Shown: in pieces, positions 1 through 27,878 of the stretch | Layout: each line of letters begins with the position of its first letter | How positions within the stretch are numbered: the stretch's first letter is position 1 | Origin: an uncultured Ardenticatenaceae bacterium | GTDB taxonomy: Bacteria > Chloroflexota > Anaerolineae > Promineifilales > Promineifilaceae | Length of the DNA stretch: 27,878 bases | Assembly (NCBI GenBank): GCA_964600035.1 | Contig: CAZRIB010000005.1 | Coordinates: forward strand, 1-27,878 | Reading direction: 5' to 3' | Translations under genes and position numbers: made by a program | The notes under the pieces: model-generated | The model's database searches: none | Told to the model about the DNA's origin: nothing | What the model saw: the letters and a program-made list of their open reading frames with translations, nothing else

Positions 1-49
1 TAATCTTTTAATCTTTAATCATCATTCATACCTTCATGGGAGCAGCACC

Positions 50-1585
50 GTGGCTCAAATAAGTCGTCGAGAATTTCTAAAATTATTGCCAGCCGTTCCA
101 CTTTTCAAAGTGACATGGCCATACCTGGTTACAGAGGCAGCAAAATATCAGCAAGACCCTAACAGCCCCAACATTCTCTTCCTTATCTTCGACACATTTT
201 CCGCCAAACATATTTCCATGTACGGCTACCAAAGGGAGACCACACCCCACCTGGCTGCATTGGCAGAGCGGGCAACCATCTTCCACAGCCACAGGGCAGC
301 GGCAAACTTCACCTCACCGGGGACATCCTCCATTTTGACCGGAACATACCCCTGGACGCACCGTGCCTTTCATTTGCACGGCCTTGTTAATGAGGCATAT
401 GCTGACAAAAACATCTTTAGTCTGCTGCCAGACCATTACCATAAAGCCGCCTACACCCACAATTTGCTGGTTTTTTCCCTGCTGCACCAATTTCGCAGCC
501 ACGTAGATGATTTGCATAAAACCCGGGAACTGTGTTTGTCTGACACGCAGTTTGCCGACCGCCTTTTCTTTAATGATTACAGCCCGGCATTTTGGGGTGA
601 ATGGCTGGCCCTGCGCGGCGGCGCAACACCGCCATCTTCTTTGTTCCTGTCTATGGTAGATCGGGGACGGCGTTTTTTGAATAAACACCAGATTGAAGCG
701 GAATATGCGGCAGATTACCCGCGCGGTATTCCCAATTTGCACAGCCTGTATTTCCGGCTGGAAGATGCGATTGACTGGATTGGTGAGCAGGCGGCAGGCT
801 TGCCACGGCCGTATTTTGGATACTTCCATCTGCTGCCACCTCATGAACCTTACACCACCCACCGCGACTACATTGATGTATTTGCCGATGGCTGGCAGCC
901 CGTTGAAAAAGAAAAGGGTTTTGTTGGCGAAGGTATTCCACAGGCAAAGCTAAACAAAGAGCGGCGGGCTTATGATGAGTATATTGCTTTTGTGGATGCT
1001 GAAATCGGCCGTTTGTTCGCTAAAATGGAAGCGGATGGCGTGTTGGATAACACCTATGTGGTGTTGACATCCGATCATGGTGAACTGTTTGAGCGCGGCA
1101 TTCGCGGCCATGTGACGCGGGCATTGTATGACCCGCTTTTGCATGTGCCGTTGATGATTGTGAAACCCGGTCAGCAAAAACGGGAGGATGTATTTAGCCA
1201 TACCAGTGCGGTTGATTTGCTGCCTACCTTTTTGCATGTAACCGGCCAGCCCGTTCCAGAGTGGGCAGAAGGGCAGATTTTGCCCACATTTACAGATGCC
1301 GCACCAGACGGTCAACGGCCGACTTTTTCACTTGAGGCAAAAAGTAATGCCAAACAAGGCCCGTTAACCAAAGCGACAGCCACGATGGTAAAGGATGATT
1401 ACAAGCTGATTTACTATTTTGGGTATCGGCCAGGGGAAGAGTTGTATGAGTTGTTTGATTTGAAAAATGACCCTGAGGAGTTGACGAATTTGGTTGATGT
1501 GAAAACGGCCGTATTCGCCGACATGCAGACCGAACTAAAACGTAAAATCGAAAGCGTCAACGAACCATTTGCGCACAAATCCTGA
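50..1585 (+). CDS. Tat-exported sulfatase-like hydrolase/transferase (alkaline phosphatase superfamily)
   Basis: N-terminal SRREFLK twin-arginine motif. It has the PNILFLIFDT metal-binding start, TSPGTSSILTG in place of CxPxRxxxLTG, HLLPPHEPY, VVLTSDHGE and LHVPLMI. GTG start preceded by GGAGCA (39-44). Confidence 0.85.
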   Translation: MAQISRREFLKLLPAVPLFKVTWPYLVTEAAKYQQDPNSPNILFLIFDTFSAKHISMYGYQRETTPHLAALAERATIFHSHRAAANFTSPGTSSILTGTYPWTHRAFHLHGLVNEAYADKNIFSLLPDHYHKAAYTHNLLVFSLLHQFRSHVDDLHKTRELCLSDTQFADRLFFNDYSPAFWGEWLALRGGATPPSSLFLSMVDRGRRFLNKHQIEAEYAADYPRGIPNLHSLYFRLEDAIDWIGEQAAGLPRPYFGYFHLLPPHEPYTTHRDYIDVFADGWQPVEKEKGFVGEGIPQAKLNKERRAYDEYIAFVDAEIGRLFAKMEADGVLDNTYVVLTSDHGELFERGIRGHVTRALYDPLLHVPLMIVKPGQQKREDVFSHTSAVDLLPTFLHVTGQPVPEWAEGQILPTFTDAAPDGQRPTFSLEAKSNAKQGPLTKATATMVKDDYKLIYYFGYRPGEELYELFDLKNDPEELTNLVDVKTAVFADMQTELKRKIESVNEPFAHKS

Positions 1586-1630
1586 AACCAACCTGAGTCA
1601 CCTGACACTTTTTTAACAACAAGGAATGGG

Positions 1631-1737
1631 ACACAGATTGACACAGATAAACTCCGTAATCCGTAATTCGTAATTCGTGTGCTCTACCTCTGGTAACTTC
1701 GTCGGAAAACGGTATACGGACTTCGGGTTACGGGTGC
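1631..1737. repeat. Intergenic tandem repeats: ACACAGAT x2, (C/T)CGTAAT x3.5, TACGG-type inverse units
   Basis: ACACAGATTG ACACAGATAA (1631-1650), CCGTAAT CCGTAAT TCGTAAT TCGT (1654-1678) and TACGGACTTCGGGTTACGGG (1715-1734). The last matches the reverse complement of 23404-23421 at 16/18 nt. Confidence 0.8.
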
Positions 1738-1771
1738 TAGATACCAACAAAACAAGAGGAAATTCGGTAAT

Positions 1772-2554
1772 ATGGTAGCCAATTTAAGAAACCTGTATCA
1801 CTATCGAGAAATGCTCGGCATGTGGATCTTCCGTGAGATTCGCGTGCGTTACAAACAATCCTTTTTAGGCGCGGCCTGGGCTATTTTGCAGCCATTGGTA
1901 CTCATGCTCATGTTTACCCTGGTTTTTTCAGTCATGGCGCGCTTCCCCACAGATGGCATTCCATACCCCATCTTTTCCTACACCGCCCTGCTGCCCTGGA
2001 CACTGTTTGCCACATCCGTCAGTTTTGGTGTGTCATCGCTCATCAACAACATGACGCTGGTGACAAAAACGTACTTCCCCAGGGAAGTGCTGCCGATGGG
2101 TGTCATTGGTGCGGCGCTGTTTGATTACCTGATCGCGTCGTCCATTTTCATTGCCATGCTCATCTATTACCAAATTCCGCTGACAATTCACTTTTTGTGG
2201 ATTCCTGTCTTTTTGGTGGTTCAAATTTTCTTGATGATGGGCATTATTTTACTGGGATCGGCCGTAACGGTGTTTTACCGTGATGTGCGTTTTGTGGTGC
2301 CGCTGCTGGTGCAGTTGTGGCTCTATGCCACGCCTATCATTTACCCGGTAACGCTTGTTCCAGAGGCGTATCGCACGTTGTATATGCTTAACCCGATGGC
2401 GGGCATTGTGGAATCTTACCGGCAGGTAATCTTGCGTGGGCAGCCGCCGAATGCGCTGGATTTGGGTCTGGCTGCGGCCGTTTCCGTTAGCCTGTTTGTG
2501 GTGAGTTACATCATTTTTAAGAAACTGGAAGTACGCTTTAACGACATCATATAA
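1772..2554 (+). CDS. wzm: ABC-2 type polysaccharide export permease (Wzm)
   Basis: REIRVRYKQSFLGAAWAILQPL, YATPIIYP and LNPMAGIVESYR motifs; about six TM segments; adjacent to Wzt. Confidence 0.93.
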   Translation: MVANLRNLYHYREMLGMWIFREIRVRYKQSFLGAAWAILQPLVLMLMFTLVFSVMARFPTDGIPYPIFSYTALLPWTLFATSVSFGVSSLINNMTLVTKTYFPREVLPMGVIGAALFDYLIASSIFIAMLIYYQIPLTIHFLWIPVFLVVQIFLMMGIILLGSAVTVFYRDVRFVVPLLVQLWLYATPIIYPVTLVPEAYRTLYMLNPMAGIVESYRQVILRGQPPNALDLGLAAAVSVSLFVVSYIIFKKLEVRFNDII

Positions 2555-2561
2555 AATGTGA

Positions 2562-2623
2562 CAGGTGGCAGGTGGCAGGTGGCAGGTGGCAAGGAACATG
2601 ACCTGCCACCTGCCACTTGCCAC
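2562..2623. repeat. Heptamer (CAGGTGG)n tandem repeat in inverted arrangement forming a 23-bp hairpin
   Basis: CAGGTGG x4 (2562-2589) followed by ACCTGCC ACCTGCC ACTTGCC AC (2601-2623). 2566-2588 pairs with 2601-2623 with one G:T, leaving a 12-nt loop. Confidence 0.92.
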
Positions 2624-2675
2624 GTACTTTGCTTTAATCGTTAATCATCAATCTTTGTTTTTGAAGGAATTATCT

Positions 2676-3953
2676 ATGAAACCTGCGGTACGATTTGAAA
2701 ATGTATCGAAGAAGTATGTCTTGGGAACCGGGCATTCCAGCCTGGGCGCATTAATTAAAACGCCGGTCAAACGGCTGTTGGGACGTCCTGTGCCGGAACC
2801 CCAGGTGTTGTGGGCGTTGAAAGATGCTTCGTTCGATATTGAACCGGGTAAGGCTTTGGGTTTGATTGGGCCAAATGGCTCTGGCAAGACGACTTCGCTG
2901 AAGCTGCTCTCTAAAATTACGTTTCCGACGTCGGGGCGCATTTCGGTAAACGGCCGTATCTCCGCACTCATCGAACTAGGGGCAGGCTTCCATCCAGACC
3001 TCACCGGGCGCGAAAACGTCTACCTCAACGCCACCATATTAGGCATGAAACGCCACGAAATTGATGCCCGTTTTGACCGCATCGTAGAATTTTCCGGGCT
3101 GGAGCGATTCATCGACACACCCGTCAAACGGTACTCATCCGGCATGTACGTGCGGCTGGGCTTTTCCGTAGCCGCCCATGTGGAGCCAGACATCTTGCTG
3201 GTAGATGAAGTATTGGCAGTTGGCGACGCCCAATTCCGCCAAAAGTGTGCCCGCCGCATTGAAGAGCTGCAAAAAAAGGGCACAACCATCGTATTTGTTG
3301 CCCACAACCTTTACCTGGTAAAAAGCGTGTGTGATGAAGCCGTCTTTTTGCTAAACGGACAAATTCAGGACAAAGGGCCGGTAGATGACGTAATTGGCAG
3401 CTATGAAAAGTACCTGCATGAGCTGCAAGCCCGTTCATTGGAAGAAGAAAAAGTAGACCCCTTGCGCAGCGACAGACAGCGCGGCGTGACCACAAATTTG
3501 AAGATAACCGGCATTGATGTGTTAAATGAGCAGGGTAAAAAGCCGGAACAGTTCCACCACGATGAACCTGTGGAAATCCGCATTCATTACCAGGCAAAAA
3601 AGAAGCTGGAAAAGCCAAATGTCATTTTGCGCATTCGCCGGGCAGATGGCACAACAGCGGCCATGATTCGCACAGCTGATTATGGGATGGCACTGGATCC
3701 ATTGGAAGATAACGGCACGATTTCTTTGAAAATTGACCCCATTCAGTTGGCGGGCGGGGCTTATCTGATTTCTGCTTCATTGCAGGGGCCGGTGGATGGT
3801 GTTGGATTGGCCTGGGCAGATTCTCGCTGGTTCCAGGTGTCGGGTGTGAGTGTGAGCTTTGAAGAAAGCGGCGGCGTTTTTGTGCCGAATTTGGCGGCTG
3901 CCAAAGTGATCCCCGGGAATGTGAATCCGCGGGGTGAAAGTGTGCGGGTATAA
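2676..3953 (+). CDS. wzt: Polysaccharide export ABC ATPase (Wzt) with C-terminal Wzt_C carbohydrate-binding extension
   Basis: Walker A GPNGSGKTT, signature YSSGMYVRLGF, Walker B ILLVDEVLAVGD, and a ~170-aa C-terminal extension. Start moved to ATG 2676 (after AAGGA) because the ORF-track extension from 2565 only translates an intergenic repeat hairpin. Confidence 0.93.
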   Translation: MKPAVRFENVSKKYVLGTGHSSLGALIKTPVKRLLGRPVPEPQVLWALKDASFDIEPGKALGLIGPNGSGKTTSLKLLSKITFPTSGRISVNGRISALIELGAGFHPDLTGRENVYLNATILGMKRHEIDARFDRIVEFSGLERFIDTPVKRYSSGMYVRLGFSVAAHVEPDILLVDEVLAVGDAQFRQKCARRIEELQKKGTTIVFVAHNLYLVKSVCDEAVFLLNGQIQDKGPVDDVIGSYEKYLHELQARSLEEEKVDPLRSDRQRGVTTNLKITGIDVLNEQGKKPEQFHHDEPVEIRIHYQAKKKLEKPNVILRIRRADGTTAAMIRTADYGMALDPLEDNGTISLKIDPIQLAGGAYLISASLQGPVDGVGLAWADSRWFQVSGVSVSFEESGGVFVPNLAAAKVIPGNVNPRGESVRV

Positions 3954-3959
3954 GGAGCA
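3954..3959 (+). promoter_or_regulatory. Recurrent Shine-Dalgarno variant GGAGCA
   Basis: GGAGCA lies 3-5 nt before the starts at 50 (GTG), 3965 (TTG), 13562 (TTG), 22111 (ATG) and 27241 (ATG), at positions 39, 3954, 13552, 22101 and 27232. Confidence 0.65.
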
Positions 3960-3964
3960 GGCAT

Positions 3965-5659
3965 TTGGCTAACCGGAAAAAGACGTTGTTGGTTGGATTG
4001 GATGCGGCGTGCTGGTCTTTTGTACGGCCGTTACTGGACGCTGGCAAAATGCCCGCCCTTTCTCGTTTAATGGCTGGCGGCACAGCCGGAACGCTGGACT
4101 CTACCATGCCAGCCCTGACACCGGCGGCGTGGTCGTCCATTATTACCGGCAAAAATCCGGGGAAACACGCCATCTTTGACATGACGCGCCGCCGTCCGCA
4201 CAGCTATGAGAGTATGCCGGTAAACGGCCGTATGCGGTTAGGCACACCATTTTGGAAACGGCTCAATGAGGCAGGCCTTCGCGTGGGGCTGGTCAACATT
4301 CCCTTTACCTACCCGCCGGATGAGGTGGCAGGCTTTGTGGTTCCCGGCTTTGGCGCACCGGGGTCTGTGTCCAATTTGGTGTACCCGCGTGAAGCACTGG
4401 CCGATATTGAAGAAAAGTACGGCCGTTACGAACCTGTGGTGTCACCGGAGCTGTTAAGAAGCGGCCGTTACCAGGACATTTACGAAGCCGAAGCCCACCA
4501 TCAGGCCAACCAGGTTGCCATTGCCATTGACCTGGCCGCCAAATACGATGTGGACGTGCTGGCCATCAACCTGATGCTGCTGGACCACATGAACCACAAA
4601 ATGCCCGACATAGAGCGGGTAGAAGCGGCCATTTTGCAGTTGGACAAAGATTTGCAGGCTTTGCTGGATGGCTTTGTGCCGGATAACGTGATGGTCATTT
4701 CTGACCACGGCACGCGGCGGGTAAAAGGGGACTTTTTGCTGCACGTTTGGCTGCGGGACAATGGCTATTCTGTGCAAAAGAAACGCCTGCCGACGGAAAA
4801 AGCGGCCATTGTGAACTGGATTTTTGTGCAGTGGCTGCAGCGTCACCGGGGCTGGTCTGGTTTTGGTGAAAAGGCTGCCCGCTTTTTGCTGCGAAAAATG
4901 GTGGCGGCACTGCCTGCGGGCTGGCTGAAGGGATTTTGGGCGCGGGTAGAGCGGGATATTCCCGGCGCGCAGGTGTATGCCGAATTTAGTGAGGAACTGG
5001 ATTATGAAAAGACGCGGGTTTATCCCGGCGCATCATATTCCAGTGTGTTGTACTTTAATGTGAAAGGGCGCGAGCCGCAGGGTGTGGTTGATCCGGCAGA
5101 GGTGGCGGCGCTGGCGGCGGAGATTCGGCAGAAGTTGACGGCCGTTACCGACCCGGACAGCGGCGAACCCTTGTTTACGGCCGTATACACCGCCGACGAG
5201 CTTTACACAGGTGCGGCCAAAGTCATTGCGCCAGACATCATCATAGACAGCTACGCCGCAAAGTGGAACATTCTCTCCACTTTTCGGCGGGGGGCGCACG
5301 CCGAAGCGCTGCGAGACCGGTATTTTGCCAACAATTTCAAGGATTTTGGGCATCACAGCCGCGATGGCATTTTTGTGTTTGCCGGGGAAGCTTTTCGCAG
5401 TGACGGTTCTTTTGGCACGGCGGGGTCTGTGATGGATGTGCCGGCGACGCTGCTGCATTTGTGTGGTGTGCCTGTGCCGAATGATTGGGACGGCCGTTCC
5501 CTGACTGAGACGTTTAATCCGGCTTTTCTGGCTGCCCATCCTTTGACTTGCCAGCCCGGTGATGCGGAAACGGCCGTGACGTTTGATGATGGGCTGTACA
5601 GTGATGAGGAAAATGACGAGATTTTTAGCCACTTGCGGGCATTGGGTTACGTGGACTAG
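3965..5659 (+). CDS. Alkaline phosphatase family protein (type I phosphodiesterase/nucleotide pyrophosphatase-like)
   Basis: LLVGLDAA, STMPALTPAAWSSIITGKNPGKHAIFD, VMVISDHG, GHHSRDGIF and C-terminal LRALGYVD. TTG start after GGAGCA (3954-3959). Confidence 0.85.
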   Translation: MANRKKTLLVGLDAACWSFVRPLLDAGKMPALSRLMAGGTAGTLDSTMPALTPAAWSSIITGKNPGKHAIFDMTRRRPHSYESMPVNGRMRLGTPFWKRLNEAGLRVGLVNIPFTYPPDEVAGFVVPGFGAPGSVSNLVYPREALADIEEKYGRYEPVVSPELLRSGRYQDIYEAEAHHQANQVAIAIDLAAKYDVDVLAINLMLLDHMNHKMPDIERVEAAILQLDKDLQALLDGFVPDNVMVISDHGTRRVKGDFLLHVWLRDNGYSVQKKRLPTEKAAIVNWIFVQWLQRHRGWSGFGEKAARFLLRKMVAALPAGWLKGFWARVERDIPGAQVYAEFSEELDYEKTRVYPGASYSSVLYFNVKGREPQGVVDPAEVAALAAEIRQKLTAVTDPDSGEPLFTAVYTADELYTGAAKVIAPDIIIDSYAAKWNILSTFRRGAHAEALRDRYFANNFKDFGHHSRDGIFVFAGEAFRSDGSFGTAGSVMDVPATLLHLCGVPVPNDWDGRSLTETFNPAFLAAHPLTCQPGDAETAVTFDDGLYSDEENDEIFSHLRALGYVD

Positions 5660-5665
5660 AACAAA

Positions 5666-6964
5666 ATGGTAACAAAGACAATGGCGGTACAACAGAAAAC
5701 GGCCGTTTCTCCCAAGGCGCTAAAAGTGGCATATGTTATGCAAAACGTCGGCGTCGATCTGGCGTCTGATTTGGGGCAGGTGATTCTTATTCGCCATACG
5801 GTGCAGGAGTTGATGGCACGCGGCCATGATGTGGATGTAATTACGCTGAACGGCCGTGATGTGTTGGGCATTGATGACATTCACTATCCCAAAGAAACAT
5901 GGCAGGCTAAACAAGGTGTTGCCGGGACACGGCCGTTTCGTTGGTTAGAAAGTGCCATTCGCCGCTTGCAGCGCGAAACAAAATTTCCCTATCTGGCCTT
6001 GTTCGACTCCTTCCGCTTTTACCAGGCCACCCGCCGAGCTTTGGCACACTATGACATTTGCCACGAATACGCCGGGCTGCTGAGCGTTGGGGCGGCCTAT
6101 GCCTGCAAAAAATCAGGCAAGCCCTACGTCATCACCGCCGATGCGGACTTACTGTTGGAACACGCCGTTGCCGGTGAGCCGCTGCATGGTATTCAACAAA
6201 AAATGGCGCGTTGGGCGGCCAAAACCAATTACCGGCTGGCCGACAAAATTATTTGTGTCTCTGAACCAGCGCGGAAAAGTCTGGTGAATCATTGGGATGT
6301 AGACCCGGCCAAAATTGAGGTGATTCCCAATGGGGTTGATGTAGCATTGTTTAGCCAGCCAGTGGATAAAACGGCCGTTCGCCGCCAGTGGCACATTGCC
6401 CCAAACGTCCCCGTCATCATGTTTGTGGGCGGATTTCAGCCCTGGCATGGCATTGATGTGCTGGTCAACAGCTTCGCCGACCTGCTGGTTTCCTTTCCGG
6501 ATGCACAACTGCTGCTGGTTGGCGATGGCCCCGCACGCGAAAATATTGAAGCTCTGGTACAATCCCGGCAGTTAAGCAGCAACGTCCACATGACTGGCCG
6601 CATCCCCCACGCTTACATTCCGTCCCTGCTTGCCATCGCTGATGTCGTCACCATTCCCTACCCCCGGCTGCCCAGAGAACTGTGGTTTTCGCCGCTTAAA
6701 CTGTATGAATACATGGCCGCCGGCAAGGCCATTGTGGCTTCACGTGCCGGGCAAATTGGAGAGGTGTTGGTAGACCGGCAAAATGGGTTGTTGGTAGAAC
6801 CGGGCGATGAAGATGCCTTGACGGAAGCAATTGTTACGCTGCTCCGCCATCCTGAACTGCGTGCCAAATTGGGTTTGCGGGCACAGCAGCAGGCTAAAAC
6901 GGAGCATTCCTGGGGCCGTCAGGTGGAGCGTCTGGAAGCGGTGTATTGGGAGATTGTCGGTTGA
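5666..6964 (+). CDS. Glycosyltransferase family 4 (GT-B)
   Basis: VIPNGVD, MFVGGFQPWHGI and FSPLKLYEYMAAGKAIVAS motifs. Confidence 0.92.
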   Translation: MVTKTMAVQQKTAVSPKALKVAYVMQNVGVDLASDLGQVILIRHTVQELMARGHDVDVITLNGRDVLGIDDIHYPKETWQAKQGVAGTRPFRWLESAIRRLQRETKFPYLALFDSFRFYQATRRALAHYDICHEYAGLLSVGAAYACKKSGKPYVITADADLLLEHAVAGEPLHGIQQKMARWAAKTNYRLADKIICVSEPARKSLVNHWDVDPAKIEVIPNGVDVALFSQPVDKTAVRRQWHIAPNVPVIMFVGGFQPWHGIDVLVNSFADLLVSFPDAQLLLVGDGPARENIEALVQSRQLSSNVHMTGRIPHAYIPSLLAIADVVTIPYPRLPRELWFSPLKLYEYMAAGKAIVASRAGQIGEVLVDRQNGLLVEPGDEDALTEAIVTLLRHPELRAKLGLRAQQQAKTEHSWGRQVERLEAVYWEIVG

Positions 6965-7090
6965 AGAGTGAGGATTGAAGATTAAAGATTGAGGATTAAA
7001 GATTAAAAGATTGGAGATTGGGGATTGGGGATGTCTTTAATCGTTAATCATCAATCATCATTCATTAATCATCATTCATTATTCATTATT
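6962..7090. repeat. Heptamer GATTRRR tandem array followed by a T(T/C)A(A/T)TC(A/G) array (STRR-like)
   Basis: GATTGAA GATTAAA GATTGAG GATTAAA GATTAAA..GATTGGA GATTGGG GATTGGG, then TTAATCG TTAATCA TCAATCA TCATTCA TTAATCA TCATTCA TTATTCA. Confidence 0.9.
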
Positions 7091-7107
7091 TACTGGAAAA
7101 GTGTGTC

Positions 7108-8457
7108 TTGTCCGTTCCTGTCATGTCTGAAATTGAAAACGGCCGTTTTTTGTGGCTGGCGCGGCTGTTGCAGTGGTGTACCACGCGCAATGTGCTGCTG
7201 GTGATGACGGGGCTGCAGTTGTTGTGGGTTTGGGCAATTTGGTGGACTGGCGCGACAACGGCCGTTTCCAAAATCATCGTCCTGACCATTTACACGCTCA
7301 TTGCCGGGCTGGCTGCCTGGCTGCTGCCCTTGCCAAAAGAGATTGTGTGGCAGGGATGGCTGGAAAACCACACCTGGCAGTTGGGGACGGCCGTATTGGT
7401 GATAACGGCCGTGTTTGGCATTTACTACGCCACAGCCCAGCGCGTCTGGACATTTGACGAAGAAGGCAGCATACAAGCCGCCCAACTGGTCGCCGAAGAA
7501 GGCATAGATGATTTGTTTGCCAATTATGGCAAGCGTCCCTGGCTGGGCAGGCAGCATCCGCCCCTCATGCCCATCATTTATGGCGGCGTGATGACGCTAT
7601 TTGGCACAAACCCGTTAACTGCCCGGCTAACAGCGCTGGCTTTTGCTTTGGGAACGCAGATGCTGATTTTTGCCATCGGCAGGCAGTTGTATGGTGTGCA
7701 TGTTGGGCTGGTGGGTATGGCGTTGTTTGCCACGTTTCCGTTGGTTTTGCGGCTGGGAACGGCCGCTATGGTGGAAATGCCGCTCACGTTCTTTTTTGCC
7801 CTGACGCTTTATTTTGCTTTGCTGTATCTGGAGCAGGGGCGTGTGGGCTGGCTGGTGGGCATGGCGGTAACGGCCGTTGTCGGGCTGCTGTCCAAGTACA
7901 CCATGGTGTTTGTCTTTCCGGTAATTTTTGGCTGGTTTGTGGTGTACGGCCGTACCCGGCAGGCATTAACCGTCTCTGCCATTTTGTCCGCATTGGGCGG
8001 GCTGGTCTTGCTGGCCTGGGTGCTGGCTGCCCGTTCATTGGGTGCGCTGGCCGGGCAGTTGTTTACCTTAAAGACGTATATTTTCATGCTGGCGACGAAC
8101 CCTTACGGCCGTCAACTACTCATCGAAACCTTCACCACCAGACTGCCATCTGCCTTTGGGCTGTACAACTTGCTTGTGGTCACAGTGGGCGGCCTGCTGC
8201 TGCTGGCAAAGCGGCAAAAACAGAATTGGCTGCTGCTCATCTGGATAGCAGGCATTTGGCTGCCCGTTTCATTGACACTGCCGGATCATCGTTACTATTT
8301 GGCTTCATTTCCGGCTGTTGCTTTAGCAGGGGCGGCGGCCATGTGGCACTTTCCAGCCCATTTGCCCCGGCTGATGCTGGCAGCAGTATTGCAGGCTGGT
8401 GGGTCATTTTACCTGTTTGTCGATTGGGCAAGAGCGGCAGGTCTGTTTGTGAATTGA
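7108..8457 (+). CDS. ArnT/PMT (GT39/GT83-like, GT-C) membrane glycosyltransferase
   Basis: Polytopic membrane protein with acidic luminal motif TFDEE, QHPPL, MVEMPLTFF, LLSKYT and DHRYYL. Start could be TTG 7108 or ATG 7123. Confidence 0.78.
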   Translation: MSVPVMSEIENGRFLWLARLLQWCTTRNVLLVMTGLQLLWVWAIWWTGATTAVSKIIVLTIYTLIAGLAAWLLPLPKEIVWQGWLENHTWQLGTAVLVITAVFGIYYATAQRVWTFDEEGSIQAAQLVAEEGIDDLFANYGKRPWLGRQHPPLMPIIYGGVMTLFGTNPLTARLTALAFALGTQMLIFAIGRQLYGVHVGLVGMALFATFPLVLRLGTAAMVEMPLTFFFALTLYFALLYLEQGRVGWLVGMAVTAVVGLLSKYTMVFVFPVIFGWFVVYGRTRQALTVSAILSALGGLVLLAWVLAARSLGALAGQLFTLKTYIFMLATNPYGRQLLIETFTTRLPSAFGLYNLLVVTVGGLLLLAKRQKQNWLLLIWIAGIWLPVSLTLPDHRYYLASFPAVALAGAAAMWHFPAHLPRLMLAAVLQAGGSFYLFVDWARAAGLFVN

Positions 8458-8575
8458 TTATTGAGTCTGCCGAAAAAACCGCAAAGAGCACAAAGAAACG
8501 CCAGAGAAAAAATTTGTGAAATTCGTGAAATTCGTGGCTTTTTTCGGGGCAGTCATATTTGCACTTTTTAGTTTT

Positions 8576-8656
8576 GGACGCAGATTTTCAGGATTAACGC
8601 AGATTATCTTGCAATTATGTTGACACAATCCTGAGAATCAGCGTTAATCTGCGTCC
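8576..8656. repeat. 81-bp element with 11-bp perfect terminal inverted repeats (GGACGCAGATT)
   Basis: GGACGCAGATT at 8576-8586 and AATCTGCGTCC at 8646-8656. Internal blocks TCAGGATT/AATCCTGA and AACGC(A/T)GATT are also complementary. Confidence 0.75.
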
Positions 8657-8701
8657 CTTTTGCGCTTTTCTGAAATATGTGAATGCTTACCCAGTAACAA
8701 T

Positions 8702-10183
8702 ATGAATCATTTGAAACGAAAAACCCCATCAAAAATTTTGTTCTTTGTGCTGCTGTGGCTGCTGCTCTTTCCTGTTTGGGCATCAGCCCAGGACATCATT
8801 GAACCGCAGTGGCAGGGGCCTCGCCGTATTTCTCGCCCGGGAGTGGAGATTGCAGGTGAAGCAGCAATGGCGCTGGATCCTTATGGCACGGTGCATGTTG
8901 TCTGGTCGGAGGTAGACCCGGATGATGAGGTGAATACCATTGTCTATACCACCTTTGACGGACAAAACTGGGGTGTGCCTATTGATATTCGGGCGGCTGC
9001 GCCGGGGTTGACGATTGGTTCGTATGATGCGGTGGTGTATGGTGACCGGGTTTATGTGGTATGGACGGAGGGAACGTCTGGGCCTGTGTATATTGCCAGT
9101 GCGTCGGTGTTTCAGTCTGATTCGTACCATGATTGGTCACGGCCGTTACGCCTTGACATGCCTGCATACCGGCTAAAGCTAAATGTAGACAGCAAGGGTG
9201 TCTTTCATATGATGTTTGTCGATTTTTTCGGCCGTGAACCGGGCATCTATTACGTCTATTCCAAAGATTTTGGCGAAACCTGGACCAATCCATACTGGAT
9301 AGACCCGGACATTCCCGTAACCAGCACGCCGAACGTGCTGCAATTTGTGTTGGATGACAAAGACGGTCTGCATGCCAGTTGGTATTACGTGGGTGACGAA
9401 CTTTCGGGTAGTAATGGTGAAATGATACGCTACACCCATTCTTTGGATGGCGGCAAAAGCTGGATGACACCGGTGACCATTGATGTAAATGACCAAACGA
9501 TTGATGAACTGCGTATTCCTTACCCCGGCCTGGCTGTTGCCGGCGATACGGTGCACATGATTTGGGCTGGCACGACTGAAACATACCGGGAGCATCGTTA
9601 CTCGCTGGATCGTGGCAAAACCTGGAGCGAGACATTTCGGGTGTTTGGCAATTTGCAGGGGCAGGCTTTGGGGGATGCAATGGTTGCAGATGCGTCTGGG
9701 CGGCTGCATTTCTTTGGGCAAATTCGTTGGCCGCAGTATGTTTACCATTTCACCTGGACGGTTGAAGATGGCTGGTCTGACCCGGCGGGGATTTACCTGA
9801 TTTCGCGCGATGGCAATGAGGGCAGGCAGGGGCGGTATCATGCTCATGCGCTGCGGGCGATTGTGCGCAACGGGAATGAAATGCTGGTGACGTTTACGGA
9901 TGAGGCGGTGGGGCCGCTGTATGCCATGTGGAAAACGCTGCCGGACGTAACGGCCGTACCGCCAGCACCCACACCCACACCAGAAATACACATTGAGCCA
10001 TCGCCCACGCCTGTGCCCGTTACCCCCACGCCAACACGCATCCCGCTGGACGAGAACAACCAGCGTGCGCCGCTGGAACCACCGAACACGGGCAGCAGTG
10101 TTTGGCTGGGTATTGTCCCGGCGTTGGTATTGGTGTCGGGCGTGTTTCTGTTTTATGCAGTTTGGCGGCGGCGTTGGAATTAA
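8702..10183 (+). CDS. Secreted/surface Asp-box (BNR repeat, sialidase-like fold) protein with Pro/Thr linker and C-terminal anchor
   Basis: Sec signal peptide MNHLKRK...LLFPVWASA-QD from ATG 8702. Three Asp-boxes (YSKDFGETW, HSLDGGKSW, YSLDRGKTW), a PAPTPTP...PTPVPVTPTPT linker, then PPNTG, a TM helix and RRRWN. Confidence 0.75.
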   Translation: MNHLKRKTPSKILFFVLLWLLLFPVWASAQDIIEPQWQGPRRISRPGVEIAGEAAMALDPYGTVHVVWSEVDPDDEVNTIVYTTFDGQNWGVPIDIRAAAPGLTIGSYDAVVYGDRVYVVWTEGTSGPVYIASASVFQSDSYHDWSRPLRLDMPAYRLKLNVDSKGVFHMMFVDFFGREPGIYYVYSKDFGETWTNPYWIDPDIPVTSTPNVLQFVLDDKDGLHASWYYVGDELSGSNGEMIRYTHSLDGGKSWMTPVTIDVNDQTIDELRIPYPGLAVAGDTVHMIWAGTTETYREHRYSLDRGKTWSETFRVFGNLQGQALGDAMVADASGRLHFFGQIRWPQYVYHFTWTVEDGWSDPAGIYLISRDGNEGRQGRYHAHALRAIVRNGNEMLVTFTDEAVGPLYAMWKTLPDVTAVPPAPTPTPEIHIEPSPTPVPVTPTPTRIPLDENNQRAPLEPPNTGSSVWLGIVPALVLVSGVFLFYAVWRRRWN

Positions 10184-10188
10184 CAACT

Positions 10189-10258
10189 TGTGGCAAGTGT
10201 GCATGTGGCAAGTAACGTGACTTGCAATCTGCAACCTGCCACCTGCAAACCTGCCACC
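10189..10258. repeat. GTGGCA/TGCCAC heptamer-family inverted repeat cluster
   Basis: TGTGGCAAGT x2 (10189-10198, 10204-10213), then GACTTGCA ATCTGCA ACCTGCC ACCTGCA AACCTGCC ACC. Same family as 2562-2623. Confidence 0.8.
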
Positions 10259-10333
10259 ACCTGTTAAGTACACTATTTAGTGATGAGCTAATAATCTACG
10301 TTTGTCATCAAATTTTCTTTGGAGGATTGTTGA

Positions 10334-11161
10334 ATGCCTGATTTGGGTAAATTGAATGTGCAAATGAGCAACCGGCAGCGGGTATGGCGTAAACGATTTT
10401 GGCAGTTGGTACAGCCAACGGCCGTTTCCCGTCCAGTTTTTTTAATTGGCTGCGGCCGTTCCGGCACATCCATGTTGGTCTGGCAGCTAGACCAATCCTG
10501 GCAGGTGAACCTGTACAACGAAGACCATCCGGCAGCATTTGACAACTTCCGTCTGCGCGACCTGACTATCATTGACCAATTGATTGCCCAGAGCCGCGCA
10601 CCGATTACGGTCTTTAAGCCCATTCTGGATACGGTACAAACGCCAAAATTGATGGAGAGGTATGCAAACGGCCGTTTCGTCTTTGCTTTTCGCAATTACA
10701 GCGACGTTGTTAACTCATCCCTTAAGAAGTTTGGTGTAAACAATAGAATAGGGCATGTTACCCGGTGGATGAACGACGACTTCAGTGAATTTTCTGCTGC
10801 GCCTCCGCCAGAAAAAACAAAAACATTCATTCGTCAGCGATGGCAGCCCGACCTGACACCAGAAGAAGGGGCTGCCCTTTACTGGCTCTTTTACAACCGC
10901 CTGTACTTCGACTTAAAGCTGCACCAAAGCGACAGGGTGCACCTGATTTCTTACGAAACATTGGTACAACAGCCAGAGCAAGAATTTCGGCGATTGTGCC
11001 AATTTTTAGACATCTCATTTGAGCAGCGGATGGTAGACGGCATATTTGCTTCCTCCATTGGCCGTGATCCCGCACCAAACATCCGAGACTCAATTCGCCT
11101 GGATTGCGAGAATTTATACGCCCAATTGTCCGCAGAAATTGAAGCACCGGCGAGAAAATGA
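10334..11161 (+). CDS. Sulfotransferase family protein
   Basis: 5'-PSB-like loop FLIGCGRSGTSML, downstream FAFRNYSDVVNS, and ISYETLVQQPEQEFRRLCQFL. Confidence 0.85.
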   Translation: MPDLGKLNVQMSNRQRVWRKRFWQLVQPTAVSRPVFLIGCGRSGTSMLVWQLDQSWQVNLYNEDHPAAFDNFRLRDLTIIDQLIAQSRAPITVFKPILDTVQTPKLMERYANGRFVFAFRNYSDVVNSSLKKFGVNNRIGHVTRWMNDDFSEFSAAPPPEKTKTFIRQRWQPDLTPEEGAALYWLFYNRLYFDLKLHQSDRVHLISYETLVQQPEQEFRRLCQFLDISFEQRMVDGIFASSIGRDPAPNIRDSIRLDCENLYAQLSAEIEAPARK

Positions 11162-11253
11162 TTGATGATTAAAGCAAACAAGTGCATACCAATGCTTCTT
11201 TAACCTTTACGCTTTTAATCATTGCTCACTACCACCATCAAGGCACACTTTTT

Positions 11254-12504
11254 ATGCGGATTTTGGTTATAACCAATTATTACCCCCCTTTTGAACAGGG
11301 CGGGTGGGGACAATTAACTTACGATGTCGTACAGCAGTTAAAATCGCGAGGCCATGAGGTGTTGGTGTTAACCAGCCAGCACCGCCGCAGTGAGCTGCCT
11401 GCGCCGGAAGAGGGTGTGGAACGGACGCTTTTTTTGGAAAGCCCGGATCACATCCATTACAAAATGAAATATACATTGGCTTACCGTCGGGAGGAGGCTG
11501 CCAACAAGCGAATTGTGGCACATCACTGCCGCCAATTTGCCCCGGATGTGGTGTATGTAAATGGCATGTGGAATTTGCCGGTTTGTGTGGCGCAAACGGC
11601 CGAATCCTGTTTACCCGGTCGTGTGGCCTACTACATGGCCAGCTATTGGCCTGCCGAACAGGATGCCCACTCTGCTTTTTGGCAGGATATGCCGGATGGC
11701 TGGAAGCGGCTGCCCAAACAGTTGGTTGGACAGGCGTTGGTAAATTGGTGGCTTAAACCTGCTGCCCGCAACCGGCTGGATTTTCGGGTTGTGATGTGTG
11801 TGAGTGATTATTTGCGGCGGCGCATTGTGGCTGAAGCGGGTATTCCCGAAGAACGGACGCGGGTGGTGTATAACGGAATTGATTTGGCTGATTTTCCGTT
11901 ACGGCCGTTACCCGCACACACAAGCAGCACCCGCACCTTGAAACTGCTTTACGCCGGACGCTTTCATCCTGACAAAGGTGTCCATACCGTAATCGAAAGC
12001 CTGGGGCAGTTATGGCAAAAAACGCCATCCCTGCCGGTTTCTGTAACATTGGTAGGCAAGGGCGCACCGGCTTACGAAGAAGAACTGCATCATCTGGTAC
12101 AAAAACTGGGCATCGCAAACTGGATAACCTTCAAGCCATTTGTGGCTCGCGAAAAGATGCCCGCCATACTTAGAGAACACGACGCACTCATATTTCCATC
12201 GATTTGGCCGGAACCACTGGCCCGTATGGTACAAGAGGCAATGGCTTCTGGCTTGATTGTCATCGGTACAACCACTGGCGGTACACCGGAGATTTTGCAA
12301 GACGGCCGTAACGGCCTGACATTCCCGGCAGGGAATGCCGCCATGTTGGCAGAAAAAATCTTATGGCTGACCCAAAACCAAGATCAATGGCACAATCTGG
12401 CACAGGCTGCCCGAAAAACAGTGGAACAGCAATTTACACTCAACCGGATGGTGAACGAACTGGAAGCGCAGTTCGACCAACTCATTCAGACCAAGGCGAA
12501 GTGA
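11254..12504 (+). CDS. Glycosyltransferase family 4
   Basis: MRILVITNYYPP (start moved to ATG 11254), VVYNGID, LLYAGRFHPDKGV and PSIWPEPLARMVQEAMASG. Confidence 0.92.
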   Translation: MRILVITNYYPPFEQGGWGQLTYDVVQQLKSRGHEVLVLTSQHRRSELPAPEEGVERTLFLESPDHIHYKMKYTLAYRREEAANKRIVAHHCRQFAPDVVYVNGMWNLPVCVAQTAESCLPGRVAYYMASYWPAEQDAHSAFWQDMPDGWKRLPKQLVGQALVNWWLKPAARNRLDFRVVMCVSDYLRRRIVAEAGIPEERTRVVYNGIDLADFPLRPLPAHTSSTRTLKLLYAGRFHPDKGVHTVIESLGQLWQKTPSLPVSVTLVGKGAPAYEEELHHLVQKLGIANWITFKPFVAREKMPAILREHDALIFPSIWPEPLARMVQEAMASGLIVIGTTTGGTPEILQDGRNGLTFPAGNAAMLAEKILWLTQNQDQWHNLAQAARKTVEQQFTLNRMVNELEAQFDQLIQTKAK

Positions 12505-13364
12505 ACCATGACTGGTCAGAGCAAAGACCCAAACATTTGTTTGTTCTCAGCCCACACAGCTCTGGTTCCACTGTGATGACAAAGTTGTTGGCAACATCTC
12601 CAAATGTCACCTCACTTCCATTTGAAGGGCAGTTTATGCCAGATGCAGAGCCACTTATGCGCATAGACCCCTGGAATCCGGAAGTCAAGCTGGATTGGCC
12701 TAAAATAAGAGCTGTTTGGGAAGCATCCTGGGATATGACCAAACCAATTCGGCTGGAAAAAAGCCCGCCCAATATTTTGCGAGCTGCGGAGATGGCTAAA
12801 CATTTTGAAAACCCGTCATTTATTATCATGGTTCGCAACCCTTATGCCTATTGTGAAGGGACACGCCGCCGTAACCACTTTGGAATGGGCTATGGAAAAA
12901 ATGCGTCTTACACGGAGATAGCCGAAGGCTGGGTGCGCGAGTGTCGCCAGCAAATTAAAAATATCCGGCAGCTTCCTCGTACGCTGGCCGTTACGTATGA
13001 AGAATTTACTGAGGATACGAAAGGGGTAGCTCAAAAATTGCTCGCTTTTATGCCGGAGCTGGTTTCTCTGGATGTGGAAGCGTCGTTTTGGATTCATTCT
13101 TTGCAAGGGGCATTGAAACGGCCTGTTGTGAATTTGAATGACAGCCAGATTGCCCGGTTGAGTTGTGAAGATATTGTTGAGATTACGGCCGTTCTCCGCA
13201 AACACCCTGATGTCATGAAATATTTCGACTATGAACTGCTGACGGAAAGTTATCACCCACTGGAAAAAATACGAATGCGCGGCCAGGACTGGTACAAAAA
13301 ACACATTATCAGACGCATTCAACGACACGCCCACCGTATTAACCAATGGCTGGGACGCGAGTAA
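12501..13364 (+). CDS. Sulfotransferase family protein
   Basis: LFVLSPHSSGSTVM P-loop, LEKSPPN, FIIMVRNPY and VTYEEF. Likely GTG start overlapping the upstream stop (GTGA, 12501-12504). Confidence 0.8.
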   Translation: MNHDWSEQRPKHLFVLSPHSSGSTVMTKLLATSPNVTSLPFEGQFMPDAEPLMRIDPWNPEVKLDWPKIRAVWEASWDMTKPIRLEKSPPNILRAAEMAKHFENPSFIIMVRNPYAYCEGTRRRNHFGMGYGKNASYTEIAEGWVRECRQQIKNIRQLPRTLAVTYEEFTEDTKGVAQKLLAFMPELVSLDVEASFWIHSLQGALKRPVVNLNDSQIARLSCEDIVEITAVLRKHPDVMKYFDYELLTESYHPLEKIRMRGQDWYKKHIIRRIQRHAHRINQWLGRE

Positions 13365-13403
13365 ACTATTATTTTGATTGAAATGGTCAGCAACGGCTTG
13401 AAC

Positions 13404-13537
13404 TGCAAAGGGCACGAAGAGCGCAAAGATTTTTTCTGAAACTTTCTGTGTAACGATTTCTTGACCAATATAAATTATTATTTTGATAATGAGAGTTATG
13501 GAGCAGGGGGGCAATCCCCAATCTCCAATCTCCAATT
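13404..13537. repeat. 9-mer (CGCAAAGRR-like) triplet plus CAATCCC/CAATCTC heptamer array
   Basis: TGCAAAGGG CACGAAGAG CGCAAAGAT (13404-13430). CAATCCCCAATCTCCAATCT (13512-13531) is the exact reverse complement of 7008-7027. Confidence 0.8.
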
Positions 13538-13561
13538 AAATTCATTCATAAGGAGCAAGCT

Positions 13562-14926
13562 TTGACCAAACCAAACGTCGTCTTGCTAACAATTGACACA
13601 TTACGCCTGGATCGTCTGGGCTGTTTTGGCTGTAACAAACCGCTGACCCCCAATATTGACCGGCTGGCGGCTGAAGGTGTGCGTTTTTCGCAGGCCATTA
13701 CCGGTGGTTCATGGACGCAGGCTTCTTTCCCTGTCATCATGACATCGACTTATGCGTCGATGTATGGTGGCTGTTTGGGGAAATTGTCTGCGGAACGGCC
13801 GTCTCCCGCAGACGCACTGACCAAACACGGCTACCGCACAGCCGCCTTCTCCACCAGCCCCCTCCTTAGCCGCGCCTATGGCTACGACCGCGGCTTCCAG
13901 CACTTTGTAGACCTTATTCCCAACGAAAAAGACCCGGCCTTGCGAGAAATGAAAGGCGGCCAGCGCCTGCTGCGCAGTCCACTGACCCATAAAGTAAGCA
14001 AAGCCATTGGCAAGCAAACCCGGCCAGCCAAGGTCTATGTGGATGCGGGCGATTTAATTGATGCCGCCAGTCAGTGGATGGGAGAAGATGCGCATCCTTT
14101 CTTTGCCTGGGTGCATTTTATGGATGTGCACTGGCCTTACCACCGGGAAGACGCGCTTTCCAAGCCAGAGGAAATTGCACAAGCCTGGCGCGATTTGTCC
14201 CACCTGCATGAGGCGAACTGGAACGGCGCGCCCATCAGCCCGGAGCAGCGCGACCATTACATCCGTTTGTATGAGGACGCATTGGTGTATACCGACGCGC
14301 AAATTGGCCGTTTGTTAGACGATATGGCGGCCAGAGGTGTGTTGGATAATACGATTATTGTGTTGGTGTCTGATCACGGTGAGGAATTTTTGGAACACGG
14401 CCGTTGGGGACATTGGGAAGATAACCTGTATGATGAAATTTTGCGGGTTCCGCTTATTTTTCGTCTGCCAGGACTGGATGGCGCACGCAATATCTCGCGG
14501 CAGGTAAGCACCATCGACATTATGCCAACGATTCTGGATTTGTGTGGCTGCCCGCCGCCGACTGGCATGTTGGGGCATTCTCTTGTGCCGCTTTGGCAGG
14601 AGCCAGGTGCGGATTATCCAGTGGAAACGGCCGTTACCGAAATGTGGCGCGACCATTGGCACATCATTGCCGTGCGCACAGAGACCCATAAATATATCTG
14701 GGACAGCAAAAAGCCGGATGCATCTCGCCTGTATGATTTGCTCAACGACCCGGAAGAACGGGTAAACGTCGCTGACCGCCATCCCGACATTGTGCGAAAG
14801 TTGCATTCTGTTGTAGATGCCCGGCTGGCTGATATGGCGCTGACTGCCCCGGAAACGGCCGTTACCGAACCCACCCTCGACGACGATGTGCTGGCCCGTC
14901 TGCGTGGACTGGGTTACGTGGAATAA
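13562..14926 (+). CDS. Sulfatase-like hydrolase/transferase (alkaline phosphatase superfamily), no signal peptide
   Basis: PNVVLLTIDTLRLD, SWTQASFPVIMTS, WVHFMDVHWPY, VLVSDHGEEF, LRVPLIF and C-terminal LRGLGYVE. TTG start after GGAGCA (13552-13557). Confidence 0.87.
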   Translation: MTKPNVVLLTIDTLRLDRLGCFGCNKPLTPNIDRLAAEGVRFSQAITGGSWTQASFPVIMTSTYASMYGGCLGKLSAERPSPADALTKHGYRTAAFSTSPLLSRAYGYDRGFQHFVDLIPNEKDPALREMKGGQRLLRSPLTHKVSKAIGKQTRPAKVYVDAGDLIDAASQWMGEDAHPFFAWVHFMDVHWPYHREDALSKPEEIAQAWRDLSHLHEANWNGAPISPEQRDHYIRLYEDALVYTDAQIGRLLDDMAARGVLDNTIIVLVSDHGEEFLEHGRWGHWEDNLYDEILRVPLIFRLPGLDGARNISRQVSTIDIMPTILDLCGCPPPTGMLGHSLVPLWQEPGADYPVETAVTEMWRDHWHIIAVRTETHKYIWDSKKPDASRLYDLLNDPEERVNVADRHPDIVRKLHSVVDARLADMALTAPETAVTEPTLDDDVLARLRGLGYVE

Positions 14927-14931
14927 CGACC

Positions 14932-16200
14932 ATGCGTGTTCTCTTCATAACAGCCTACTTCCCCCCATGCGACTTTGGCTGGGGCTACATGCGCATTTGC
15001 GAACAAATTGCCGATGGCCTGCACAAACGCGGGCACGATGTGGCCGTGCTGACCAGCACCTACCGCCACGCAGAGGCCGAGACCAAGCCCTACCCCGTTT
15101 ATCGCCAGCTTGTCATTGAACCGGATTGGCACGCCCCGCACTCTCCCATGAAGCAGTTCTTTTTTGGGCGGCGGCGGCGGGAACGGGAAGCCATTGCTCA
15201 CCTGGAAACGGCCGTTGCCCGCTTTCAGCCCGACTTGCTCTTTGTGTGGGATGCTTACGGCCTGTCCAAGGTGATGCTGCGCCATGCAGAACAGATGCCT
15301 GGGGTGAAGGTGGCTTATTACTTTGCCAACTATTTACCGGAATATCCGGGCGGATATTTTGAATATTGGCGTTCTGAGGGCAGCAAAACGGCCGTAAAAA
15401 TTCTCAAAGCCCCCCTTGCCCTCATTGCCAAAACCATACTCAAGCTGGAAGGCAAACCCATCCCCCTGGCCTATGAACACACCATCAGCGTCAGCCATTA
15501 CGTGCGCGACCGCCTGCGCCAGCAAAACCTCATTGGCGCGGATGCCATCGTTGCCCCCAATGGCATAGACATCCCCTTGTTTCAAGCCGATGTGGTTCAG
15601 CCAGAGCCAGAAAGCCCCCTGCGCTGTCTCATTGCTGGCCGGGTTGTACCAGAGAAAGGGGTGCATACCCTCATTGAAGCGTTTGCTCTGCTCAAGCAGG
15701 ATGGGCTGCTGCCCCAGGTGCGGCTAACGGTGCTGGGAGATGGCCCGGCGGAGTATAAGGAATATCTTAAGCAACAGGTGCTACAGTATGGCCTGGATCA
15801 GGCTGTTACCTTTGCCGATCCGGTTCCTATTGCAGAAATGCCTGAACGCTTAAAAGCACATGATATTGTGATGCTGCCATCAGAATGGGACGAACCGCTT
15901 TCTTGTGCCATGTTGGAAGGCATGGCGGCAGGCAGGCTGGTGATTGGTACGACCAGAGGCGGCAGTGGCGAGGTGCTGGCAGACGGCCGTACCGGCTTAA
16001 CATTCACGGCTGGTGATCCGGCTTCGCTGGCCGAAAAGTTGAAAATGGTCATCGCCGACCGCACGCTGGTGACACGATTGGCAGCGGCCGGACAGGCTGA
16101 AACAGTGCGCCATTTTAATATGGACGTGTCTGTGGAGAGGATTGAATCTTATTTAATGGGTTTGCTGGCCGGCACGGCCGTAACCACCCCAACCGTATGA
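14932..16200 (+). CDS. Glycosyltransferase family 4 (paralog of 11254-12504)
   Basis: MRVLFITAYFPP, VAPNGID, AGRVVPEKGVH and PSEWDEPLSCAMLEGMAAG. Confidence 0.92.
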   Translation: MRVLFITAYFPPCDFGWGYMRICEQIADGLHKRGHDVAVLTSTYRHAEAETKPYPVYRQLVIEPDWHAPHSPMKQFFFGRRRREREAIAHLETAVARFQPDLLFVWDAYGLSKVMLRHAEQMPGVKVAYYFANYLPEYPGGYFEYWRSEGSKTAVKILKAPLALIAKTILKLEGKPIPLAYEHTISVSHYVRDRLRQQNLIGADAIVAPNGIDIPLFQADVVQPEPESPLRCLIAGRVVPEKGVHTLIEAFALLKQDGLLPQVRLTVLGDGPAEYKEYLKQQVLQYGLDQAVTFADPVPIAEMPERLKAHDIVMLPSEWDEPLSCAMLEGMAAGRLVIGTTRGGSGEVLADGRTGLTFTAGDPASLAEKLKMVIADRTLVTRLAAAGQAETVRHFNMDVSVERIESYLMGLLAGTAVTTPTV

Positions 16201-17396
16201 AAATACTCTTTCTATCCCGCTGGTTTCCATACCCGGCAAACAACGGCTCCAAACTGCGAGTTTACCACCTGCTGCGCGGCTTGACTCAAGCGCACGAAGT
16301 GGTGCTGCTTTCCTTTTGTGAACCGGGTGAAGACGTGCAGACGGGGATGCCTGTTTTGCAGGCAATGTGTAAAGCAGTGCATACGGTGACATGGAAGCCG
16401 TTTAATCCCAATAGCACGGCGGCAAAGCTGGCCTTTTTTAGCCCCAAACCCCGCTCTGTCATCGACACTTTTTCGCCGGAAATGGCGGCTTCTGTGCAGC
16501 GGCTGACTGCCGAACACGCCTTTGACCTGGTGATTGCCTCGCAGGTGGGCACGGCCGAATATGCCCGCTTTTGGGGGGACATTCCCGCCATCTTTGAGGA
16601 AGTGGAGCTGGGTGTGTTTTATGAAAAATATACCAGGGCTGCTACACCTGCCGCCCGTTTGCGTCATGGCTTGATGTGGTGGAAGCAAAAAAATTATTTG
16701 CGGCAGACACTTGCTCATTTTCAGGCGTGTACGGTGGTTTCTGACGTGGAGAAGGCGCTGGTGGAAACGGCCGTTGGCCCCCATCAGCATGTAGAGGTTA
16801 TTCCCAACTGTATGCACCTGCCAGATTACCAACTGCCGAAAGTACAGAAACAGCCCAACACGCTTGTGTACACAGGTTCGTTTACCTACTTTGCCAACCA
16901 TGAGGCGATGGTCTGGTTTTTGCAGCATGTCTACCCGTTGGTTAAAACGGCCGTTCCCGACACCACCCTTACCATCACCGGCGACCACGCCAATTTGCCC
17001 CTACCAGAGGCAGACGGTGTAACCCTGACAGGCTTTGTGGATGACATCCGGCCAGTTATTGCCAACGCGGCCATTAGTCTGGCCCCCATTCACACCGGCG
17101 GCGGCACACGCCTGAAGATTCTGGAGGCGATGGCTTTGCGTACGCCGGTGGTTTCCACTACAAAGGGGGCTGAAGGGCTGGATGTGGTGGATGGTGTGCA
17201 TTTGTTGTTGGCAGACACACCGGCAGATTTTGCCCAGGCCGTTATTCGTTTGTTGGGGGATGCGGCGCTGCGGCAGCGTTTGGCGGAGAATGGTTACCGG
17301 CTGGTGGCAGAAAAGTATGACTGGACGGCCGTAGCTCCCCGTTTTTTGCAGTTGGCATTGCAGACGGCCGCGGTCGGAGAGAAACAACTGGCATGA
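16197..17396 (+). CDS. Glycosyltransferase family 4
   Basis: MKILFLSRWFPYP, VIPNC, YTGSFTYFANHEA and GGGTRLKILEAMAL. ATGA overlap with the upstream gene. Confidence 0.9.
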   Translation: MKILFLSRWFPYPANNGSKLRVYHLLRGLTQAHEVVLLSFCEPGEDVQTGMPVLQAMCKAVHTVTWKPFNPNSTAAKLAFFSPKPRSVIDTFSPEMAASVQRLTAEHAFDLVIASQVGTAEYARFWGDIPAIFEEVELGVFYEKYTRAATPAARLRHGLMWWKQKNYLRQTLAHFQACTVVSDVEKALVETAVGPHQHVEVIPNCMHLPDYQLPKVQKQPNTLVYTGSFTYFANHEAMVWFLQHVYPLVKTAVPDTTLTITGDHANLPLPEADGVTLTGFVDDIRPVIANAAISLAPIHTGGGTRLKILEAMALRTPVVSTTKGAEGLDVVDGVHLLLADTPADFAQAVIRLLGDAALRQRLAENGYRLVAEKYDWTAVAPRFLQLALQTAAVGEKQLA

Positions 17397-18808
17397 CTTC
17401 TTTGAGACGTTTGACCCACAATGAAGCATTGCAGCGCAAGGTGATTAAAGCCCTCATAATTATTGGGGTGCCTGTGTTGGGCTTTGCCCTGGTGCAGTAC
17501 CGGTCAGATACGATGATGCTGGCGGCGCTGCTGGCTGTGCCGCTGGGGCTGCTGGCTGTTACGCTGCTGCTGCGCTGGCCGCCGTTGGGGTTGCTGGCTG
17601 TGGTGGCTGTGGCGTTGATTGTGCCGTTTGATATTCCGCGTGTGGGTACGGTGGCGATTATGTTGGCCGGGTTAACGGCCGTTTGGCTGGGTGATATGTT
17701 CATGCGGCAGAGGCGGCTGGTTTTTGTGGTGTCTCCTACCATTCCGCCGCTGATCATGTTTACGGCCGTTGTCATCCTCTCCTTCATCATCGGCCAACTG
17801 CCCTGGTTTTACGTCTCCCAGGTTCCCATCGACCGGCAAATCGGCGGTGCAGCCATCTTCATTCTCTCCTTCGCCGCCTTCTTCATGGCCGCCCACCAAA
17901 TCCGCGACATCAAATGGCTAAAATACATGGTATTCGGTTTTATCGTACTGGCCATTCCATCCATCATATTTGGCCTGCGCATTTTACCCGCCCAAACATC
18001 CTTCCGGCTAAACCGCATGATTTACAGCACAAAAATCACCGGCGGCAGTCTGTATTGGTTGTGGCTTGCCGCATTCATTTTTAGCCAAATTTTAATCAAC
18101 AAAAAATTAGACAACCGTCTGCGAATCATTATGGCGTTTTTGTTAGTCGGGCAGTTCTATCTGGCAATGGGACGCAAGCGTGCCTGGACATCAGGTTGGT
18201 TTCCGGCACTCGTTTCATTGGCAATCATCCTGGTGGCATACCGGCCTAAGCTGGCTTTGCCGTTAACCTTAGGGGCGCTGTTGGTTGGGGCACTGGGTTC
18301 TCAGCAAATATATGATGCCGTATTTATTGGTGACAATGAATACAGCGCCATCACCCGCCTGGAAGCCTGGACAATCGTCACGGAAATCGCCAAAAAGAAC
18401 CCTATTCTGGGGCTTGGGCCAGGAAATTATTACAACTACACCACACTTTACTCCATTCGCGGCTGGTACGTGCAGTTTAATTCGCATAACAATTATGTGG
18501 ACATTCTCGCGCAAACCGGCATTTTGGGCATTATTTGTTTTTTGTGGTTTGCGGTGGTGGCTGGACGGCTGGCATGGCGGCTGCGTACTTTAGTGCCCAA
18601 AGGCGGTTTTACAGAAGCGTACGTATTTGGGGCGCTGGGTGGGCTGGTAGGCAGTATGGCCGCTGCCATGTTAGGTGATTGGGTGCTGCCCTTTGTGTTC
18701 AACATCGGCATTTTTGGCCTGCGTGCCAGCATCATTTTCTGGTTGGTAATGGGGGGGCTGGTTGCCATTGACCAGATGCTGATTAAAAAAATTCCAATTG
18801 ATGATTGA
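17393..18808 (+). CDS. O-antigen ligase / Wzy_C family membrane protein (possible O-oligosaccharyltransferase)
   Basis: About 12 TM segments. The late loop contains TRLEAW, PILGLGPGNY and HNNYVDILAQTGILG, the conserved His region of Wzy_C/WaaL. Confidence 0.85.
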   Translation: MTSLRRLTHNEALQRKVIKALIIIGVPVLGFALVQYRSDTMMLAALLAVPLGLLAVTLLLRWPPLGLLAVVAVALIVPFDIPRVGTVAIMLAGLTAVWLGDMFMRQRRLVFVVSPTIPPLIMFTAVVILSFIIGQLPWFYVSQVPIDRQIGGAAIFILSFAAFFMAAHQIRDIKWLKYMVFGFIVLAIPSIIFGLRILPAQTSFRLNRMIYSTKITGGSLYWLWLAAFIFSQILINKKLDNRLRIIMAFLLVGQFYLAMGRKRAWTSGWFPALVSLAIILVAYRPKLALPLTLGALLVGALGSQQIYDAVFIGDNEYSAITRLEAWTIVTEIAKKNPILGLGPGNYYNYTTLYSIRGWYVQFNSHNNYVDILAQTGILGIICFLWFAVVAGRLAWRLRTLVPKGGFTEAYVFGALGGLVGSMAAAMLGDWVLPFVFNIGIFGLRASIIFWLVMGGLVAIDQMLIKKIPIDD

Positions 18809-18921
18809 TTTCTGTAACGGGTATGTAAGCGGCAAGCAGTATGACTTGCAGCCTGCAAACCTGTAACGTGTCGTTGCTTTCATCCATTAACCATCAATCA
18901 TGACTTCACCAAAAAAGAAAT

Positions 18922-18993
18922 TGCGGAGGCGCAAAGGACGCGGAGAATTTGAAGTTATCAGAGAAAAATCTTTGTGTTCTCTGCGCCTCTGCG
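18922..18993. repeat. 9-mer-based imperfect inverted repeat (23-bp stem)
   Basis: TGCGGAGGCGCAAAGGACGCGGA (18922-18944) pairs with TTTGTGTTCTCTGCGCCTCTGCG (18971-18993); most deviations are G:U-compatible. Confidence 0.8.
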
Positions 18994-19049
18994 GTGAATT
19001 TAACCTTTTTTCAATGAACTCAATCTTTATTTTCAAAGGTGACTGACCT

Positions 19050-19874
19050 ATGTTTTCACAAATCGTATCCATAGCAGGGGAAGAACTCCGCTACCAATAC
19101 GTGCAAATTCGTCAAAAATTGACCCAAAACCACCACATACCAGCTAAAGTGCTGGTCAATGGCAGCCCCAAATCGGGCACAACCTGGATGGTGAAATTGA
19201 TTTCGTCTCTACCCGGCTACCGGGAAGTAGGCAATTATCAGGGGGATTTTCAAAAGTATTATCAGAGCGAATCGGGGGATGTCATTCATGGGCATGATCC
19301 GTTTTCTTTGGAATTAAAGCAGATTTTGGCTGAAGCAGGAATCAAGGTTGTGTTGATGGTGCGAGATCCACGTGATCAGTTGGTCTCGCGGATGTTCCAC
19401 ATAAAGCGCAGCCCCAAGCATGTCTGGCATGATCGCATGCAGGATATTGGCGTTGATGAAGCGTTGATGATGTGTATTGAAGGGCGTGAAAATTTACCGG
19501 CTACCAGTCAGGTAATTGCGCTTGCCCAGACGTGGATGGTTCCTGAAGCGGAGATGTTGTGTGTGCGTTATGAAGATATGCTGGCTGATCCGGTGACGCA
19601 TTTTTCCAAGGTGATGCAGTATATTGGCATGGAAGCGGATCATTTGCTGGCGCGGGTGGTGGTGGAGCGTAATCGCTTTGAGCGCCTGTCTGTGGGGAAG
19701 CGTATCTGGCAGCAGCAGCGGCGGCCTGGCCAGGAAGATGCCAACTCTCATTTTCGCAAGGGGATTGCGGGTGACTGGCGTAATTATTTGAAGCCGGAGC
19801 ATATTGCCCGTTTTAAGGAGTTGGCTGGCCGCCAGTTGATTGAGTTGGGCTATGAACAGGATATGGATTGGTAG
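19050..19874 (+). CDS. Sulfotransferase (Sulfotransfer_1-like)
   Basis: 5'-PSB GSPKSGTTW, 3'-PB MVRDPRDQLVS, and C-terminal RKGIAGDWRNY matching the RKGxxGDWKNxF motif. Confidence 0.9.
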   Translation: MFSQIVSIAGEELRYQYVQIRQKLTQNHHIPAKVLVNGSPKSGTTWMVKLISSLPGYREVGNYQGDFQKYYQSESGDVIHGHDPFSLELKQILAEAGIKVVLMVRDPRDQLVSRMFHIKRSPKHVWHDRMQDIGVDEALMMCIEGRENLPATSQVIALAQTWMVPEAEMLCVRYEDMLADPVTHFSKVMQYIGMEADHLLARVVVERNRFERLSVGKRIWQQQRRPGQEDANSHFRKGIAGDWRNYLKPEHIARFKELAGRQLIELGYEQDMDW

Positions 19875-19880
19875 CCTGTG

Positions 19881-20798
19881 ATGGTGAAGCTTTCTGTTGT
19901 GATTGTTAGCTGGAATACGGCCGATTTGCTGCGGGCATGCTTGCGCTCTGTTTATGAGCATCCGCCAACGGTGACGTTTGAGGTTTGGGTGGTGGATAAT
20001 GCGTCGCATGATGGTAGTGCGGAGATGGTGCGGCGTGAGTTTCCGCAGGTGAAACTGGTGGCGAAGGATGTGAATGGGGGGTTTGCGGCAGGAAATAATG
20101 AGGCGCTGCCGCTGTGTGCCGGGGAGTATGTGCTGTTGTTGAATCCTGATACGGTGGTGAAGCCGAATGCGCTGCAAGCGTTGGTGGATTTTTTGGATGA
20201 AACGCCGGATGCAGGCGCGGCGGGGTCGATGCTGTTGAACCCGGATGGTTCTTTGCAGCCGTCGGCTTTTCCGGCGCCGACGCTGCGGCGGGAGTTGTGG
20301 CGGTTGTTTCATTTGGACAGGATACGGCCGTATGGCATTTACCACATGCAGCAGTGGGACACGGCCGTTCCCCGTGAAGTAGACGTACTGCAAGGGGCAT
20401 CCTTGCTCATTCGCCGCGACATTTTGAACCAGATTGGCTTGTTCGACACAACCTACTTTATGTACTCCGAAGAAGTCGATTTATGCCGTCGGCTGCAGTT
20501 GGCTGGCTGGCGGTTGTATTGGGTTCCTGCTTCTCGCGTGGTGCATTATGGCGGGCAAAGCACCCGGCAAATTGCAGAGCAGATGTTTATTCAGCTTTAC
20601 CGGGGCAAGCTGCTTTATTTTCGCAAGCATTACGGCCGTTTTCATGCGTGGGCATACAAAGCAGTTTTGGCACTGGCTTCCGTGGCGCGGCTGGCACTCA
20701 CCCCGCTGGTCGTGGTGCAGTCCGCCGAAAAACGGCAGCAAAGCCTGACATTGGCGCGGTATTATGCCCATCTTGTCAAAGCCATTCCCTCCTTTTAA
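19881..20798 (+). CDS. Glycosyltransferase family 2 (WbbL-like)
   Basis: LSVVIVSWN, VVDNASHDGS, GFAAGNN, LLLNPD and YFMYSEEVDLCRR. ATG 19881 or GTG 19878. Confidence 0.92.
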   Translation: MVKLSVVIVSWNTADLLRACLRSVYEHPPTVTFEVWVVDNASHDGSAEMVRREFPQVKLVAKDVNGGFAAGNNEALPLCAGEYVLLLNPDTVVKPNALQALVDFLDETPDAGAAGSMLLNPDGSLQPSAFPAPTLRRELWRLFHLDRIRPYGIYHMQQWDTAVPREVDVLQGASLLIRRDILNQIGLFDTTYFMYSEEVDLCRRLQLAGWRLYWVPASRVVHYGGQSTRQIAEQMFIQLYRGKLLYFRKHYGRFHAWAYKAVLALASVARLALTPLVVVQSAEKRQQSLTLARYYAHLVKAIPSF

Positions 20799-22066
20799 TG
20801 AACGTTATGACCGAATCCAAGATGAAAATTTTGTTTTTGACCCAAATTATTCCATATCCCCCGGATGCCGGGCCGCGTGTCAAAACGTGGCACGTGCTGC
20901 GCTATCTTATTGAGCGAGGGCATGAGGTGACGCTGGCTTCTTTTGTGCGGCCAGATGAGGAGCGCCATGTACCTGTGTTGGCGGAGCTGTGCCATGCGGT
21001 GCATACCGTTCCCATTCGCCGGTCGCGGGTGGCTGATGTGGGTTTTTGGCTGCGCAGTCAGGTGACGAGACGGCCGTTTTTGATTGAACGGGATGATTTG
21101 CCGGGTATGCGCCAATTGGTGCGCCGCCTGCTGGCGGAGACACCTTTTGATATTGTGCATGCCGACCAACTGACGATGACGCAGTTTGCGCTGGATGCGC
21201 TGGAAATGGGGGAGAAACGGCCGTACACGATTTTCGACGCCCACAACGCCACCTGGACAATTTCGGCGCGTATGGCAGAAAACATGCCCTGGTTTCTTAG
21301 ACCTGTTGTCAAGCTGGAAACTGCCCGTATTCAAAAATATGAGGCCATGTTGGTCGAGCAGTTAGACCATACGATGGTGGTGATTGCCCCTGATCGGGAA
21401 GCGCTGCTGGCTGCAGCCGGAAACGGCCGTGCCGCCCGGTTAGCCCCAAAAATCTCCGTTATTCCCATTGCCGTTGACACAAACGTTTTGCAGCCTGTCA
21501 AACGCAGCCCGGCATCGCTCAACATTTTGACATTGGGGTCATTAAATTATCCGCCCAACGCCGATGGCATCCGCTGGTTTGTGCGGGACGTTTTTCCGCT
21601 TATCCGGCAGGAAGTACCGGATGTTACATTGACCGTCATCGGGAAAAACCCGCCTGCTGATTTTGTGCGCTGGGCTGAACAGGAACCGGCCGTTTTTGAT
21701 GTGACAGGCTACGTGGAAGATTTGACGCCCTACATGGAAAAGGCCGCCTTGATGGTTGTGCCGGTGCGGGCTGGCGGCGGTATGCGTGTGCGTTTACTGG
21801 AGGCTTTTTCCCGGGCTATGCCCACTGTGACCACCACGATTGGTCTGGAAGGGATTGAAGCGGAATCCGGGCGGGAGGTGTTGGTGGCAGATTCGCCGGA
21901 AGAGTTTGCGCGGGCGGTGCTTCATTTGCTGCGTAACCCTGCTTTGCAAGATCATTTGGCGGAACACGGCCGTATCCTGGCACAAAAGAAATATGACTGG
22001 CGTGTTGTCCTGGCAAAAATGGATGCCGTCTATCAAAAAGCCAGACAGCCATTCTCTAACCATTAA
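20798..22066 (+). CDS. Glycosyltransferase family 4
   Basis: MKILFLTQIIPYPPDAG, TLGSLNYPPNADG and GGGMRVRLLEAF. Start at ATG 20798 (TAATG overlap) or 20807/20822; the ORF-track extension from 20483 is rejected. Confidence 0.9.
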   Translation: MNVMTESKMKILFLTQIIPYPPDAGPRVKTWHVLRYLIERGHEVTLASFVRPDEERHVPVLAELCHAVHTVPIRRSRVADVGFWLRSQVTRRPFLIERDDLPGMRQLVRRLLAETPFDIVHADQLTMTQFALDALEMGEKRPYTIFDAHNATWTISARMAENMPWFLRPVVKLETARIQKYEAMLVEQLDHTMVVIAPDREALLAAAGNGRAARLAPKISVIPIAVDTNVLQPVKRSPASLNILTLGSLNYPPNADGIRWFVRDVFPLIRQEVPDVTLTVIGKNPPADFVRWAEQEPAVFDVTGYVEDLTPYMEKAALMVVPVRAGGGMRVRLLEAFSRAMPTVTTTIGLEGIEAESGREVLVADSPEEFARAVLHLLRNPALQDHLAEHGRILAQKKYDWRVVLAKMDAVYQKARQPFSNH

Positions 22067-22110
22067 TCTTTCATCCATCAATCATCAACCTTTATTCACA
22101 GGAGCAACAG

Positions 22111-23403
22111 ATGCTTAACCGCGTGTGGGAAAATCCTCGCCGAACATTAACAGCCATCATTATCGTGGCGGTGCTGCTGCGGGTGGGGGCAGCGCTGTAT
22201 ATTGGCAACACCATCGAAGCGCTACCCGGCATTTTTGATGAAGTGTCTTACCATACGCTGGCGCTGCGGGTGCTGGATGGGCATGGTTTTTCTTTTGGTG
22301 AACGGTGGTGGCCGGCAACGGCCGCAAACGCCCCAACCGCACACTGGTCCTTTTTGTACACGCTGTACCTTGCCGGAATTTATGCCCTGGTTGGCGAATC
22401 GCCTTTGGTGGCGCGGGTGATTCAGGCGGTGTTGGTGGGGATTGCCATGCCCTGGCTGGCGTTTCGGTTGGCACTGCTGGTGTTTGCGCAGTGGGGGCAA
22501 AAGTATGCGGAAAAGGTTGGGCTGGCGGCGGCGGCGGTAACGGCCGTGTACATTTATCTCTTTTACTATGCGGCTGCACTCATCACCGAAAGTTTCTACA
22601 TCACCGCCATCATGGCTTCGTTCTACTTTGCCTTTCGTATCCAGAAGGCCCAAAATGCCCGGCTGTCTGATTGGGTGTGGCTGGGTGTTTGTTTAGGGGT
22701 GACTGTGCTGCTGCGGCAGTTGTTTTTGTTGTTTGTGCCGTTTTTGCTGCTGTGGCTGTGGTGGGCAGTGCGCCCGTCGTTGTGGCGGCTGGTCTTGCCT
22801 CTTGTTCTCATCGGTATGATGGTGGCCCCTTTTACCGTGCGTAATCAGCGCGTATTCGGCCGTTTTGTCCTGCTCAATACCAACTCCGGGTATGCTTTCT
22901 TTTGGGGCAACCACCCCCGGTACGGCACAAAATTCATTCCTATTTTGCCTTCCCGCGAATATTACGAAATGATTCCCGATGAACTGTTGGCGCAAGGGCT
23001 AAATGAAGCGGAACTGGAGTCTGAACTTTTATCTTTGGGCTTGGGGTTTGTTTTTGATGATTTCGGCCGTTACATCAAACTGTCATTAAGTCGCATTCCT
23101 GCTTACTTTGTTTTCTGGCCGTCGTCACAATCATCTACCATTTCCAACATTTCCCGCGTGGGCAGTTTTGGCCTGTTTTTGCCTTTCATGGTGTATGGGC
23201 TGGTGTTGGGTTTGCGCAAACGGGCTGCTTCATTTGCCGATTGGCTGCGTATGCCGCAAACGCTGCTGGTGCTGTTCATGTTGTTTTACACAGCCCTGCA
23301 CGTGCTTACGTGGACACTGATTCGTTATCGGATTCCAATTGATGCGATATTGATTTTGTATGCCGGTTTAGCGCTGGTAACAATTGAAGAAAAAATCTTT
23401 TAG
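22111..23403 (+). CDS. ArnT/PMT (GT39-like, GT-C) membrane glycosyltransferase
   Basis: Polytopic, with IFDEVSY acidic loop, ITESFY, LLRQ, PFTVRN and RYRIP. GGAGCA at 22101-22106. Confidence 0.78.
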   Translation: MLNRVWENPRRTLTAIIIVAVLLRVGAALYIGNTIEALPGIFDEVSYHTLALRVLDGHGFSFGERWWPATAANAPTAHWSFLYTLYLAGIYALVGESPLVARVIQAVLVGIAMPWLAFRLALLVFAQWGQKYAEKVGLAAAAVTAVYIYLFYYAAALITESFYITAIMASFYFAFRIQKAQNARLSDWVWLGVCLGVTVLLRQLFLLFVPFLLLWLWWAVRPSLWRLVLPLVLIGMMVAPFTVRNQRVFGRFVLLNTNSGYAFFWGNHPRYGTKFIPILPSREYYEMIPDELLAQGLNEAELESELLSLGLGFVFDDFGRYIKLSLSRIPAYFVFWPSSQSSTISNISRVGSFGLFLPFMVYGLVLGLRKRAASFADWLRMPQTLLVLFMLFYTALHVLTWTLIRYRIPIDAILILYAGLALVTIEEKIF

Positions 23404-23468
23404 CGTAATCCGAAGCCCGTACACCCGTGATTGGGATGCAGATAACGGGTTACGGGCAACGGATTACG
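23404..23468. terminator. Long imperfect hairpin between convergent genes; candidate bidirectional terminator built from CCGTAAT/TTACGG heptamers
   Basis: CGTAATCCGAAGCCCGTACACCCGTGAT (23404-23431) pairs with ATAACGGGTTACGGGCAACGGATTACG (23442-23468). It starts immediately after the + strand stop (23403) and ends 8 nt before the - strand stop (23477). There is no clear U-tract. Confidence 0.55.
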
Positions 23469-23476
23469 GATACCGT

Positions 23477-24589
23477 CTACATACCAAAACAGTAATTTGT
23501 AAAGAAGCAGATGCGCCAGCTTATCCAGCCGATTTGTGAGAACAGGTACCACAGGTATGCGCCAATGAGCAGCACTCCGGCGTAACGGCCGATTGCCCAG
23601 CGCCGTACGATTAACAAAAACAACAGCGCTATCACCGTTGCAAACAAGAGAATAACAGAAGATTCCAGGTTTTCTGTAACAACCTGCATATTTTCACCGC
23701 GCCACAAAATGATGAACACCCAGGGCAGGCCCAGCCCAATGGCAATATCGAAGATGTTGGAGCCGACAGCATTGGCAATGGCCATGTCGCCTTGTCCTTT
23801 TCTGGCAACGACAATGGAACTCATCAGGTCGGGAATGCTGGTTCCGGCGGCCAGAATGGTGAGAGCGATGATGACTTCTGGTACACCGATGGCGTGGGCA
23901 ATTTGTACGGCCGATTCCACCATGAGGTGTGAAAGCAAGGCCAGAAAAATGATGGAGACGGCAAAGTTGAAGATGAGGAGATGCGGCCGTTTCCGCAAAT
24001 CGGCAAAAAAGAGCGACAACGTTTTGTCCAGCACATTGCGCCATGTCCACCCGCTGGCACGCAGGGCTTGTTGGGGACTTTCCTCCTCCTCCTCATTTTG
24101 CGCATTATCCGCCTCAATTTCATAAGGCAGCCACTTCTTCCACAGGCCAAACGAGAACAAGTAAACGACATACAAGCTCACATACATGAGCGCGTCAACC
24201 AGAGTGATGGTGCCATCTCGAAACGTAAACAGCAGCAGCAAGATGCAGACAATGTAAAAAATCAGGTCACGGATGACAGGCTGCCATGTCAGCACAGCCC
24301 GTTTAACCAATGCCGAAGCCCCAATAATGACCAAAATGTTAAAAATGGCTGACCCCACAATTGTGCCAGCACCCATTGCCTGCTGTTCCTGCACCCGAAA
24401 CAGCGCCAAAATGGAAACAAACAACTCCGGTGCAGATGAGCCGACTGCCATGAACGTAGCCCCGGCAATATCGGAGGAAAGTTTCAGCCGGTCAGAGATA
24501 ATTTCCAGCGTTTCAACAAAATAGACTTCTACAACCTGGGCGAGCAGGTAAAAAGCCAGTAACAGTTCCAAAATCCACAGGATGATCAT
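23477..24589 (-). CDS. Calcium/sodium antiporter (CaCA family, NCKX-like)
   Basis: Alpha-1 repeat GATFMAVGSSAPELF...GTIVGSAIFNIL and alpha-2 repeat ILAAGTSIPDL...GDMAIANAVGSNIFDI. Two 5-TM halves joined by an acidic loop (NEEEEES). Confidence 0.9.
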   Translation of the reverse strand: MIILWILELLLAFYLLAQVVEVYFVETLEIISDRLKLSSDIAGATFMAVGSSAPELFVSILALFRVQEQQAMGAGTIVGSAIFNILVIIGASALVKRAVLTWQPVIRDLIFYIVCILLLLFTFRDGTITLVDALMYVSLYVVYLFSFGLWKKWLPYEIEADNAQNEEEEESPQQALRASGWTWRNVLDKTLSLFFADLRKRPHLLIFNFAVSIIFLALLSHLMVESAVQIAHAIGVPEVIIALTILAAGTSIPDLMSSIVVARKGQGDMAIANAVGSNIFDIAIGLGLPWVFIILWRGENMQVVTENLESSVILLFATVIALLFLLIVRRWAIGRYAGVLLIGAYLWYLFSQIGWISWRICFFTNYCFGM

Positions 24590-24955
24590 GATTACTTTTT
24601 TGCTTCCTTGTTTGTTGGTGTGTGCCTGTTTTGTACGGCGAGATTTTTACAGGGTCAGAAGGATACACGCAAATTGAAAAACACAAAAACTGAAGGCGGG
24701 TTGGTGTAAGCCGGTTGGTAAGAAAGGATCGTTACTATTCCACTGTAAAAGCCAACAATGATAAATAGCTTGGTTACATGTTGAACTTTTTTCTGAAATG
24801 GGGGAGCCATCGTGAACGGCTGGGCAAACCACAAAAGGTGTTTGAGTGTGAGAACATCTTTTTCCTTGTGGGCTGCTTGTGTAATTGGCAAAAAATCCCG
24901 GGTGTTTTTGTGCTAATTGCATCACACATTGTTGGCGCCATGAATTTATCTGCTT

Positions 24956-26182
24956 ATGGATGTACTCTTTATTGTTCCCTATGTGCCCAATTTGGTGAGG
25001 ACACGCCCCTATAACTTTATTCGAGCATTGAGTGAGCGCGGTAACCGGGTGACGGTGTTGACTGTGCGCGCCAGTGAAGCGGATGAGGCGGATTTGGCTG
25101 CGCTGCGAAAGATGGTGTATGCGGTGGAGGCGGTGTCTTTGCCTGTTTGGCGTTCCCTGCTGAATTGTTTGCCGGCTTTGTTGTCGGGTGTGCCTTTGCA
25201 AACACGCTTTTCGTGGGATGCGGGTCTGTTTTCGCGGTTAAACGGCCGTTTCCCCTTTGACGTGGTTCATGTCGAACACCTTCGTGGCGTGCGCTATGCC
25301 CTGCATCTCAAAAAACACACCCAACTACCCGTTGTATGGGACAGCGTAGACTGCATTACCCATTTGTTTAAGCAGGCCGCTGCACAAAGCAAAAACAATA
25401 TGCTTCGCTGGCGCAGCCGCTTTGAATTGGGGCGCACAGAGCGGTATGAGCGGTGGCTTTTGGACAAATTTGACCAAATTTTGGTGACGTCGCATCTGGA
25501 TAGGGAAGCGATGCAGTCGCTGAACCCCCAACAGCCAGCACCCATTACGGTGGTTCCCAATGGGGTGGATTTGAACTATTTTCGGCCAGACACGGCCGTT
25601 ACCCGGCAAGAAAAATCACTCGTTGTCAGCGGCAAGATGAGCTACCACGCCAATATCAGCATGGTGCTGCATCTTGTGGAAAAAATTATGCCGCATGTGT
25701 GGCAAGAACAGCCAGACGTGACCCTCACCATTGTGGGCAAAGACCCGACCAAAGAGGTGGTGGCATTGGCTGAACATCCAAACATTACAGTAACGGGGAC
25801 GGTGCCGGAGATACGGCCGTATCTCCAACAAGCCGCCATCGCCCTCACCCCACTCACTTACGGCGCAGGTGTCCAAAACAAAGTACTGGAAGCAATGGCC
25901 TGCGGCACACCCGTTGTCAGCACAACACGCGCCATCAAACCGCTGGGTGTCCAGCCGGGGCGCGCTCTCCTGGCTGCCGATGACCCGGCCCAATTTGCCC
26001 GGCACGTCCTGGAACTGCTGGCAAACCCGGCACAACGCGCCCAAATCGGCCGTGCCGCCAGAGCATACGTAGAACAGAACCACAACTGGCACACACTGGC
26101 TGGAGACCTGGAGCAAATTTACCAACAAGCAAAACATCAACACAACCCGGTATTCAAACAAGCCGCCACAGCCGCAAAATAG
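24956..26182 (+). CDS. Glycosyltransferase family 4
   Basis: VVPNGVDLNYF, VSGKMSYHANI and GAGVQNKVLEAMACGTPVV. Confidence 0.92.
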   Translation: MDVLFIVPYVPNLVRTRPYNFIRALSERGNRVTVLTVRASEADEADLAALRKMVYAVEAVSLPVWRSLLNCLPALLSGVPLQTRFSWDAGLFSRLNGRFPFDVVHVEHLRGVRYALHLKKHTQLPVVWDSVDCITHLFKQAAAQSKNNMLRWRSRFELGRTERYERWLLDKFDQILVTSHLDREAMQSLNPQQPAPITVVPNGVDLNYFRPDTAVTRQEKSLVVSGKMSYHANISMVLHLVEKIMPHVWQEQPDVTLTIVGKDPTKEVVALAEHPNITVTGTVPEIRPYLQQAAIALTPLTYGAGVQNKVLEAMACGTPVVSTTRAIKPLGVQPGRALLAADDPAQFARHVLELLANPAQRAQIGRAARAYVEQNHNWHTLAGDLEQIYQQAKHQHNPVFKQAATAAK

Positions 26183-26253
26183 GTCATTTTCAACGAATTA
26201 GAATCGTTGCAATTAGTTTGTGTAATGGAACAATAGCAAAGGTGTAGCAGTCC

Positions 26254-27231
26254 ATGATCATTGTGCAATCCCCATTAAGAGTTAGTTTGTTCGGCGGCGG
26301 AACCGATTTCGCCGACTTTTACAAGGAACATGGCGGGTGTGTCCTGTCCTCCGCCATCGACAAATTCATCTTCGTCACCATAAAACAGCGTTTTGATGAC
26401 AAAATTCGCGTTGGCTACACACGAACAGAAATGGTAGACAGCATCGATGAAATTCAACACGAATTGATTCGAGAAGCACTCCGGGTTACGGGCATCCAAA
26501 AAGGGGTGGAAATTACCACAATGGGCGACATCCCCTCCGAAGGTTCGGGGCTGGGTTCTTCCAGCACAGTTACCGTAGGGGCTTTGCATGCCATGTATGC
26601 CTACCAAAAGGAATTGGTGCTGTCGGAGCGGTTGGCGCGGGAAGCCTGCTACATTGAAATTGAAAAATTAGGAAAGCCCATTGGTATCCAAGACCAATAC
26701 ATTGCGGCTTATGGTGGTTTGCGTTTTATGGAATTTATGCCGGATGGGCGGGTAGTTGCTAATCGTGCTGTCTTTGATGACCATACGCTGCGCCGTTTGA
26801 ATGAAAACCTGCTTTTGTTCTTTACAGGTGTTACGCGCAAAGCCGATAACATTCTTTCAGAACAAAAAAGCAACATTCAGGATAAAACATCAATTTTGTG
26901 CCAGATGAAATCCATTGCTTACACAGCGTTTCAGGAACTGCAAAAAGGGCATTTTCGGGCGATTGGTGAGCTTTTGGATGAGAGCTGGCAGTTGAAGAAG
27001 CGGCTGGCCAGCCAAATTAGCAACGGTGTGCTGGATGAGATGTATGAAACGGCAAAGGCGGCCGGGGCAATTGGCGGCAAAATTTCAGGCGCGGGCGGCG
27101 GCGGTTTTTTGTTGGTTTATGTGCCTAAAACACATCATGAGGATGTGCGGCAGGCGTTGAGTCATTTGCAAGAATTACCGTTTCGATTGGGGCAGGATGG
27201 CAGTAAGGTCATTTTTGATTATCAACGATGA
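26254..27231 (+). CDS. hddA: D-glycero-alpha-D-manno-heptose-7-phosphate kinase (GHMP kinase)
   Basis: [31 protein letters not shown] and [12 protein letters not shown]; adjacent to gmhA. Confidence 0.85.
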
Positions 27232-27240
27232 GGAGCAGCG

Positions 27241-27837
27241 ATGAATCACGTAAGACATTATTTTTCGGAAATAACAGAGACTTTGACGCGCATTGATGAA
27301 GGCCCGATTAATCAGGTGATTGGTTTGCTGCATGAGGCACGGGTAAACGGCCGTCAAGTGTTCATCATGGGCAACGGCGGCAGTGCATCCACCGCATCCC
27401 ATTTTGTATGCGACCTGGCCAAAAACACCCGCCAGCCAGATTGGCCGCATTACCGCGTTATCGGCCTTACAGACAATATGGCTATCTTTTCTGCCTATGC
27501 CAACGATGAAGGGTATGAAAACGTCTTTGCCATGCAGCTCGCCAATCTGGTACAGCCGGGAGATGTCGTTATCGGCATTTCAACCAGCGGCAACTCGCAG
27601 AATGTATTGCGTGGCATTGCCCTGGCCAATGAAAAAGGGGCTACAACAGTCGGTTTTACCGGTTTCGATGGCGGTAAATTGGCAGGAATGGTTGATATTC
27701 ATTCCCACACACCCAGTTATTGCATTGAACACGTCGAAGATATTCACTTGATGCTGGAGCATTTAATTACCAAAGTGCTGCGGGAGATGACAGAAACCGT
27801 TGCTGTTGAGCAATGTCTTGGCACATCTGTGTCATAA
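27241..27837 (+). CDS. gmhA: Phosphoheptose (sedoheptulose-7-phosphate) isomerase, SIS domain
   Basis: [44 protein letters not shown] and EDIHLMLEH. Confidence 0.88.
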
Positions 27838-27878
27838 TAAAATGTGGGTTGGTTTATGCCTTGTGTATAATGATGAAG

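Follow-up and report, generated by a model that had tools for sequence, protein, structure and literature searches.

The 27,878-nt stretch of DNA analysed here (the window) raises the question of why the composition of each strand switches repeatedly from G/T-rich to C/A-rich, and why these switches coincide with a single palindrome, ACGGCCGT. The palindrome is itself highly abundant, with 53 copies in the window against 0.46 expected. In the 97%-complete, 4.35-Mb host assembly that was searched, it was the top-ranking octamer, occurring 8329 times genome-wide, where octamers matching it in composition had a mean of 71 copies. ACGGCCGT can be classed with the highly iterated palindromes (HIPs), perfect 8-bp palindromes over-represented 15- to 300-fold. 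Within coding sequence all frames were used (approximately 55/32/14%), and 902 sites lay outside called genes. Outer-base variants of the word outnumbered inner-base variants.

A first-pass annotation, made from the letters of the window, had proposed that strand composition flips at the palindrome, on the basis of hand counts at sites 2950, 13795, 25813, 17675/17762 and 11901. These counts were reproduced to within ±1. Three site-free gaps, described as ramping from C/A to G/T, all did so, from about −0.3/−0.5 to +0.3/+0.8. The features of the window are as follows, none being assigned to a strand; counts out of 20 refer to third codon positions, and fifths are values of third-position keto excess in successive fifths of an interval.

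805–27354: 53 exact copies of ACGGCCGT with a sawtooth in third-position skew between them; third-position keto content is higher upstream than downstream at 44 of 51 scorable sites.
2950–2957: ACGGCCGT within the conserved Wzt ATPase core; 16/20 G/T before, 17/20 C/A after.
2958–4023: site-free interval of 1.07 kb with a full ramp; fifths −0.48, −0.25, −0.09, +0.28, +0.38.
11901–11908: sharp raw G:C flip at ACGGCCGT; 18:10 before and 10:24 after, over 60 nt.
13795–13802: strongest raw flip quoted in the first-pass annotation; G:C 19:10 then 10:31 (60 nt), with 15/20 G/T then 18/20 C/A.
17675–17769: pair of sites (17675 and 17762), 87 nt apart, forming one joint boundary; 18/20 G/T ahead of 17675 and 14/20 C/A beyond 17762.
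17770–20323: the window's longest stretch without a site (2.55 kb), ramped throughout; fifths −0.31, +0.18, +0.08, +0.56, +0.80.
23983–23990: GCGGCCGT, a one-mismatch (outer base) variant in the sole minus-strand gene; G:C 23:5 before, 12:17 after.
25813–25820: ACGGCCGT preceding a 1.5-kb site-free ramp (25821–27346); 13/20 then 17/20, fifths −0.41, −0.40, +0.07, +0.29, +0.32.

The site at 2950 is shared with a relative, at orthologous position 10305 of L001, in an identical 14-nt context. The positive offset of the 17770–20323 ramp fits the replication-arm and coding bias of the window. Position 23984 had been cited as an example of a CGGCCG core, but belongs to the one-off variant GCGGCCGT; sites with only the core showed no flip.

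The flip extended from the window to the whole genome (8329 sites), and was present at 91% of the 3072 isolated sites when these were scored individually. For plus-strand genes, third-position GC skew was +0.342 just 5′ of ACGGCCGT and −0.327 just 3′; for minus-strand genes, the values were +0.353 and −0.335. The site-centred third-position profiles were alike in the two sets, which bears out the earlier view that gene orientation is irrelevant. The effect had also been called synonymous, and indeed codon positions 1 and 2 showed almost no skew change across the sites, while third positions flipped. The flip was seen in spacers as well. At four-fold positions, C fell from 0.50 to 0.19 between one site and the next as G rose from 0.18 to 0.46. 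G+C content near sites was not reduced (0.672 versus 0.642 at four-fold positions; flat at 0.45 in spacers). Sawtooth amplitude was equal on both replication arms, the arm adding merely ±0.14 to 0.15.

The skew step was specific to the full 8-mer, where it reached +0.585 genome-wide. Half-variants with an outer-base mismatch retained approximately one third of this step, and core-only sites none. No flip was found at 15 other palindromes, at GGCC, at CGGCCG lacking the outer A/T, or at inner one-mismatch variants, all of which gave only a background slope of opposite sign (−0.03 to −0.15). The proposed mirror symmetry about the palindrome and the pinning to it were both borne out. Orientation biases of 3- to 6-mers tracked single-base skew (r 0.93–0.84, slope ~1); oriented k-mers are accounted for in this way, which indicates that there is no hidden motif.

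Skew at any position depended on how far away the nearest site lay in each direction (dL and dR). The zero crossing fell at the interval midpoint for site-free intervals of 200 to 4000 nt, and skew was near 0 wherever dL equalled dR, over 25 to 1600 nt. Each doubling of dL/dR shifted skew by approximately 0.12, with extremes of −0.67 and +0.69, and the fitted distance exponent was ~0.5. A model using the nearest sites only outperformed an additive model (R2 0.0710 versus 0.0638). Recovery had been expected within a few hundred bp, with a fixed decay length. Neither expectation held: recovery lengthens with the gap before the next site, and the profile is governed by the two flanking sites, farther ones contributing ~10% of the kernel (~90% shadowed). 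The step also depended on the neighbouring interval, being +0.41 when this was 8–100 nt and +0.26 when it exceeded 1 kb.

Comparison with relatives, as the first-pass annotation had advised, linked the flip to the site. Across 269 orthologue pairs, the step was +0.34 with the site in both genomes, and −0.06 or −0.15 with it in the other genome alone. In orthologous genes, the flip goes with the site and not with the locus. Approximately 35% of ACGGCCGT sites were kept between genera, and these conserved sites had the larger step (0.68 versus 0.58). No close strain of the host genome was found. Around 15 of 24 family genomes carried ACGGCCGT, others having the alternate words TCGGCCGA, GCGGCCGC or TGCCGGCA, at which the sawtooth had the same polarity. 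This was true even of G015, where TGCCGGCA is C-rich and then G-rich. Genomes enriched for the 6-mer only had no skew switch at related 6-mers, and phage contigs as rich in the palindrome lacked the sawtooth.

The anatomy of the pattern comprises a requirement for the full 8-mer, mirror symmetry, control by the nearest sites, independence of gene strand and replication arm, flat G+C, and a flip that tracks the site in orthologues. It records an undescribed process acting on the DNA, for which ACGGCCGT sites serve as start or end points. No published description of a palindrome-anchored sawtooth was found.

The 97%-complete genome was searched for enzymes that might drive such a process. A CGGCCG/GGCC methyltransferase had been suggested, but no match to the C5-methyltransferase family (PF00145) was obtained, and N4/N6 methyltransferases were not co-distributed with the palindrome among relatives. 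Four PF01555 proteins, candidates for a cognate methyltransferase, were present, but none of them followed the palindrome across relatives. Other suggested drivers fared no better: MutH (PF02976; E. coli was matched as a control), Vsr (PF03852) and NucS (PF01939) all lacked a match. The genome does encode MutS and an endonuclease-type MutL. The RecJ model found nothing in the assembly, which leaves a 5′-to-3′ exonuclease without a named candidate.

Dnd phosphorothioation is known at GGCC-core motifs in Streptomyces, and had been proposed as a driver here. The palindrome contains GGCC, and dndC was present above its curated cut-off (368 versus 290 bits). However, dndC was confined to 5 of the 25 family genomes (G000, G002, G010, G018 and G023), and the sawtooth was also present in the dndC-less genomes G008, G012, G015 and G021. 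It was equally strong there (0.50 in G008 and 0.56 in G021, versus 0.41 in G010, which has dndC). Dnd was rejected as the driver, dndC not being matched to the sawtooth across the family.

We tentatively favour, as possible rather than probable, an explanation in which error removal enters at the site and runs 5′ to 3′, position deciding which strand's errors survive. The full ACGGCCGT would be both entry point and boundary for strand-specific correction that leaves the site along one strand, whether by mismatch-repair-like excision or by re-synthesis of the new strand. With this direction, plus-strand errors would be handled from the nearest site on the left and minus-strand errors from the nearest on the right, at an efficiency declining with distance from the entry site. 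Just 5′ of a site, surviving changes would come mainly from the strand running toward it; just 3′, mainly from the other strand. The errors may tend to turn amino into keto bases on their strand of origin (C>T, A>G), through G·T mispairs or deamination. Keto-producing errors with position-dependent survival would then enrich a strand in G/T on its approach to a site and in C/A beyond it, and the zero-sum split between strands would keep G+C content unchanged. The polarity is compatible with the earlier idea of a 5′-to-3′ process leaving each site on each strand. Error correction as the nature of this process and its 5′-to-3′ course are both inferred, and the search identified no enzyme responsible.

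The spacer values (GC skew 0.19, TA skew 0.16, flat GC, purines 0.50) were reproduced when a zero-sum strand-of-origin model was given transitions to keto bases that were 1.5–2 times commoner, whereas a model of extra C>T on one strand predicted a fall in GC to 0.38. Several observations sit less easily with correction. The genome yielded neither a site-specific nickase nor a cognate methyltransferase, nor any other driver. A lower mutation rate near sites predicts higher protein identity there, yet identity to relatives was slightly lower within 30 nt of sites and nearly flat farther out. A simple first-passage search expects an exponent of 1, not ~0.5. The flat phage contigs are tolerated by the correction model, though not predicted by it.

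The polarity and mirror symmetry also fit nicking or cutting at the site followed by 5′-to-3′ resection. The strand toward the site would be left single-stranded, and faster C>T deamination would build the skew; a double-strand-break version has identical polarity. Shadowing by the next site would follow if all sites on a strand were nicked together. Mammalian meiotic break hotspots, where skew flips at the centre, offer a parallel, their mirror-image strand asymmetry being likewise centred where a DNA transaction begins; they differ in being eukaryotic, protein-defined and kilobases wide, with a weak effect. We nevertheless consider this account rather unlikely. The first-pass annotation had invoked just such deamination of the exposed strand, but G+C was not lowered near sites at four-fold or spacer positions, and the four-state model needs a drop from 0.455 to 0.38 in spacers. 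Resection tracts would also need a log-uniform length distribution between 10 nt and more than 3 kb, exposure would be required at almost all sites and in almost all generations to outweigh all other mutation, and the search turned up neither a cognate modification enzyme nor a nuclease. Selection of the skew as a polar signal, steering a translocase to the sites as KOPS steer FtsK toward dif, would likewise be formally consistent with a G-rich strand pointing at the site from both sides. This seems hardly credible, as there is no discrete polar word (single-base skew accounts for the 3- to 6-mer biases), the effect peaks at the least constrained positions, and phage genomes retain sites without skew.

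The palindromes could also be entry sites for uptake or recombination, at which incoming single strands end with a fixed polarity and skew arises from donor-strand damage or biased heteroduplex repair. A 2026 paper argues that HIP1 is a DNA uptake sequence, citing methylation-dependent gains in transformation (PMC13756078). Site-bounded fragments would explain nearest-site control, and conservation of ~35% of sites between genera is expected of selected or driven motifs. Against this, changes at each silent site would have to be brought in predominantly by recombination, and T/G-specific heteroduplex repair would be expected to give the wrong sign of T-A skew, so that we regard uptake as very unlikely. 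A Chi-like version, resembling the RecBCD/AddAB hotspot, predicts a bigger step next to a long interval on the far side of the site; the opposite was found (+0.41 versus +0.26, above), and Chi sites are asymmetric, whereas ACGGCCGT is palindromic. Finally, causality might be reversed, some other process making G-rich to C-rich switches at which the palindrome preferentially arises or survives. The word reads ACGG then CCGT, itself G-rich and then C-rich, and the orthologue test gives co-variation, not direction. This too appears extremely improbable: TGCCGGCA in G015 has the same polarity with the opposite composition, the flips are marked by four different words in four lineages, enrichment over 100-fold is beyond the reach of composition alone, older, conserved sites show larger steps, and genomes without the 8-mer have no switches at related 6-mers.

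Site-entered correction shares its logic with MutH/GATC repair in E. coli, where excision enters at a short palindrome and proceeds toward a mismatch, less efficiently over longer distances. The E. coli system excises in both directions, however, and the ACGGCCGT genome has neither MutH nor a Dam-type partner. GATC in E. coli K-12 showed no sawtooth (889 sites in 200 kb; range −0.02 ± 0.01 for all positions, −0.03 for GC3). Replication skew is similar in its keto (G+T) excess, its sharp sign change at fixed points, its linear course between them, its zero sum and its unchanged G+C; human DNA has N-shaped skew domains between fixed origins. It differs in scale, ACGGCCGT units being ~0.5 kb and not megabases, and in that a jump of terminus sign occurs at every site. 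Nor is the sawtooth sign set by the arm, ordinary arm skew being separate and additive. Strand skews, on scales of kilobases to megabases, are usually attributed to replication or transcription. Here the skew is three times replication skew, is reset about every 500 bp by an 8-bp word, is bounded by the nearest word and is zero-sum between strands. The sequence itself is direct evidence of a DNA transaction that is frequent, site-entered and direction-dependent, and no described system accounts for the pattern. Codon-usage and substitution models are affected, because silent codon choice depends strongly on distance to the next palindrome.

The closest known counterparts of ACGGCCGT come from cyanobacteria, namely HIP1 (GCGATCGC) and alternate highly iterated palindromes (Elhai 2015, PMC4390886; Xu et al. 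2018, PMC5861425). HIP1 and ACGGCCGT are both 8-bp palindromes, ~100-fold over-represented, found in genes (all frames) and spacers, lineage-wide with other palindromes substituting in some members, and with outer-base variants outnumbering inner ones. They differ in word and phylum. HIP-type words have a cognate orphan methyltransferase as companion (Elhai 2015, PMC4390886). In the ACGGCCGT genome, neither a C5-methyltransferase nor any methyltransferase tracking the word across relatives was found. It is conceivable, as a more speculative extension, that HIPs generally (the four Chloroflexota words and HIP1) are strand-entry sites of one-directional, 5′-to-3′ post-replicative error correction, the flanking site engaged deciding which strand is rewritten. 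DNA near sites would be corrected best and site-poor DNA would mutate fastest, which could explain the words' self-protection and their build-up to one per 300–600 bp. If true, this would give a function and a mechanism to the 30-year-old HIP puzzle. One Chloroflexota family with the imprint at four unrelated words, and HIP1 with a weaker one, offer a first mechanistic handle on the role of HIPs. Skew at HIP1 is unmentioned in either earlier study (Elhai 2015, PMC4390886; Xu et al. 2018, PMC5861425). In three cyanobacterial genomes, we observed a HIP1 sawtooth of the same polarity, with a GC3 range of 0.38, 0.27 and 0.31 and flat GATC controls; the amplitude at ACGGCCGT was approximately twice that at HIP1.

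The palindrome ACGGCCGT was present as 53 exact copies in the window, against 0.46 expected from shuffles, and as 8329 copies across the G000 assembly (GCA_964600035.1; 4.35 Mb in 706 contigs, 52% G+C, 97% complete). At one copy per 522 bp it was the commonest octamer, and octamer counts revealed a loose halo, GGAAACGGCCGTTTCC, surrounding it. As an element, ACGGCCGT belongs with the highly iterated palindromes typified by the cyanobacterial HIP1, but in another phylum. The nearest named relative of the window genes was an uncultured Anaerolineae MAG.

Strand composition flipped at individual copies of the palindrome, referred to here as sites. In the window, a flip was seen at 44 of the 51 scorable sites. 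The first-pass annotation had described a sawtooth, in which strand skew flips at each site and climbs back until the next, from hand counts that our recount reproduced to within one count. Genome-wide, the site-centred plot was not flat: taken over all positions, G-C skew was +0.18 for the 50 nt leading up to a site and -0.17 for the 50 nt that follow, and T-A skew had the same sign. Codon positions were then separated using our own gene caller (3413 G000 genes, with imperfect calls). Read on the + strand, G-C skew at third codon positions (GC3) passed across the site from +0.342 to -0.327 in + strand genes and from +0.353 to -0.335 in - strand genes, with only a slight shift at codon positions 1 and 2. 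From one site to the next, C at four-fold degenerate sites fell from 0.50 to 0.19 and G rose from 0.18 to 0.46. The shift in spacers was purely one of keto versus amino bases: G+T went from 0.43 to 0.58 and the purine fraction stayed at 0.50. Taken individually, 91% of 3072 isolated sites had more keto bases upstream than downstream.

The full 8-mer is needed for the flip. Isolated full sites gave a GC3 step of +0.585. No flip was found at the CGGCCG core with different outer bases, at GGCC, at inner one-mismatch variants or at 15 unrelated palindromes; the values at these control words (-0.03 to -0.15) are no more than the sawtooth's own reverse slope. Half-variants such as ACGGCCGV retained about a third of the full step. 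Activity of a bare CGGCCG core, as proposed earlier, was thus not borne out, and its example at 23984 proved to be the half-variant GCGGCCGT rather than a mere core.

Comparison of orthologues showed that the flip tracks the site and not the locus. For this analysis, 269 G000 proteins (mean identity 62%) were aligned to 600 kb of two relatives carrying the same word, G008 and G010, in which about 35% of G000 sites had a site at the orthologous place. At this divergence between genera, silent sites would be expected to be saturated. The GC3 step in the relative was +0.34 at places where both genomes carried the site and -0.06 where G000 alone carried it; in G000 the step was -0.15 where the relative alone did. 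Sites conserved between genera had a step of 0.68, versus 0.58 for the rest. No close strain was found for polarising substitutions: databases gave neither an identical protein nor a relative among metagenomes.

A cause in amino-acid composition or gene position was rejected, since the flip occurs at silent positions and is gone from orthologous positions that lack the site. Nor did the pattern reverse with gene orientation: the step was the same in genes of both strands, and a gene-orientation or transcription cause was rejected. Contig-level four-fold skew was bimodal at about ±0.15, the usual replication-arm skew. Sawtooth peak-to-peak height was equal in both arm classes, offset by ±0.14; Okazaki priming or a replication-arm effect was rejected: the sign is wrong, and the full two-sided sawtooth appears in both classes. 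Site flanks were no more mutually complementary than composition predicts, which excluded an extended hairpin or cruciform, and a hidden polar oligomer was dismissed because 3- to 6-mer orientation biases could be derived from the skew of single bases (r 0.93 to 0.84, slope close to 1).

Between sites, GC3 was almost linear in intervals of 200–400, 400–700, 700–1100, 1100–1800 and 1800–4000 nt alike, running from -0.34 to -0.50 just past a site, through zero at the midpoint, to +0.35 to +0.51 before the next. The decay over a few hundred bp suggested earlier was not found; instead, the profile spanned the whole interval at all lengths from 200 to 4000 nt. When skew was tabulated by distance to the left (dL) and right (dR) site, it was near 0 along the diagonal for all scales between 25 and 1600 nt and shifted by about 0.12 per doubling of dL/dR, with extremes of -0.67 and +0.69. 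Regression with separate kernels indicated that the effect was carried by the nearest site on each side. The kernel fell from 0.90 at 7–15 nt to 0.18 at 2–3 kb, roughly linearly in log distance, and sites lying behind the nearest one had roughly one tenth of its weight at the same distance. A nearest-only model (R2 0.0710) outperformed an additive one (0.0638), and fixed exponential decay with additive sites likewise fitted less well than nearest-site models. A Chi-like model was rejected, as the step varied with the neighbouring interval in the direction opposite to that expected of it. Nearest-site control implies that each site is both a boundary and a source, and each interval a unit.

Thousands of ACGGCCGT copies were found in about 15 of the 24 genomes of the family, while other families of the order were at background. 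Several relatives carried alternate words (loci L178-L181, L188-L190 and L029-L049 for G012, G021 and G015/G019 together). Swapping of words between sister genera indicates that the outer base pair varies between genera and the core is mostly retained.

Enriched words and GC3 range (first versus last sixth of the interval) in G000 and other genomes; samples from relatives were 44–420 kb
G000: GC3 range 0.74
G021: alternate word GCGGCCGC, the NotI site; GC3 range 0.56
G008: GC3 range 0.50
G012: alternate word TCGGCCGA; GC3 range 0.42
G010: GC3 range 0.41
G015: alternate word TGCCGGCA, shared with G019; GC3 range 0.37
G006: GC3 range 0.17
G005/G054 and G009: CGGCCG 6-mer roughly five-fold enriched, no 8-mer
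G017: GCCGGC 6-mer roughly five-fold enriched, no 8-mer
6-mer-only genomes: GC3 range 0.0
G014: no enriched word

In the family samples, sawtooth polarity was the same for every 8-mer. HIP1 behaved similarly: GC3 rose from -0.10 to +0.05 across about 100 pooled 8-kb cyanobacterial loci, and three single genomes gave ranges of 0.38, 0.27 and 0.31, with non-HIP GATC sites flat in the same three. The GATC sites of E. coli, where MutH-directed repair enters, were also flat. No sawtooth was detected in 15 viral contig stretches (L253-L267; range 0.03 ± 0.015 at all positions, 0.07 at third positions). These carried ACGGCCGT once per 394 bp, denser than in hosts. As these phage-like contigs are word-dense yet flat, word enrichment and skew are separable.

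The clearest HIP1 sawtooth was that of G057, a cyanobacterial MAG of 62% G+C (L268-L271), with HIP1 every 265–274 bp and 14949 copies in 4.1 Mb, a density which we take to be among the highest known.

The data call for a process that recognises the full 8-mer, gives mirror-image treatment to strands running toward and away from the site, is bounded by the nearest sites and shares out a fixed total between the two strands. It must also act often enough on the chromosome to beat replication skew threefold, while leaving phage DNA unmarked. A four-state equilibrium model was compared in two versions. Four-fold G+C was 0.672 beside sites versus 0.642 mid-interval, and spacer G+C was flat (0.448–0.455), with no fall beside sites. 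Extra C>T on one strand matched the spacer skew only if G+C fell from 0.455 to about 0.38. A fixed strand-of-origin error total split between the strands fitted better; with keto-producing transitions at 1.5–2 times their complements, it yielded a GC skew of 0.19 and a TA skew of 0.16 while keeping G+C flat and purines at 0.50. At four-fold sites, the greater G-C skew and the shift in purines would be explained qualitatively by a force that favours codons ending in G or C.

We tentatively favour error removal that has its entry point at the site and proceeds 5′→3′ on the corrected strand. Errors on the + strand would be handled from the left site and those on the - strand from the right, with efficiency dropping with distance, such that survivors just 5′ of a site would arise mainly on the strand running into it. 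If errors convert amino to keto bases on their strand of origin, that strand would become G/T-rich. The polarity would require the 5′→3′ direction; a 3′→5′ process should flip the sign. Resection with deamination, in which an exposed strand suffers C-to-T change (one model offered by the first-pass annotation), is weakened by the flat G+C beside sites and seems rather unlikely. An origin in uptake or recombination ends is more doubtful still, and a selected polar composition or reverse causality, in which the skew would precede the sites, are both highly improbable. The remaining probability falls to mechanisms beyond those considered.

No driver was found among the enzymes searched. Profile searches of the 97%-complete G000 assembly identified no C5-methyltransferase, Vsr, MutH or NucS, so the earlier suggestion of MutH/Vsr/NucS-like drivers found no candidate there. 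No NotI-family protein was detected in G000, a weak negative given that none of the control genomes gave a NotI hit either. The genome does encode MutS, MutS2 and a MutL of the endonuclease type (DQHAxxE and CPHGRP motifs). The RecJ equivalog model TIGR00644 had no match in the 97%-complete G000, whereas 13 of 14 control genomes matched it. The candidate loci in G000 were as follows.

C630:1120-2076, dndC above the curated cut-off, outside the window, on a cut contig that shows no more of the dnd cluster (relatives L199-L202)
C183 (L170:20-2568), BanI-type restriction gene adjoining an N4/N6 methyltransferase with a homing-endonuclease-associated repeat
C116:4325-6175 (L177:193-2043), 617-residue MutS_V-only paralogue with the MutS ATPase domain at residues 437-610 and no assignment for the N-terminal 430 residues

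Four N4/N6-type methyltransferase hits were obtained. One, on C183, is the partner in the BanI-type pair, which is ordinary type II restriction-modification unrelated to the palindrome; of those on C295, C92 and C402, two have a sporadic distribution in the relatives and the other occurs class-wide, and none tracks ACGGCCGT. Phosphorothioation was rejected as the driver: no more than 5 of 25 family genomes, each of them ACGGCCGT-rich, had dndC, which looks like a mobile defence island, and the sawtooth was just as strong without it. The 617-residue paralogue occurred in 21 of 24 family genomes and 0 of 16 outside, but is a weak lead only, being found in two relatives without an 8-mer and having no cyanobacterial orthologue and no conserved neighbours. 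The nuclease adjoining it is an ExeM/NucH-type extracellular enzyme, not syntenic elsewhere.

The sawtooth is unmentioned in the main HIP1 analyses (Elhai 2015, PMC4390886; Xu et al. 2018, PMC5861425), and no description of it was found in open-access literature on the word, on HIP with skew or on palindromes with GC skew. New here are nearest-site control and the scale-free form of the sawtooth, the argument from zero-sum division between strands, the comparison of orthologues, the identical polarity of the alternate words and the HIP1 result in single genomes, together with the flat controls (phage contigs, 6-mer-only genomes and E. coli GATC).

The site in the conserved Wzt ATPase core (window 2950-2957) corresponds to L001:10305-10312 in a relative, where 14 nt are identical in a protein only 66% identical. 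Protein identity gave no sign that mutation is slower close to sites. Genome-wide in G000, identity to relatives in the 30 nt around sites was 3–7 points under the same-gene mean; sites may come to lie in segments under weaker constraint, or else amino-acid changes are imposed by the site together with its halo.

Follow-up and report, generated by a model that had tools for sequence, protein, structure and literature searches.

A highly iterated palindrome with a strand-composition footprint in Promineifilaceae-like Chloroflexota

The window analysed here is a 27,878-nt stretch of one contig (C5) of a 4.35-Mb genome (G000), and it holds 53 exact copies of the octamer palindrome ACGGCCGT. The copies are dispersed between positions 805 and 27354 at one per 525 bp; neither this set nor any other feature described here is assigned a strand. 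We obtained 0.46 ± 0.67 copies in 100 dinucleotide-preserving shuffles, with a maximum of 3, in agreement with the preliminary description of this DNA, which had set the same count against about 0.5 expected at an assumed GC content of ~52% (51.8% in the window). The first copy (805–812) lies within a sulfatase-family gene (50–1585) and the last (27347–27354) within an open reading frame (ORF) at 27241–27837. The densest stretch (5138–5936), with seven copies in 800 bp (starting at 5138, 5177, 5490, 5570, 5699, 5850 and 5929), spans the boundary between a phosphodiesterase-family gene and a glycosyltransferase gene, and a pair of copies 18 bp apart (7387–7412) lies within a PMT_2-family glycosyltransferase gene. 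All 53 copies fall within ORFs of at least 120 amino acids, as had been claimed for coding sequences, and all three reading frames are used. Our own crude ORF calls at that threshold assigned 24 copies to T-A-V, 18 to x-G-R and 11 to R-P, which differs from the earlier split of 26/17/10 because ORF calls overlap. Fourteen copies extend to the 10-bp palindrome AACGGCCGTT, the number previously given as a minimum. The window contains 22 CGGCCG cores other than the exact octamer, more than the ~18 first reported, but these are indeed mostly one-off variants: 20 of them mismatch ACGGCCGT at an outer position only (TCGGCCGT, 6; ACGGCCGA, 6; GCGGCCGT, 4; ACGGCCGC, 3; CCGGCCGT, 1).

Genome-wide counting, as the preliminary description had proposed, revealed that the enrichment extends beyond this locus. 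In the whole of G000 (706 contigs, longest 31 kb), ACGGCCGT is the commonest 8-mer, with 8,329 copies (1,916 per Mb, or 1.9 per kb). The observed/expected copy ratio was 106 from base composition, 50 under an order-2 Markov model and 29 under an order-3 model, which bears out the ~100-fold enrichment first estimated. Density was at least 0.68 per kb in every contig of 5 kb or more, and none of 498 five-kb windows lacked the word. Spacing averaged 478 bp, with a near-exponential nearest-neighbour distribution (CV 0.97). Coding sequence carried 1.98 copies per kb, distributed over the three frames as 4086/2356/1068, and non-coding sequence carried 1.46 per kb. The HIP1 word of cyanobacteria, GCGATCGC, was not abundant in G000, with only 16 copies.

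The excess also persisted after correction for codon and amino-acid usage, the other check first proposed. Coding sequences contained 7,340 copies, compared with 797 ± 21 after a synonymous-codon shuffle (9-fold), which already preserves the imprinted protein sequence, and 122 after a shuffle of codon order (60-fold). Thr-Ala-Val occurred 4,072 times in the proteome where 582 were expected (7-fold), and it was spelled ACGGCCGT in 98% of cases (12% expected). ACGGCCGT overrides synonymous codon choice and, at thousands of places, amino-acid sequence. In these proteomes, thousands of Thr-Ala-Val, Gly-Arg and Arg-Pro strings are imposed by the DNA and do not reflect what the protein does, which matters for alignments, conservation scores and k-mer-based binning of these wastewater and soil metagenome-assembled genomes (MAGs). 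A reading without any element, in which the copies would stem from codon or amino-acid usage, from a local family of repeats or from faulty assembly, would draw on the moderate commonness of the codons ACG, GCC, GGC and CGT and on nothing else. We rejected it, with a probability close to nil, on the excess over both shuffles, the non-coding density, the presence of the word in every contig and its recurrence in about 90 independently assembled genomes. ACGGCCGT is very probably a genuine DNA-level HIP-type element.

The octamer is surrounded by a halo, GGAA-ACGGCCGT-TTCC. Flank positions −k and +k were complementary at 0.94–1.04 of the frequency that independent half-sites predict, which argues that there is no selection for a hairpin. 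One-off variants at inner positions occurred at 0.17–1.7 times background, with the centre most depleted: counts were 7–47 for centre variants, 473–589 for tolerated outer variants and 109–142 for outer variants with the disfavoured C or G. In a codon alignment of rpoB from five genomes, a small sample of 8 site columns, ACGGCCGT appeared in ungapped columns without indels, at conserved Y-G-R, L-P-A and V-P-A residues, and one site altered the residues to T-A-V. The word enters the chromosome through point substitutions, at the level of DNA. Once present, it is retained far more faithfully than adjoining sequence: between G118 and G120, a single pair from a sister genus and not G000 itself (92% identity over 12 kb), 22 of 22 sites were identical, compared with 54% of all 8-mer windows (p about 1e-6).

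The host is a filamentous member of a Promineifilaceae-like family of the Anaerolineae, Chloroflexota. Its best RecA match (78%) comes from a MAG labelled 'Candidatus Promineifilaceae bacterium', and Anaerolineae MAGs rank next, as anticipated from the Chloroflexota-like appearance of the sequence. We carried out the phylogenetic mapping that had been suggested on 160 genomes of this family. Most genera contained ACGGCCGT at 1–2 copies per kb, two had TGCCGGCA instead and several had neither word. The word is a lineage trait within this family.

The expectation that the word would be linked to methylation did not hold at the level of methyltransferase genes. Profile matches revealed no m5C methyltransferase (PF00145), no PF02384 enzyme and no Vsr in G000, and its other DNA methyltransferases either belong to ordinary restriction-modification pairs, with a BanI-like or EcoRV-like nuclease as neighbour, or have a sporadic distribution in the family. 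m5C enzymes were present in 60 of the 160 family genomes, unrelated to the word, and were missing from many well-assembled HIP-rich genomes. For an N6/N4-type methyltransferase of G000 (C92, 431 amino acids), all 11 genomes with a close orthologue were rich in ACGGCCGT, but the enzyme was absent from most HIP-rich genera (0 of 15 genomes in g44 and 0 of 7 in g9). Across the family genomes we found no methyltransferase that tracks ACGGCCGT. These results bear on biased repair of the VSP type, in which a CGGCCG or GGCC cytosine methyltransferase and a T:G mismatch endonuclease would convert near-cognate words, for example in ACGGCTGT/ACGGCCGT heteroduplexes. The core does include the EagI (CGGCCG) and HaeIII (GGCC) words, and the confinement of C92 orthologues would fit such a scheme. 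However, the absence of PF00145 and Vsr from G000 and the gaps in the distribution of m5C enzymes and C92 speak against it, C→T one-off variants showed no specific depletion compared with the remaining inner variants, and a compositional skew reaching 300 nt from the site, described below, is not predicted. We consider this explanation very improbable.

Strand composition around ACGGCCGT was skewed in a mirror-symmetric manner. Read 5′ to 3′ on either strand, sequence running toward a site was G/T-rich and sequence leaving it was C/A-rich, over 100–300 nt and most strongly at third codon positions. On contig C5 this gave a sawtooth pinned to the copies throughout the window (1–27878), with a GC3 skew of +0.47 at 5–100 nt 5′ of a copy, −0.22 at 5–100 nt 3′ and +0.07 far away. 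The corresponding whole-genome values were +0.42/+0.38 and −0.32/−0.38, and GC3 skew deviated on both sides of the copies in each contig examined. The site-anchored skew was +0.122 ± 0.0015 and was seen at 82% of sites. Twenty plain control palindromes were flat near the site, without skew of the ACGGCCGT type, as was CGGCCG with both outer positions wrong. Three GGCC/CGGCCG variant patterns were also flat, except that [GT]CGGCCGT gave a weak one-sided signal. In G091 and G015 the skew around TGCCGGCA had the polarity seen around ACGGCCGT, although the half-sites of TGCCGGCA themselves have the opposite G/C bias. No skew was found in the HIP-poor relative G014. At HIP1 in plasmid pAQ7 of Picosynechococcus PCC 7002 (217 copies in the first 150 kb of 186 kb) the skew was at most faint (+0.025 ± 0.011), and at dense ACGGCCGT copies on viral contigs it was nearly flat, which indicates that accumulation of the word and its footprint can be uncoupled. 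The footprint means that the strand heading for the site and the one departing from it are handled differently in some DNA transaction.

One such transaction would be strand discrimination in mismatch repair, as Elhai proposed for HIP1: a hemimethylated HIP would be nicked on the new strand and excision would proceed from the nick, so that sites would be needed every few hundred bases. The mean spacing is compatible with this, the polarity of the skew agrees with 5′→3′ excision that begins at a nick in the site, MutL is present, and the centre of the word is least variable, as in HIP1 (PMC4390886). By contrast, we found no methyltransferase tracking ACGGCCGT, HIP-poor G014 has MutL as well, and selection per site would be very weak, yet amino acids are overridden. 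This proposal, which also leaves the density on viral contigs and the AddAB pattern described below unexplained, is in our view improbable.

We also considered a DNA-uptake signal, in which a competence receptor would prefer DNA containing ACGGCCGT, and uptake with recombination would produce a molecular drive, as proposed for the uptake sequences USS and DUS and, recently, for HIP1. The word resembles USS and DUS in its density of about 1–2 per kb, in occupying all frames and leaving an imprint on the proteome, in combining a strict core with a weaker halo, and in having 'dialects' at genus level, ACGGCCGT or TGCCGGCA, alongside genera with no word. Imported single strands with a 3′ end at the site would yield the observed skew polarity. 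HIP1 raises transformation efficiency (bioRxiv 10.1101/2024.09.10.611283) and, in cyanobacteria, shows a correlation with type IV pilus genes and with ComEA (Rodriguez-Cruz 2026, PMC13756078). ComEC was present in G000 and in 148 of the 160 family genomes, but irrespective of the word, and no PilT-family ATPase was found in five HIP-rich and five HIP-poor well-assembled genomes. A GC3 skew of ±0.4 also seems large for a by-product of transformation. In addition, 17 of 80 fetched IMG/VR loci (putatively viral) contained ACGGCCGT at 0.8–3.7 copies per kb, and viral and mobile contigs were denser in the word than the host, which an uptake signal does not predict. Uptake sequences are not known to be enriched in phages and are poorly represented in phages and recently acquired DNA. 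We regard an uptake signal as rather unlikely.

Genomes rich in the word and the AddAB helicase-nuclease nearly exclude each other. Intact AddB was present in 2 of 75 HIP-high genomes and 36 of 85 others, or, by genus, in 2 of 20 and 11 of 16. AddB was not found in G000, a large PDDEXK_1 protein was lacking in G000, G034, G091 and G015, and two HIP-high genomes retained short addB remnants. This near-exclusion is statistical and is confounded by shared ancestry: AddB was found in none of seven genomes of a HIP-free sister family, and many HIP-poor genomes also lack it. It matches a published pattern in cyanobacteria, in which recC occurs only in marine Prochlorococcus and Synechococcus and HIP1-rich model strains have no complete recBCD (PMC5101192); the marine picocyanobacteria are the HIP1-poor group (PMC4390886; PMC13756078).

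We suggest that ACGGCCGT is probably a start site of strand-asymmetric end-processing or recombination, by a mechanism that we infer. The strand with its 3′ end directed at the site would be left single-stranded repeatedly, and C→T deamination there would generate the skew, a step argued from polarity alone. Either 5′→3′ strand removal would begin at the site, or a travelling nuclease would switch there to sparing the 3′-ended strand, as RecBCD and AddAB do at Chi. The word would spread by biased gene conversion, with broken copies that lack the site being degraded and recopied and alleles that carry it being spared. That HIP-rich genomes often lack AddAB would fit a system standing in for AddAB–Chi, and dense copies on IMG/VR contigs are what one expects if the word is of benefit to incoming linear DNA. 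HIP1 has been reported to boost recombination in a manner 'reminiscent of Chi' (bioRxiv 10.1101/2024.09.10.611283). Several observations count against this reading: a candidate reader protein was not found, Chi sites as known are asymmetric and occur at a far lower density, the AddAB link has exceptions in the HIP-rich genomes G118 and G099, whose resident addB genes are themselves HIP-rich, as well as in the AddB-free sister family, and the skew is nearly flat on viral contigs and at most faint on pAQ7. Moreover, if the site itself were cut, classical double-strand-break repair would predict erosion and not accumulation. That the word is a palindromic, two-way control site for recombination or end-processing, with a putative dimeric reader protein, is accordingly a tentative proposal. 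The explanation as a whole, a HIP of the HIP1 kind in Promineifilaceae-like Chloroflexota with such a role, seems plausible, at somewhat less than even probability.

A broader possibility, which we hold to be speculative and on balance unlikely, is that HIPs, including cyanobacterial HIP1, form the cis-acting part of an undescribed system for recombination or end-processing in bacteria, one that replaces RecBCD/AddAB–Chi. A dimeric reader, acting at the palindrome from either side, would stop or start 5′→3′ removal of a strand and leave 3′-ended single strands, of which the sawtooth skew would be the scar. As alleles with the site would outlast degradation on broken copies, biased gene conversion in polyploid filaments would let the word drive itself to saturation. 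If true, the same logic would explain HIP1 in the cyanobacteria, in which recBCD is retained by the HIP1-poor marine picocyanobacteria.

We found no publication describing the ACGGCCGT palindrome. The preliminary description had called it HIP1-like, an independent HIP with a different core, and in the sequence-level respects tested it behaves as HIP1 does (Robinson 1995; Elhai 2015, PMC4390886; Xu, Lawrence & Durand 2018, PMC5861425). Both are octamer palindromes, HIP1 at about 0.3–2.7 per kb with observed/expected ratios of 55–228 and ACGGCCGT at 1.9 per kb with a ratio of 106. Both occur in genes in all frames and in spacers, arise by substitution without indels, are conserved beyond control words, deviate least at the centre, show palindromic extension and are replaced or lost in related lineages. 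ACGGCCGT differs in its word and phylum, in having no orphan methyltransferase that tracks it, no m5C enzyme in G000 and no PilT found, and in its strong sawtooth skew, which is at most faint at HIP1 of pAQ7. HIP1 sites show kilobase-scale periodicity (Xu 2018, PMC5861425). Alternative cyanobacterial HIPs (GGGATCCC, TCGATCGA, CAGGCCTG, GGCGCC and rCCGGy; PMC4390886; Xu 2018, PMC5861425; PMC13756078) likewise have GGCC or CCGG cores and replace one another within a clade, as ACGGCCGT and TGCCGGCA do. These are exceptions within a HIP1-rich phylum and were tied to methyltransferases by their authors, whereas ACGGCCGT and TGCCGGCA lie outside the cyanobacteria with no such tie found.

The USS of Pasteurellaceae and DUS of Neisseriaceae also reach about one copy per kb, lie in genes, imprint peptides, form clade dialects and combine a strict core with weaker flanks. 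However, they are non-palindromic and need a known receptor and pilus, whereas with ACGGCCGT no PilT was found, the presence of ComEC is not discriminating, and the word is enriched, not scarce, on mobile or viral contigs. Chi is likewise an over-represented, taxon-specific short word; it marks the start of 3′-strand sparing, which is the skew polarity at ACGGCCGT, and phages adopt the Chi of their host. Chi is asymmetric, oriented with replication and 5–20 times rarer, whereas ACGGCCGT is a perfect palindrome, and both G000 and 73 of the 75 HIP-rich genomes lack the protein that reads Chi, AddAB/RecBCD. At mammalian meiotic recombination hotspots the skew also flips sign at the centre of the initiation site, but these are eukaryotic and PRDM9-driven, and their motifs erode instead of accumulating. 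HIP1 has had no accepted function since 1993 and is treated as a cyanobacterial feature in the papers searched. A second HIP system in another phylum makes the HIP1 question comparative and testable, with a different word, a sister word in TGCCGGCA, numerous relatives that have no such word and dense copies carried by mobile elements, and it offers two leads: a large, site-anchored, mirror-symmetric mutational footprint and a near-exclusion with the AddAB helicase-nuclease.

In the window we counted 53 exact copies of the octamer palindrome ACGGCCGT, against 0.46 ± 0.67 in dinucleotide-preserving shuffles. This is the number given in the preliminary description, and the 10-bp extension AACGGCCGTT, put there at 14 copies or more, accounts for 14 of the 53. 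Further CGGCCG cores had been estimated at about 18, mostly one-off variants; there are 22, of which 20 are indeed off only at an outer position. All 53 copies do lie in open reading frames (ORFs), but their reported division among the frames (26 T-A-V, 17 x-G-R and 10 R-P) became 24, 18 and 11 with the crude ORF caller that we used for the window frames and for the genes of G000, the assembly containing the window. The window carries a sulfated surface polysaccharide cluster (50-27837) with three AlkP/sulfatase-family genes, three sulfotransferases, about eight glycosyltransferases (GT4/GT2), an ABC-2/Wzt exporter, a Wzy-like polymerase and a BNR/Asp-box protein. This cluster is ordinary and has no special tie to ACGGCCGT.

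G000 is a fragmented MAG (4.35 Mb, 706 contigs, 52.3% GC, 97% complete), and calls of whether a MAG has or lacks a gene carry uncertainty. It contains 8,329 copies of ACGGCCGT (1.9 per kb), the top 8-mer by count. Relative to base composition the excess is 106-fold, and relative to Markov models of order 2 and order 3 it is 50-fold and 29-fold. As many as 73% of all CGGCCG are part of ACGGCCGT, and HIP1, the highly iterated palindrome (HIP) of cyanobacteria (GCGATCGC), occurs 16 times. The word is on every contig: those of at least 5 kb each carry at least 0.68 copies per kb, and none of 498 five-kb windows lacks a copy, which rules out a local repeat or island and shows that the excess is genome-wide rather than confined to the locus. 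Density was 1.98 per kb in ORFs and 1.46 per kb outside them, and nearest-neighbour distances, which average 478 bp with a CV of 0.97, followed a near-exponential distribution apart from a mild shortage below 50 bp.

The word originates and is maintained at the DNA level. Coding sequences of G000 contain 7,340 copies, compared with 122 after shuffling of codon order and 797 ± 21 after within-gene shuffling of synonymous codons, a null that holds protein sequence and codon usage fixed and so already retains part of the imprint. The tripeptide T-A-V was found 4,072 times against 582 expected and is spelled as ACGGCCGT in 98% of cases (12% expected); G-R as GGCCGT and R-P as CGGCCG each occur at four times the codon-usage prediction. 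The preliminary description had allowed that the excess might vanish after correction for codon and amino-acid usage. It did not, and these shuffles rule out such an artefact.

The choice of word is lineage-specific. Among 160 species genomes of the family Promineifilaceae, 18 genera had ACGGCCGT at about 1-2.2 copies per kb, and in a few others its density was lower or varied. In two genera it is replaced by the reversed palindrome TGCCGGCA (8,850 copies in G015 and 3,600-6,800 in G090-G094), and several genera have neither. Contrasts in the word were also found inside single genera (g32, g37 and g40), and in the sister family and other families of the class ACGGCCGT was at background level, with no enrichment. 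The RecA protein of G000 best matched a 'Candidatus Promineifilaceae bacterium' MAG (78% identity), followed by Anaerolineae and Anaerolineales MAGs, which bears out the earlier view of a Chloroflexota-like lineage. G000 carries two full-length recA genes (C154:1015-1797 and C152:2942-3724; E 1e-136 each), which may be paralogues or may reflect the 3.4% contamination. GGCC is nearly absent from G015 (two contigs, 3.76 and 1.11 Mb), with 29 occurrences in 80 kb (loci L118-L121); GGCC-specific restriction pressure, which would be incompatible with ACGGCCGT, might bear on the use of TGCCGGCA in this lineage.

In a codon alignment of rpoB from five genomes, word sites fall in ungapped columns. G000 and the ACGGCCGT-rich G034 share two ACGGCCGT sites at conserved Y-G-R, the same residues being spelled otherwise in the other genomes, and the TGCCGGCA users G091 and G015 share two TGCCGGCA sites, at L-P-A and V-P-A. 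One G034 site altered the protein to T-A-V. Over 12 kb of the congeneric species pair G118 and G120 (92% identity), 22 of 22 sites were identical, compared with 54% of 8-mer windows (p ~1e-6).

Copies of ACGGCCGT in G000 are flanked by a palindromic halo, GGAA-ACGGCCGT-TTCC, that fades with distance (A at 60% at -1 and 46% at -2, G at about 51% at each of -3 and -4). At single copies, complementarity between positions -k and +k equalled the prediction for independent half-sites (ratios 0.94-1.04 for k = 1-20), which rules out selection for a hairpin or cruciform and shows that the two halves act independently of each other, as would suit a dimeric reader. G and T are tolerated at the word's outer positions, with about 6.8-fold enrichment, and all inner one-off variants stand at background or lower (0.17-1.7 times), the two centre positions being the most depleted. 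HIP1 has a like pattern of variant tolerance in cyanobacteria, according to Elhai (PMC4390886).

We found that the word is accompanied by a strand-skew footprint that is site-anchored, two-sided and heaviest on synonymous positions. On either strand of G000, sequence running 5' to 3' toward a ACGGCCGT copy is G+T-rich and sequence leaving it is C+A-rich. Oriented GC skew was +0.24 at 9-12 nt, +0.17 at 21-30, +0.085 at 76-100 and +0.046 at 201-300; over 5-100 nt it was +0.122 ± 0.0015, with G exceeding C at 82% of individual sites, and oriented AT skew was about -0.07. As controls we took 20 plain palindromes and three GGCC/CGGCCG variant patterns, using only occurrences with no HIP in the surrounding 300 nt. 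Close to the site none showed skew apart from [GT]CGGCCGT, which departs from the word at one outer position only and gave a weak signal; where neither outer position of CGGCCG matched the word, the flanks were flat. In genes, coding-strand GC3 skew flipped from +0.42/+0.38 at 5-30 nt 5' of a copy to -0.32/-0.38 at 5-30 nt 3' of it. The flip was largest at third codon positions and smaller at positions 1 and 2, which speaks for a bias in mutation or conversion rather than for selection on proteins. Within single contigs both flanks depart by about ±0.25 from that contig's far-from-site baseline, which disfavours a one-sided (lagging-strand or primase) origin.

The footprint has the same polarity at ACGGCCGT in G034. 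Polarity was alike at TGCCGGCA in G091 (+0.32, +0.18, +0.12) and, more weakly, in G015, and no palindrome in the HIP-poor relative G014 showed skew. Because the TGCC/GGCA half-sites of TGCCGGCA are opposite in G/C bias to ACGG/CCGT, and their flanks have the same polarity, a pre-existing skew cannot create the word, ruling out the idea that it arises from a skewed context.

The preliminary description had looked to co-occurrence with a cognate methyltransferase. We found no such enzyme that tracks ACGGCCGT among the 160 genomes. PF00145 (m5C), Vsr and PF02384 enzymes were not found in G000, a negative result for an m5C methyltransferase paired with Vsr. Across the 160 genomes, m5C enzymes are present in 60 irrespective of the word, and well-assembled word-rich genomes are among those that lack them. 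G000 encodes an N6/N4- or D12-type methyltransferase adjoining a BanI-like nuclease, a D12 enzyme adjoining an EcoRV-like nuclease, a Dam-like D12 enzyme followed by a 578-aa ORF without a Pfam match (GATC is strongly avoided in the genome), a methyltransferase that is a DUF1156-like protein and two solitary genes, L002 and L003. The EcoRV-like pair fits a strong avoidance of GATATC. We rejected both D12 enzymes as the HIP methylase on account of these neighbours, and L002 as sporadic (16 of 160 genomes). For the L003 protein (L003:1411-2706 on contig C92; 431 aa, partial N6/N4 methyltransferase domain), whose gene adjoins murJ, close orthologues (58-78% identity) turned up in no more than 11 genomes of the family, and several of these orthologues carry in-frame stops. 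All 11 genomes are ACGGCCGT-rich, but the gene is absent from most word-rich genera, and we rejected it too. Methylation-linked biased repair is a very improbable reading of the word.

Several 6-bp palindromes are near-absent from the 4.35 Mb of G000 (GGGCCC 16, CCTAGG 11, GAGCTC 14, CTCGAG 11, GTCGAC 17 and TTTAAA 79), and the tetramers GATC and CTAG stand at 0.28x and 0.09x. This scarcity points to long exposure to many restriction systems, and BanI-like and EcoRV-like restriction-modification pairs are present. A second family of words, CTAATCTC/GAGATTAG, AATCTCTAA and GAGATTGG/CCAATCTC, is over-represented 7-12-fold over an order-3 Markov model (200-565 copies); it would fit the GATTRRR heptamer spacer arrays that the preliminary description likened to cyanobacterial STRR repeats (for example at 6962-7090 of the window).

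Genes of other candidate systems did not discriminate word-rich from word-poor genomes. ComEC is universal (148 of 160 genomes), and a PilT-family ATPase was found in none of five word-rich and five word-poor genomes, leaving PilT without a correlation to the word; that ACGGCCGT is a DNA-uptake signal seems unlikely. MutL was present in five of five genomes tested, and a mismatch-repair nick site is an improbable alternative. A 270-aa PD-(D/E)XK nuclease, considered as a site nuclease, is in 136 of 160 genomes, word-rich and word-poor alike.

Of the genomes scanned for RecB/AddAB nuclease domains, HIP-poor G014 alone had a complete addB-addA pair; the four word-rich ones yielded nothing beyond PD-(D/E)XK ORFs of 176-294 aa. 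We surveyed the family with G014 AddB as the query, tallying hits by hand against word counts. Intact AddB was found in 2 of 75 genomes with at least 900 copies per Mb of either word (two more had remnants of 109 and 216 aa), in 8 of 15 with 300-900 and in 28 of 70 with fewer than 300. By genus, the counts were 2 of 20 word-rich versus 11 of 16 others; Fisher p values of 4e-10 for genomes and 4e-4 for genera are overstated, as relatives are non-independent. Within genus g37, six AddB-bearing species had 345-567 copies per Mb, and four species with at least 921 per Mb had no intact gene. AddB-carrying HIP-rich genomes are not explained by contamination, as their addB genes are themselves word-rich. 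These exceptions, together with the word-free sister family, in which AddB was found in 0 of 7 genomes, show that absence of AddAB is neither sufficient nor strictly necessary for the word, and AddAB loss is ruled out as a sufficient cause. Within locus L261 of G118 (C18:25000-44999), the 7.8-kb interval with addB-addA is unmatched in G120, whose contigs C433 and C432 break or diverge at its edges, and addAB may lie in an indel or island there.

Our best reading, held tentatively, is that the word is a palindromic, two-way control site for end processing or recombination that spreads by conversion. An excess of G over C with T over A would be the mark left by cytosine deamination where a strand frequently lies single-stranded, and the exposed strand would be that with its 3' end directed toward the site. 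Removal of DNA 5' to 3' begun at the site would expose that strand; alternatively, in a Chi-type switch, a nuclease arriving from a distant break would start sparing the 3'-ended strand there. A palindrome would act from both sides. On a broken copy, site-less alleles would be degraded and recopied and site-bearing alleles spared, an advantage that could fill a polyploid genome with the word even at the expense of protein sequence, and mobile DNA would gain from carrying the word. Among IMG/VR viral contigs, 17 of 80 fetched loci carried 0.8-3.7 ACGGCCGT per kb. The genes that we recognised in two of these 17 were limited to ParA-like, transglycosylase, FtsK-like and PAPS-reductase-like ones, and the two may be either phages or mobile elements of another kind. 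Against the control-site reading, and against uptake, nicking and methylation, no reader protein was identified, and the dense viral copies are nearly without a footprint (skew +0.04 and +0.03; n = 298).

In the literature that we could search, HIPs are described only in cyanobacteria, and we found none in Chloroflexi and no paper on ACGGCCGT as an iterated palindrome. Unlike HIP1, for which orphan methyltransferases and type IV pilus genes have been proposed as functional correlates, ACGGCCGT was associated with neither. On pAQ7 of Picosynechococcus PCC 7002, a 186-kb plasmid of which we analysed the first 150 kb, skew at 217 copies of HIP1 was at most faint (+0.025 ± 0.011 over 5-60 nt). The pattern of AddAB against the word has a published counterpart in cyanobacteria, where recC is found only in marine Prochlorococcus and Synechococcus and recBCD is incomplete in Synechocystis 6803, Anabaena 7120, S. 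elongatus 7942 and PCC 7002 (Cassier-Chauvat et al., PMC5101192), these marine picocyanobacteria being the HIP1-poor group (PMC4390886; PMC13756078); we did not find a recBCD-HIP1 link stated in the papers that we read. In those properties of a HIP that could be examined, ACGGCCGT behaves as one at the sequence level, in keeping with the earlier proposal of an independent HIP with a different core.

Follow-up and report, generated by a model that had tools for sequence, protein, structure and literature searches.

Palindrome array in the window

The window, the whole 27,878-nucleotide stretch of DNA that we analysed, carries Wzt ATPase, glycosyltransferase, sulfatase and Na/Ca exchanger genes and is crossed by an array of the palindrome ACGGCCGT (Table 1). 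We found 53 copies vs 0.46 expected from dinucleotide shuffles, each where an earlier sequence-only reading of this DNA had placed it. The genome under study (G000) is a hot-spring Anaerolineae MAG of 4.35 Mb and 97% completeness, and ACGGCCGT is its top 8-mer with 8,329 copies. Close relatives of G000 bear the name Ca. Promineifilaceae.

These copies are conserved: 138 of 157 sites are common to three lineages that lie 10-13% apart, with about one quarter of third positions diverged among them. ACGGCCGT behaves like cyanobacterial HIP1 (GCGATCGC) and belongs with it among the highly iterated palindromes, an identity that the sequence-only reading missed.

Table 1. Sites, site-free gaps and genes of the window
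Feature	Coordinates	Strand	Observation
ACGGCCGT palindrome array, 53 sites, 1.9 per kb	805..27354	.	each site is a downward jump of the strand-skew sawtooth
Site in Wzt ABC-ATPase gene (ABC_tran + Wzt_C)	2950..2957	.	third positions 16/20 G/T before, 17/20 C/A after
Site in GT4 glycosyltransferase gene	11901..11908	.	raw G:C 18:10 before, 10:24 after
Strong-flip site in sulfatase gene	13795..13802	.	raw G:C 19:10 before, 10:31 after; third positions 15/20 then 18/20
Close site pair (17675-17682 and 17762-17769)	17675..17769	.	18/20 G/T before first site
Site-free gap, 2.55 kb	17770..20323	.	one whole tooth: C/A-rich, neutral, G/T-rich
Long site-free gap	22548..25241	.	spans the only minus-strand gene; one-mismatch motif variants inside
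Na/Ca exchanger gene, sole minus-strand gene	23480-24589	minus	
One-mismatch variant GCGGCCGT in minus-strand gene (CGGCCG core at 23984)	23983..23990	.	G:C 23:5 before, 12:17 after
Site in GT4 gene	25813..25820	.	raw G:C 21:11 before, 9:26 after; third positions 13/20 then 17/20
Site-free gap, 1.5 kb, single tooth	25821..27346	.	compare genome-wide 1.0-1.4 kb gap class

Strand skew forms a sawtooth between sites

We confirmed that a strand-skew sawtooth is pinned to ACGGCCGT. Genome-wide, third-codon GC skew is about +0.45 directly 5' of the site and about -0.45 directly 3' of it. When 7,091 sites are aligned in a metaplot, raw GC skew falls from +0.28 at 1-10 bp to +0.03 at 300-400 bp, and the downstream side is its mirror image. 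For the window, the statistic (G-C upstream minus downstream, 10-150 bp) was 18.0 vs a random-position null of -0.05 ± 2.35 (z = 7.7). The hand counts of the sequence-only reading at sites 2950, 11901, 13795 and 25813, at the 17675/17762 pair and at the core at 23984 were reproduced within ±1, and site 13795 is kept in both sister lineages.

Between adjacent sites, skew rises almost linearly; per fifth of the inter-site gap, third-position GC skew in the window was -0.27, -0.02, 0.17, 0.27 and 0.54. The sawtooth is present across gap sizes from 200 bp to 4 kb (teeth span 0.05-4 kb), its amplitude increases with gap length, and the reach of a single site is 1-3 kb. Genome-wide, skew at this codon position goes from -0.49 to +0.52 in 1.0-1.4 kb gaps, with the zero crossing at mid-gap, and from -0.54 to about +0.5/+0.66 in 2-4 kb gaps. 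The flip claimed from the window, pinned to the motif, mostly synonymous, and decaying and then rebuilding over site-free gaps, is upheld genome-wide.

The neighbouring sites on the left and on the right contribute additively to the third-position log-odds of G over C; the kernel declines from 1.9 (up to 25 bp) through 1.4 (100 bp), 1.0 (400 bp) and 0.57 (1 kb) to 0.26 (2.5 kb). This additive kernel with leaky neighbours beats a model based on fractional position in the gap (log-likelihood -317,108 vs -317,898). Second neighbours contribute about one third; hence, sites are partial stops. The 17675/17762 pair fits the additive kernel: its short gap is G-rich, third positions are 2/20 C/A past the first site and 14/20 C/A past the second, and the flip is complete only past the second site.

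The shift is mainly G against C. At 4-fold sites, G changes by +0.15, C by -0.13, T by +0.02 and A by -0.04, and the purine fraction goes from 0.50 to 0.61, with GC3 unchanged while G rises. At synonymous positions near isolated sites the G:C ratio is about 7:1, and the flank consensus next to the site is roughly GG.AA-site-TT.CC.

The effect requires the full 8-mer and acts on DNA

At 4-fold sites, GC skew upstream is +0.46 in plus-strand genes and +0.52 in minus-strand genes, and downstream it is -0.48 and -0.47, respectively. The site-anchored skew is also seen in intergenic DNA and is strongest at 4-fold sites. The constancy of polarity that the sequence-only reading had drawn from one minus-strand gene extends to the whole genome, where the sign is equal for both gene orientations and in intergenic DNA. 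The effect acts on DNA rather than genes. Upstream and downstream kernels occur in both of the contig classes defined by overall GC3 skew (replichore classes), and the usual skew between replichores, some ±0.13 at third positions, is superimposed on the sawtooth. Fork direction is not its cause.

The site-centred metaplot is not flat, whereas random positions and 15 control palindromes gave flat skew genome-wide. The full effect requires the full 8-mer. Neither a CGGCCG nor a GGCC core suffices: CGGCCG without the A..T flanks (n = 614) is flat, as are GGCC sites with at least two outer mismatches. One-mismatch variants retain about one third of the effect, on both sides (GCGGCCGT, n = 589 genome-wide, has about 40% of full-site skew at short range), and a single half-site change weakens the skew on both flanks. 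Amplitude is 0.23-0.24 with A/T at -1/+1 and 0.10-0.12 with G/C there. With the full 8-mer needed and half-site changes felt on both sides, a symmetric site-directed process, as the sequence-only reading had proposed, is the sole reading to survive the controls.

We found no polar oligomer that explains the skew beyond base composition and no extended hairpin around the sites. Statistically, mirrored positions show no dependence on each other, which rules out a hairpin or a repeated unit. The pattern appears in three independent assemblies, and the two independently assembled sister lineages show equal amplitude; hence, assembly artefact is excluded. Trivial causes (codon usage, amino-acid composition, an extended repeat element, assembly artefact) are refuted by gene-strand independence, the flat controls, the lack of an oligomer or hairpin, and replication in the sister lineages.

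In sister genera, TCGGCCGA (G012) and TGCCGGCA (G015) take the place of ACGGCCGT with identical skew polarity. In G006 the motif reaches 0.6 per kb, yet skew is absent.

Substitutions near sites are asymmetric and not more frequent

Substitutions were polarised in 68 kb of three-lineage alignments by parsimony with a 12% outgroup, and the contrasts are modest. On the strand running toward the site, we found A>G/T>C = 1.52 (95% CI 1.31-1.77) and no significant C>T excess (C>T/G>A = 1.10, 95% CI 0.94-1.29). The substitution rate is not raised near sites (0.0912 vs 0.0951 mid-gap), and two changes are depressed close to sites, G>A (0.85) and T>C (0.82). Recent rates imply a stationary GC skew of 0.21 (0.10-0.30) and could maintain only roughly half of the skew seen today. 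The sequence-only reading had named C-to-T deamination as the observed direction; besides these ratios and the flat rate, the purine shift at 4-fold sites is impossible via transitions, and hence deamination is unsupported.

Genes for modification, repair and uptake

dndC and dndD sit side by side on contig C630, itself a carrier of 4 motif copies, and DndC scores 368 bits vs a cut-off of 290. Searches of G000 for DndE, DndB and a partner of DndH type found none, although two of these models gave no match in the control genomes either. Among 121 family genomes, 14 have DndC above the cut-off, and 13 of these 14 are motif-rich vs 60 of the 107 others. Outside the two sister lineages of G000, the top three sawtooth amplitudes belong to G002 and G018 (both DndC-positive) and G016 (DndC-negative). 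G010 has DndC and merely average skew, and DndC was not found in G008, G011 and G015, which are near-complete, motif-rich and have skew. The dnd driver suggested by the sequence-only reading is encoded here, but many motif-bearing relatives are without DndC. DndC-DndD is a candidate source of site-specific nicks in G000 and cannot be the general cause across the family.

C5 methyltransferase, Vsr, MutH and NucS were not found in this 97% complete genome. An orphan N4/N6 methyltransferase on C295 occurs in 2 of 30 relatives, and a 684-aa methyltransferase is equally common in motif-free and motif-rich genomes. The N4/N6 methyltransferases do not co-distribute with the motif. MutS, MutL, ComEC and DprA are encoded.

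Comparison with known systems

Like HIP1, ACGGCCGT is an octameric G+C-rich palindrome, present at 1-2 per kb, mostly intragenic, in all three frames and spread by substitution. For HIP1, conservation in related genomes is likewise far above neutral expectation (Xu et al. 2018, PMC5861425; here 138/157), and the word varies among related lineages in both systems (Elhai 2015, PMC4390886). The present system differs in its host (Chloroflexota), in its words (W-CGGCCG-W and T-GCCGGC-A), in that no cognate C5 methyltransferase was found, and above all in its kb-range two-sided strand skew, of which term searches in both HIP1 papers and full-text literature searches returned no mention. On plasmid alpha of Nostoc PCC 7120 (249 sites, one replicon), HIP1 has skew of the same polarity, 0.09 at 1-20 bp and 0.04 at 21-60 bp, and none past 60 bp.

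The DUS of Neisseria and USS of Pasteurellaceae are also intragenic at about 1 per kb and kept by drive or selection, and competence genes are present here; unlike ACGGCCGT, they are not palindromes. We know of no flanking strand skew at DUS or USS. Replication skew has an equal contrast of G/T-rich and C/A-rich DNA, each palindrome resembling a terminus, but here the 'termini' number about 8,000 per 4.3 Mb, and both sides occur in both replichore classes. To our knowledge, the ±0.5 third-position amplitude exceeds any bacterial replication skew. Touchon in 2005 and Huvet in 2007 are said to have described N-shaped skew domains in mammalian genomes, with linear change between fixed points, which the teeth here resemble. 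Reportedly (by Yang in 2008 and Roberts in 2012), strand-coordinated mutation clusters flank yeast double-strand breaks, on the strand left 3'-ended by 5'-to-3' resection. Their polarity switches as at ACGGCCGT, but they are C-centred damage in single cells, whereas here there is a long-term A>G and G-for-C shift with no raised rate.

In Streptomyces lividans, the cores that Dnd modifies are GpsGCC; DndD is believed to nick the DNA while sulphur is being inserted, and PT links break once oxidised (reviewed in PMC6435447). The likeness lies in the encoded dndC and dndD, in the GGCC core of the motif, and in PT chemistry and DndD, which supply site-specific nicks on both strands (PMC6435447); the differences are that other GGCC sites are skewless here and that most motif-rich relatives are without DndC. 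We found no report in the literature of flanking skew in Dnd hosts. Chi and KOPS are also G/T-rich sequences oriented by the direction of DNA processing, but they are specific replichore-oriented oligomers, whereas here no oligomer stands out and orientation resets at each palindrome.

Discussion

We consider it possible, at somewhat less than an even chance, that the DNA is opened at the palindrome on both strands, with the strand that leaves the site 5' to 3' being replaced. A sequence-specific dimeric factor would read the 8-mer, favouring A/T at -1 and +1, and either nicks or a break would open the two DNA strands at the site. The strand running 5' to 3' away from the site would then be removed on each side, and repair synthesis or an exchange of strands with a second genome copy would replace it. 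The replacement tract would vary from hundreds of bases to about 3 kb, with the next site a partial stop. The retained strand, with its 3' end toward the site, would become G-rich and, less so, T-rich, and the sawtooth at synonymous positions would follow because every site acts in both directions.

The putative nick, the 5'-to-3' direction of strand replacement and the bias source are what we infer, to set beside the observed anatomy, specificity, range, symmetry, conservation and substitution asymmetries. By geometry and by analogy with the yeast breaks, the polarity matches that of a strand left single or retained when 5'-to-3' removal begins where the site is nicked or broken. The flat near-site rate, the lack of C>T asymmetry and recent rates that sustain about half of the skew count against this explanation. 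Against a Dnd part, plain GpsGCC specificity would not predict skewless GGCC sites outside the 8-mer.

Strand-polar biased gene conversion, with the palindrome a DUS/USS-like entry signal for recombination or DNA uptake, as proposed for HIP1, appears rather unlikely. A heteroduplex beside the site would pair the resident strand running toward the site with the incoming strand running away, and mismatch repair would reject the mismatches that it recognises well (G.T, G.G and purine.purine) while C.C, pyrimidine.pyrimidine and A.C pass. The MutS recognition hierarchy is known and is the basis of this prediction, whose outcome would be that, on the strand running toward the site, G and purines are favoured in fixation while mutation is not increased. 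The unraised rate and the lowered G>A and T>C near sites fit such a bias better than exposed-strand damage; the purine shift, with G gained at constant GC3, is predicted if the 5' end of the incoming strand is at the site, and retention of 138/157 sites is expected of a self-propagating uptake or conversion signal. However, in known natural transformation the strand enters with its 3' end leading, which with cutting at the site would give the opposite polarity. Conversion also depends on frequent exchange between differing genome copies, and the rate contrasts, from parsimony with a 12% outgroup, are modest. MutS, MutL, ComEC and DprA agree with it but do not discriminate because they are nearly universal. 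Also in its favour, HIP1 raises transformation efficiency and correlates with pilus and competence machinery in cyanobacteria (PMC13756078).

It is improbable that repair or excision tracts, or a translocase, start randomly and halt at the palindrome. The block would be a putative bound protein or a nuclease-resistant phosphorothioate link, and the leftward/rightward balance would shift linearly between sites, as an inverted form of the N-shaped skew domains between fixed mammalian replication origins. This agrees with the near-linear skew, the growth of amplitude with gap length, a fractional-position fit that almost equals the additive kernel, and the partial stops; PT links withstand nucleases (PMC6435447), and dndCD is encoded. 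However, the observed sign would need the new strand to turn G/T-rich, whereas the usual bias enriches the exposed template in G/T; moreover, the additive leaky kernel fits better, and the barrier protein is hypothetical.

Modification-directed mismatch repair, proposed for HIP1 by Elhai (PMC4390886) and the first candidate of the sequence-only reading, is decidedly improbable here. The hemi-modified palindrome would be the strand signal, a MutH-like nickase would cut the new strand, and excision would run 5' to 3' to the mismatch. Site-to-mismatch excision would set tract lengths by site spacing, the polarity is right if only 5'-to-3' excision operates, and MutS and MutL are encoded. Against it stand the MutH, Vsr, NucS and C5 methyltransferase searches, the rarity of the C295 enzyme among relatives, the 684-aa enzyme unlinked to the motif, and mismatch-triggered events that by rough estimate are too rare to dominate synonymous evolution up to the roughly 7:1 ratio of G to C beside isolated sites.

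RecA and Chi-type sequences favour G/T-rich strands, which with the flank consensus would suit direct selection on flank composition (mechanics, protein sliding, recombinase loading), but this or a trivial cause is very improbable: no oligomer carries the signal, mirrored positions are independent, the sign is unaffected by gene strand, and per-site selection would be vanishingly weak because of the kb reach, about a million sites and the largest effect at 4-fold positions.

Overall, the interpretation of the sequence-only reading is partly supported. Full-text literature searches returned no comparable site-anchored footprint for repeated palindromes of the HIP1 kind. The sawtooth is a family trait with changeable word specificity, as the TCGGCCGA and TGCCGGCA genomes keep its polarity, and this site-anchored footprint suggests that every copy of the palindrome is the starting point of a DNA process.

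Strand composition switches at ACGGCCGT

The 8-base palindrome ACGGCCGT is by far the commonest 8-mer of the hot-spring Anaerolineae genome G000 (4.35 Mb in 706 contigs, G+C 52%, completeness 97%, contamination 3.4%), with 8,329 copies and 131 of the reversed word. The window, contig C5 of this assembly, carries 53 copies vs 0.46 expected from dinucleotide shuffles. A sequence-only reading of the window had claimed that the strand is G/T-rich 5' of each palindrome and C/A-rich 3' of it. We recounted its hand counts at the example sites and found agreement within ±1, and the sawtooth statistic for the window is 7.7 standard deviations above random positions. Genome-wide, the site-centred metaplot gives a raw GC skew of +0.28 over the first 10 bp upstream that falls to +0.03 at 300-400 bp, with the downstream side mirrored, and T-over-A skew has the sign of GC skew beyond ~10 bp from the site.

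The effect had also been described as synonymous and indifferent to gene strand, and both points held. With our own, crude gene calls (3,244 genes, 85% of the genome), the skew is strongest at third codon positions and 4-fold sites (~±0.45 to 0.5 in the nearest 20 bp), weaker at first and second positions, and also present in intergenic DNA. Its sign is identical in plus- and minus-strand genes. Random positions and 15 other palindromes are flat, and the third-position G:C ratio beside isolated ACGGCCGT sites is ~7:1.

A CGGCCG or GGCC core, to which the sequence-only reading had pointed, is not sufficient: CGGCCG without the A..T flanks is flat (n = 614), as are GGCC sites with at least two outer mismatches. 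Variants with one mismatch keep the skew, but at roughly a third of the full effect, and when one half-site is changed the residual effect is still on both sides. The bases at -1/+1 matter as well, the amplitude being 0.23-0.24 with A/T vs 0.10-0.12 with G/C.

Distribution of the palindrome

The window genes form an ordinary polysaccharide cluster, with a Wzm/Wzt ABC exporter, many GT4 and GT2 glycosyltransferases, sulfotransferases, sulfatases, an O-antigen-ligase-like protein and a minus-strand Na/Ca exchanger. The Wzt protein has its top genome-contig match in an uncultured Anaerolineae assembly, close relatives that fall into the same 90% protein clusters carry the name Candidatus Promineifilaceae, and the window DNA is found in hot-spring metagenome runs. 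Coding DNA holds 88.5% of the ACGGCCGT copies, in all three frames (ACG-GCC-GTx 55%, xAC-GGC-CGT 31%, xxA-CGG-CCG-T 14%). Density is even, at 0.84-3.6 sites per kb across contigs of at least 8 kb. Inter-site gaps have a median of 338 bp, short ones being depleted and multiples of three enriched, and just six site-free stretches exceed 4 kb. One of these, on C326, has a low G+C and may thus represent DNA acquired too recently to carry the motif.

Dispersed repeats and sister-lineage differences were also seen along the window (Table). Intergenic stretches searched against G000 by blastn-short contain dispersed small repeats, among them a run of CCAATCT-type heptamers with ~77 genomic hits and two 76-85 bp elements with ~30-50 hits; at the repeat positions, metagenome runs have depth spikes and many contig joints. 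Sister-lineage contigs (~8% diverged) differ from the window at about 2,250 places, and carry small indels and one replaced segment.

Features of G000 and of its alignment to sister-lineage contigs, with their coordinates
Contig	Position	Locus	Feature
C630	1-2078	L173	dndC then dndD; contig cut at both ends; four ACGGCCGT copies
C183, C92		L028, L030	two type II restriction-modification pairs, BanI-like (GGYRCC family) and TdeIII-like; BanI-like pair has a methyltransferase with an HNH-repeat tail
C295			orphan 314-aa N4/N6 methyltransferase; two neighbours without family assignment
C326	1-4293		site-free stretch >4 kb; G+C 0.42 vs 0.52
C5	8480-8555		dispersed small intergenic repeat
C5	10223-10258		dispersed small intergenic repeat
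C5	13512-13536		dispersed small intergenic repeat
C5	18926-19010		dispersed small intergenic repeat
C5	14795-14801		sister lineage: paired +1/-1 indels a few bases apart, frame restored
C5	17373-17375		sister lineage: paired +1/-1 indels a few bases apart, frame restored
C5	11152-11233		sister lineage: 80-bp segment replaced between two genes
C5	22044-22076		sister lineage: small-deletion cluster at a gene end

Shape and range of the sawtooth

The 8,329 sites yielded ~7,600 measured inter-site teeth. Between adjacent sites, third-position GC skew climbs near-linearly, starting at about -0.4/-0.55, passing through zero midway and reaching about +0.4/+0.55. The decay and rebuilding that had been noticed in a few site-free gaps of the window is general: the sawtooth is present at gap lengths of 200 bp to 4 kb and grows in amplitude as gaps lengthen. 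A logistic model, with additive contributions to third-position log-odds from the closest site on either side, gives a kernel that falls from 1.9 (up to 25 bp) through 1.4 (100 bp), 1.0 (400 bp) and 0.57 (1 kb) to 0.26 (2.5 kb), with a half-decay of tract length of ~0.6 kb. Second-neighbour sites still contribute about one third. Hence, a site screens the next one only partly. A fractional-position (pure barrier) model fitted slightly less well than this additive kernel, in which second neighbours leak through.

With both gene orientations averaged, the mid-gap composition of 4-fold sites is A.17, C.33, G.33 and T.17, and upstream of an otherwise isolated site it is A.13, C.20, G.47 and T.20. 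Toward the site, G+C thus stays constant at 4-fold positions and the share of purines climbs from 0.50 to 0.61.

Replication, repeats and assembly do not explain the skew

Contigs of at least 6 kb are bimodal in overall third-position GC skew (about ±0.13, with peaks near -0.15 and +0.12), which is consistent with two replichores and could serve to orient contigs of this fragmented assembly. Contig-level means suggested a one-sided model based on Okazaki fragments or Pol I patches; separate kernels contradicted it. Positive-skew and negative-skew contigs each show an upstream and a downstream kernel of similar distance dependence, on top of a constant offset. Hence, fork-direction and Okazaki-fragment models are rejected. 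This also sets the palindrome apart from the skew of a replication terminus or origin, which is one-sided by fork direction, whereas the ACGGCCGT skew is two-sided in both replichore classes.

Polar oligomers of the Chi or KOPS kind were rejected too: the asymmetries left over at k = 3-8 are slight and codon-like, and the skew is not explained by any one word. Mirrored flank positions (1-200 bp) are complementary no more than base frequencies predict and are statistically independent, so there is no extended hairpin or larger repeat unit of the REP or MITE type. Finally, two sister lineages assembled independently by others have an equal amplitude (0.131), which excludes an assembly artefact.

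Sites are conserved and substitutions remain asymmetric

We aligned five G000 contigs with sister lineages A (~10% divergent) and B (~12%; A-B ~13%), which gave 68 kb of usable three-way columns. The motif is intact in all three lineages at 138 of 157 motif columns; a rough neutral expectation is about one third. Non-shared sites differ from the motif by base substitutions, with no length change across the eight columns once columns gapped in any lineage are left out, and most of them by transitions, for example ACAGCCGT and ATGGCCGT.

Changes on the W and A branches were polarised by parsimony, with columns oriented to the strand running 5' to 3' toward the nearest site; the figures are limited by parsimony and by a fairly distant outgroup. 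Near sites, the A>G/T>C ratio is 1.52 (95% CI 1.31-1.77), C>G/G>C is 1.38 (95% CI 0.94-2.02) and T>G/A>C is 1.28 (95% CI 0.89-1.85). Cytosine deamination, part of one model in the sequence-only reading, would be expected in C>T/G>A, and that ratio is 1.10 (95% CI 0.94-1.29), so the substitutions lack its signature. Third positions change at a total rate of 0.0912 near sites vs 0.0951 mid-gap, and both G>A (ratio 0.85) and T>C (ratio 0.82) are lower near sites than mid-gap. Recent rates imply a stationary GC skew of 0.21 (0.10-0.30) vs 0.38 at present. Judged from these alignments, the strand asymmetry is still operating, falls short of what produced the composition seen today, and comes with no measurable extra mutation.

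Iterated palindromes in relatives and in cyanobacteria

Among 121 family genomes, ~67 have thousands of ACGGCCGT and six have thousands of TGCCGGCA instead (4,000-8,850 copies in G015 and genus g31). The word of genome G012 is TCGGCCGA, at 1.3 per kb. Sister genera (G012, G015, G031, G060, G079, G093 and G106) have other iterated palindromes, of the form W-SSSSSS-W. Where tested (TGCCGGCA in G015, TCGGCCGA in G012), the skew polarity is common to the three words; TGCCGGCA shares it even though G and C stand in the opposite order in its inner half-sites.

Raw sawtooth amplitudes, from samples of 29-440 kb per relative, are 0.13 in G000 and G002, 0.115 in G016, 0.10 in G018, 0.06-0.07 in G008, G010, G011, G012 and G015, 0.02-0.03 in G004 and G013, and 0.01 in G006. 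The last genome (3 contigs, 97% complete; L201-L205) contains 4,499 copies of ACGGCCGT (0.6 per kb) and lacks the sawtooth (amplitude 0.010 ± 0.009). Hence, motif abundance and skew are separable. The skew is likewise absent from genomes rich in CCGGCCGG.

The anatomy of ACGGCCGT matches that of the cyanobacterial highly iterated palindrome HIP1 as described (PMC4390886, PMC5861425, PMC13756078). The likeness to highly iterated palindromes covers over-representation, position within genes in all frames, substitutional spread and conservation. According to Elhai 2015 (PMC4390886), such palindromes are accompanied by a co-distributed DNA methyltransferase for the inner sequence; ACGGCCGT differs in that no co-distributed enzyme was found among the C5 and N4/N6 families. 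The accessible HIP1 literature and a full-text search contain no mention of flanking skew or a sawtooth at HIP1. On plasmid alpha of Nostoc sp. PCC 7120 (NC_003276; L077-L096), a single replicon, we found G-upstream/C-downstream skew at 249 HIP1 sites, with the polarity of G000, at 0.09 (1-20 bp) and 0.04 (21-60 bp) and none beyond 60 bp. A full-text literature search for ACGGCCGT itself returned only primers and similar. The iterated palindrome is a new case, beyond cyanobacteria, of a known kind, and the anchored strand sawtooth is the part unreported in the literature covered.

Candidate enzymes

The sequence-only reading had named methyl-directed repair with a CGGCCG/GGCC methyltransferase, phosphorothioate (Dnd-type) nicking and a site-loaded translocase as candidate drivers. 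In G000 (97% complete), no C5 methyltransferase was found. Of four N4/N6 methyltransferases, two adjoin BanI-like and TdeIII-like restriction enzymes, and the distribution of the remaining two across 30 relatives does not follow the motif. The search of G000 for MutH, Vsr or NucS gave no candidates; three MutS paralogues and MutL are encoded. As to a possible role as a DNA uptake sequence (DUS/USS), the genes found were just the generic competence genes ComEC and DprA.

Of the Dnd genes, dndC and dndD are encoded side by side in G000 (Table), but many motif-rich, skewed genomes, some of them near-complete, lack DndC. In G000, dndC scores 368 bits (cut-off 290) and the N-terminal half of dndD 245.8 (cut-off 245.85). 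DndB was not found in G000 with the model tried. Neither the DndE Pfam model nor the DndH-type model TIGR03237 matched G000, and neither matched the control genomes. DndC is above cut-off in 14 of the 121 family genomes, and 13 of these 14 are motif-rich vs 60 of the 107 others (odds ratio 10, Fisher p = 0.008, with kinship not corrected). Amplitudes tend to be larger in DndC-positive genomes, with overlap (4 vs 8 non-independent genomes, one-sided p = 0.04). A review (PMC6435447) describes Dnd modification of GpsGCC cores in Streptomyces lividans, probable nicking of the target by DndD as sulphur is inserted, and breakage, then repair, of oxidised phosphorothioate links.

Discussion

These results require a process that acts on DNA, is targeted by ~10 bp read as a palindrome and proceeds in both directions from the site. 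The same process must be independent of transcription and fork direction, reach over kilobases and be partly halted at the next site. We know of no bacterial parallel to a palindrome-anchored sawtooth.

In the mechanism that we propose, both strands would be opened at the palindrome, the strand departing from the site 5' to 3' would be replaced, and the strand whose 3' end points at the site would be retained as the G/T-rich one. Two sources of the bias are conceivable: the replacement may itself bring damage or copying errors, or, where the new strand derives from a different genome copy, mismatch repair may filter the heteroduplex. We lean toward heteroduplex filtering because there is no excess rate, G>A and T>C are reduced, purines increase and G is exchanged for C. 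Such filtering, with the observed polarity, would place the 5' end of the incoming strand at the site, a geometry more in keeping with nick-initiated gap recombination than with classical 3'-first DNA uptake. We give slightly less than an even chance to the reading in which the site is nicked or broken and strands are then replaced outward; Dnd is a candidate source of the nicks in G000 alone.

An alternative in which the palindrome is a recombination or uptake signal and biased conversion is the main cause is in our view unlikely. Less probable still are a barrier model, modification-directed mismatch repair and selection. For methyl-directed repair of the MutH type, MutS and MutL are present in G000, but the pair of a MutH-like nickase and a cognate methyltransferase was not found.

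The sawtooth amplitude is a purely computational assay. Relatives span 0.01 to 0.13, a spread that allows correlation with gene content, for instance dnd. The strong directional footprint makes site activity measurable, in polarity, tract length, leakiness at the next site and 10-bp context dependence. As the sawtooth shows, a local, site-anchored process can outweigh replication and transcription as a source of bacterial strand asymmetry, and this has a bearing on skew-based origin finding, codon-usage models and binning of such genomes.

Returning to outward strand replacement, we tentatively suggest that a sequence-specific system may open both strands at every copy of the palindrome and replace DNA outward, perhaps tied to phosphorothioation in some genomes, and may do so frequently enough to set synonymous composition chromosome-wide in place of replication or transcription; we rate this broad claim as possible, at rather less than an even chance. 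HIP1-type palindromes have been known for three decades and, to our knowledge, have no agreed function. If the claim is true, the sawtooth would be the first physical footprint of the activity of this kind of palindrome, and such palindromes would be entry points for strand replacement or exchange.

Follow-up and report, generated by a model that had tools for sequence, protein, structure and literature searches.

A highly iterated octameric palindrome and its strand-skew footprint in an uncultured bacterium of the Chloroflexota

The window analyzed here, 27,878 nucleotides (nts) of contig CAZRIB010000005.1 from an uncultured Ardenticatenaceae bacterium (GCA_964600035.1), carries a polysaccharide-synthesis gene cluster in which the octamer ACGGCCGT occurs 53 times (Table 1). 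An earlier note on this DNA, made from the letters of the window, had put the expected number at about 0.5, assuming a GC content of ~52%. The computed GC content was 51.8%, and dinucleotide shuffles of the window gave 0.46 expected copies, with a maximum of 3. All 53 copies are inside long open reading frames, as the note had said, and its division of the frames was exact: 26 copies are read as ACG GCC GTn (Thr-Ala-Val), 17 as nAC GGC CGT (x-Gly-Arg), and 10 as nnA CGG CCG Tnn (Arg-Pro). The 10-bp extension AACGGCCGTT, claimed for at least 14 copies, was counted 14 times. The further CGGCCG cores were indeed mostly one-off variants (20 of 22 have a single outer-base change, and the other two are GCGGCCGG), but they number 22 and not about 18.

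Table 1. Exact and degenerate copies of the octamer in the window (positions are those of the window; single numbers are start positions)
Feature	Position	Remark
ACGGCCGT, span of the 53 copies	805..27354	~1 per 525 bp, polysaccharide-synthesis gene cluster
ACGGCCGT	805..812	exact match
ACGGCCGT	1505..1512	exact match
ACGGCCGT	2950..2957	exact match
ACGGCCGT	4024..4031	exact match
ACGGCCGT	4224..4231	exact match
ACGGCCGT	4419..4426	exact match
ACGGCCGT	5138..5145	exact match
ACGGCCGT	5177..5184	exact match
ACGGCCGT	5490..5497	exact match
ACGGCCGT	5570..5577	exact match
ACGGCCGT	5699..5706	exact match
ACGGCCGT	5850..5857	exact match
ACGGCCGT	5929..5936	exact match
ACGGCCGT	6371..6378	exact match
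ACGGCCGT	7139..7146	exact match
ACGGCCGT	7258..7265	exact match
ACGGCCGT	7387..7394	exact match
ACGGCCGT	7405..7412	exact match
ACGGCCGT	7870..7877	exact match
ACGGCCGT	7946..7953	exact match
ACGGCCGT	8105..8112	exact match
ACGGCCGT	9139..9146	exact match
ACGGCCGT	9950..9957	exact match
ACGGCCGT	10418..10425	exact match
ACGGCCGT	10668..10675	exact match
ACGGCCGT	11901..11908	exact match
ACGGCCGT	12302..12309	exact match
ACGGCCGT	13185..13192	exact match
ACGGCCGT	13795..13802	exact match
ACGGCCGT	14397..14404	exact match
ACGGCCGT	14627..14634	exact match
ACGGCCGT	14855..14862	exact match
ACGGCCGT	15208..15215	exact match
ACGGCCGT	15388..15395	exact match
ACGGCCGT	15983..15990	exact match
ACGGCCGT	16174..16181	exact match
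ACGGCCGT	16767..16774	exact match
ACGGCCGT	16947..16954	exact match
ACGGCCGT	17325..17332	exact match
ACGGCCGT	17675..17682	exact match
ACGGCCGT	17762..17769	exact match
ACGGCCGT	20324..20331	exact match
ACGGCCGT	20361..20368	exact match
ACGGCCGT	20632..20639	exact match
ACGGCCGT	21070..21077	exact match
ACGGCCGT	21217..21224	exact match
ACGGCCGT	21423..21430	exact match
ACGGCCGT	21966..21973	exact match
ACGGCCGT	22540..22547	exact match
ACGGCCGT	25242..25249	exact match
ACGGCCGT	25592..25599	exact match
ACGGCCGT	25813..25820	exact match
ACGGCCGT	27347..27354	exact match
Degenerate copies, span of all 22	1005..27065	CGGCCG core with outer base altered
TCGGCCGT	1005, 2258, 9228, 22856, 23063, 26046	degenerate
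ACGGCCGA	1315, 11596, 16551, 19917, 23585, 23907	degenerate
GCGGCCGT	2474, 4461, 10452, 23983	degenerate
ACGGCCGC	7759, 17364, 22318	degenerate
CCGGCCGT	21686	degenerate
GCGGCCGG	16084, 27058	degenerate

Enrichment across the genome

The enrichment claimed from the window is real and reaches far beyond it. Across the 4.35-Mb genome there are 8,329 copies of ACGGCCGT (1.9 per kb; observed/expected, 106), which make it by a wide margin the most abundant 8-mer; the runner-up among 8-mer palindromes has an observed/expected ratio of only 5.8. Enrichment confined to this locus, which the earlier note had named as a possible refutation, was not what we found: the octamer is present on each of the 175 contigs that reach 8 kb, at 0.84 to 3.65 copies per kb. 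Coding DNA has 1.99 copies per kb and intergenic DNA 1.36, and the density climbs with local GC content; 91% of the copies are in coding sequences (CDSs), where all three frames are used. Conservation ends no more than 4 bp away from the octamer, and its two flanks show no covariation; the octamer is therefore not part of a hairpin or of a longer repeat. Genome-wide, outer-base one-offs that have G or T at position 1 show 6.7- to 6.8-fold enrichment, and inner one-offs at most 1.7-fold; the commonest of the latter is ATGGCCGT, the C-to-T product at position 2, whose enrichment is modest.

Nor is the excess an artifact of codon or amino acid usage, the other refutation that had been proposed. 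The CDSs hold 7,570 copies versus 823 after within-gene synonymous shuffling (a 9-fold excess) and 131 after codon permutation (58-fold). The tripeptides Thr-Ala-Val and NGR are 7-fold enriched, and 98% of the Thr-Ala-Val occurrences are spelled by ACGGCCGT. The octamer overrides codon choice and even amino acid choice. In rpoB, motif-bearing genera have convergently come to the same codons, GGA CGG CCG TTx and TAC GGC CGT, at positions where other genera are spread over synonymous codons, and at one position GE[PSA]F has become GRPF, an amino acid change that creates the motif. Sites also recur at orthologous codons of independent assemblies, some of them in just 2 to 9 contigs.

It is hardly credible that no special element exists and that the octamer is a codon or amino acid by-product, a dispersed mobile repeat (REP or MITE), or an assembly artifact. 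The rise of copy density with GC content and the observed/expected ratio of 1.05 under a maximal-order Markov model (about 29 at order 3) would fit such an origin, but the maximal-order value is uninformative because the conditioning 7-mers are themselves made by the motif. We rejected all three forms because of the excess left by the codon-aware nulls, the enrichment of intergenic copies, the recurrence at orthologous rpoB codons, and the narrow conservation, noncovarying flanks, and coding location of the copies.

Dialects and candidate methylases

The lineage, which had been judged Chloroflexota-like, belongs to the class Anaerolineae; its best rpoB matches are Chloroflexota/Anaerolineae metagenome-assembled genomes (MAGs), 84 to 87% identical. 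The suggestion of an independent highly iterated palindrome (HIP) with a different core was also supported: the core is CGGCCG here versus CGATCG in the cyanobacterial HIP1, and the HIP1 word, GCGATCGC, is underrepresented in this genome (16 copies; observed/expected, 0.2).

We mapped the distribution of dialects over 160 family genomes, each a species, and 398 other Chloroflexota genomes; most are MAGs, and phylogenetic nonindependence inflates the apparent replication across genera. Most genera in the family carry ACGGCCGT; others carry TCGGCCGA (g42, g13, and part of g45), GCGGCCGC (g22, with 10.6 to 12.7 thousand copies), or TGCCGGCA (g16 and g20), and some carry none, with no iterated 8-mer found in the one genome sampled from each of g15, g6, and g51. 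One dialect per genome is the rule, and the family has at least four; genera g10 and g7 are mixed, and some genomes mix A..T and T..A forms. Three dialects have the CGGCCG core in common and differ in the outer base pair alone, and dialect switching includes a change of core from CGGCCG to GCCGGC. None of the surveyed words was found at HIP-level enrichment in the 398 other Chloroflexota genomes.

Under Elhai's model of HIP1, an orphan methyltransferase would methylate the CGGCCG core, with methyl-directed or very-short-patch-type repair making and preserving the sites. The core shared by three dialects argues for it, as do the concentration of one-offs at the outer bases, which matches the HIP1 report (PMC4390886), and the modest lead of ATGGCCGT among inner one-offs. 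The genes argue against it. PF00145, PF02384, PF07669, and Vsr had no match in this genome, which has four PF01555 and two PF02086 methylases. Three of its methylases each adjoin a restriction enzyme (BanI-like, TdeIII-like, and EcoRV-like; the TdeIII-linked one occurs in 12/160 family genomes), one adjoins an uncharacterized ORF, with GATC strongly avoided in the genome, one is sporadic (16/160), and a DUF1156-type methylase occurs also in HIP-less genera. C5 methylases are present in 60 of the 160 genomes and Vsr in 15, and many near-complete, motif-rich genomes have no C5 methylase. We found no conserved methyltransferase or Vsr partner of the palindrome among the 160 genomes. The link suggested in the earlier note, to an orphan methyltransferase specific for CGGCCG or GGCC, is thus unsupported, a C5 methylase being absent from this genome and its other recognizable methylases restriction linked or phyletically unlinked, and we consider the Elhai-type model quite unlikely here.

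GC skew around the copies

Across the genome, GC skew is +0.20 before ACGGCCGT and −0.19 after it; in the window, the 56-nt flanks gave +0.239 and −0.089, against a contig mean of +0.067. The flip is specific to the full octamer, and 14 control palindromes did not have it. It peaks at codon position 3 (+0.415 and −0.36) with GC3 unchanged, is identical at intergenic copies, and is independent of the orientation of the gene or contig; 94% of contigs show it on both flanks regardless of their own skew. Between neighboring copies the skew runs as a sawtooth with its zero crossing at the midpoint; at isolated copies it reaches from several hundred bp to ~1 kb, and the left and right flank skews are statistically independent. 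All dialects show the flip; CGGCCG in HIP-less relatives does not. At identical rpoB positions the values are +0.26 and −0.52 in site-carrying genomes only, versus −0.05 and −0.14 in the others. The strand-skew sawtooth is anchored on every copy and is new with respect to the literature searched, none of which reports a skew footprint at such palindromes.

The base shift is chiefly between C and G, and third-position purine content rises by ~0.12 upstream, so simple single-strand deamination (C to T, A to G) is not sufficient by itself. These values describe equilibrium composition, in which mutation bias and weak DNA-level selection are inseparable. If the octamer were bound, under selection, by a structural or regulatory DNA protein or served as a palindromic Chi-like recombination signal, the G/C asymmetry would be a selected polar guide. 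GGTG- and GAGG-type words are biased ~2-fold toward the site, and G-rich words pointing toward it on both strands give the geometry of KOPS words, which point toward dif. However, most of the word bias is accounted for by net G minus C content (r = 0.82), no single polar oligomer stands out, and known Chi sites are asymmetric and ~10 times rarer than the octamer. A skew that peaks at synonymous positions and declines gradually over hundreds of bp around 8,000 sites would call for weak selection on an implausibly pervasive scale, and we regard this explanation as very unlikely.

The explanation that we favor, with about even confidence, is that ACGGCCGT is the genus dialect of a family-wide HIP system driven by site-anchored, bidirectionally polar repair or recombination. 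From the enrichment, proteome imprint, convergent synonymous spelling, dialects, and skew sawtooth observed, we infer a sequence-specific DNA-processing factor that would recognize the octamer on duplex DNA. Tracts of repair or recombination anchored there would extend outward a few hundred bp both ways with fixed strand polarity, for example, through 5′-to-3′ resection or resynthesis from a nick or break made there. Conversion biased toward the cognate word would amount to molecular drive, which would fix every codon context able to spell the word and change some amino acids. A strand-asymmetric substitution bias would enrich each strand in G (and slightly in T) ahead of the site and in C beyond it, and a shift in the factor's specificity would rewrite the genome in a new dialect. 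Counting against this explanation are the lack of a phyletically linked methylase in this genome, the limited occurrence of C5 methylases and Vsr in the family, and the chiefly C/G base shift.

Comparison with known systems

Drive-based accumulation is plausible for the octamer and for DNA uptake sequences alike. The octamer resembles the Neisseria DUS and Pasteurellaceae USS in density (~1 to 2 per kb), coding location, proteome imprint, and the distinct dialects of related lineages, which the uptake sequences of both Neisseriaceae and Pasteurellaceae have. It might itself be such a sequence, spread by the preference of a competence receptor and by homologous replacement; a single strand would then enter and be integrated from the site with a set polarity, which the skew would record. 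Both ComEC and DprA were found, but they are near-universal and hence uninformative. Established uptake sequences are asymmetric, 9 to 12 nt long, and have a demonstrated receptor and uptake bias, whereas the 8-bp palindrome has no known receptor and is known from sequence alone; uptake by itself does not readily explain why the skew should tail off over several hundred bp to either side of each copy. We think this origin unlikely, although two recent papers (10.1101/2024.09.10.611283; PMC13756078) propose that HIP1 has a role in uptake or transformation.

Like the site-anchored repair that we favor, Dcm/Vsr biases the genome toward a short cognate word (CCWGG-related) by resynthesis of a short patch of one strand. 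However, it needs an m5C methylase and Vsr, both missing here and in most of the family, and it changes word counts modestly, versus 100-fold here. REP/REPIN elements with RAYT share with the octamer a short palindromic word in thousands of copies, lineage-specific variants, and a presumed tie to a single determinant gene, but they are extragenic hairpins of 20 to 35 bp, and the unit here is 8 bp, 91% intragenic, with unpaired flanks. Alternate cyanobacterial HIPs, such as the HIP1 derivative TCGATCGA (Elhai 2015 Table 2), likewise keep the core, swap the outer base pair by lineage, and have one dominant word per genome; here, in contrast, a single family has four dialects, a core switch, and mixed A..T/T..A genomes.

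The likeness to HIP1 claimed in the earlier note is supported except for the methyltransferase link. HIP1 occurs at 300 to 2,700 copies per Mb with observed/expected ratios of 55 to 228 (Elhai, PMC4390886), a range that ACGGCCGT matches at 1,916 per Mb and 106. Both are 8-bp GC-rich palindromes, at ~1 to 2 per kb and observed/expected ratios near 100, in all frames and in noncoding DNA, with conservation at orthologous sites, mainly outer-base one-offs, and replacement or loss in some lineages. They differ in phylum and core (CGATCG there, CGGCCG or GCCGGC here), and no co-occurring orphan methylase was found here. The literature searched did not link skew to HIP1; in a sample of 556 HIP1 sites, mostly from plasmids, we found a weak skew flip in the same direction (+0.077 ± 0.015 before and −0.051 ± 0.016 after). 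Compared with that sample, in which the flip extends at most 50 bp, the skew here is 3 to 5 times stronger and reaches hundreds of bp.

Abundance and dispersal of the palindrome

The window contains exactly 53 copies of the palindromic octamer ACGGCCGT, from position 805 to position 27354, against an expectation of 0.46 from dinucleotide shuffles. Our recount agrees with the earlier note, which listed 53 exact copies, at least 14 of them extended to AACGGCCGTT (we counted 14 of 53), and which placed all copies in coding frames; all 53 are in long open reading frames (ORFs), with 26, 17, and 10 copies in the three frames. There are 22 CGGCCG cores in addition to the exact copies, and 20 of these differ from the octamer by one outer base.

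The genes of the window (positions 1 to 27878), nearly all of them on the plus strand, form a cluster for polysaccharide or glycan biosynthesis. Among them are at least five GT4-type glycosyltransferases, two sulfatases, a phosphodiesterase-family protein, a PMT_2 mannosyltransferase-like protein, a BNR-repeat protein, and a Wzt-type ABC-transporter ATPase.

In the genome that contains the window (G000; 4.35 Mb in 706 contigs, 52.3% GC, 97% complete), there were 8,329 copies, or 1.92 per kb (1,916 per Mb). ACGGCCGT is the commonest real 8-mer in this genome, and the words that rank next are its own overlaps. The observed/expected ratio was 106 on base composition (order 0) and about 29 under an order-3 Markov model; the runner-up palindromic 8-mer reached 5.8. 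A maximal-order Markov model gave a ratio of about 1, a value that is uninformative because the conditioning 7-mers are made by the motif itself. Density ranged from 0.84 to 3.65 per kb across all contigs of at least 8 kb. Thus, the enrichment is not confined to the window (such confinement was what the earlier note had named as grounds for giving up its reading), and the genome-wide occurrence rules out a local trait of the glycosyltransferase cluster. Besides the palindrome, the most enriched 6-mers in the genome were CAAAAA/TTTTTG (5.0-fold), TTTGCC/GGCAAA (4.5-fold), and GGCGGC/GCCGCC (4.3- to 4.6-fold).

The spacing between copies was near-exponential, and no periodic spacing was found in this genome. 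The sole departures were a shortage of short gaps (413 gaps of <50 bp between adjacent octamers versus 758 under an exponential distribution, about half) and a preference for distances that are multiples of 3. By gene calls that are crude, 87.6% of the genome is coding; 7,564 copies (91%) fell in coding sequences (CDSs) versus 731 in intergenic DNA, equivalent to 1.99 versus 1.36 per kb. The reading-frame counts genome-wide were 4163, 2350, and 1051.

Within-gene synonymous shuffling gave an expectation of 823 copies in CDSs, and codon permutation gave 131, versus 7,570 observed. The enrichment therefore survives correction for amino acid and codon usage, the other outcome on which the earlier note had staked its claim, and an artefact of such usage is ruled out by both shuffles; that the signal is an artefact at all seems scarcely credible. 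The motif has reshaped the proteome: Thr-Ala-Val occurs at 7.0 times the expected frequency, with ACGGCCGT encoding 98% of the occurrences, and Asn-Gly-Arg is likewise 7.0-fold over expectation. Among the single-base variants of the octamer (one-offs), GCGGCCGT and TCGGCCGT, which have G or T at position 1, were enriched 6.8- and 6.7-fold, respectively, and the values for inner changes were 0.2- to 1.7-fold.

Dialects within one family

The rpoB gene places G000 in the Chloroflexota, class Anaerolineae, with best matches to metagenome-assembled genomes (MAGs) at 84 to 87% identity. The proposal in the earlier note of an independent highly iterated palindrome (HIP) in a Chloroflexota lineage is supported. 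We surveyed 160 species genomes in 36 genera of the GTDB family to which G000 belongs; these genomes are mostly MAGs, and related genomes are not independent. Four dialects, i.e., palindromic words used by a genus or genome, were found.

Dialects in the family, with GC skew before and after the sites in individual genomes (G-numbers); g-numbers are genera
Dialect	Where found	Abundance	Skew before / after
ACGGCCGT	most genera of the family	1-2 per kb	G016, +0.41 / -0.39; G010, +0.24 / -0.14
TGCCGGCA	g16 and g20	3,600-8,900 copies; observed/expected 108 in G015	G015, +0.13 / -0.07
TCGGCCGA	g42, g13, and one g45 species	3,685-9,442 copies	G050, +0.28 / -0.33; G012, +0.15 / -0.15
GCGGCCGC	all three g22 species	10,600-12,700 copies	G021, +0.215 / -0.213

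The A..T and T..A forms coexist in genera g10 and g7 and in two further genomes (G052 and G062); the other genomes of the family have a single dialect each, with the remaining dialects at or below expectation. There was no iterated 8-mer in one sampled genome each of genera g15, g6, and g51 (57 to 67.5% GC), and the known dialect words had low whole-genome counts throughout these genera. The rpoB tree implies several dialect switches and losses. The HIP-less genomes G014, G134, and G162 (sequences L185-L191 and L205-L217) have GC contents of 61%, 67.5%, and 57%, versus 49 to 55% in HIP-bearing genomes.

Outside the family, none of the surveyed words reached HIP-level counts in the sister family, in other families of the class, or in 398 genomes from about 90 Chloroflexota families. 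Many genomes from elsewhere in the phylum are at the opposite extreme, with fewer than 10 copies of WCGGCCGW in 4 to 6 Mb (e.g., G223, G233, G245, G281, G383, and G523), a scarcity that looks like classical EagI-type restriction avoidance. The 86-kb sample of G021, which uses GCGGCCGC (L192-L198), has no GCCGGC, and there are 2 copies of CGCCGGCG in the whole genome; the missing GCCGGC suggests an NaeI-type restriction system. The assembly of G015, which uses TGCCGGCA (L088, L089, and L110-L129), consists of two contigs of 3.76 and 1.11 Mb and is possibly a two-replicon genome. In the literature that we searched, there was no mention of ACGGCCGT or TGCCGGCA as an iterated palindrome, or of a HIP in Chloroflexota.

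An alignment of rpoB from 27 genomes of the family shows the same codon positions bearing a site in 8 to 13 of the 27, in different genera (Y-G-R in 13 genomes). At G-R-P-[LF] and Y-G-R, the motif-bearing genomes all share the sole synonymous spelling that yields the octamer, and the other genomes scatter; at one position GE[PSA]F is changed to GRPF, creating the octamer. Genomes of the TGCCGGCA dialect show the same convergence of spelling at L-P-A and V-P-A positions. Together with the outer-base one-offs, these sites are evidence for a putative drive at the level of DNA.

The octamer could be a DNA uptake sequence. Like DUS and USS, it is over-represented genome-wide at about 1 per kb and has dialects that differ between related lineages, so dialects and density fit. 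ComEC and DprA are present in G000, though both are near-universal and thus uninformative. However, DUS and USS are asymmetric words of 9 to 12 nt, whereas ACGGCCGT is a perfect 8-bp palindrome. We consider an uptake role unlikely.

Strand asymmetry around the sites

In the 30 nt before the 8,329 octamers of G000, the frequencies of G and C were 0.32 and 0.21, and the 30 nt after were the mirror image; the skew was +0.22 before and -0.21 after. T exceeded A before the sites, and A exceeded T after them. The skew was about 0 at 14 other palindromes, at non-HIP CGGCCG, and at GGCC, and about 0.06 at one-off variants; the flip is specific to the full octamer. It was strongest at codon position 3 (+0.415 before and -0.36 after) and at 200 to 300 bp was still +0.08 and -0.125; GC3 was unchanged around octamers, and codon positions 1 and 2 shifted slightly. 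Gene orientation had no effect, and intergenic copies also show the flip. A cause at the level of transcription or protein is ruled out by the unchanged gene-oriented pattern, the peak at codon position 3, and the presence of the flip in intergenic DNA.

Both sides of the flip were seen in 94% of contigs, irrespective of the skew of the contig itself, a result that excludes replication direction (Okazaki priming) as a one-sided cause. The same two-sidedness, and its palindromic form, set ACGGCCGT apart from Chi, which is an asymmetric G-rich word co-oriented with replication; that the octamer is a selected protein-binding or Chi-like signal is very unlikely. Although the sequence logo has symmetric flanks (GGAA before the motif and TTCC after it, with at most 0.44 bit of flanking information per position), the left and right flanks are statistically independent and their complementarity equals chance expectation. 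A hairpin or extended inverted repeat is therefore ruled out. Word-orientation analysis found no single polar oligomer behind the skew; the bias tracks net G minus C (r = 0.82).

Between copies, the skew forms a sawtooth: it starts at -0.14 to -0.32 directly behind a copy, passes through zero halfway, and has turned positive by the time the next copy is reached. The amplitude rises with gap length, and around isolated copies the effect extends over several hundred bp to about 1 kb. The flip accompanies each dialect and is missing at CGGCCG in HIP-less relatives. At identical rpoB positions, GC3 skew was +0.26 before and -0.52 after in site-bearing genomes versus -0.05 and -0.14 in site-lacking genomes, with the difference in the same direction at 6 of 6 positions tested. 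The skew arises together with the site; this comparison of orthologs rules out a skew that was already present at those gene positions.

We also pooled 556 sites of HIP1, the cyanobacterial HIP, from four cyanobacterial plasmids and 13 cyanobacteria-like metagenome contigs. In the Nostoc punctiforme plasmid pNPUN01 (W02, ~149-155 kb), HIP1 occurs at exact 120-bp intervals inside a tandem repeat, and these copies were de-duplicated. The skew was +0.077 ± 0.015 at -20 to -3, -0.051 ± 0.016 at +3 to +20, and -0.034 ± 0.011 at +20 to +50. The sign in the innermost bins agreed in 5 of 5 data sets, and seven control words gave about 0. At HIP1 in this plasmid and metagenome sample, the skew flips weakly, over a short range, and with the same sign as in the Chloroflexota family, which is a lead, not a result. 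Skew around HIP1 was not mentioned in the literature that we searched.

Methylases, mechanism, and comparison with known systems

The 97%-complete genome G000 gave no match to a C5 methylase, to Vsr, to PF02384, or to an Eco57I-type enzyme. It has six recognizable methylases.

Recognizable methylases of G000 and the C5 methylase of G015
Genome	Methylase	Length (aa)	Location	Strand	Neighbor	Genomes of the family
G000	PF01555	615			BanI-like restriction enzyme
G000	PF01555	431			TdeIII-like restriction enzyme	12/160
G000	PF02086	311			EcoRV-like restriction enzyme
G000	PF02086 (Dam-like)	286			unannotatable 470-aa ORF
G000	PF01555	314			no restriction partner seen	~16/160, one HIP-less among them
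G000	DUF1156 type, Zn-ribbon DNA methylase	684	contig C402 (L086:1477-3531)	-		131/160
G015	C5, single		C2:3160825-3161952		Vsr gene directly after

Several palindromes are nearly absent from G000, with observed/expected ratios of 0.01 for GTCGAC, GAGCTC, GGGCCC, and CTCGAG and 0.07 for GATATC; other avoided words are TTTAAA (0.10), GGTACC (0.12), and GATC (0.28). Of these, GATATC, GATC, GGGCCC, and GGTACC are predicted targets of restriction. These words match the encoded BanI-, TdeIII-, and EcoRV-like systems and the Dam-like methylase (contigs C183, C92, C397, C34, C402, and C295). Whereas restriction-modification targets are avoided in their host, CGGCCG is enriched and is the sole 6-bp palindrome with a ratio well above 1 (8.3).

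Of the 160 genomes of the family, 60 have a C5 methylase and 15 have Vsr, and neither enzyme tracks the trait, i.e., carrying the palindrome or which dialect. The DUF1156 methylase occurs in HIP-less genera too; it was missing from all genomes that use TGCCGGCA (g16 and g20), from some ACGGCCGT genera, and from genus g3 and genomes G016 and G020. These family-wide distributions reject as candidate determinants the 314-aa PF01555, DUF1156, and TdeIII-linked methylases, the C5 methylases, and Vsr. The earlier note had looked to co-occurrence with an orphan methyltransferase specific for CGGCCG or GGCC; there was no candidate in G000 for the palindrome or its core, and no tested methylase tracked the trait among the 160 genomes. 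Hence, the link to orphan methylases that defines HIP1 was not found here. Dcm/Vsr targets need an m5C methylase plus Vsr, and G000 yielded neither. A methylase of an unrecognized family may act here, or the gene may be missing from the MAG. Given that no C5 methylase or Vsr was found in G000 and that none tracks the trait, a methylase-centered model of the HIP1 type is distinctly unlikely.

What the data require is a DNA-level process that has the octamer as its anchor, works on its two sides in opposite strand polarity, and goes with the dialect of the genome. The best reading, which we hold to be evenly poised between right and wrong, is that a sequence-specific factor makes the octamer the start or the end of repair or recombination tracts. 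In these tracts, conversion would be biased toward the cognate word, and substitutions would come to differ between the strands; a nick or break at the octamer, followed by 5'-to-3' resection exposing the strand 5' of the site, would fit the geometry. Because the base shift around octamers is mainly between C and G, with purines rising before the site, simple deamination is insufficient. As a speculation, a bias in heteroduplex repair (e.g., poorly repaired C:C mismatches) could supply the chemistry. More tentatively, the octamers may anchor an undescribed housekeeping transaction, in which bidirectional, strand-polar repair or recombination would give rise to the sawtooth over essentially the whole chromosome, with its period of about 0.5 kb, to saturation with the word, and, through switches of specificity, to the dialects.

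To our knowledge, HIPs have until now been regarded as peculiar to cyanobacteria, and three decades on there is still debate about their function. New here are the dialect structure across a family, the finding of no methylase partner, and the site-anchored sawtooth of skew. An independent HIP from a different phylum is a second test bed: a single family of 160 sequenced species includes four dialects and lineages with natural loss, which permits a comparative-genomic search for the machinery. The sawtooth is a quantitative footprint of an event at the sites that involves both strands, is polar, and extends several hundred bp, and it constrains mechanism far beyond what abundance alone does. 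If the undescribed transaction is real, then, given the weak HIP1 flip of like sign, it would offer the first mechanistic hold on HIP1, a puzzle of 30 years' standing. There are also practical consequences. The motif distorts amino acid composition (TAV and NGR, 7-fold) and codon usage, and the substitutions that it drives convergently in markers such as rpoB can mislead phylogeny. The dialects could provide signatures by which Anaerolineae MAGs and their mobile elements are binned or assigned to hosts.

REP, BIME, and MITE elements are extragenic hairpin units that exceed a core, whereas ACGGCCGT is 91% in CDSs and its flanks pair at chance level. HIP1 proper is the cyanobacterial GCGATCGC, of which G000 has 16 copies (observed/expected 0.2), and the orphan methyltransferase for palindrome or core that co-occurs with HIPs was not found. 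In the following respects, ACGGCCGT resembles the HIPs. It is the dominant GC-rich palindromic octamer, and its 1,916 copies per Mb and ratio of 106 lie within the HIP ranges of ~300 to 2700 per Mb and ~55 to 228 (Elhai Table 2, PMC4390886). It is dispersed through coding and noncoding DNA in all frames, is not explained by codons, is conserved at orthologous sites, and is replaced or lost in relatives. Its one-offs concentrate at the outer bases, as do those of HIP1 at the first and last positions (Elhai, PMC4390886).

Follow-up and report, generated by a model that had tools for sequence, protein, structure and literature searches.

At each copy of the 8-base palindrome ACGGCCGT in the genome of an uncultured Ardenticatenaceae bacterium, the composition of the + strand switches from G(T)-rich 5' of the site to C(A)-rich 3' of it, regardless of gene orientation. 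The asymmetry is site-specific, orientation-independent, additive and mostly synonymous, and it co-varies with site density. We consider it very probable that some site-anchored, strand-polar process exists.

Composition switches in the analyzed window

The window, a stretch of 27,878 nucleotides, contains 53 exact copies of ACGGCCGT (8 nt each, 805..27354), compared with 0.46 expected from dinucleotide-preserving shuffles, and the + strand passes from G/T-rich to C/A-rich at each. The copies start at positions 805, 1505, 2950, 4024, 4224, 4419, 5138, 5177, 5490, 5570, 5699, 5850, 5929, 6371, 7139, 7258, 7387, 7405, 7870, 7946, 8105, 9139, 9950, 10418, 10668, 11901, 12302, 13185, 13795, 14397, 14627, 14855, 15208, 15388, 15983, 16174, 16767, 16947, 17325, 17675, 17762, 20324, 20361, 20632, 21070, 21217, 21423, 21966, 22540, 25242, 25592, 25813 and 27347. 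The flip at these sites (dGC = 0.273, dTA = 0.179, flanks 12-112 nt) was matched by none of 2,000 random placements (sd 0.036).

The original prediction, made from the window's sequence, had given 60-nt G:C counts for two sites, and both were reproduced: 19:10 upstream and 10:31 downstream of the site in a sulfatase gene (13795..13802), and 18:10 and 10:24 for the site in a GT4 glycosyltransferase gene (11901..11908). The corresponding counts for the site at 25813..25820, also in a GT4 gene, are 21:11 and 9:26. Its third-position counts were exact for the site in the Wzt ABC ATPase gene (2950..2957), with G/T in 16/20 before and C/A in 17/20 after. At the remaining sites the C/A counts had been set one too high: the sulfatase-gene site has G/T in 15/20 before and C/A in 18/20, not 19, after; site 25813 has 13/20 and 17/20, not 18; and across the close pair at 17675..17769 there are 18/20 before 17675 and 14/20, not 15, after 17762. 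The Na/Ca exchanger, the sole minus-strand gene, has the same polarity at 23984..23991 (G:C 23:5 upstream, 12:17 downstream), as had been stated, although the site there is the one-off variant GCGGCCGT and not a bare CGGCCG core.

The ramps described for three site-free gaps, C-rich after one site and G-rich toward the next, were also found, running from about -0.2/-0.36 to +0.3/+0.47. GC skew rises from -0.15 to +0.40 in 150-nt bins over 2958..4023, from -0.36 to +0.47/+0.25 over the 2.5 kb of 17770..20323, and from -0.25 to +0.33/+0.27 over 25821..27346.

A highly iterated palindrome in the Anaerolineae

ACGGCCGT behaves as a highly iterated palindrome (HIP) of the cyanobacterial kind, but in a Chloroflexota/Anaerolineae family. 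It is the top-count 8-mer of the 4.35 Mb genome, with 8,329 copies (1.9 per kb) and an O/E of ~50 under a second-order Markov model. All three codon phases are used (4111/2330/1064 copies, with another 824 in non-genic DNA). As is characteristic of HIPs, the palindrome has spread within genes and between them by substitution, with no inserted element; the ORFs carrying it are intact, and the complementarity of its flanks is no higher than expected. One-off variants cluster at the outer bases, and a weak 16-bp consensus extends the site to GGAA-ACGGCCGT-TTCC. Positions are partly conserved across genera: in a small sample, 3/5, 4/9 and 2/2 sites were at the same codon and phase in three other genera, compared with ~0.01 by chance. 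The identity of the motif varies across the family, even inside genera.

HIP1 (GCGATCGC) and the other cyanobacterial HIPs are likewise octameric palindromes found ~1-2 times per kb in coding and non-coding DNA, with no indels and in all codon phases. Their one-off variants are mostly at the first or last base, their positions are conserved among relatives, related genomes have alternative palindromes, and a link with methylases is suspected (PMC4390886, PMC5861425). The present case differs in sequence and in phylum, no cognate m5C methylase was found in this genome, and each ACGGCCGT copy has a kb-scale skew flip that is absent at pANL HIP1. A text search for "skew" showed such a flip to be unreported in three HIP1 papers (PMC4390886, PMC5861425, PMC13756078).

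Size, range and composition of the genomic skew

The G/T to C/A flip proposed from the window was confirmed across the 8,329 genomic sites and is much larger than could be seen there. A site-centred genome metaplot is not flat, with GC skew in the nearest 100 nt of +0.14 on the upstream and -0.13 on the downstream side, returning to zero by ~900 nt, while controls and random positions are at background. In + strand coordinates, GC3 skew falls across the site from +0.32 to -0.30 for + genes and likewise from +0.33 to -0.31 for - genes, so the pattern is not reversed by gene orientation. Relative to four-fold sites (1.0), the flip has an amplitude of 0.97 over all third positions, 0.185 over first and 0.10 over second positions, in agreement with the claim that the effect is synonymous, and four-fold degenerate sites beside isolated copies reach a GC skew of +/-0.68. 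In non-genic DNA the flip has ~1/3 of the four-fold-site amplitude.

The decay length around ACGGCCGT is roughly 0.5-1 kb. Skew fits f(dR)-f(dL), with A=0.64 and lambda=494 nt for a single exponential and 0.26/57 nt + 0.64/961 nt for two; on isolated flanks it is 0.68, 0.5, 0.33, 0.25 and 0.1 at ~15, 100, 350, 500 and 1000 nt. The contributions of neighbouring copies superpose linearly, and it is this addition that produces the sawtooth.

The 5'-flank strand near isolated sites has base frequencies of A.13, C.11, G.56 and T.20, where the baseline has A.20, C.30, G.29 and T.20. The purine excess is 0.69, with a dominant gain of G and T hardly up, and the G/A and T/C ratios have each risen ~3-fold. 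C-to-T deamination, which had been offered as the observed direction, does not agree with this composition.

Dependence on the full octamer

The flip requires the full 8-mer. Isolated ACGGCCGT copies gave a dGC of +0.239, compared with a background of -0.055, and ranked first among 90 palindromic octamers. Outer-base variants have ~30% of the full effect genome-wide, symmetrically. No flip above background was seen at core one-mismatch variants, at other GGCC sites or at [^A]CGGCCG[^T] (n=432), so that CGGCCG without its outer A/T, contrary to what had been considered, is not the carrier; at random genome positions the flip was 0. No Chi-like or other skewed oligomer stood out in the flanks, and there was no register-specific complementarity between them. 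There was also no local flip at E. coli GATC (240 sites, dGC -0.009 +/- 0.011) or at HIP1 on the S. elongatus plasmid pANL (95 sites, dGC -0.004 +/- 0.017), which indicates that status as a repair signal or as a HIP is insufficient for the skew.

G008 and the named relatives L005-L007 have a flip of the same polarity at ACGGCCGT, and the relative G015 has one at a different palindrome, TGCCGGCA. Skew amplitudes in seven samples (0.44, 0.35, 0.35, 0.21, 0.077, 0.047 and about 0) follow site density with a Spearman coefficient of 0.96 (n=7); the replication skew of relatives is about 0.03. The need for the full 8-mer, the independence from gene orientation with a maximum at synonymous sites, the additivity, the shared polarity at TGCCGGCA and the scaling with density uphold the original prediction of a site-directed, symmetric process.

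Errors of sequencing or assembly, codon usage, amino-acid composition and chance are trivial causes that are already refuted, and we give them practically no credence. The fragmentation of the genome, a metagenome bin of 706 contigs, could raise such a suspicion, but independent Logan assemblies of two runs match the window and its sites at 99.85-99.96% identity over 8-9 kb, and relatives in 2-7 contigs show the same pattern. The motif is on every contig of at least 5 kb, and contigs do not end at sites. The intact ORFs, the independence from orientation and the permutation result for the window (0/2,000) also speak against an artefact.

Repair, methylase and Dnd genes

A C5-methylase, Vsr, MutH and NucS had been suggested as drivers, and none was detected in this genome, which is 97% complete and has zero PF02976 (MutH) matches. 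Very-short-patch repair finds no support here, as neither C5 methylase nor Vsr was found. MutS1, MutS2 and MutL are present; MutL has its own endonuclease motif (DQHAxxExxxxE), so that ordinary repair lacking MutH requires no site.

An orphan PF01555 methylase in 7/61 family genomes is one candidate for a cognate methylase. Another candidate methylase occurs in 46/61 genomes, many of them motif-poor, but none of the four TGCCGGCA-type genomes yielded it. A family-wide orphan N4/N6-type methylase occurs within the NurA-HerA operon (5'-3' nuclease and translocase) in ~11 genera and adjoins NotI-like endonucleases in a few. Two motif-rich genera yielded no copy of the candidate methylase, which many motif-poor relatives do have. 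NurA and a MutS paralogue occur almost throughout the family, whatever the motif status, and ComEC is present but, like NurA and HerA, is not specific to motif-rich genomes. G015 has a C5 methylase-Vsr pair, with no orthologue of the methylase in other TGCCGGCA genomes.

Nicking by a Dnd-type system had also been proposed. In the form considered here, phosphorothioation of the GGCC in the motif would be followed by oxidative or enzymatic nicking and then by nick translation. G-ps-GCC, a known Dnd target, fits the GGCC core, and a dndC/dndD fragment is present on contig C630 (DndC at 368 bits, above the curated cut-off, then a DndD-like ATPase). The distribution of the system largely refutes this scheme, which we regard as highly improbable. 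DndC occurs in only 12/61 family genomes and shows no correlation with motif or skew; none was found in the motif-rich, near-complete G008, G011, G006 and G024, but motif-poor G069 has it, and skew is weak in Dnd+ G046 (0.077) and strong in Dnd- G008 (0.35). DndC is ~90% identical across genera, compared with ~80% for RpoB, and so resembles a mobile island. GGCC is, moreover, missing from TGCCGGCA.

Comparison with known systems

Dam/MutH repair at E. coli GATC shares with the present system a short palindrome, sub-kb spacing, a range of ~1 kb and MutS/MutL, but here MutH is lacking and MutL has its own nuclease motif. Excision in both directions would be expected to leave no local skew, which is what E. 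coli GATC shows; a form of this repair that works in one direction only would be new.

In replication skew, both at bacterial origins and termini and in the mammalian sawtooth "N-domains", G>C is paired with T>A, there is a jump at a fixed point and the ramp is linear, and in these respects each ACGGCCGT looks like a miniature terminus. Replication forks are nevertheless excluded as the cause by the ~0.5 kb period, in place of megabases, by the pinning to an 8-mer, and by an amplitude of up to 0.68, far above the ~0.03 of replication skew in relatives.

Chi, with RecBCD-AddAB, and the DUS/USS uptake motifs are also short, very abundant and lineage-specific, with dialects, a polarity on DNA ends or ssDNA, and a plausible accumulation by molecular drive. 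These motifs are non-palindromic and orientation-dependent, whereas ACGGCCGT is a perfect palindrome. We know of no flanking composition gradient for Chi or DUS/USS, and our literature searches found none. The searches also found no description of a palindrome-anchored skew flip, in line with the earlier statement that such a footprint is not known from any described system.

Possible origins of the asymmetry

We tentatively favour, as a plausible cause, a site-directed, mismatch-repair-like tract of excision and resynthesis of one polarity, made by a putative enzyme. Each ACGGCCGT copy would anchor a strand-polar DNA transaction reaching ~0.5-1 kb into both flanks. A protein would recognize the 8-bp site and then open one strand per side; excision and resynthesis would proceed in a single chemical direction, with the palindrome, possibly methylated, as the strand-entry signal. 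For errors or lesions of one strand, correction would start at the nearest site on one side, and for those of the other strand at the nearest site on the opposite side, with an efficiency that drops with distance, and near a site nearly all fixed changes would come from one strand. If the skew is mutational in origin, an asymmetric error spectrum, in which G and T are gained on the uncorrected strand, would enrich the 5' flank in G(T) and the 3' flank in C(A), and the contributions from adjacent sites would subtract to give the sawtooth. Polymerase error spectra include G.T-type misinsertions, and their persistence on the 5'-flank strand would raise G/A and T/C in the direction observed. Elhai proposed that HIPs are strand signals for mismatch repair, which explains both their density of ~1 per kb and their accumulation (PMC4390886), and the range of E. 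coli methyl-directed mismatch repair is that over which the skew is observed (cited in Elhai 2015, PMC4390886). The model also draws on the specificity for the full 8-mer, the signature at neutral sites, the absence of an explanatory oligomer or structure in the flanks, the generality among relatives, the HIP character, and the presence of MutS1, MutS2 and MutL and of the methylase in the NurA-HerA operon.

Several observations go against this repair model. No site-specific nuclease was identified among MutH, Vsr and NucS; the purine excess of 0.69 needs a transversion asymmetry that is not derivable from the model; and the weak non-genic effect (~1/3) is not predicted by a purely mutational process unless extra assumptions are made. 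The endonuclease motif of MutL, the distribution of the candidate methylase, NurA and the MutS paralogue, and the lack of a flip at E. coli GATC and at pANL HIP1 also count against it. Composition alone cannot separate a nascent-strand from a template-strand origin of the asymmetry and thus does not fix the direction of excision.

The right anchoring, symmetry and decaying tract could also be caused by a recombination or transformation hotspot, an explanation that we find rather unlikely. With ACGGCCGT as a Chi-like or uptake-type palindrome, ssDNA 3' tails or imported strands would end at the site, and the 5'-flank strand, exposed as ssDNA or heteroduplex, could become G/T-rich by damage or biased correction. 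Molecular drive would account for the accumulation of the motif and for the dialects of relatives, the shifts in motif identity within the family and its genera resemble uptake-sequence dialects, and both ComEC and the family's core NurA-HerA end-resection genes are available. Precedents exist in HIP1, whose Chi-like boost to transformation and recombination in Synechococcus PCC 7002 depends on methylation (bioRxiv 10.1101/2024.09.10.611283) and which is correlated with DNA-uptake genes (PMC13756078). HIP1 on pANL has no flip, however, and ComEC, NurA and HerA also occur outside motif-rich genomes. A skew of 0.68 demands that nearly all fixed changes near sites arise by this route, and deamination of ssDNA would give a gain of T and no purine excess, whereas the observed gain is predominantly of G. 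C.C mismatches that MutS fails to catch would, given its known specificity, be expected to leave C rather than G enriched on the invading strand. Selection rather than mutation, acting on G-rich 5' and C-rich 3' flanks that function in translocase tracking or loading or in R-loop or structure formation, could explain why the effect is weaker in non-genic DNA than at synonymous sites, and the GGAA/TTCC beside the site hints at recognition past 8 bp. We nonetheless consider it very unlikely, given a smooth ~1 kb gradient at essentially all four-fold sites, with no oligomer carrying the effect and no complementarity of the arms. The ranking of four-fold over first over second positions is what mutation pressure gives after filtering by selection, and selection on thousands of synonymous sites per kb-scale flank is implausible.

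The repair model would make this a previously unknown repair or strand-discrimination system of the Anaerolineae, with an 8-bp palindrome as its entry point, lineage-specific dialects and a single chemical direction; we put this forward as a possibility, and with some reserve. If it is true, a unidirectional system would dominate the mutational landscape of the genome, giving a kb-scale sawtooth at synonymous sites and shifting amino-acid composition too. The same process would also drive the accumulation of ACGGCCGT, and the skew would be the first mechanistic footprint of HIP function.

Abundance and placement of the palindrome

The 8-base palindrome ACGGCCGT occurs 53 times in the window, against 0.46 copies expected. 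The source genome, a metagenome bin of 4.35 Mb in 706 contigs that is 97% complete, contains 8,329 copies, making it the commonest 8-mer there, with an observed-to-expected ratio of about 50 under a second-order Markov model. The sites have a near-exponential spacing with a mean of 478 nt, are found in all three codon phases, and are surrounded by a weak extended consensus, GGAA-ACGGCCGT-TTCC. The C-terminal 2.2 kb of rpoB (contig C17, 13886-16063; locus L003, 1501-3678) has no copy in the source genome and only one or two in three relatives, with about four expected from the genome average.

The window as a whole (1-27878), contig C5 of this bin, is a gene cluster of the sulfated-polysaccharide type. 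Its plus-strand genes encode two sulfatases, three sulfotransferases, about eight GT4/GT2 glycosyltransferases, Wzm/Wzt ABC export, a Wzy/O-antigen-ligase-like protein, PMT_2 proteins, and a BNR-repeat protein. The sole minus-strand gene, for a Na/Ca exchanger (23477-24589), lies in the longest palindrome-free stretch of the window (22548-25241, 2.7 kb), over which the skew profile is irregular, with no clean ramp. Logan assemblies of runs SRR7905023 (99.85%, 13 SNPs; locus L123) and SRR7905022 (99.96%, 3 SNPs; L124) match positions 18981-27878, and both contigs stop at 18981, where there is no palindrome. These 16 SNPs in all, between near-identical contigs with no congeneric genome, would at compositional equilibrium not be decisive for polarising substitutions. 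The source organism belongs to the Chloroflexota, class Anaerolineae. Its RpoB has 80% identity to metagenome-assembled genomes labelled Anaerolineae or Chloroflexota, and homologues of one of its methylases carry the labels Ardenticatenaceae and Candidatus Leptofilum.

The skew flip and its anatomy

The plus strand had been described as changing from G/T-rich 5' of each site to C/A-rich 3' of it, a change referred to here as the flip. The hand counts behind that description were reproduced with a difference of at most one count, and the ramps in three site-free gaps were seen as described. Within the window, the flip amounts to 0.273 in GC skew (dGC) and 0.179 in TA skew (dTA) when flanks of 12-112 nt are compared, and none of 2,000 random placements reaches it. 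The site-centred metaplot across the genome is likewise not flat, with a GC skew of +0.14 and then -0.13 within 100 nt that is gone by about 900 nt. The claimed independence of gene strand also held. With genes called from ORFs and codon statistics and skew expressed in plus-strand coordinates, third-position GC skew drops from +0.32 to -0.30 in plus-strand genes and from +0.33 to -0.31 in minus-strand genes, and TA skew at third positions flips too.

Random positions in the source genome have zero flip. When the palindromic octamers present in 30 or more copies, 90 in all, are ordered by flip, ACGGCCGT comes first; the runner-up, CGTTAACG, probably arises where two copies of ACGGCCGT sit close together, as ACGGCCGTTAACGGCCGT. 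At isolated sites dGC is +0.239, versus a background of -0.055 where no site is nearby. Variants with a single mismatch in one of the six core positions are at background, as are [^A]CGGCCG[^T] (n = 432) and the remaining GGCC sites. Outer-base variants, of 350-400 copies each, retain about 30% of the effect, equally on both sides, and the flanks are slightly stronger where the extended consensus is present. Together, the strand-split, octamer, variant, permutation and codon-position data rule out chance, codon usage, amino-acid composition and gene orientation as the cause. Half-sites acting independently are ruled out by the symmetry of the weak effect of the outer-base variants, and a hairpin or inverted repeat around the sites by arm complementarity, which is as expected at all offsets between 1 and 60. 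Contigs of the source genome do not end at sites, ruling out assembly breaks. No skewed oligomer of the Chi or KOPS kind was found in the flanks, where the asymmetry resides in no single oligomer.

Four-fold-site skew fits a difference, in which one function of distance is evaluated for the next site to the right and its value for the site to the left is subtracted. As a single exponential, this function has an amplitude of 0.64 and a length of 494 nt, and a two-term fit gave 0.26 over 57 nt plus 0.64 over 961 nt. Across gaps of 1.5 kb or more, the skew starts at +/-0.68 (4-25 nt) and falls through about 0.5 (50-150 nt), 0.33 (300-400 nt) and 0.25 (400-600 nt) to 0.1 (800-1200 nt). By isolated sites, the 5'-flank strand has the composition A.13, C.11, G.56, T.20 (baseline A.20, C.30, G.29, T.20), so that G/A and T/C are each raised about three-fold and purines reach 0.69. 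Relative to four-fold sites (1.0), the amplitude is 0.97 at all third positions, 0.185 at first positions and 0.10 at second positions; because first and second positions respond as well, the pressure is strong enough to shift amino-acid composition. The non-genic amplitude is about one-third of that at four-fold sites (GC, 0.32 vs 1.0; TA, 0.26 vs 0.41), possibly as a result of faster spacer turnover or spacer constraint.

Distribution among relatives

ACGGCCGT exceeds 3,000 copies in 35 of the 61 family genomes, with a maximum of 14,148. Its numbers differ within genera (3,631 vs 159 in one case and 1,762 vs 129 in another). A different palindrome, TGCCGGCA, takes its place in three family genomes with 4,690-8,850 copies and in one with 924. 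Genomes outside the family but in the same order or class are not enriched. Site positions are common to different genera far beyond chance. Lineages seem to differ in the outer base pair of NCGGCCGN.

In 440 kb of the family genome G015, from two contigs, the flip at TGCCGGCA has the same polarity and is superimposed on a replication skew of about +0.03. Amplitudes were compared across genomes at all positions, with the kernel fixed from the source genome. For ACGGCCGT, they are 0.44 in the source genome itself (1.92 sites per kb), 0.35 in G008 (2.16), 0.35 in loci L005-L007 of named relatives (1.90), 0.077 in G046 (0.84) and 0.047 in G006 (0.58), and for TGCCGGCA in G015 the value is 0.21 (1.74). 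In G001, at 0.14 sites per kb, the amplitude is about zero, as judged from a flat flank profile rather than a kernel fit. Amplitude and site density have a Spearman correlation of 0.96 (n = 7, these kin not being independent). G001 (L157-L176) is rich in CCGGCCGG/GGCCGGCC, at about one per kb, and these have no skew flip. GCGGCCGC is enriched beside ACGGCCGT in G046 (187 per 400 kb; L185-L204), and TCGGCCGA is enriched in G006 (L205-L215).

Well-known palindromes elsewhere differ in this respect. HIP1, the highly iterated palindrome (HIP) of cyanobacteria, has no flip at 95 sites on Synechococcus elongatus plasmid pANL, nor does GATC at 240 sites in 50 kb of Escherichia coli K-12.

Candidate enzymes

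The enzymes named in the original prediction mostly found no support: C5 methylase, Vsr, NucS and MutH were not detected in the source genome, and DndC, present in 12 of the 61 family genomes, is uncorrelated with motif or skew. Contig C630 (L177, 1-2078) carries a partial dndC (368 bits) and, after it, a gene for a DndD-like AAA_23/SMC_N ATPase. Since DndC is about 90% identical between genera, compared with about 80% for RpoB, the dnd genes suggest a recently exchanged phosphorothioation island.

The mismatch-repair set consists of MutS1, MutS2 (Smr), and a MutL with the DQHAxxExxxxE endonuclease motif. A domain-V-only MutS paralogue of 617 aa shares an operon with, and overlaps by 4 nt, an EEP nuclease gene (ExeM/NucH-like) on contig C116 (L216, 4325-7143); the paralogue occurs in 44 of the 61 genomes whatever their motif status, and the pair was rejected as the driver. 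In G015, a Vsr endonuclease gene comes directly after that of a C5 methylase, and no restriction enzyme is evident (C2, 3160813-3162132; L221, 6813-8132), and an IS110 transposase lies nearby. This pair was also rejected, the methylase having no orthologue in the other TGCCGGCA genomes.

The PF01555 methylases of the source genome are two restriction-modification partners (BanI-like and TdeIII-like), one sporadic orphan, and one orphan of 684 aa. The partners belong to two apparently complete type II pairs (C183/C92; L119, L121), one combining a BanI-family endonuclease with a PF01555 methylase that has a fused HNH-repeat region and the other a methylase followed by a TdeIII-family endonuclease. 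The C295 orphan methylase and the NotI-family endonuclease are eliminated by their sporadic occurrence, in 7 and 9 of the 61 genomes respectively.

The 684-aa orphan (on C402) is the best enzyme lead, though no clean correlate of the motif. Orthologues are present in 46 of the 61 genomes, many of them motif-poor, but none was found among the four TGCCGGCA-type genomes or in two motif-rich genera; the gene is split in G012 and adjoins NotI-family endonucleases in G063, G067 and G021. About 11 genera have it between an HTH gene and a conserved NurA-orf-HerA block, as in G008 (C1, 590210-597958; L222, 4210-11958), where the methylase is of about 680 aa and the orf is small. The corresponding block of the source genome, on C65, lacks the methylase and has a 180-aa gene in its place, and no methylase lies upstream of NurA in G015 or G064. 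NurA itself is family-wide and was rejected as the driver.

A proposed process acting from each site

The asymmetry is anchored to the sites, strand-polar and mainly at neutral positions, and its strength goes with motif abundance. This speaks for a single process by which the palindrome is maintained and the fixation of changes in its flanks is biased, and supports the core of the original prediction, that a site-directed process acts from each palindrome. A one-directional tract of excision and resynthesis would produce a sharp sign change at the site, additivity between neighbouring sites and a range of kilobases. It would also produce a very large amplitude, because errors on one strand would be corrected far better and nearly all fixed changes would be single-stranded in origin. 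Such a reading ties in with the idea, put forward by Elhai (PMC4390886), of HIPs as mismatch-repair signals whose density saturates near one per kb. A serious rival is a recombination or uptake hotspot with polar single strands, for which recent HIP1 data speak (bioRxiv 10.1101/2024.09.10.611283).

The specific chemistry first envisaged, C-to-T deamination, is mostly unsupported. G.T-type misinsertions persisting on the 5'-flank strand fit the base spectrum better than simple cytosine deamination does; they do not cover the purine excess, and the spectrum would be compatible with either direction of excision.

ACGGCCGT can be classed as a variant of the highly iterated palindromes. A literature search outside the subscription journals turned up no account of ACGGCCGT or TGCCGGCA as iterated palindromes, of palindromes of this kind in Chloroflexota, or of a local skew around HIPs, uptake sequences or repair signals, and the skew footprint itself appears to be undescribed.

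The function of HIPs has been an open question for three decades. The quantitative footprint of a HIP-like motif, in its polarity, range, additivity and base spectrum, yields testable predictions on nicking, excision direction and methylation, and bears on strand choice for repair in bacteria without MutH. An enzyme that recognises an 8-bp, perhaps 16-bp, palindrome and acts on one strand would be a useful reagent. A short motif can bias local mutation enough to give a G:C ratio of 5:1 at four-fold sites and to shift first and second codon positions, which is relevant in these lineages to models of molecular evolution, codon-usage analysis, skew-based origin finding and binning.

Follow-up and report, generated by a model that had tools for sequence, protein, structure and literature searches.

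The stretch of DNA analysed here (the window, a contig of 27.9 kb) raises the question of why one short palindrome, ACGGCCGT, recurs throughout it and whether this abundance is a property of the locus or of the genome. To our knowledge highly iterated palindromes (HIPs) have hitherto been known only from cyanobacteria, and a search of the literature found no earlier report of an iterated palindrome of the ACGGCCGT type in Chloroflexota. Where the cyanobacterial HIP1 comes from and what it does has been an unsolved question for about 30 years, one reason being that all its known occurrences fall in one phylum and vary in few informative ways.

The octamer in the window and in the genome

Exact copies of ACGGCCGT between positions 805 and 27354 of the window (GC content 51.8%) numbered 53, whereas 100 dinucleotide-preserving shuffles gave 0.46 on average and never more than 3; this agrees with the first-pass annotation, which had given 53 against about 0.5 expected. 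The palindrome spans 8 bp in 35 of the copies, 10 bp in 11, 12 bp in five, 14 bp in one and 20 bp in one, and AACGGCCGTT, the 10-bp form to which at least 14 copies had been said to extend, was counted in exactly 14. The number of further CGGCCG cores had been put too low, at about 18 rather than 22, while their description as mostly one-off variants held, as did the examples given at 1005, 1315 and 23983. All 53 copies lie within long ORFs and in three frames, as had been claimed (26 as ACG GCC GTn, 17 as nAC GGC CGT and 10 as nnA CGG CCG Tnn). As a gene cluster for glycan synthesis the window is ordinary, and its motif load is that of the whole genome (Table 1).

Table 1. Positions of the octamer and associated features in the window
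Feature	Position	Strand	Remark
Exact ACGGCCGT, starts 1-14	805, 1505, 2950, 4024, 4224, 4419, 5138, 5177, 5490, 5570, 5699, 5850, 5929, 6371	.	
Exact ACGGCCGT, starts 15-28	7139, 7258, 7387, 7405, 7870, 7946, 8105, 9139, 9950, 10418, 10668, 11901, 12302, 13185	.	
Exact ACGGCCGT, starts 29-41	13795, 14397, 14627, 14855, 15208, 15388, 15983, 16174, 16767, 16947, 17325, 17675, 17762	.	
Exact ACGGCCGT, starts 42-53	20324, 20361, 20632, 21070, 21217, 21423, 21966, 22540, 25242, 25592, 25813, 27347	.	
22 further CGGCCG cores	1005..27065	.	20/22 one-off at octamer position 1 or 8
Further cores, octamer starts 1-11	1005, 1315, 2258, 2474, 4461, 7759, 9228, 10452, 11596, 16084, 16551		
Further cores, octamer starts 12-22	17364, 19917, 21686, 22318, 22856, 23063, 23585, 23907, 23983, 26046, 27058		
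14-bp perfect palindrome around one copy	7136..7149	.	Example of graded symmetric flanks, GGAA-ACGGCCGT-TTCC
20-bp perfect palindrome enclosing one copy	25807..25826	.	Longest of the window
Phosphodiesterase-family ORF	3965..5659	+	7 copies; joint densest ORF with the PMT_2 ORF
PMT_2 glycosyltransferase ORF	7108..8457	+	7 copies; joint densest ORF
Stretch without an exact copy, 2.5 kb, listed as longest	17770..20323	.	Within near-Poisson spacing
Second gap without an exact copy	22548-25241		Within near-Poisson spacing

The host genome (G000) is a hot-spring MAG placed in the class Anaerolineae of the Chloroflexota by its RpoB relatives, in a tree with a weakly supported backbone, and ACGGCCGT is a true HIP of this genome. 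A HIP-type palindrome with a different core therefore exists outside the cyanobacteria, as the first-pass annotation had suspected from the Chloroflexota-like appearance of the contig. Its 4.35 Mb contain 8,329 copies, which is one per 522 bp or ~1,900 per Mb, ~107-fold what composition predicts; ACGGCCGT ranks first among all 8-mers, and AACGGCCGTT among 10-mers. Enrichment restricted to the locus had been named as an outcome that would speak against a HIP, yet copies were found on 320/320 contigs of at least 5 kb and at least two in every 5-kb interval (mean 9.3, variance 11). Local spacing was near-exponential, with a CV of 0.97, and not regular on the contigs seen, which are ~20-30 kb long with that of the window among the largest.

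The other such outcome was loss of the excess after correction for codon and amino-acid usage, and here too the excess stayed. The CDSs hold 7,464 copies (4,049, 2,352 and 1,063 in the three frames), compared with 816 +/- 31 under within-gene synonymous shuffling and 539 +/- 22 under a null using HIP-free codon usage; 652 copies are intergenic and 92% of copies lie inside CDSs. Composition-corrected observed/expected ratios (O/E) came to 101 for coding DNA and to 152-165 outside it. Markov models gave 116, 50 and 29 at orders 1, 2 and 3, with ACGGCCGT still the top word at order 3.

Genome-wide, the base at -1 is A in 60% of copies, that at -2 A in 46%, that at -3 G in 52% and that at -4 G in 51%, the 3' side mirroring these frequencies. 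Conservation of the flanks reaches only +/-4, giving a unit of 8-16 bp that does not lie within a longer repeat element; since this unit is also mostly within genes, repetitive extragenic palindromes and MITEs (>20 bp and intergenic) were ruled out. One-off variants carrying G or T at either end of the octamer (position 1 or 8) had O/E of 6-7, as against 0.1-1.7 for positions 2-7 and 0.1-0.6 for the centre. Variants of the core are thus at or below chance despite 8,329 mutating sites.

Dialects of the family and traces in the proteome

When the motif was mapped over the phylogeny, as had been recommended, the phenomenon proved wider than had been guessed: ACGGCCGT is the local member of a set of dialects that spans the family and is built on the CGGCCG core. 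By per-kb densities worked out by hand, 60 of the 121 species in the family reach 0.8 copies per kb or more, and in a further 14 a different octamer predominates. In other genera the same core appears as TCGGCCGA, as GCGGCCGC (the NotI site), as CCGGCCGG or with mixed flanks; all four outer base pairs are employed by different genera, and some genomes mix several flank types. In one clade the core itself has switched to GCCGGC, as TGCCGGCA, and the sister genera g15 and g18 have no HIP at all. Contrasts were also found within genera (G046 versus G073 and G041 versus G069). Outside the family no CGGCCG excess was found in 127 genomes from 53 other families of the class.

The motif has left a strong imprint on encoded proteins. 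In the host genome 98.1% of Thr-Ala-Val (TAV) tripeptides are written ACG-GCC-GTN and 90.4% of [YHND]GR tripeptides are encoded by the motif, where ~5-12% would be expected; TAV and NGR are each 7x over-represented, with permuted tripeptides at 0.6-1.8, showing that a short DNA motif is able to shift the frequencies of particular tripeptides 7-fold across a proteome. The affected tripeptides differ between relatives, being TAV in G008 (6.5x expected, 98% motif-encoded), S-A-[DE] in G012 (4.7x, 87%) and A-A-A in G021 (4.6x, 96%), and the corresponding ratios in the HIP-free G014 and G017 are near 1. Sites in the host genome are depleted in the most constrained or highly expressed genes, the longest HIP-free genes encoding PFOR, EF-G, UvrB, NusA, FtsH, H+-PPase, a PBP and abundant solute-binding proteins. 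Such scarcity suggests a drive that acts on the whole genome and is held back by purifying selection. Of the sites in rpoB, four are common to 13-20 genomes, while 10 are confined to particular lineages; relatives show synonymous codings at the site positions, and at one of them x-E-P replaces x-R-P.

Candidate methyltransferases and endonucleases

A link to an orphan methyltransferase specific for CGGCCG or GGCC had also been proposed, and was borne out only in part. The enzyme M4 is the best candidate, and no methyltransferase tracks the motif strictly. M4 was found in 95/121 genomes of the family as against 12/127 outside it, and in 0/7 of the TGCCGGCA-type genomes. It is mostly an orphan, but in G021, G063, G067 and G087 its gene comes immediately after that of a NotI-family endonuclease. 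What does not fit the proposal is that M4 is intact in the HIP-free genera (8/8 genomes of g15 and 2/3 of g18), that the 12 M4-bearing genomes of other families show no motif enrichment, and that M4 is frameshifted in the HIP-rich G012 and was not found in any of the 10 genomes of the HIP-bearing clade g3+g10 (g3 being HIP-rich and g10 intermediate). Its catalytic motif, DPPY, is more typical of adenine methylases. PADLOC gave weak HmaB/DUF1156 matches only and a PDB sequence search with M4 marginal matches only, while the same search with the NotI-like protein of G063 gave no match. In G008 M4 sits between a DUF84 NTPase and NurA in a conserved HTH-DUF84-NurA-x-HerA cluster, and it adjoins NurA in G011, G012, G021 and G087. 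The NotI-family endonucleases are present in only 11/121 genomes and so are not a universal reader.

Other methyltransferases of the host genome were rejected as drivers. M2 is sporadic (13/121 genomes); M1, M3 and M6 are without orthologs in the HIP-rich G008 or G011; and M5, of the Dam family, is present in the HIP-free G014 and a pseudogene in the HIP-rich G012, the 471-aa ORF that follows it having a signal peptide and not being a restriction enzyme. The PF01555 enzymes of G008, G011, G015 and G000 share only 24-32% identity and are therefore not one lineage, and Type I/IIG N6_Mtase is absent from G000. C5-methyltransferases are sporadic in the family (52/121 genomes), and in the host genome (97% completeness) neither these (PF00145) nor Vsr (PF03852) gave a match. 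In G015 an orphan C5-methyltransferase gene is followed immediately by vsr, but the sister genus g20, whose HIP is the same, does not share the pair, and the C5-methyltransferases of G015 and G064 are not orthologous. Inflation of a methylation site by very-short-patch repair fits neither the host genome, which is without both genes, nor G015, whose one-off spectrum shows no C-to-T depletion (T variants O/E 2.2-2.6).

Origin of the palindrome and its known counterparts

The best explanation, of moderate confidence, is a drive opposed by selection, with a reader probably tied to orphan methyltransferases derived from restriction-modification (R-M) systems and dialects arising through changes in reader specificity. 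A sequence-specific molecular drive, acting through repair or recombination in favour of the site that a putative dimeric reader with a footprint of ~16 bp recognises, would turn near-cognate sites into the palindrome on all resident DNA. Purifying selection would counter it, keeping the motif rare in the most constrained and highly expressed genes, so that the motif would come to occupy nearly every position permitted by protein sequence while amino-acid sequences were shifted towards its tripeptides. The putative reader in CGGCCG-type genomes may be tied to the M4 lineage, with its NotI-family endonuclease partner and its place in the NurA-HerA end-resection locus, and in one TGCCGGCA-type genome a Dcm/Vsr-like pair is the candidate. 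Mobile-element contigs carry 1-3.7 copies per kb, and freshly acquired R-M islands in G064 are without the local HIP. More tentatively, HIPs in general may be the convergent result of a general process and not a cyanobacterial peculiarity, namely gene conversion or repair biased toward the site that a resident, orphaned R-M methyltransferase recognises, possibly acting via end-resection/recombination machinery in multi-copy chromosomes. In the Anaerolineae family the specificity of the reader would have passed through all four of the outer base pairs and, on one occasion, to another core, so that thousands of sites, and with them part of the proteome, were rewritten at each change. If so, comparative genomics of the dialects should allow the reader to be identified.

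An unlikely alternative is that the palindrome is a tag by which DNA of the cell's own kind is preferred in natural transformation or conjugation, biased uptake and recombination accumulating the tag and genus dialects serving as barriers, as in the DUS dialects of the Neisseriaceae. The constant core of the dialects and a density of ~1-2 per kb would be explained, as would the distorted proteome and the depletion in the most constrained genes, both of which are reported for the Haemophilus USS. On one mobile element, which bears ParA, FtsK/SpoIIIE-like and transglycosylase genes, the density is 3.7 copies per kb, and a full-length ComEC channel is encoded in the host genome and in 28/31 relatives tested; ComEC is, however, equally present in HIP-free genera (8/8 g15, 2/3 g18) and so does not discriminate HIP-bearing from HIP-free genomes. 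Recent work on HIP1 points toward uptake or transfer (bioRxiv 10.1101/2024.09.10.611283; PMC13756078), but the Anaerolineae family of the host is not known to be competent. The form of the motif, too, argues against this reading. ACGGCCGT is a perfect palindrome, whereas we know of no uptake sequence that is, and its core variants are rarer than chance, whereas uptake-driven motifs are usually accompanied by many imperfect copies.

It is rather improbable that selection acts directly on each site or on site density, with the palindrome serving NurA-HerA end-resection as a Chi-like orientation-free signal, marking DNA as self or providing a binding site that organises the nucleoid. The position of M4 in or beside the NurA locus and the even spread of sites would suit such a function, but spacing is near-exponential and not regular, the most highly expressed or constrained genes are depleted of sites and two healthy sister genera do entirely without a HIP. 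Known Chi sites are only modestly enriched, and selection on single sites could hardly switch a functional signal at thousands of them. For HIP1, for which a long-range chromosomal periodicity of 10-90 kb is described, selection and a tie to nucleoid structure have nevertheless been argued (Xu et al. 2018, PMC5861425). Finally, the view that the palindrome simply follows from base composition, from the usage of codons or amino acids, or from an artefact of assembly or binning has virtually no probability left and is already refuted by the tests made: gene GC content does correlate with motif density (Spearman 0.47) and high-order Markov models absorb the excess, though only because the motif itself makes up their sub-words, but the CDS count is 9-14x the codon-aware nulls, non-coding O/E exceeds coding O/E, sister genera of similar biology carry none or another octamer, and the motif occurs in near-closed genomes of 2-9 contigs (G124, G103, G008) and in MAGs from independent studies.

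Since HIPs were known only from cyanobacteria, the Chloroflexota family offers a second, independent system in which to ask what creates such palindromes. The motif has an origin of its own there, and the family amounts to a natural experiment, with at least five motif types, HIP-free g15 and g18, within-genus contrasts and multi-flank genomes; these contrasts could serve, together with profiling across the phylogeny, methylomes and population-level data, to track down the protein responsible and to part drive from selection. In practical terms, k-mer-based binning, codon-usage inference and restriction-based methods are strongly affected by the motif in these abundant environmental and wastewater Chloroflexota.

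In very-short-patch repair by Dcm/Vsr of E. coli the CCWGG methyltransferase site is inflated by biased mismatch correction, and G015 likewise has an orphan C5-methyltransferase with vsr; the effect in E. coli is small, whereas that seen here is ~100-fold and arises in a host genome with neither gene. The DUS of Neisseriaceae and USS of Pasteurellaceae are family-restricted, occur at ~1 per kb, form genus dialects on a conserved core, affect peptides and were plausibly built by drive. The Chloroflexota motif is likewise short and family-restricted, with genus dialects on a conserved core and altered encoded peptides. The DUS/USS motifs are, however, asymmetric 9-12-mers, often in inverted pairs at terminators, a description that ACGGCCGT does not fit, being palindromic and mostly within CDSs; that uptake depends on them is experimentally shown, whereas a role in uptake here is putative.

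The closest likeness is to HIP1 (GCGATCGC), also a GC-rich octamer palindrome dispersed over coding and non-coding DNA in all frames and with palindromic extensions. Both the density and the O/E of ACGGCCGT fall within the range published for HIP1 and its alternates (300-2,700 per Mb, O/E 55-228), and the concentration of deviations at the first and last base is shared (Elhai 2015, PMC4390886). Besides the phylum, the differences are a CGGCCG core without internal GATC and an enzymology in which no conserved pair of Dam-type and CGATCG-type methyltransferases was found in the family; cyanobacterial HIPs are reported to co-occur with one or more orphan methyltransferases recognising the core (Elhai 2015), and the candidate here is a permuted amino-methyltransferase of NotI-family R-M systems that does not track the motif strictly. 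Exceptional cyanobacteria have alternate HIPs, namely a derivative of TCGATCGA, GGCGCC, GCsGC and rCCGGy (Elhai 2015), and in both phyla relatives swap in an outer-base derivative or a different GC-rich palindrome, but in the Chloroflexota family this replacement is systematic, extending over four outer base pairs, a switch to the GCCGGC core and, in some genomes, several flank types at once.

The octamer in the window and across the genome

The first-pass annotation had described ACGGCCGT, an octamer with the core CGGCCG, as a highly iterated palindrome (HIP), and its count of 53 exact copies in the window was reproduced, against 0.46 expected and a maximum of 3 in dinucleotide-preserving shuffles. 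As claimed, all 53 lie within long ORFs and use the three frames (26/17/10), and 14 are extended to the 10-bp AACGGCCGTT. Further CGGCCG cores are present, but number 22 rather than about 18, and the description of these as mostly one-off variants holds, with 20 of the 22 deviating from the octamer at the first or last base only. The window is an ordinary glycan cluster, its ORFs encoding sulfatases, GT4 glycosyltransferases, a Wzt-type ABC ATPase, a PMT_2 transferase and similar products; the two overlaps between its ORFs (Table) are probably mis-set starts of a mechanical ORF list.

The motif was not confined to this locus. The genome under study (G000, a MAG of 4.35 Mb in 706 contigs, one of which, C5, is the window; 97% complete, 52.2% GC) contains 8,329 copies, one per 522 bp (O/E 107), and every one of the 320 contigs of at least 5 kb carries it. 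Spacing is near-exponential and 5-kb windows hold from 2 to 22 copies (mean 9.3, variance 11.1). ACGGCCGT ranks first among the over-represented 8-mers, as its 10-bp extension does among 10-mers (2,975 copies, O/E 677). Under Markov models of orders 1-3 the O/E was 116, 50 and 29; models of higher order do account for the excess, but solely through sub-words that belong to the motif itself. A crude set of 3,482 CDSs contained 7,641 copies, with 652 intergenic, and correction for local composition gave O/E values of 101 for coding DNA and 152-165 for the non-coding part. Nor did the excess disappear on correction for codon and amino-acid usage, with 7,464 copies observed against 816 +/- 31 after within-gene shuffling of synonymous codons and 539 +/- 22 when the same proteins were re-coded with HIP-free codon usage.

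These codon-aware nulls exceed the composition expectation 7-10 times, since motif-encoded peptides are themselves over-represented in the proteins: the tripeptides TAV and NGR each occur at 7.0 times expectation, as against 0.6-0.8 for VAT, ATV and TVA. The motif has therefore altered amino-acid sequences. One position of the RpoB alignment reads x-R-P (nnA CGG CCG T) in HIP-rich genomes and x-E-P in relatives. Codon choice is close to saturated, with 98.1% of Thr-Ala-Val encoded as ACG GCC GTN (~10-12% expected) and 90.4% of [Y/H/N/D]-Gly-Arg as nAC GGC CGT (~5% expected), and the motif is present in 66% of permissive x-Arg-Pro-x contexts.

The flanks of the octamer are symmetric and graded, GGAA preceding and TTCC following it with each flank base at 46-60%, which suggests a dimeric reader (a HIP-recognising protein) with a footprint of ~16 bp. 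One-off variants at octamer positions 1 and 8 are over-represented when G or T is substituted (O/E 6-7), C reaching 1.3 only. The 18 variants within the core stay at chance level or under it (O/E 0.1-1.7, the centre 0.1-0.6), despite thousands of mutating sites. CGGCCG with both flanks non-cognate occurs at about chance level, so selection acts on the octamer or a longer unit, not on the EagI hexamer.

Two intergenic arrays of the heptamer ATTGG[G/A]G were also seen in the window (Table). Genome-wide there are 160 such arrays, of 2-6 units each, on 128 contigs, whereas four scrambled control heptamers gave none. The reverse complement of the unit, CCCCAAT, is known as the STRR1 repeat unit of cyanobacteria. 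Metagenome contigs accumulate at these arrays and are joined there. Separately, rpoB-rpoC contigs of many MAGs of the family stop ~6 kb downstream of the rpoB match, which suggests a recurrent assembly break near rpoC, possibly at a repeat or strain-variable region.

Coordinates of features in the window and in compared genomes
Feature	Location	Positions	Remarks
Overlapping same-strand long ORFs	window	11182-12504 / 12363-13364	overlap 142 nt
Overlapping same-strand long ORFs	window	19878-20798 / 20483-22066	overlap 316 nt
ATTGG[G/A]G array	window	7008-7032	(+)
ATTGG[G/A]G array	window	13512-13536	inverted
HTH-DUF84 NTPase-NurA-x-HerA cluster, L217	G000:C65	2500-11500	
HTH-DUF84 NTPase-NurA-x-HerA cluster, L098	G008		
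Fragment like M4 N-terminus, L202	G021:C49	5262-5480	63% identity over 73 aa; upstream of NotI-like gene
HIP-poor island, L219	G064:C15	2189-6494	
HIP-poor island, L220	G064:C11		

Dialects within the family

RpoB placed the genome in Chloroflexota, class Anaerolineae, which bears out the proposal of a HIP with a different core outside the cyanobacteria. The closest RpoB records (84-87% identity) come from MAGs of independent studies and have 2-3 copies in 2 kb of rpoB. Public runs showed that G000 occurs in hot-spring metagenomes, with a ~8% divergent strain in later, separate studies. Densities computed by hand from counts reached at least 0.8 copies per kb in 60 of 121 species of the same GTDB family, with a maximum of 15,492 copies in 7.7 Mb. 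The composition-matched CGGCCG/GCCGGC ratio was 7.8-10.9 in G000 and G048 and did not exceed 1.9 in 127 genomes of 53 other Anaerolineae families.

Seemingly ACGGCCGT-poor genomes were searched for alternative octamers in k-mer spectra of 40-160-kb samples. Those of G014 and G017 revealed no enriched octamer. Elsewhere enrichment was found of TCGGCCGA (G012, O/E 78), GCGGCCGC (G021, O/E 67), CCGGCCGG (G001 and G045, O/E 15) and TGCCGGCA (G015, O/E 100, with CGGCCG itself at 0.1). Family-wide counts then showed TCGGCCGA to dominate in genera g13 and g41 and one g42 species (3,685-9,442 copies), GCGGCCGC in g22 (10,592-12,688) and TGCCGGCA in g16 and g20 (3,639-8,850). One g46 species, G073, has a moderate excess of TGCCGGCA (924 copies). 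G041, G043, G009, g7 and g10 combine several motif types. Saturation recurs in every dialect, with a proteome distortion particular to each.

In an RpoB tree with a weakly supported backbone, CGGCCG-type genomes appear in all major clades, with both the HIP-free pair g15/g18 and the TGCCGGCA clade branching from within them; the pattern would fit a HIP that arose once, basally in the family, and was later lost or switched. Four HIP sites in rpoB are common to 13-20 genomes and ten are lineage-specific.

Avoidance of other words was also observed. In G000 the hexamers CCTAGG, CTCGAG, GGGCCC, GAGCTC and GTCGAC each have an O/E of 0.01 (11-17 copies in 4.35 Mb), and about ten more hexamer palindromes score 0.06-0.1. 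The tetramers CTAG (0.09) and GATC (0.28) are depleted as well, the latter although the genome has two Dam-family genes. Avoidance is reciprocal: the TGCCGGCA-type G015, which carries a NotI-like R-M pair, is almost without CGGCCG and GGCCGGCN, and not one GCCGGC occurs in 85 kb of the GCGGCCGC-type G021. CGCCGGCG is nearly missing (2-14 copies) from G021, G041 and g10. Strong CGGCCG versus GCCGGC asymmetries exist in other Anaerolineae families (f40, f52, f43; G205), with counts of 19 versus 1,525 in G234 and 243 versus 5,065 in G207, and ~25,000 GCCGGC per 3 Mb in f43; possible causes are avoidance of restriction sites, GC content and additional iterated palindromes.

Candidate methyltransferases

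The search for a link with an orphan CGGCCG- or GGCC-specific methyltransferase, as had been proposed, gave a mixed answer. No C5-MTase, N6_Mtase or Vsr match was found in the 97% complete MAG, which has six other DNA methyltransferase genes; five failed as HIP correlates. The sixth, M4, is mostly an orphan and biased to the family (orthologs in 95 of 121 family genomes versus 12 of 127 from other families), but it is intact in HIP-free g15 (8/8) and g18 (2/3). It encodes a circularly permuted amino-methyltransferase of 684 aa with invariant DPMMGGGTT and TDPPY and a Cys-rich insert. A link is favoured by its position immediately downstream of NotI-family endonuclease genes in G021, G063, G067 and G087 (Pfam E ~1e-53 for three of the four), and by ortholog searches that found it in none of the seven TGCCGGCA-type genomes. 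It is plausible that M4 is a CGGCCG-family methyltransferase. For the HIP it is neither sufficient nor strictly necessary: M4-bearing genomes outside the family have no CGGCCG enrichment, ortholog searches did not find it in the g3+g10 clade, which carries C5-MTases, and it is frameshifted in G012. The fragment in G021 (L202) is possibly left over from a second or rearranged copy.

M4 also adjoins NurA in five genera, a further point for a link; it lies between the DUF84 NTPase and NurA in G008 and beside NurA in G011, G012, G021 and G087. NurA-HerA is an archaeal-type DNA-end resection pair, and the HTH-DUF84 NTPase-NurA-x-HerA cluster is conserved in G008 and G000, the latter having M4 on another contig. 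The sole C5-MTase of G015 is an orphan among housekeeping genes, followed by vsr; its ortholog is absent from the sister genus g20, and the one-off variant spectrum of G015 showed no VSP signature.

Motif load, mechanism and comparison with known HIPs

In the TGCCGGCA-rich G064 two R-M gene regions are nearly free of the local HIP (none in 4.3 kb, one copy in 10 kb), one HIP-free island holding a C5-MTase and a BsuBI/PstI-type endonuclease, and the NotI-M4 operon of G063 has no copy in ~3 kb. DNA that lacks the local HIP may be a recent acquisition. Among IMG/VR contig stretches holding the 14-bp palindrome, 20 of 80 had 1-3.7 ACGGCCGT per kb, and predicted viral or mobile contigs (L244, L241, L316 and others) reach 2-3.7 per kb, which equals or exceeds the density in the host. 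L244 (IMGVR_UViG_3300033417_000002) encodes ParA, an anti-repressor Ant, a transglycosylase and an FtsK/SpoIIIE-like protein and therefore resembles a conjugative or plasmid-like element, not a lytic phage. Given HIP-poor R-M islands and HIP-loaded mobile contigs, load seems to grow with residence in cells, on mobile elements and chromosomes alike. A role of the palindromes as uptake sequences is less likely than the drive favoured below. ComEC is present whatever the HIP status of a genome.

In G000, 33 genes of at least 1.5 kb lack ACGGCCGT, versus 16.6 expected (Poisson). The longest of these encode PFOR, EF-G, UvrB, NusA, FtsH, an H+-pyrophosphatase, a PBP and three solute-binding proteins. 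They belong not to mobile DNA but to the genes under the strongest constraint or with the highest expression. In HIP-rich relatives, too, the motif is sparser in the rpoB-rpoC region than in the genome as a whole. Such depletion would be expected of a genome-wide drive restrained by purifying selection. A direct function of the motif is slightly less probable than uptake. We favour a conversion-type drive, which would depend on a reader associated with orphaned R-M methyltransferases.

The HIP literature presents the phenomenon as cyanobacterial, and full-text searches found no report of ACGGCCGT as an iterated palindrome or of any HIP in Chloroflexota. ACGGCCGT shows the sequence-level hallmarks of a HIP, with an independent origin, a new core and a systematic series of dialects.
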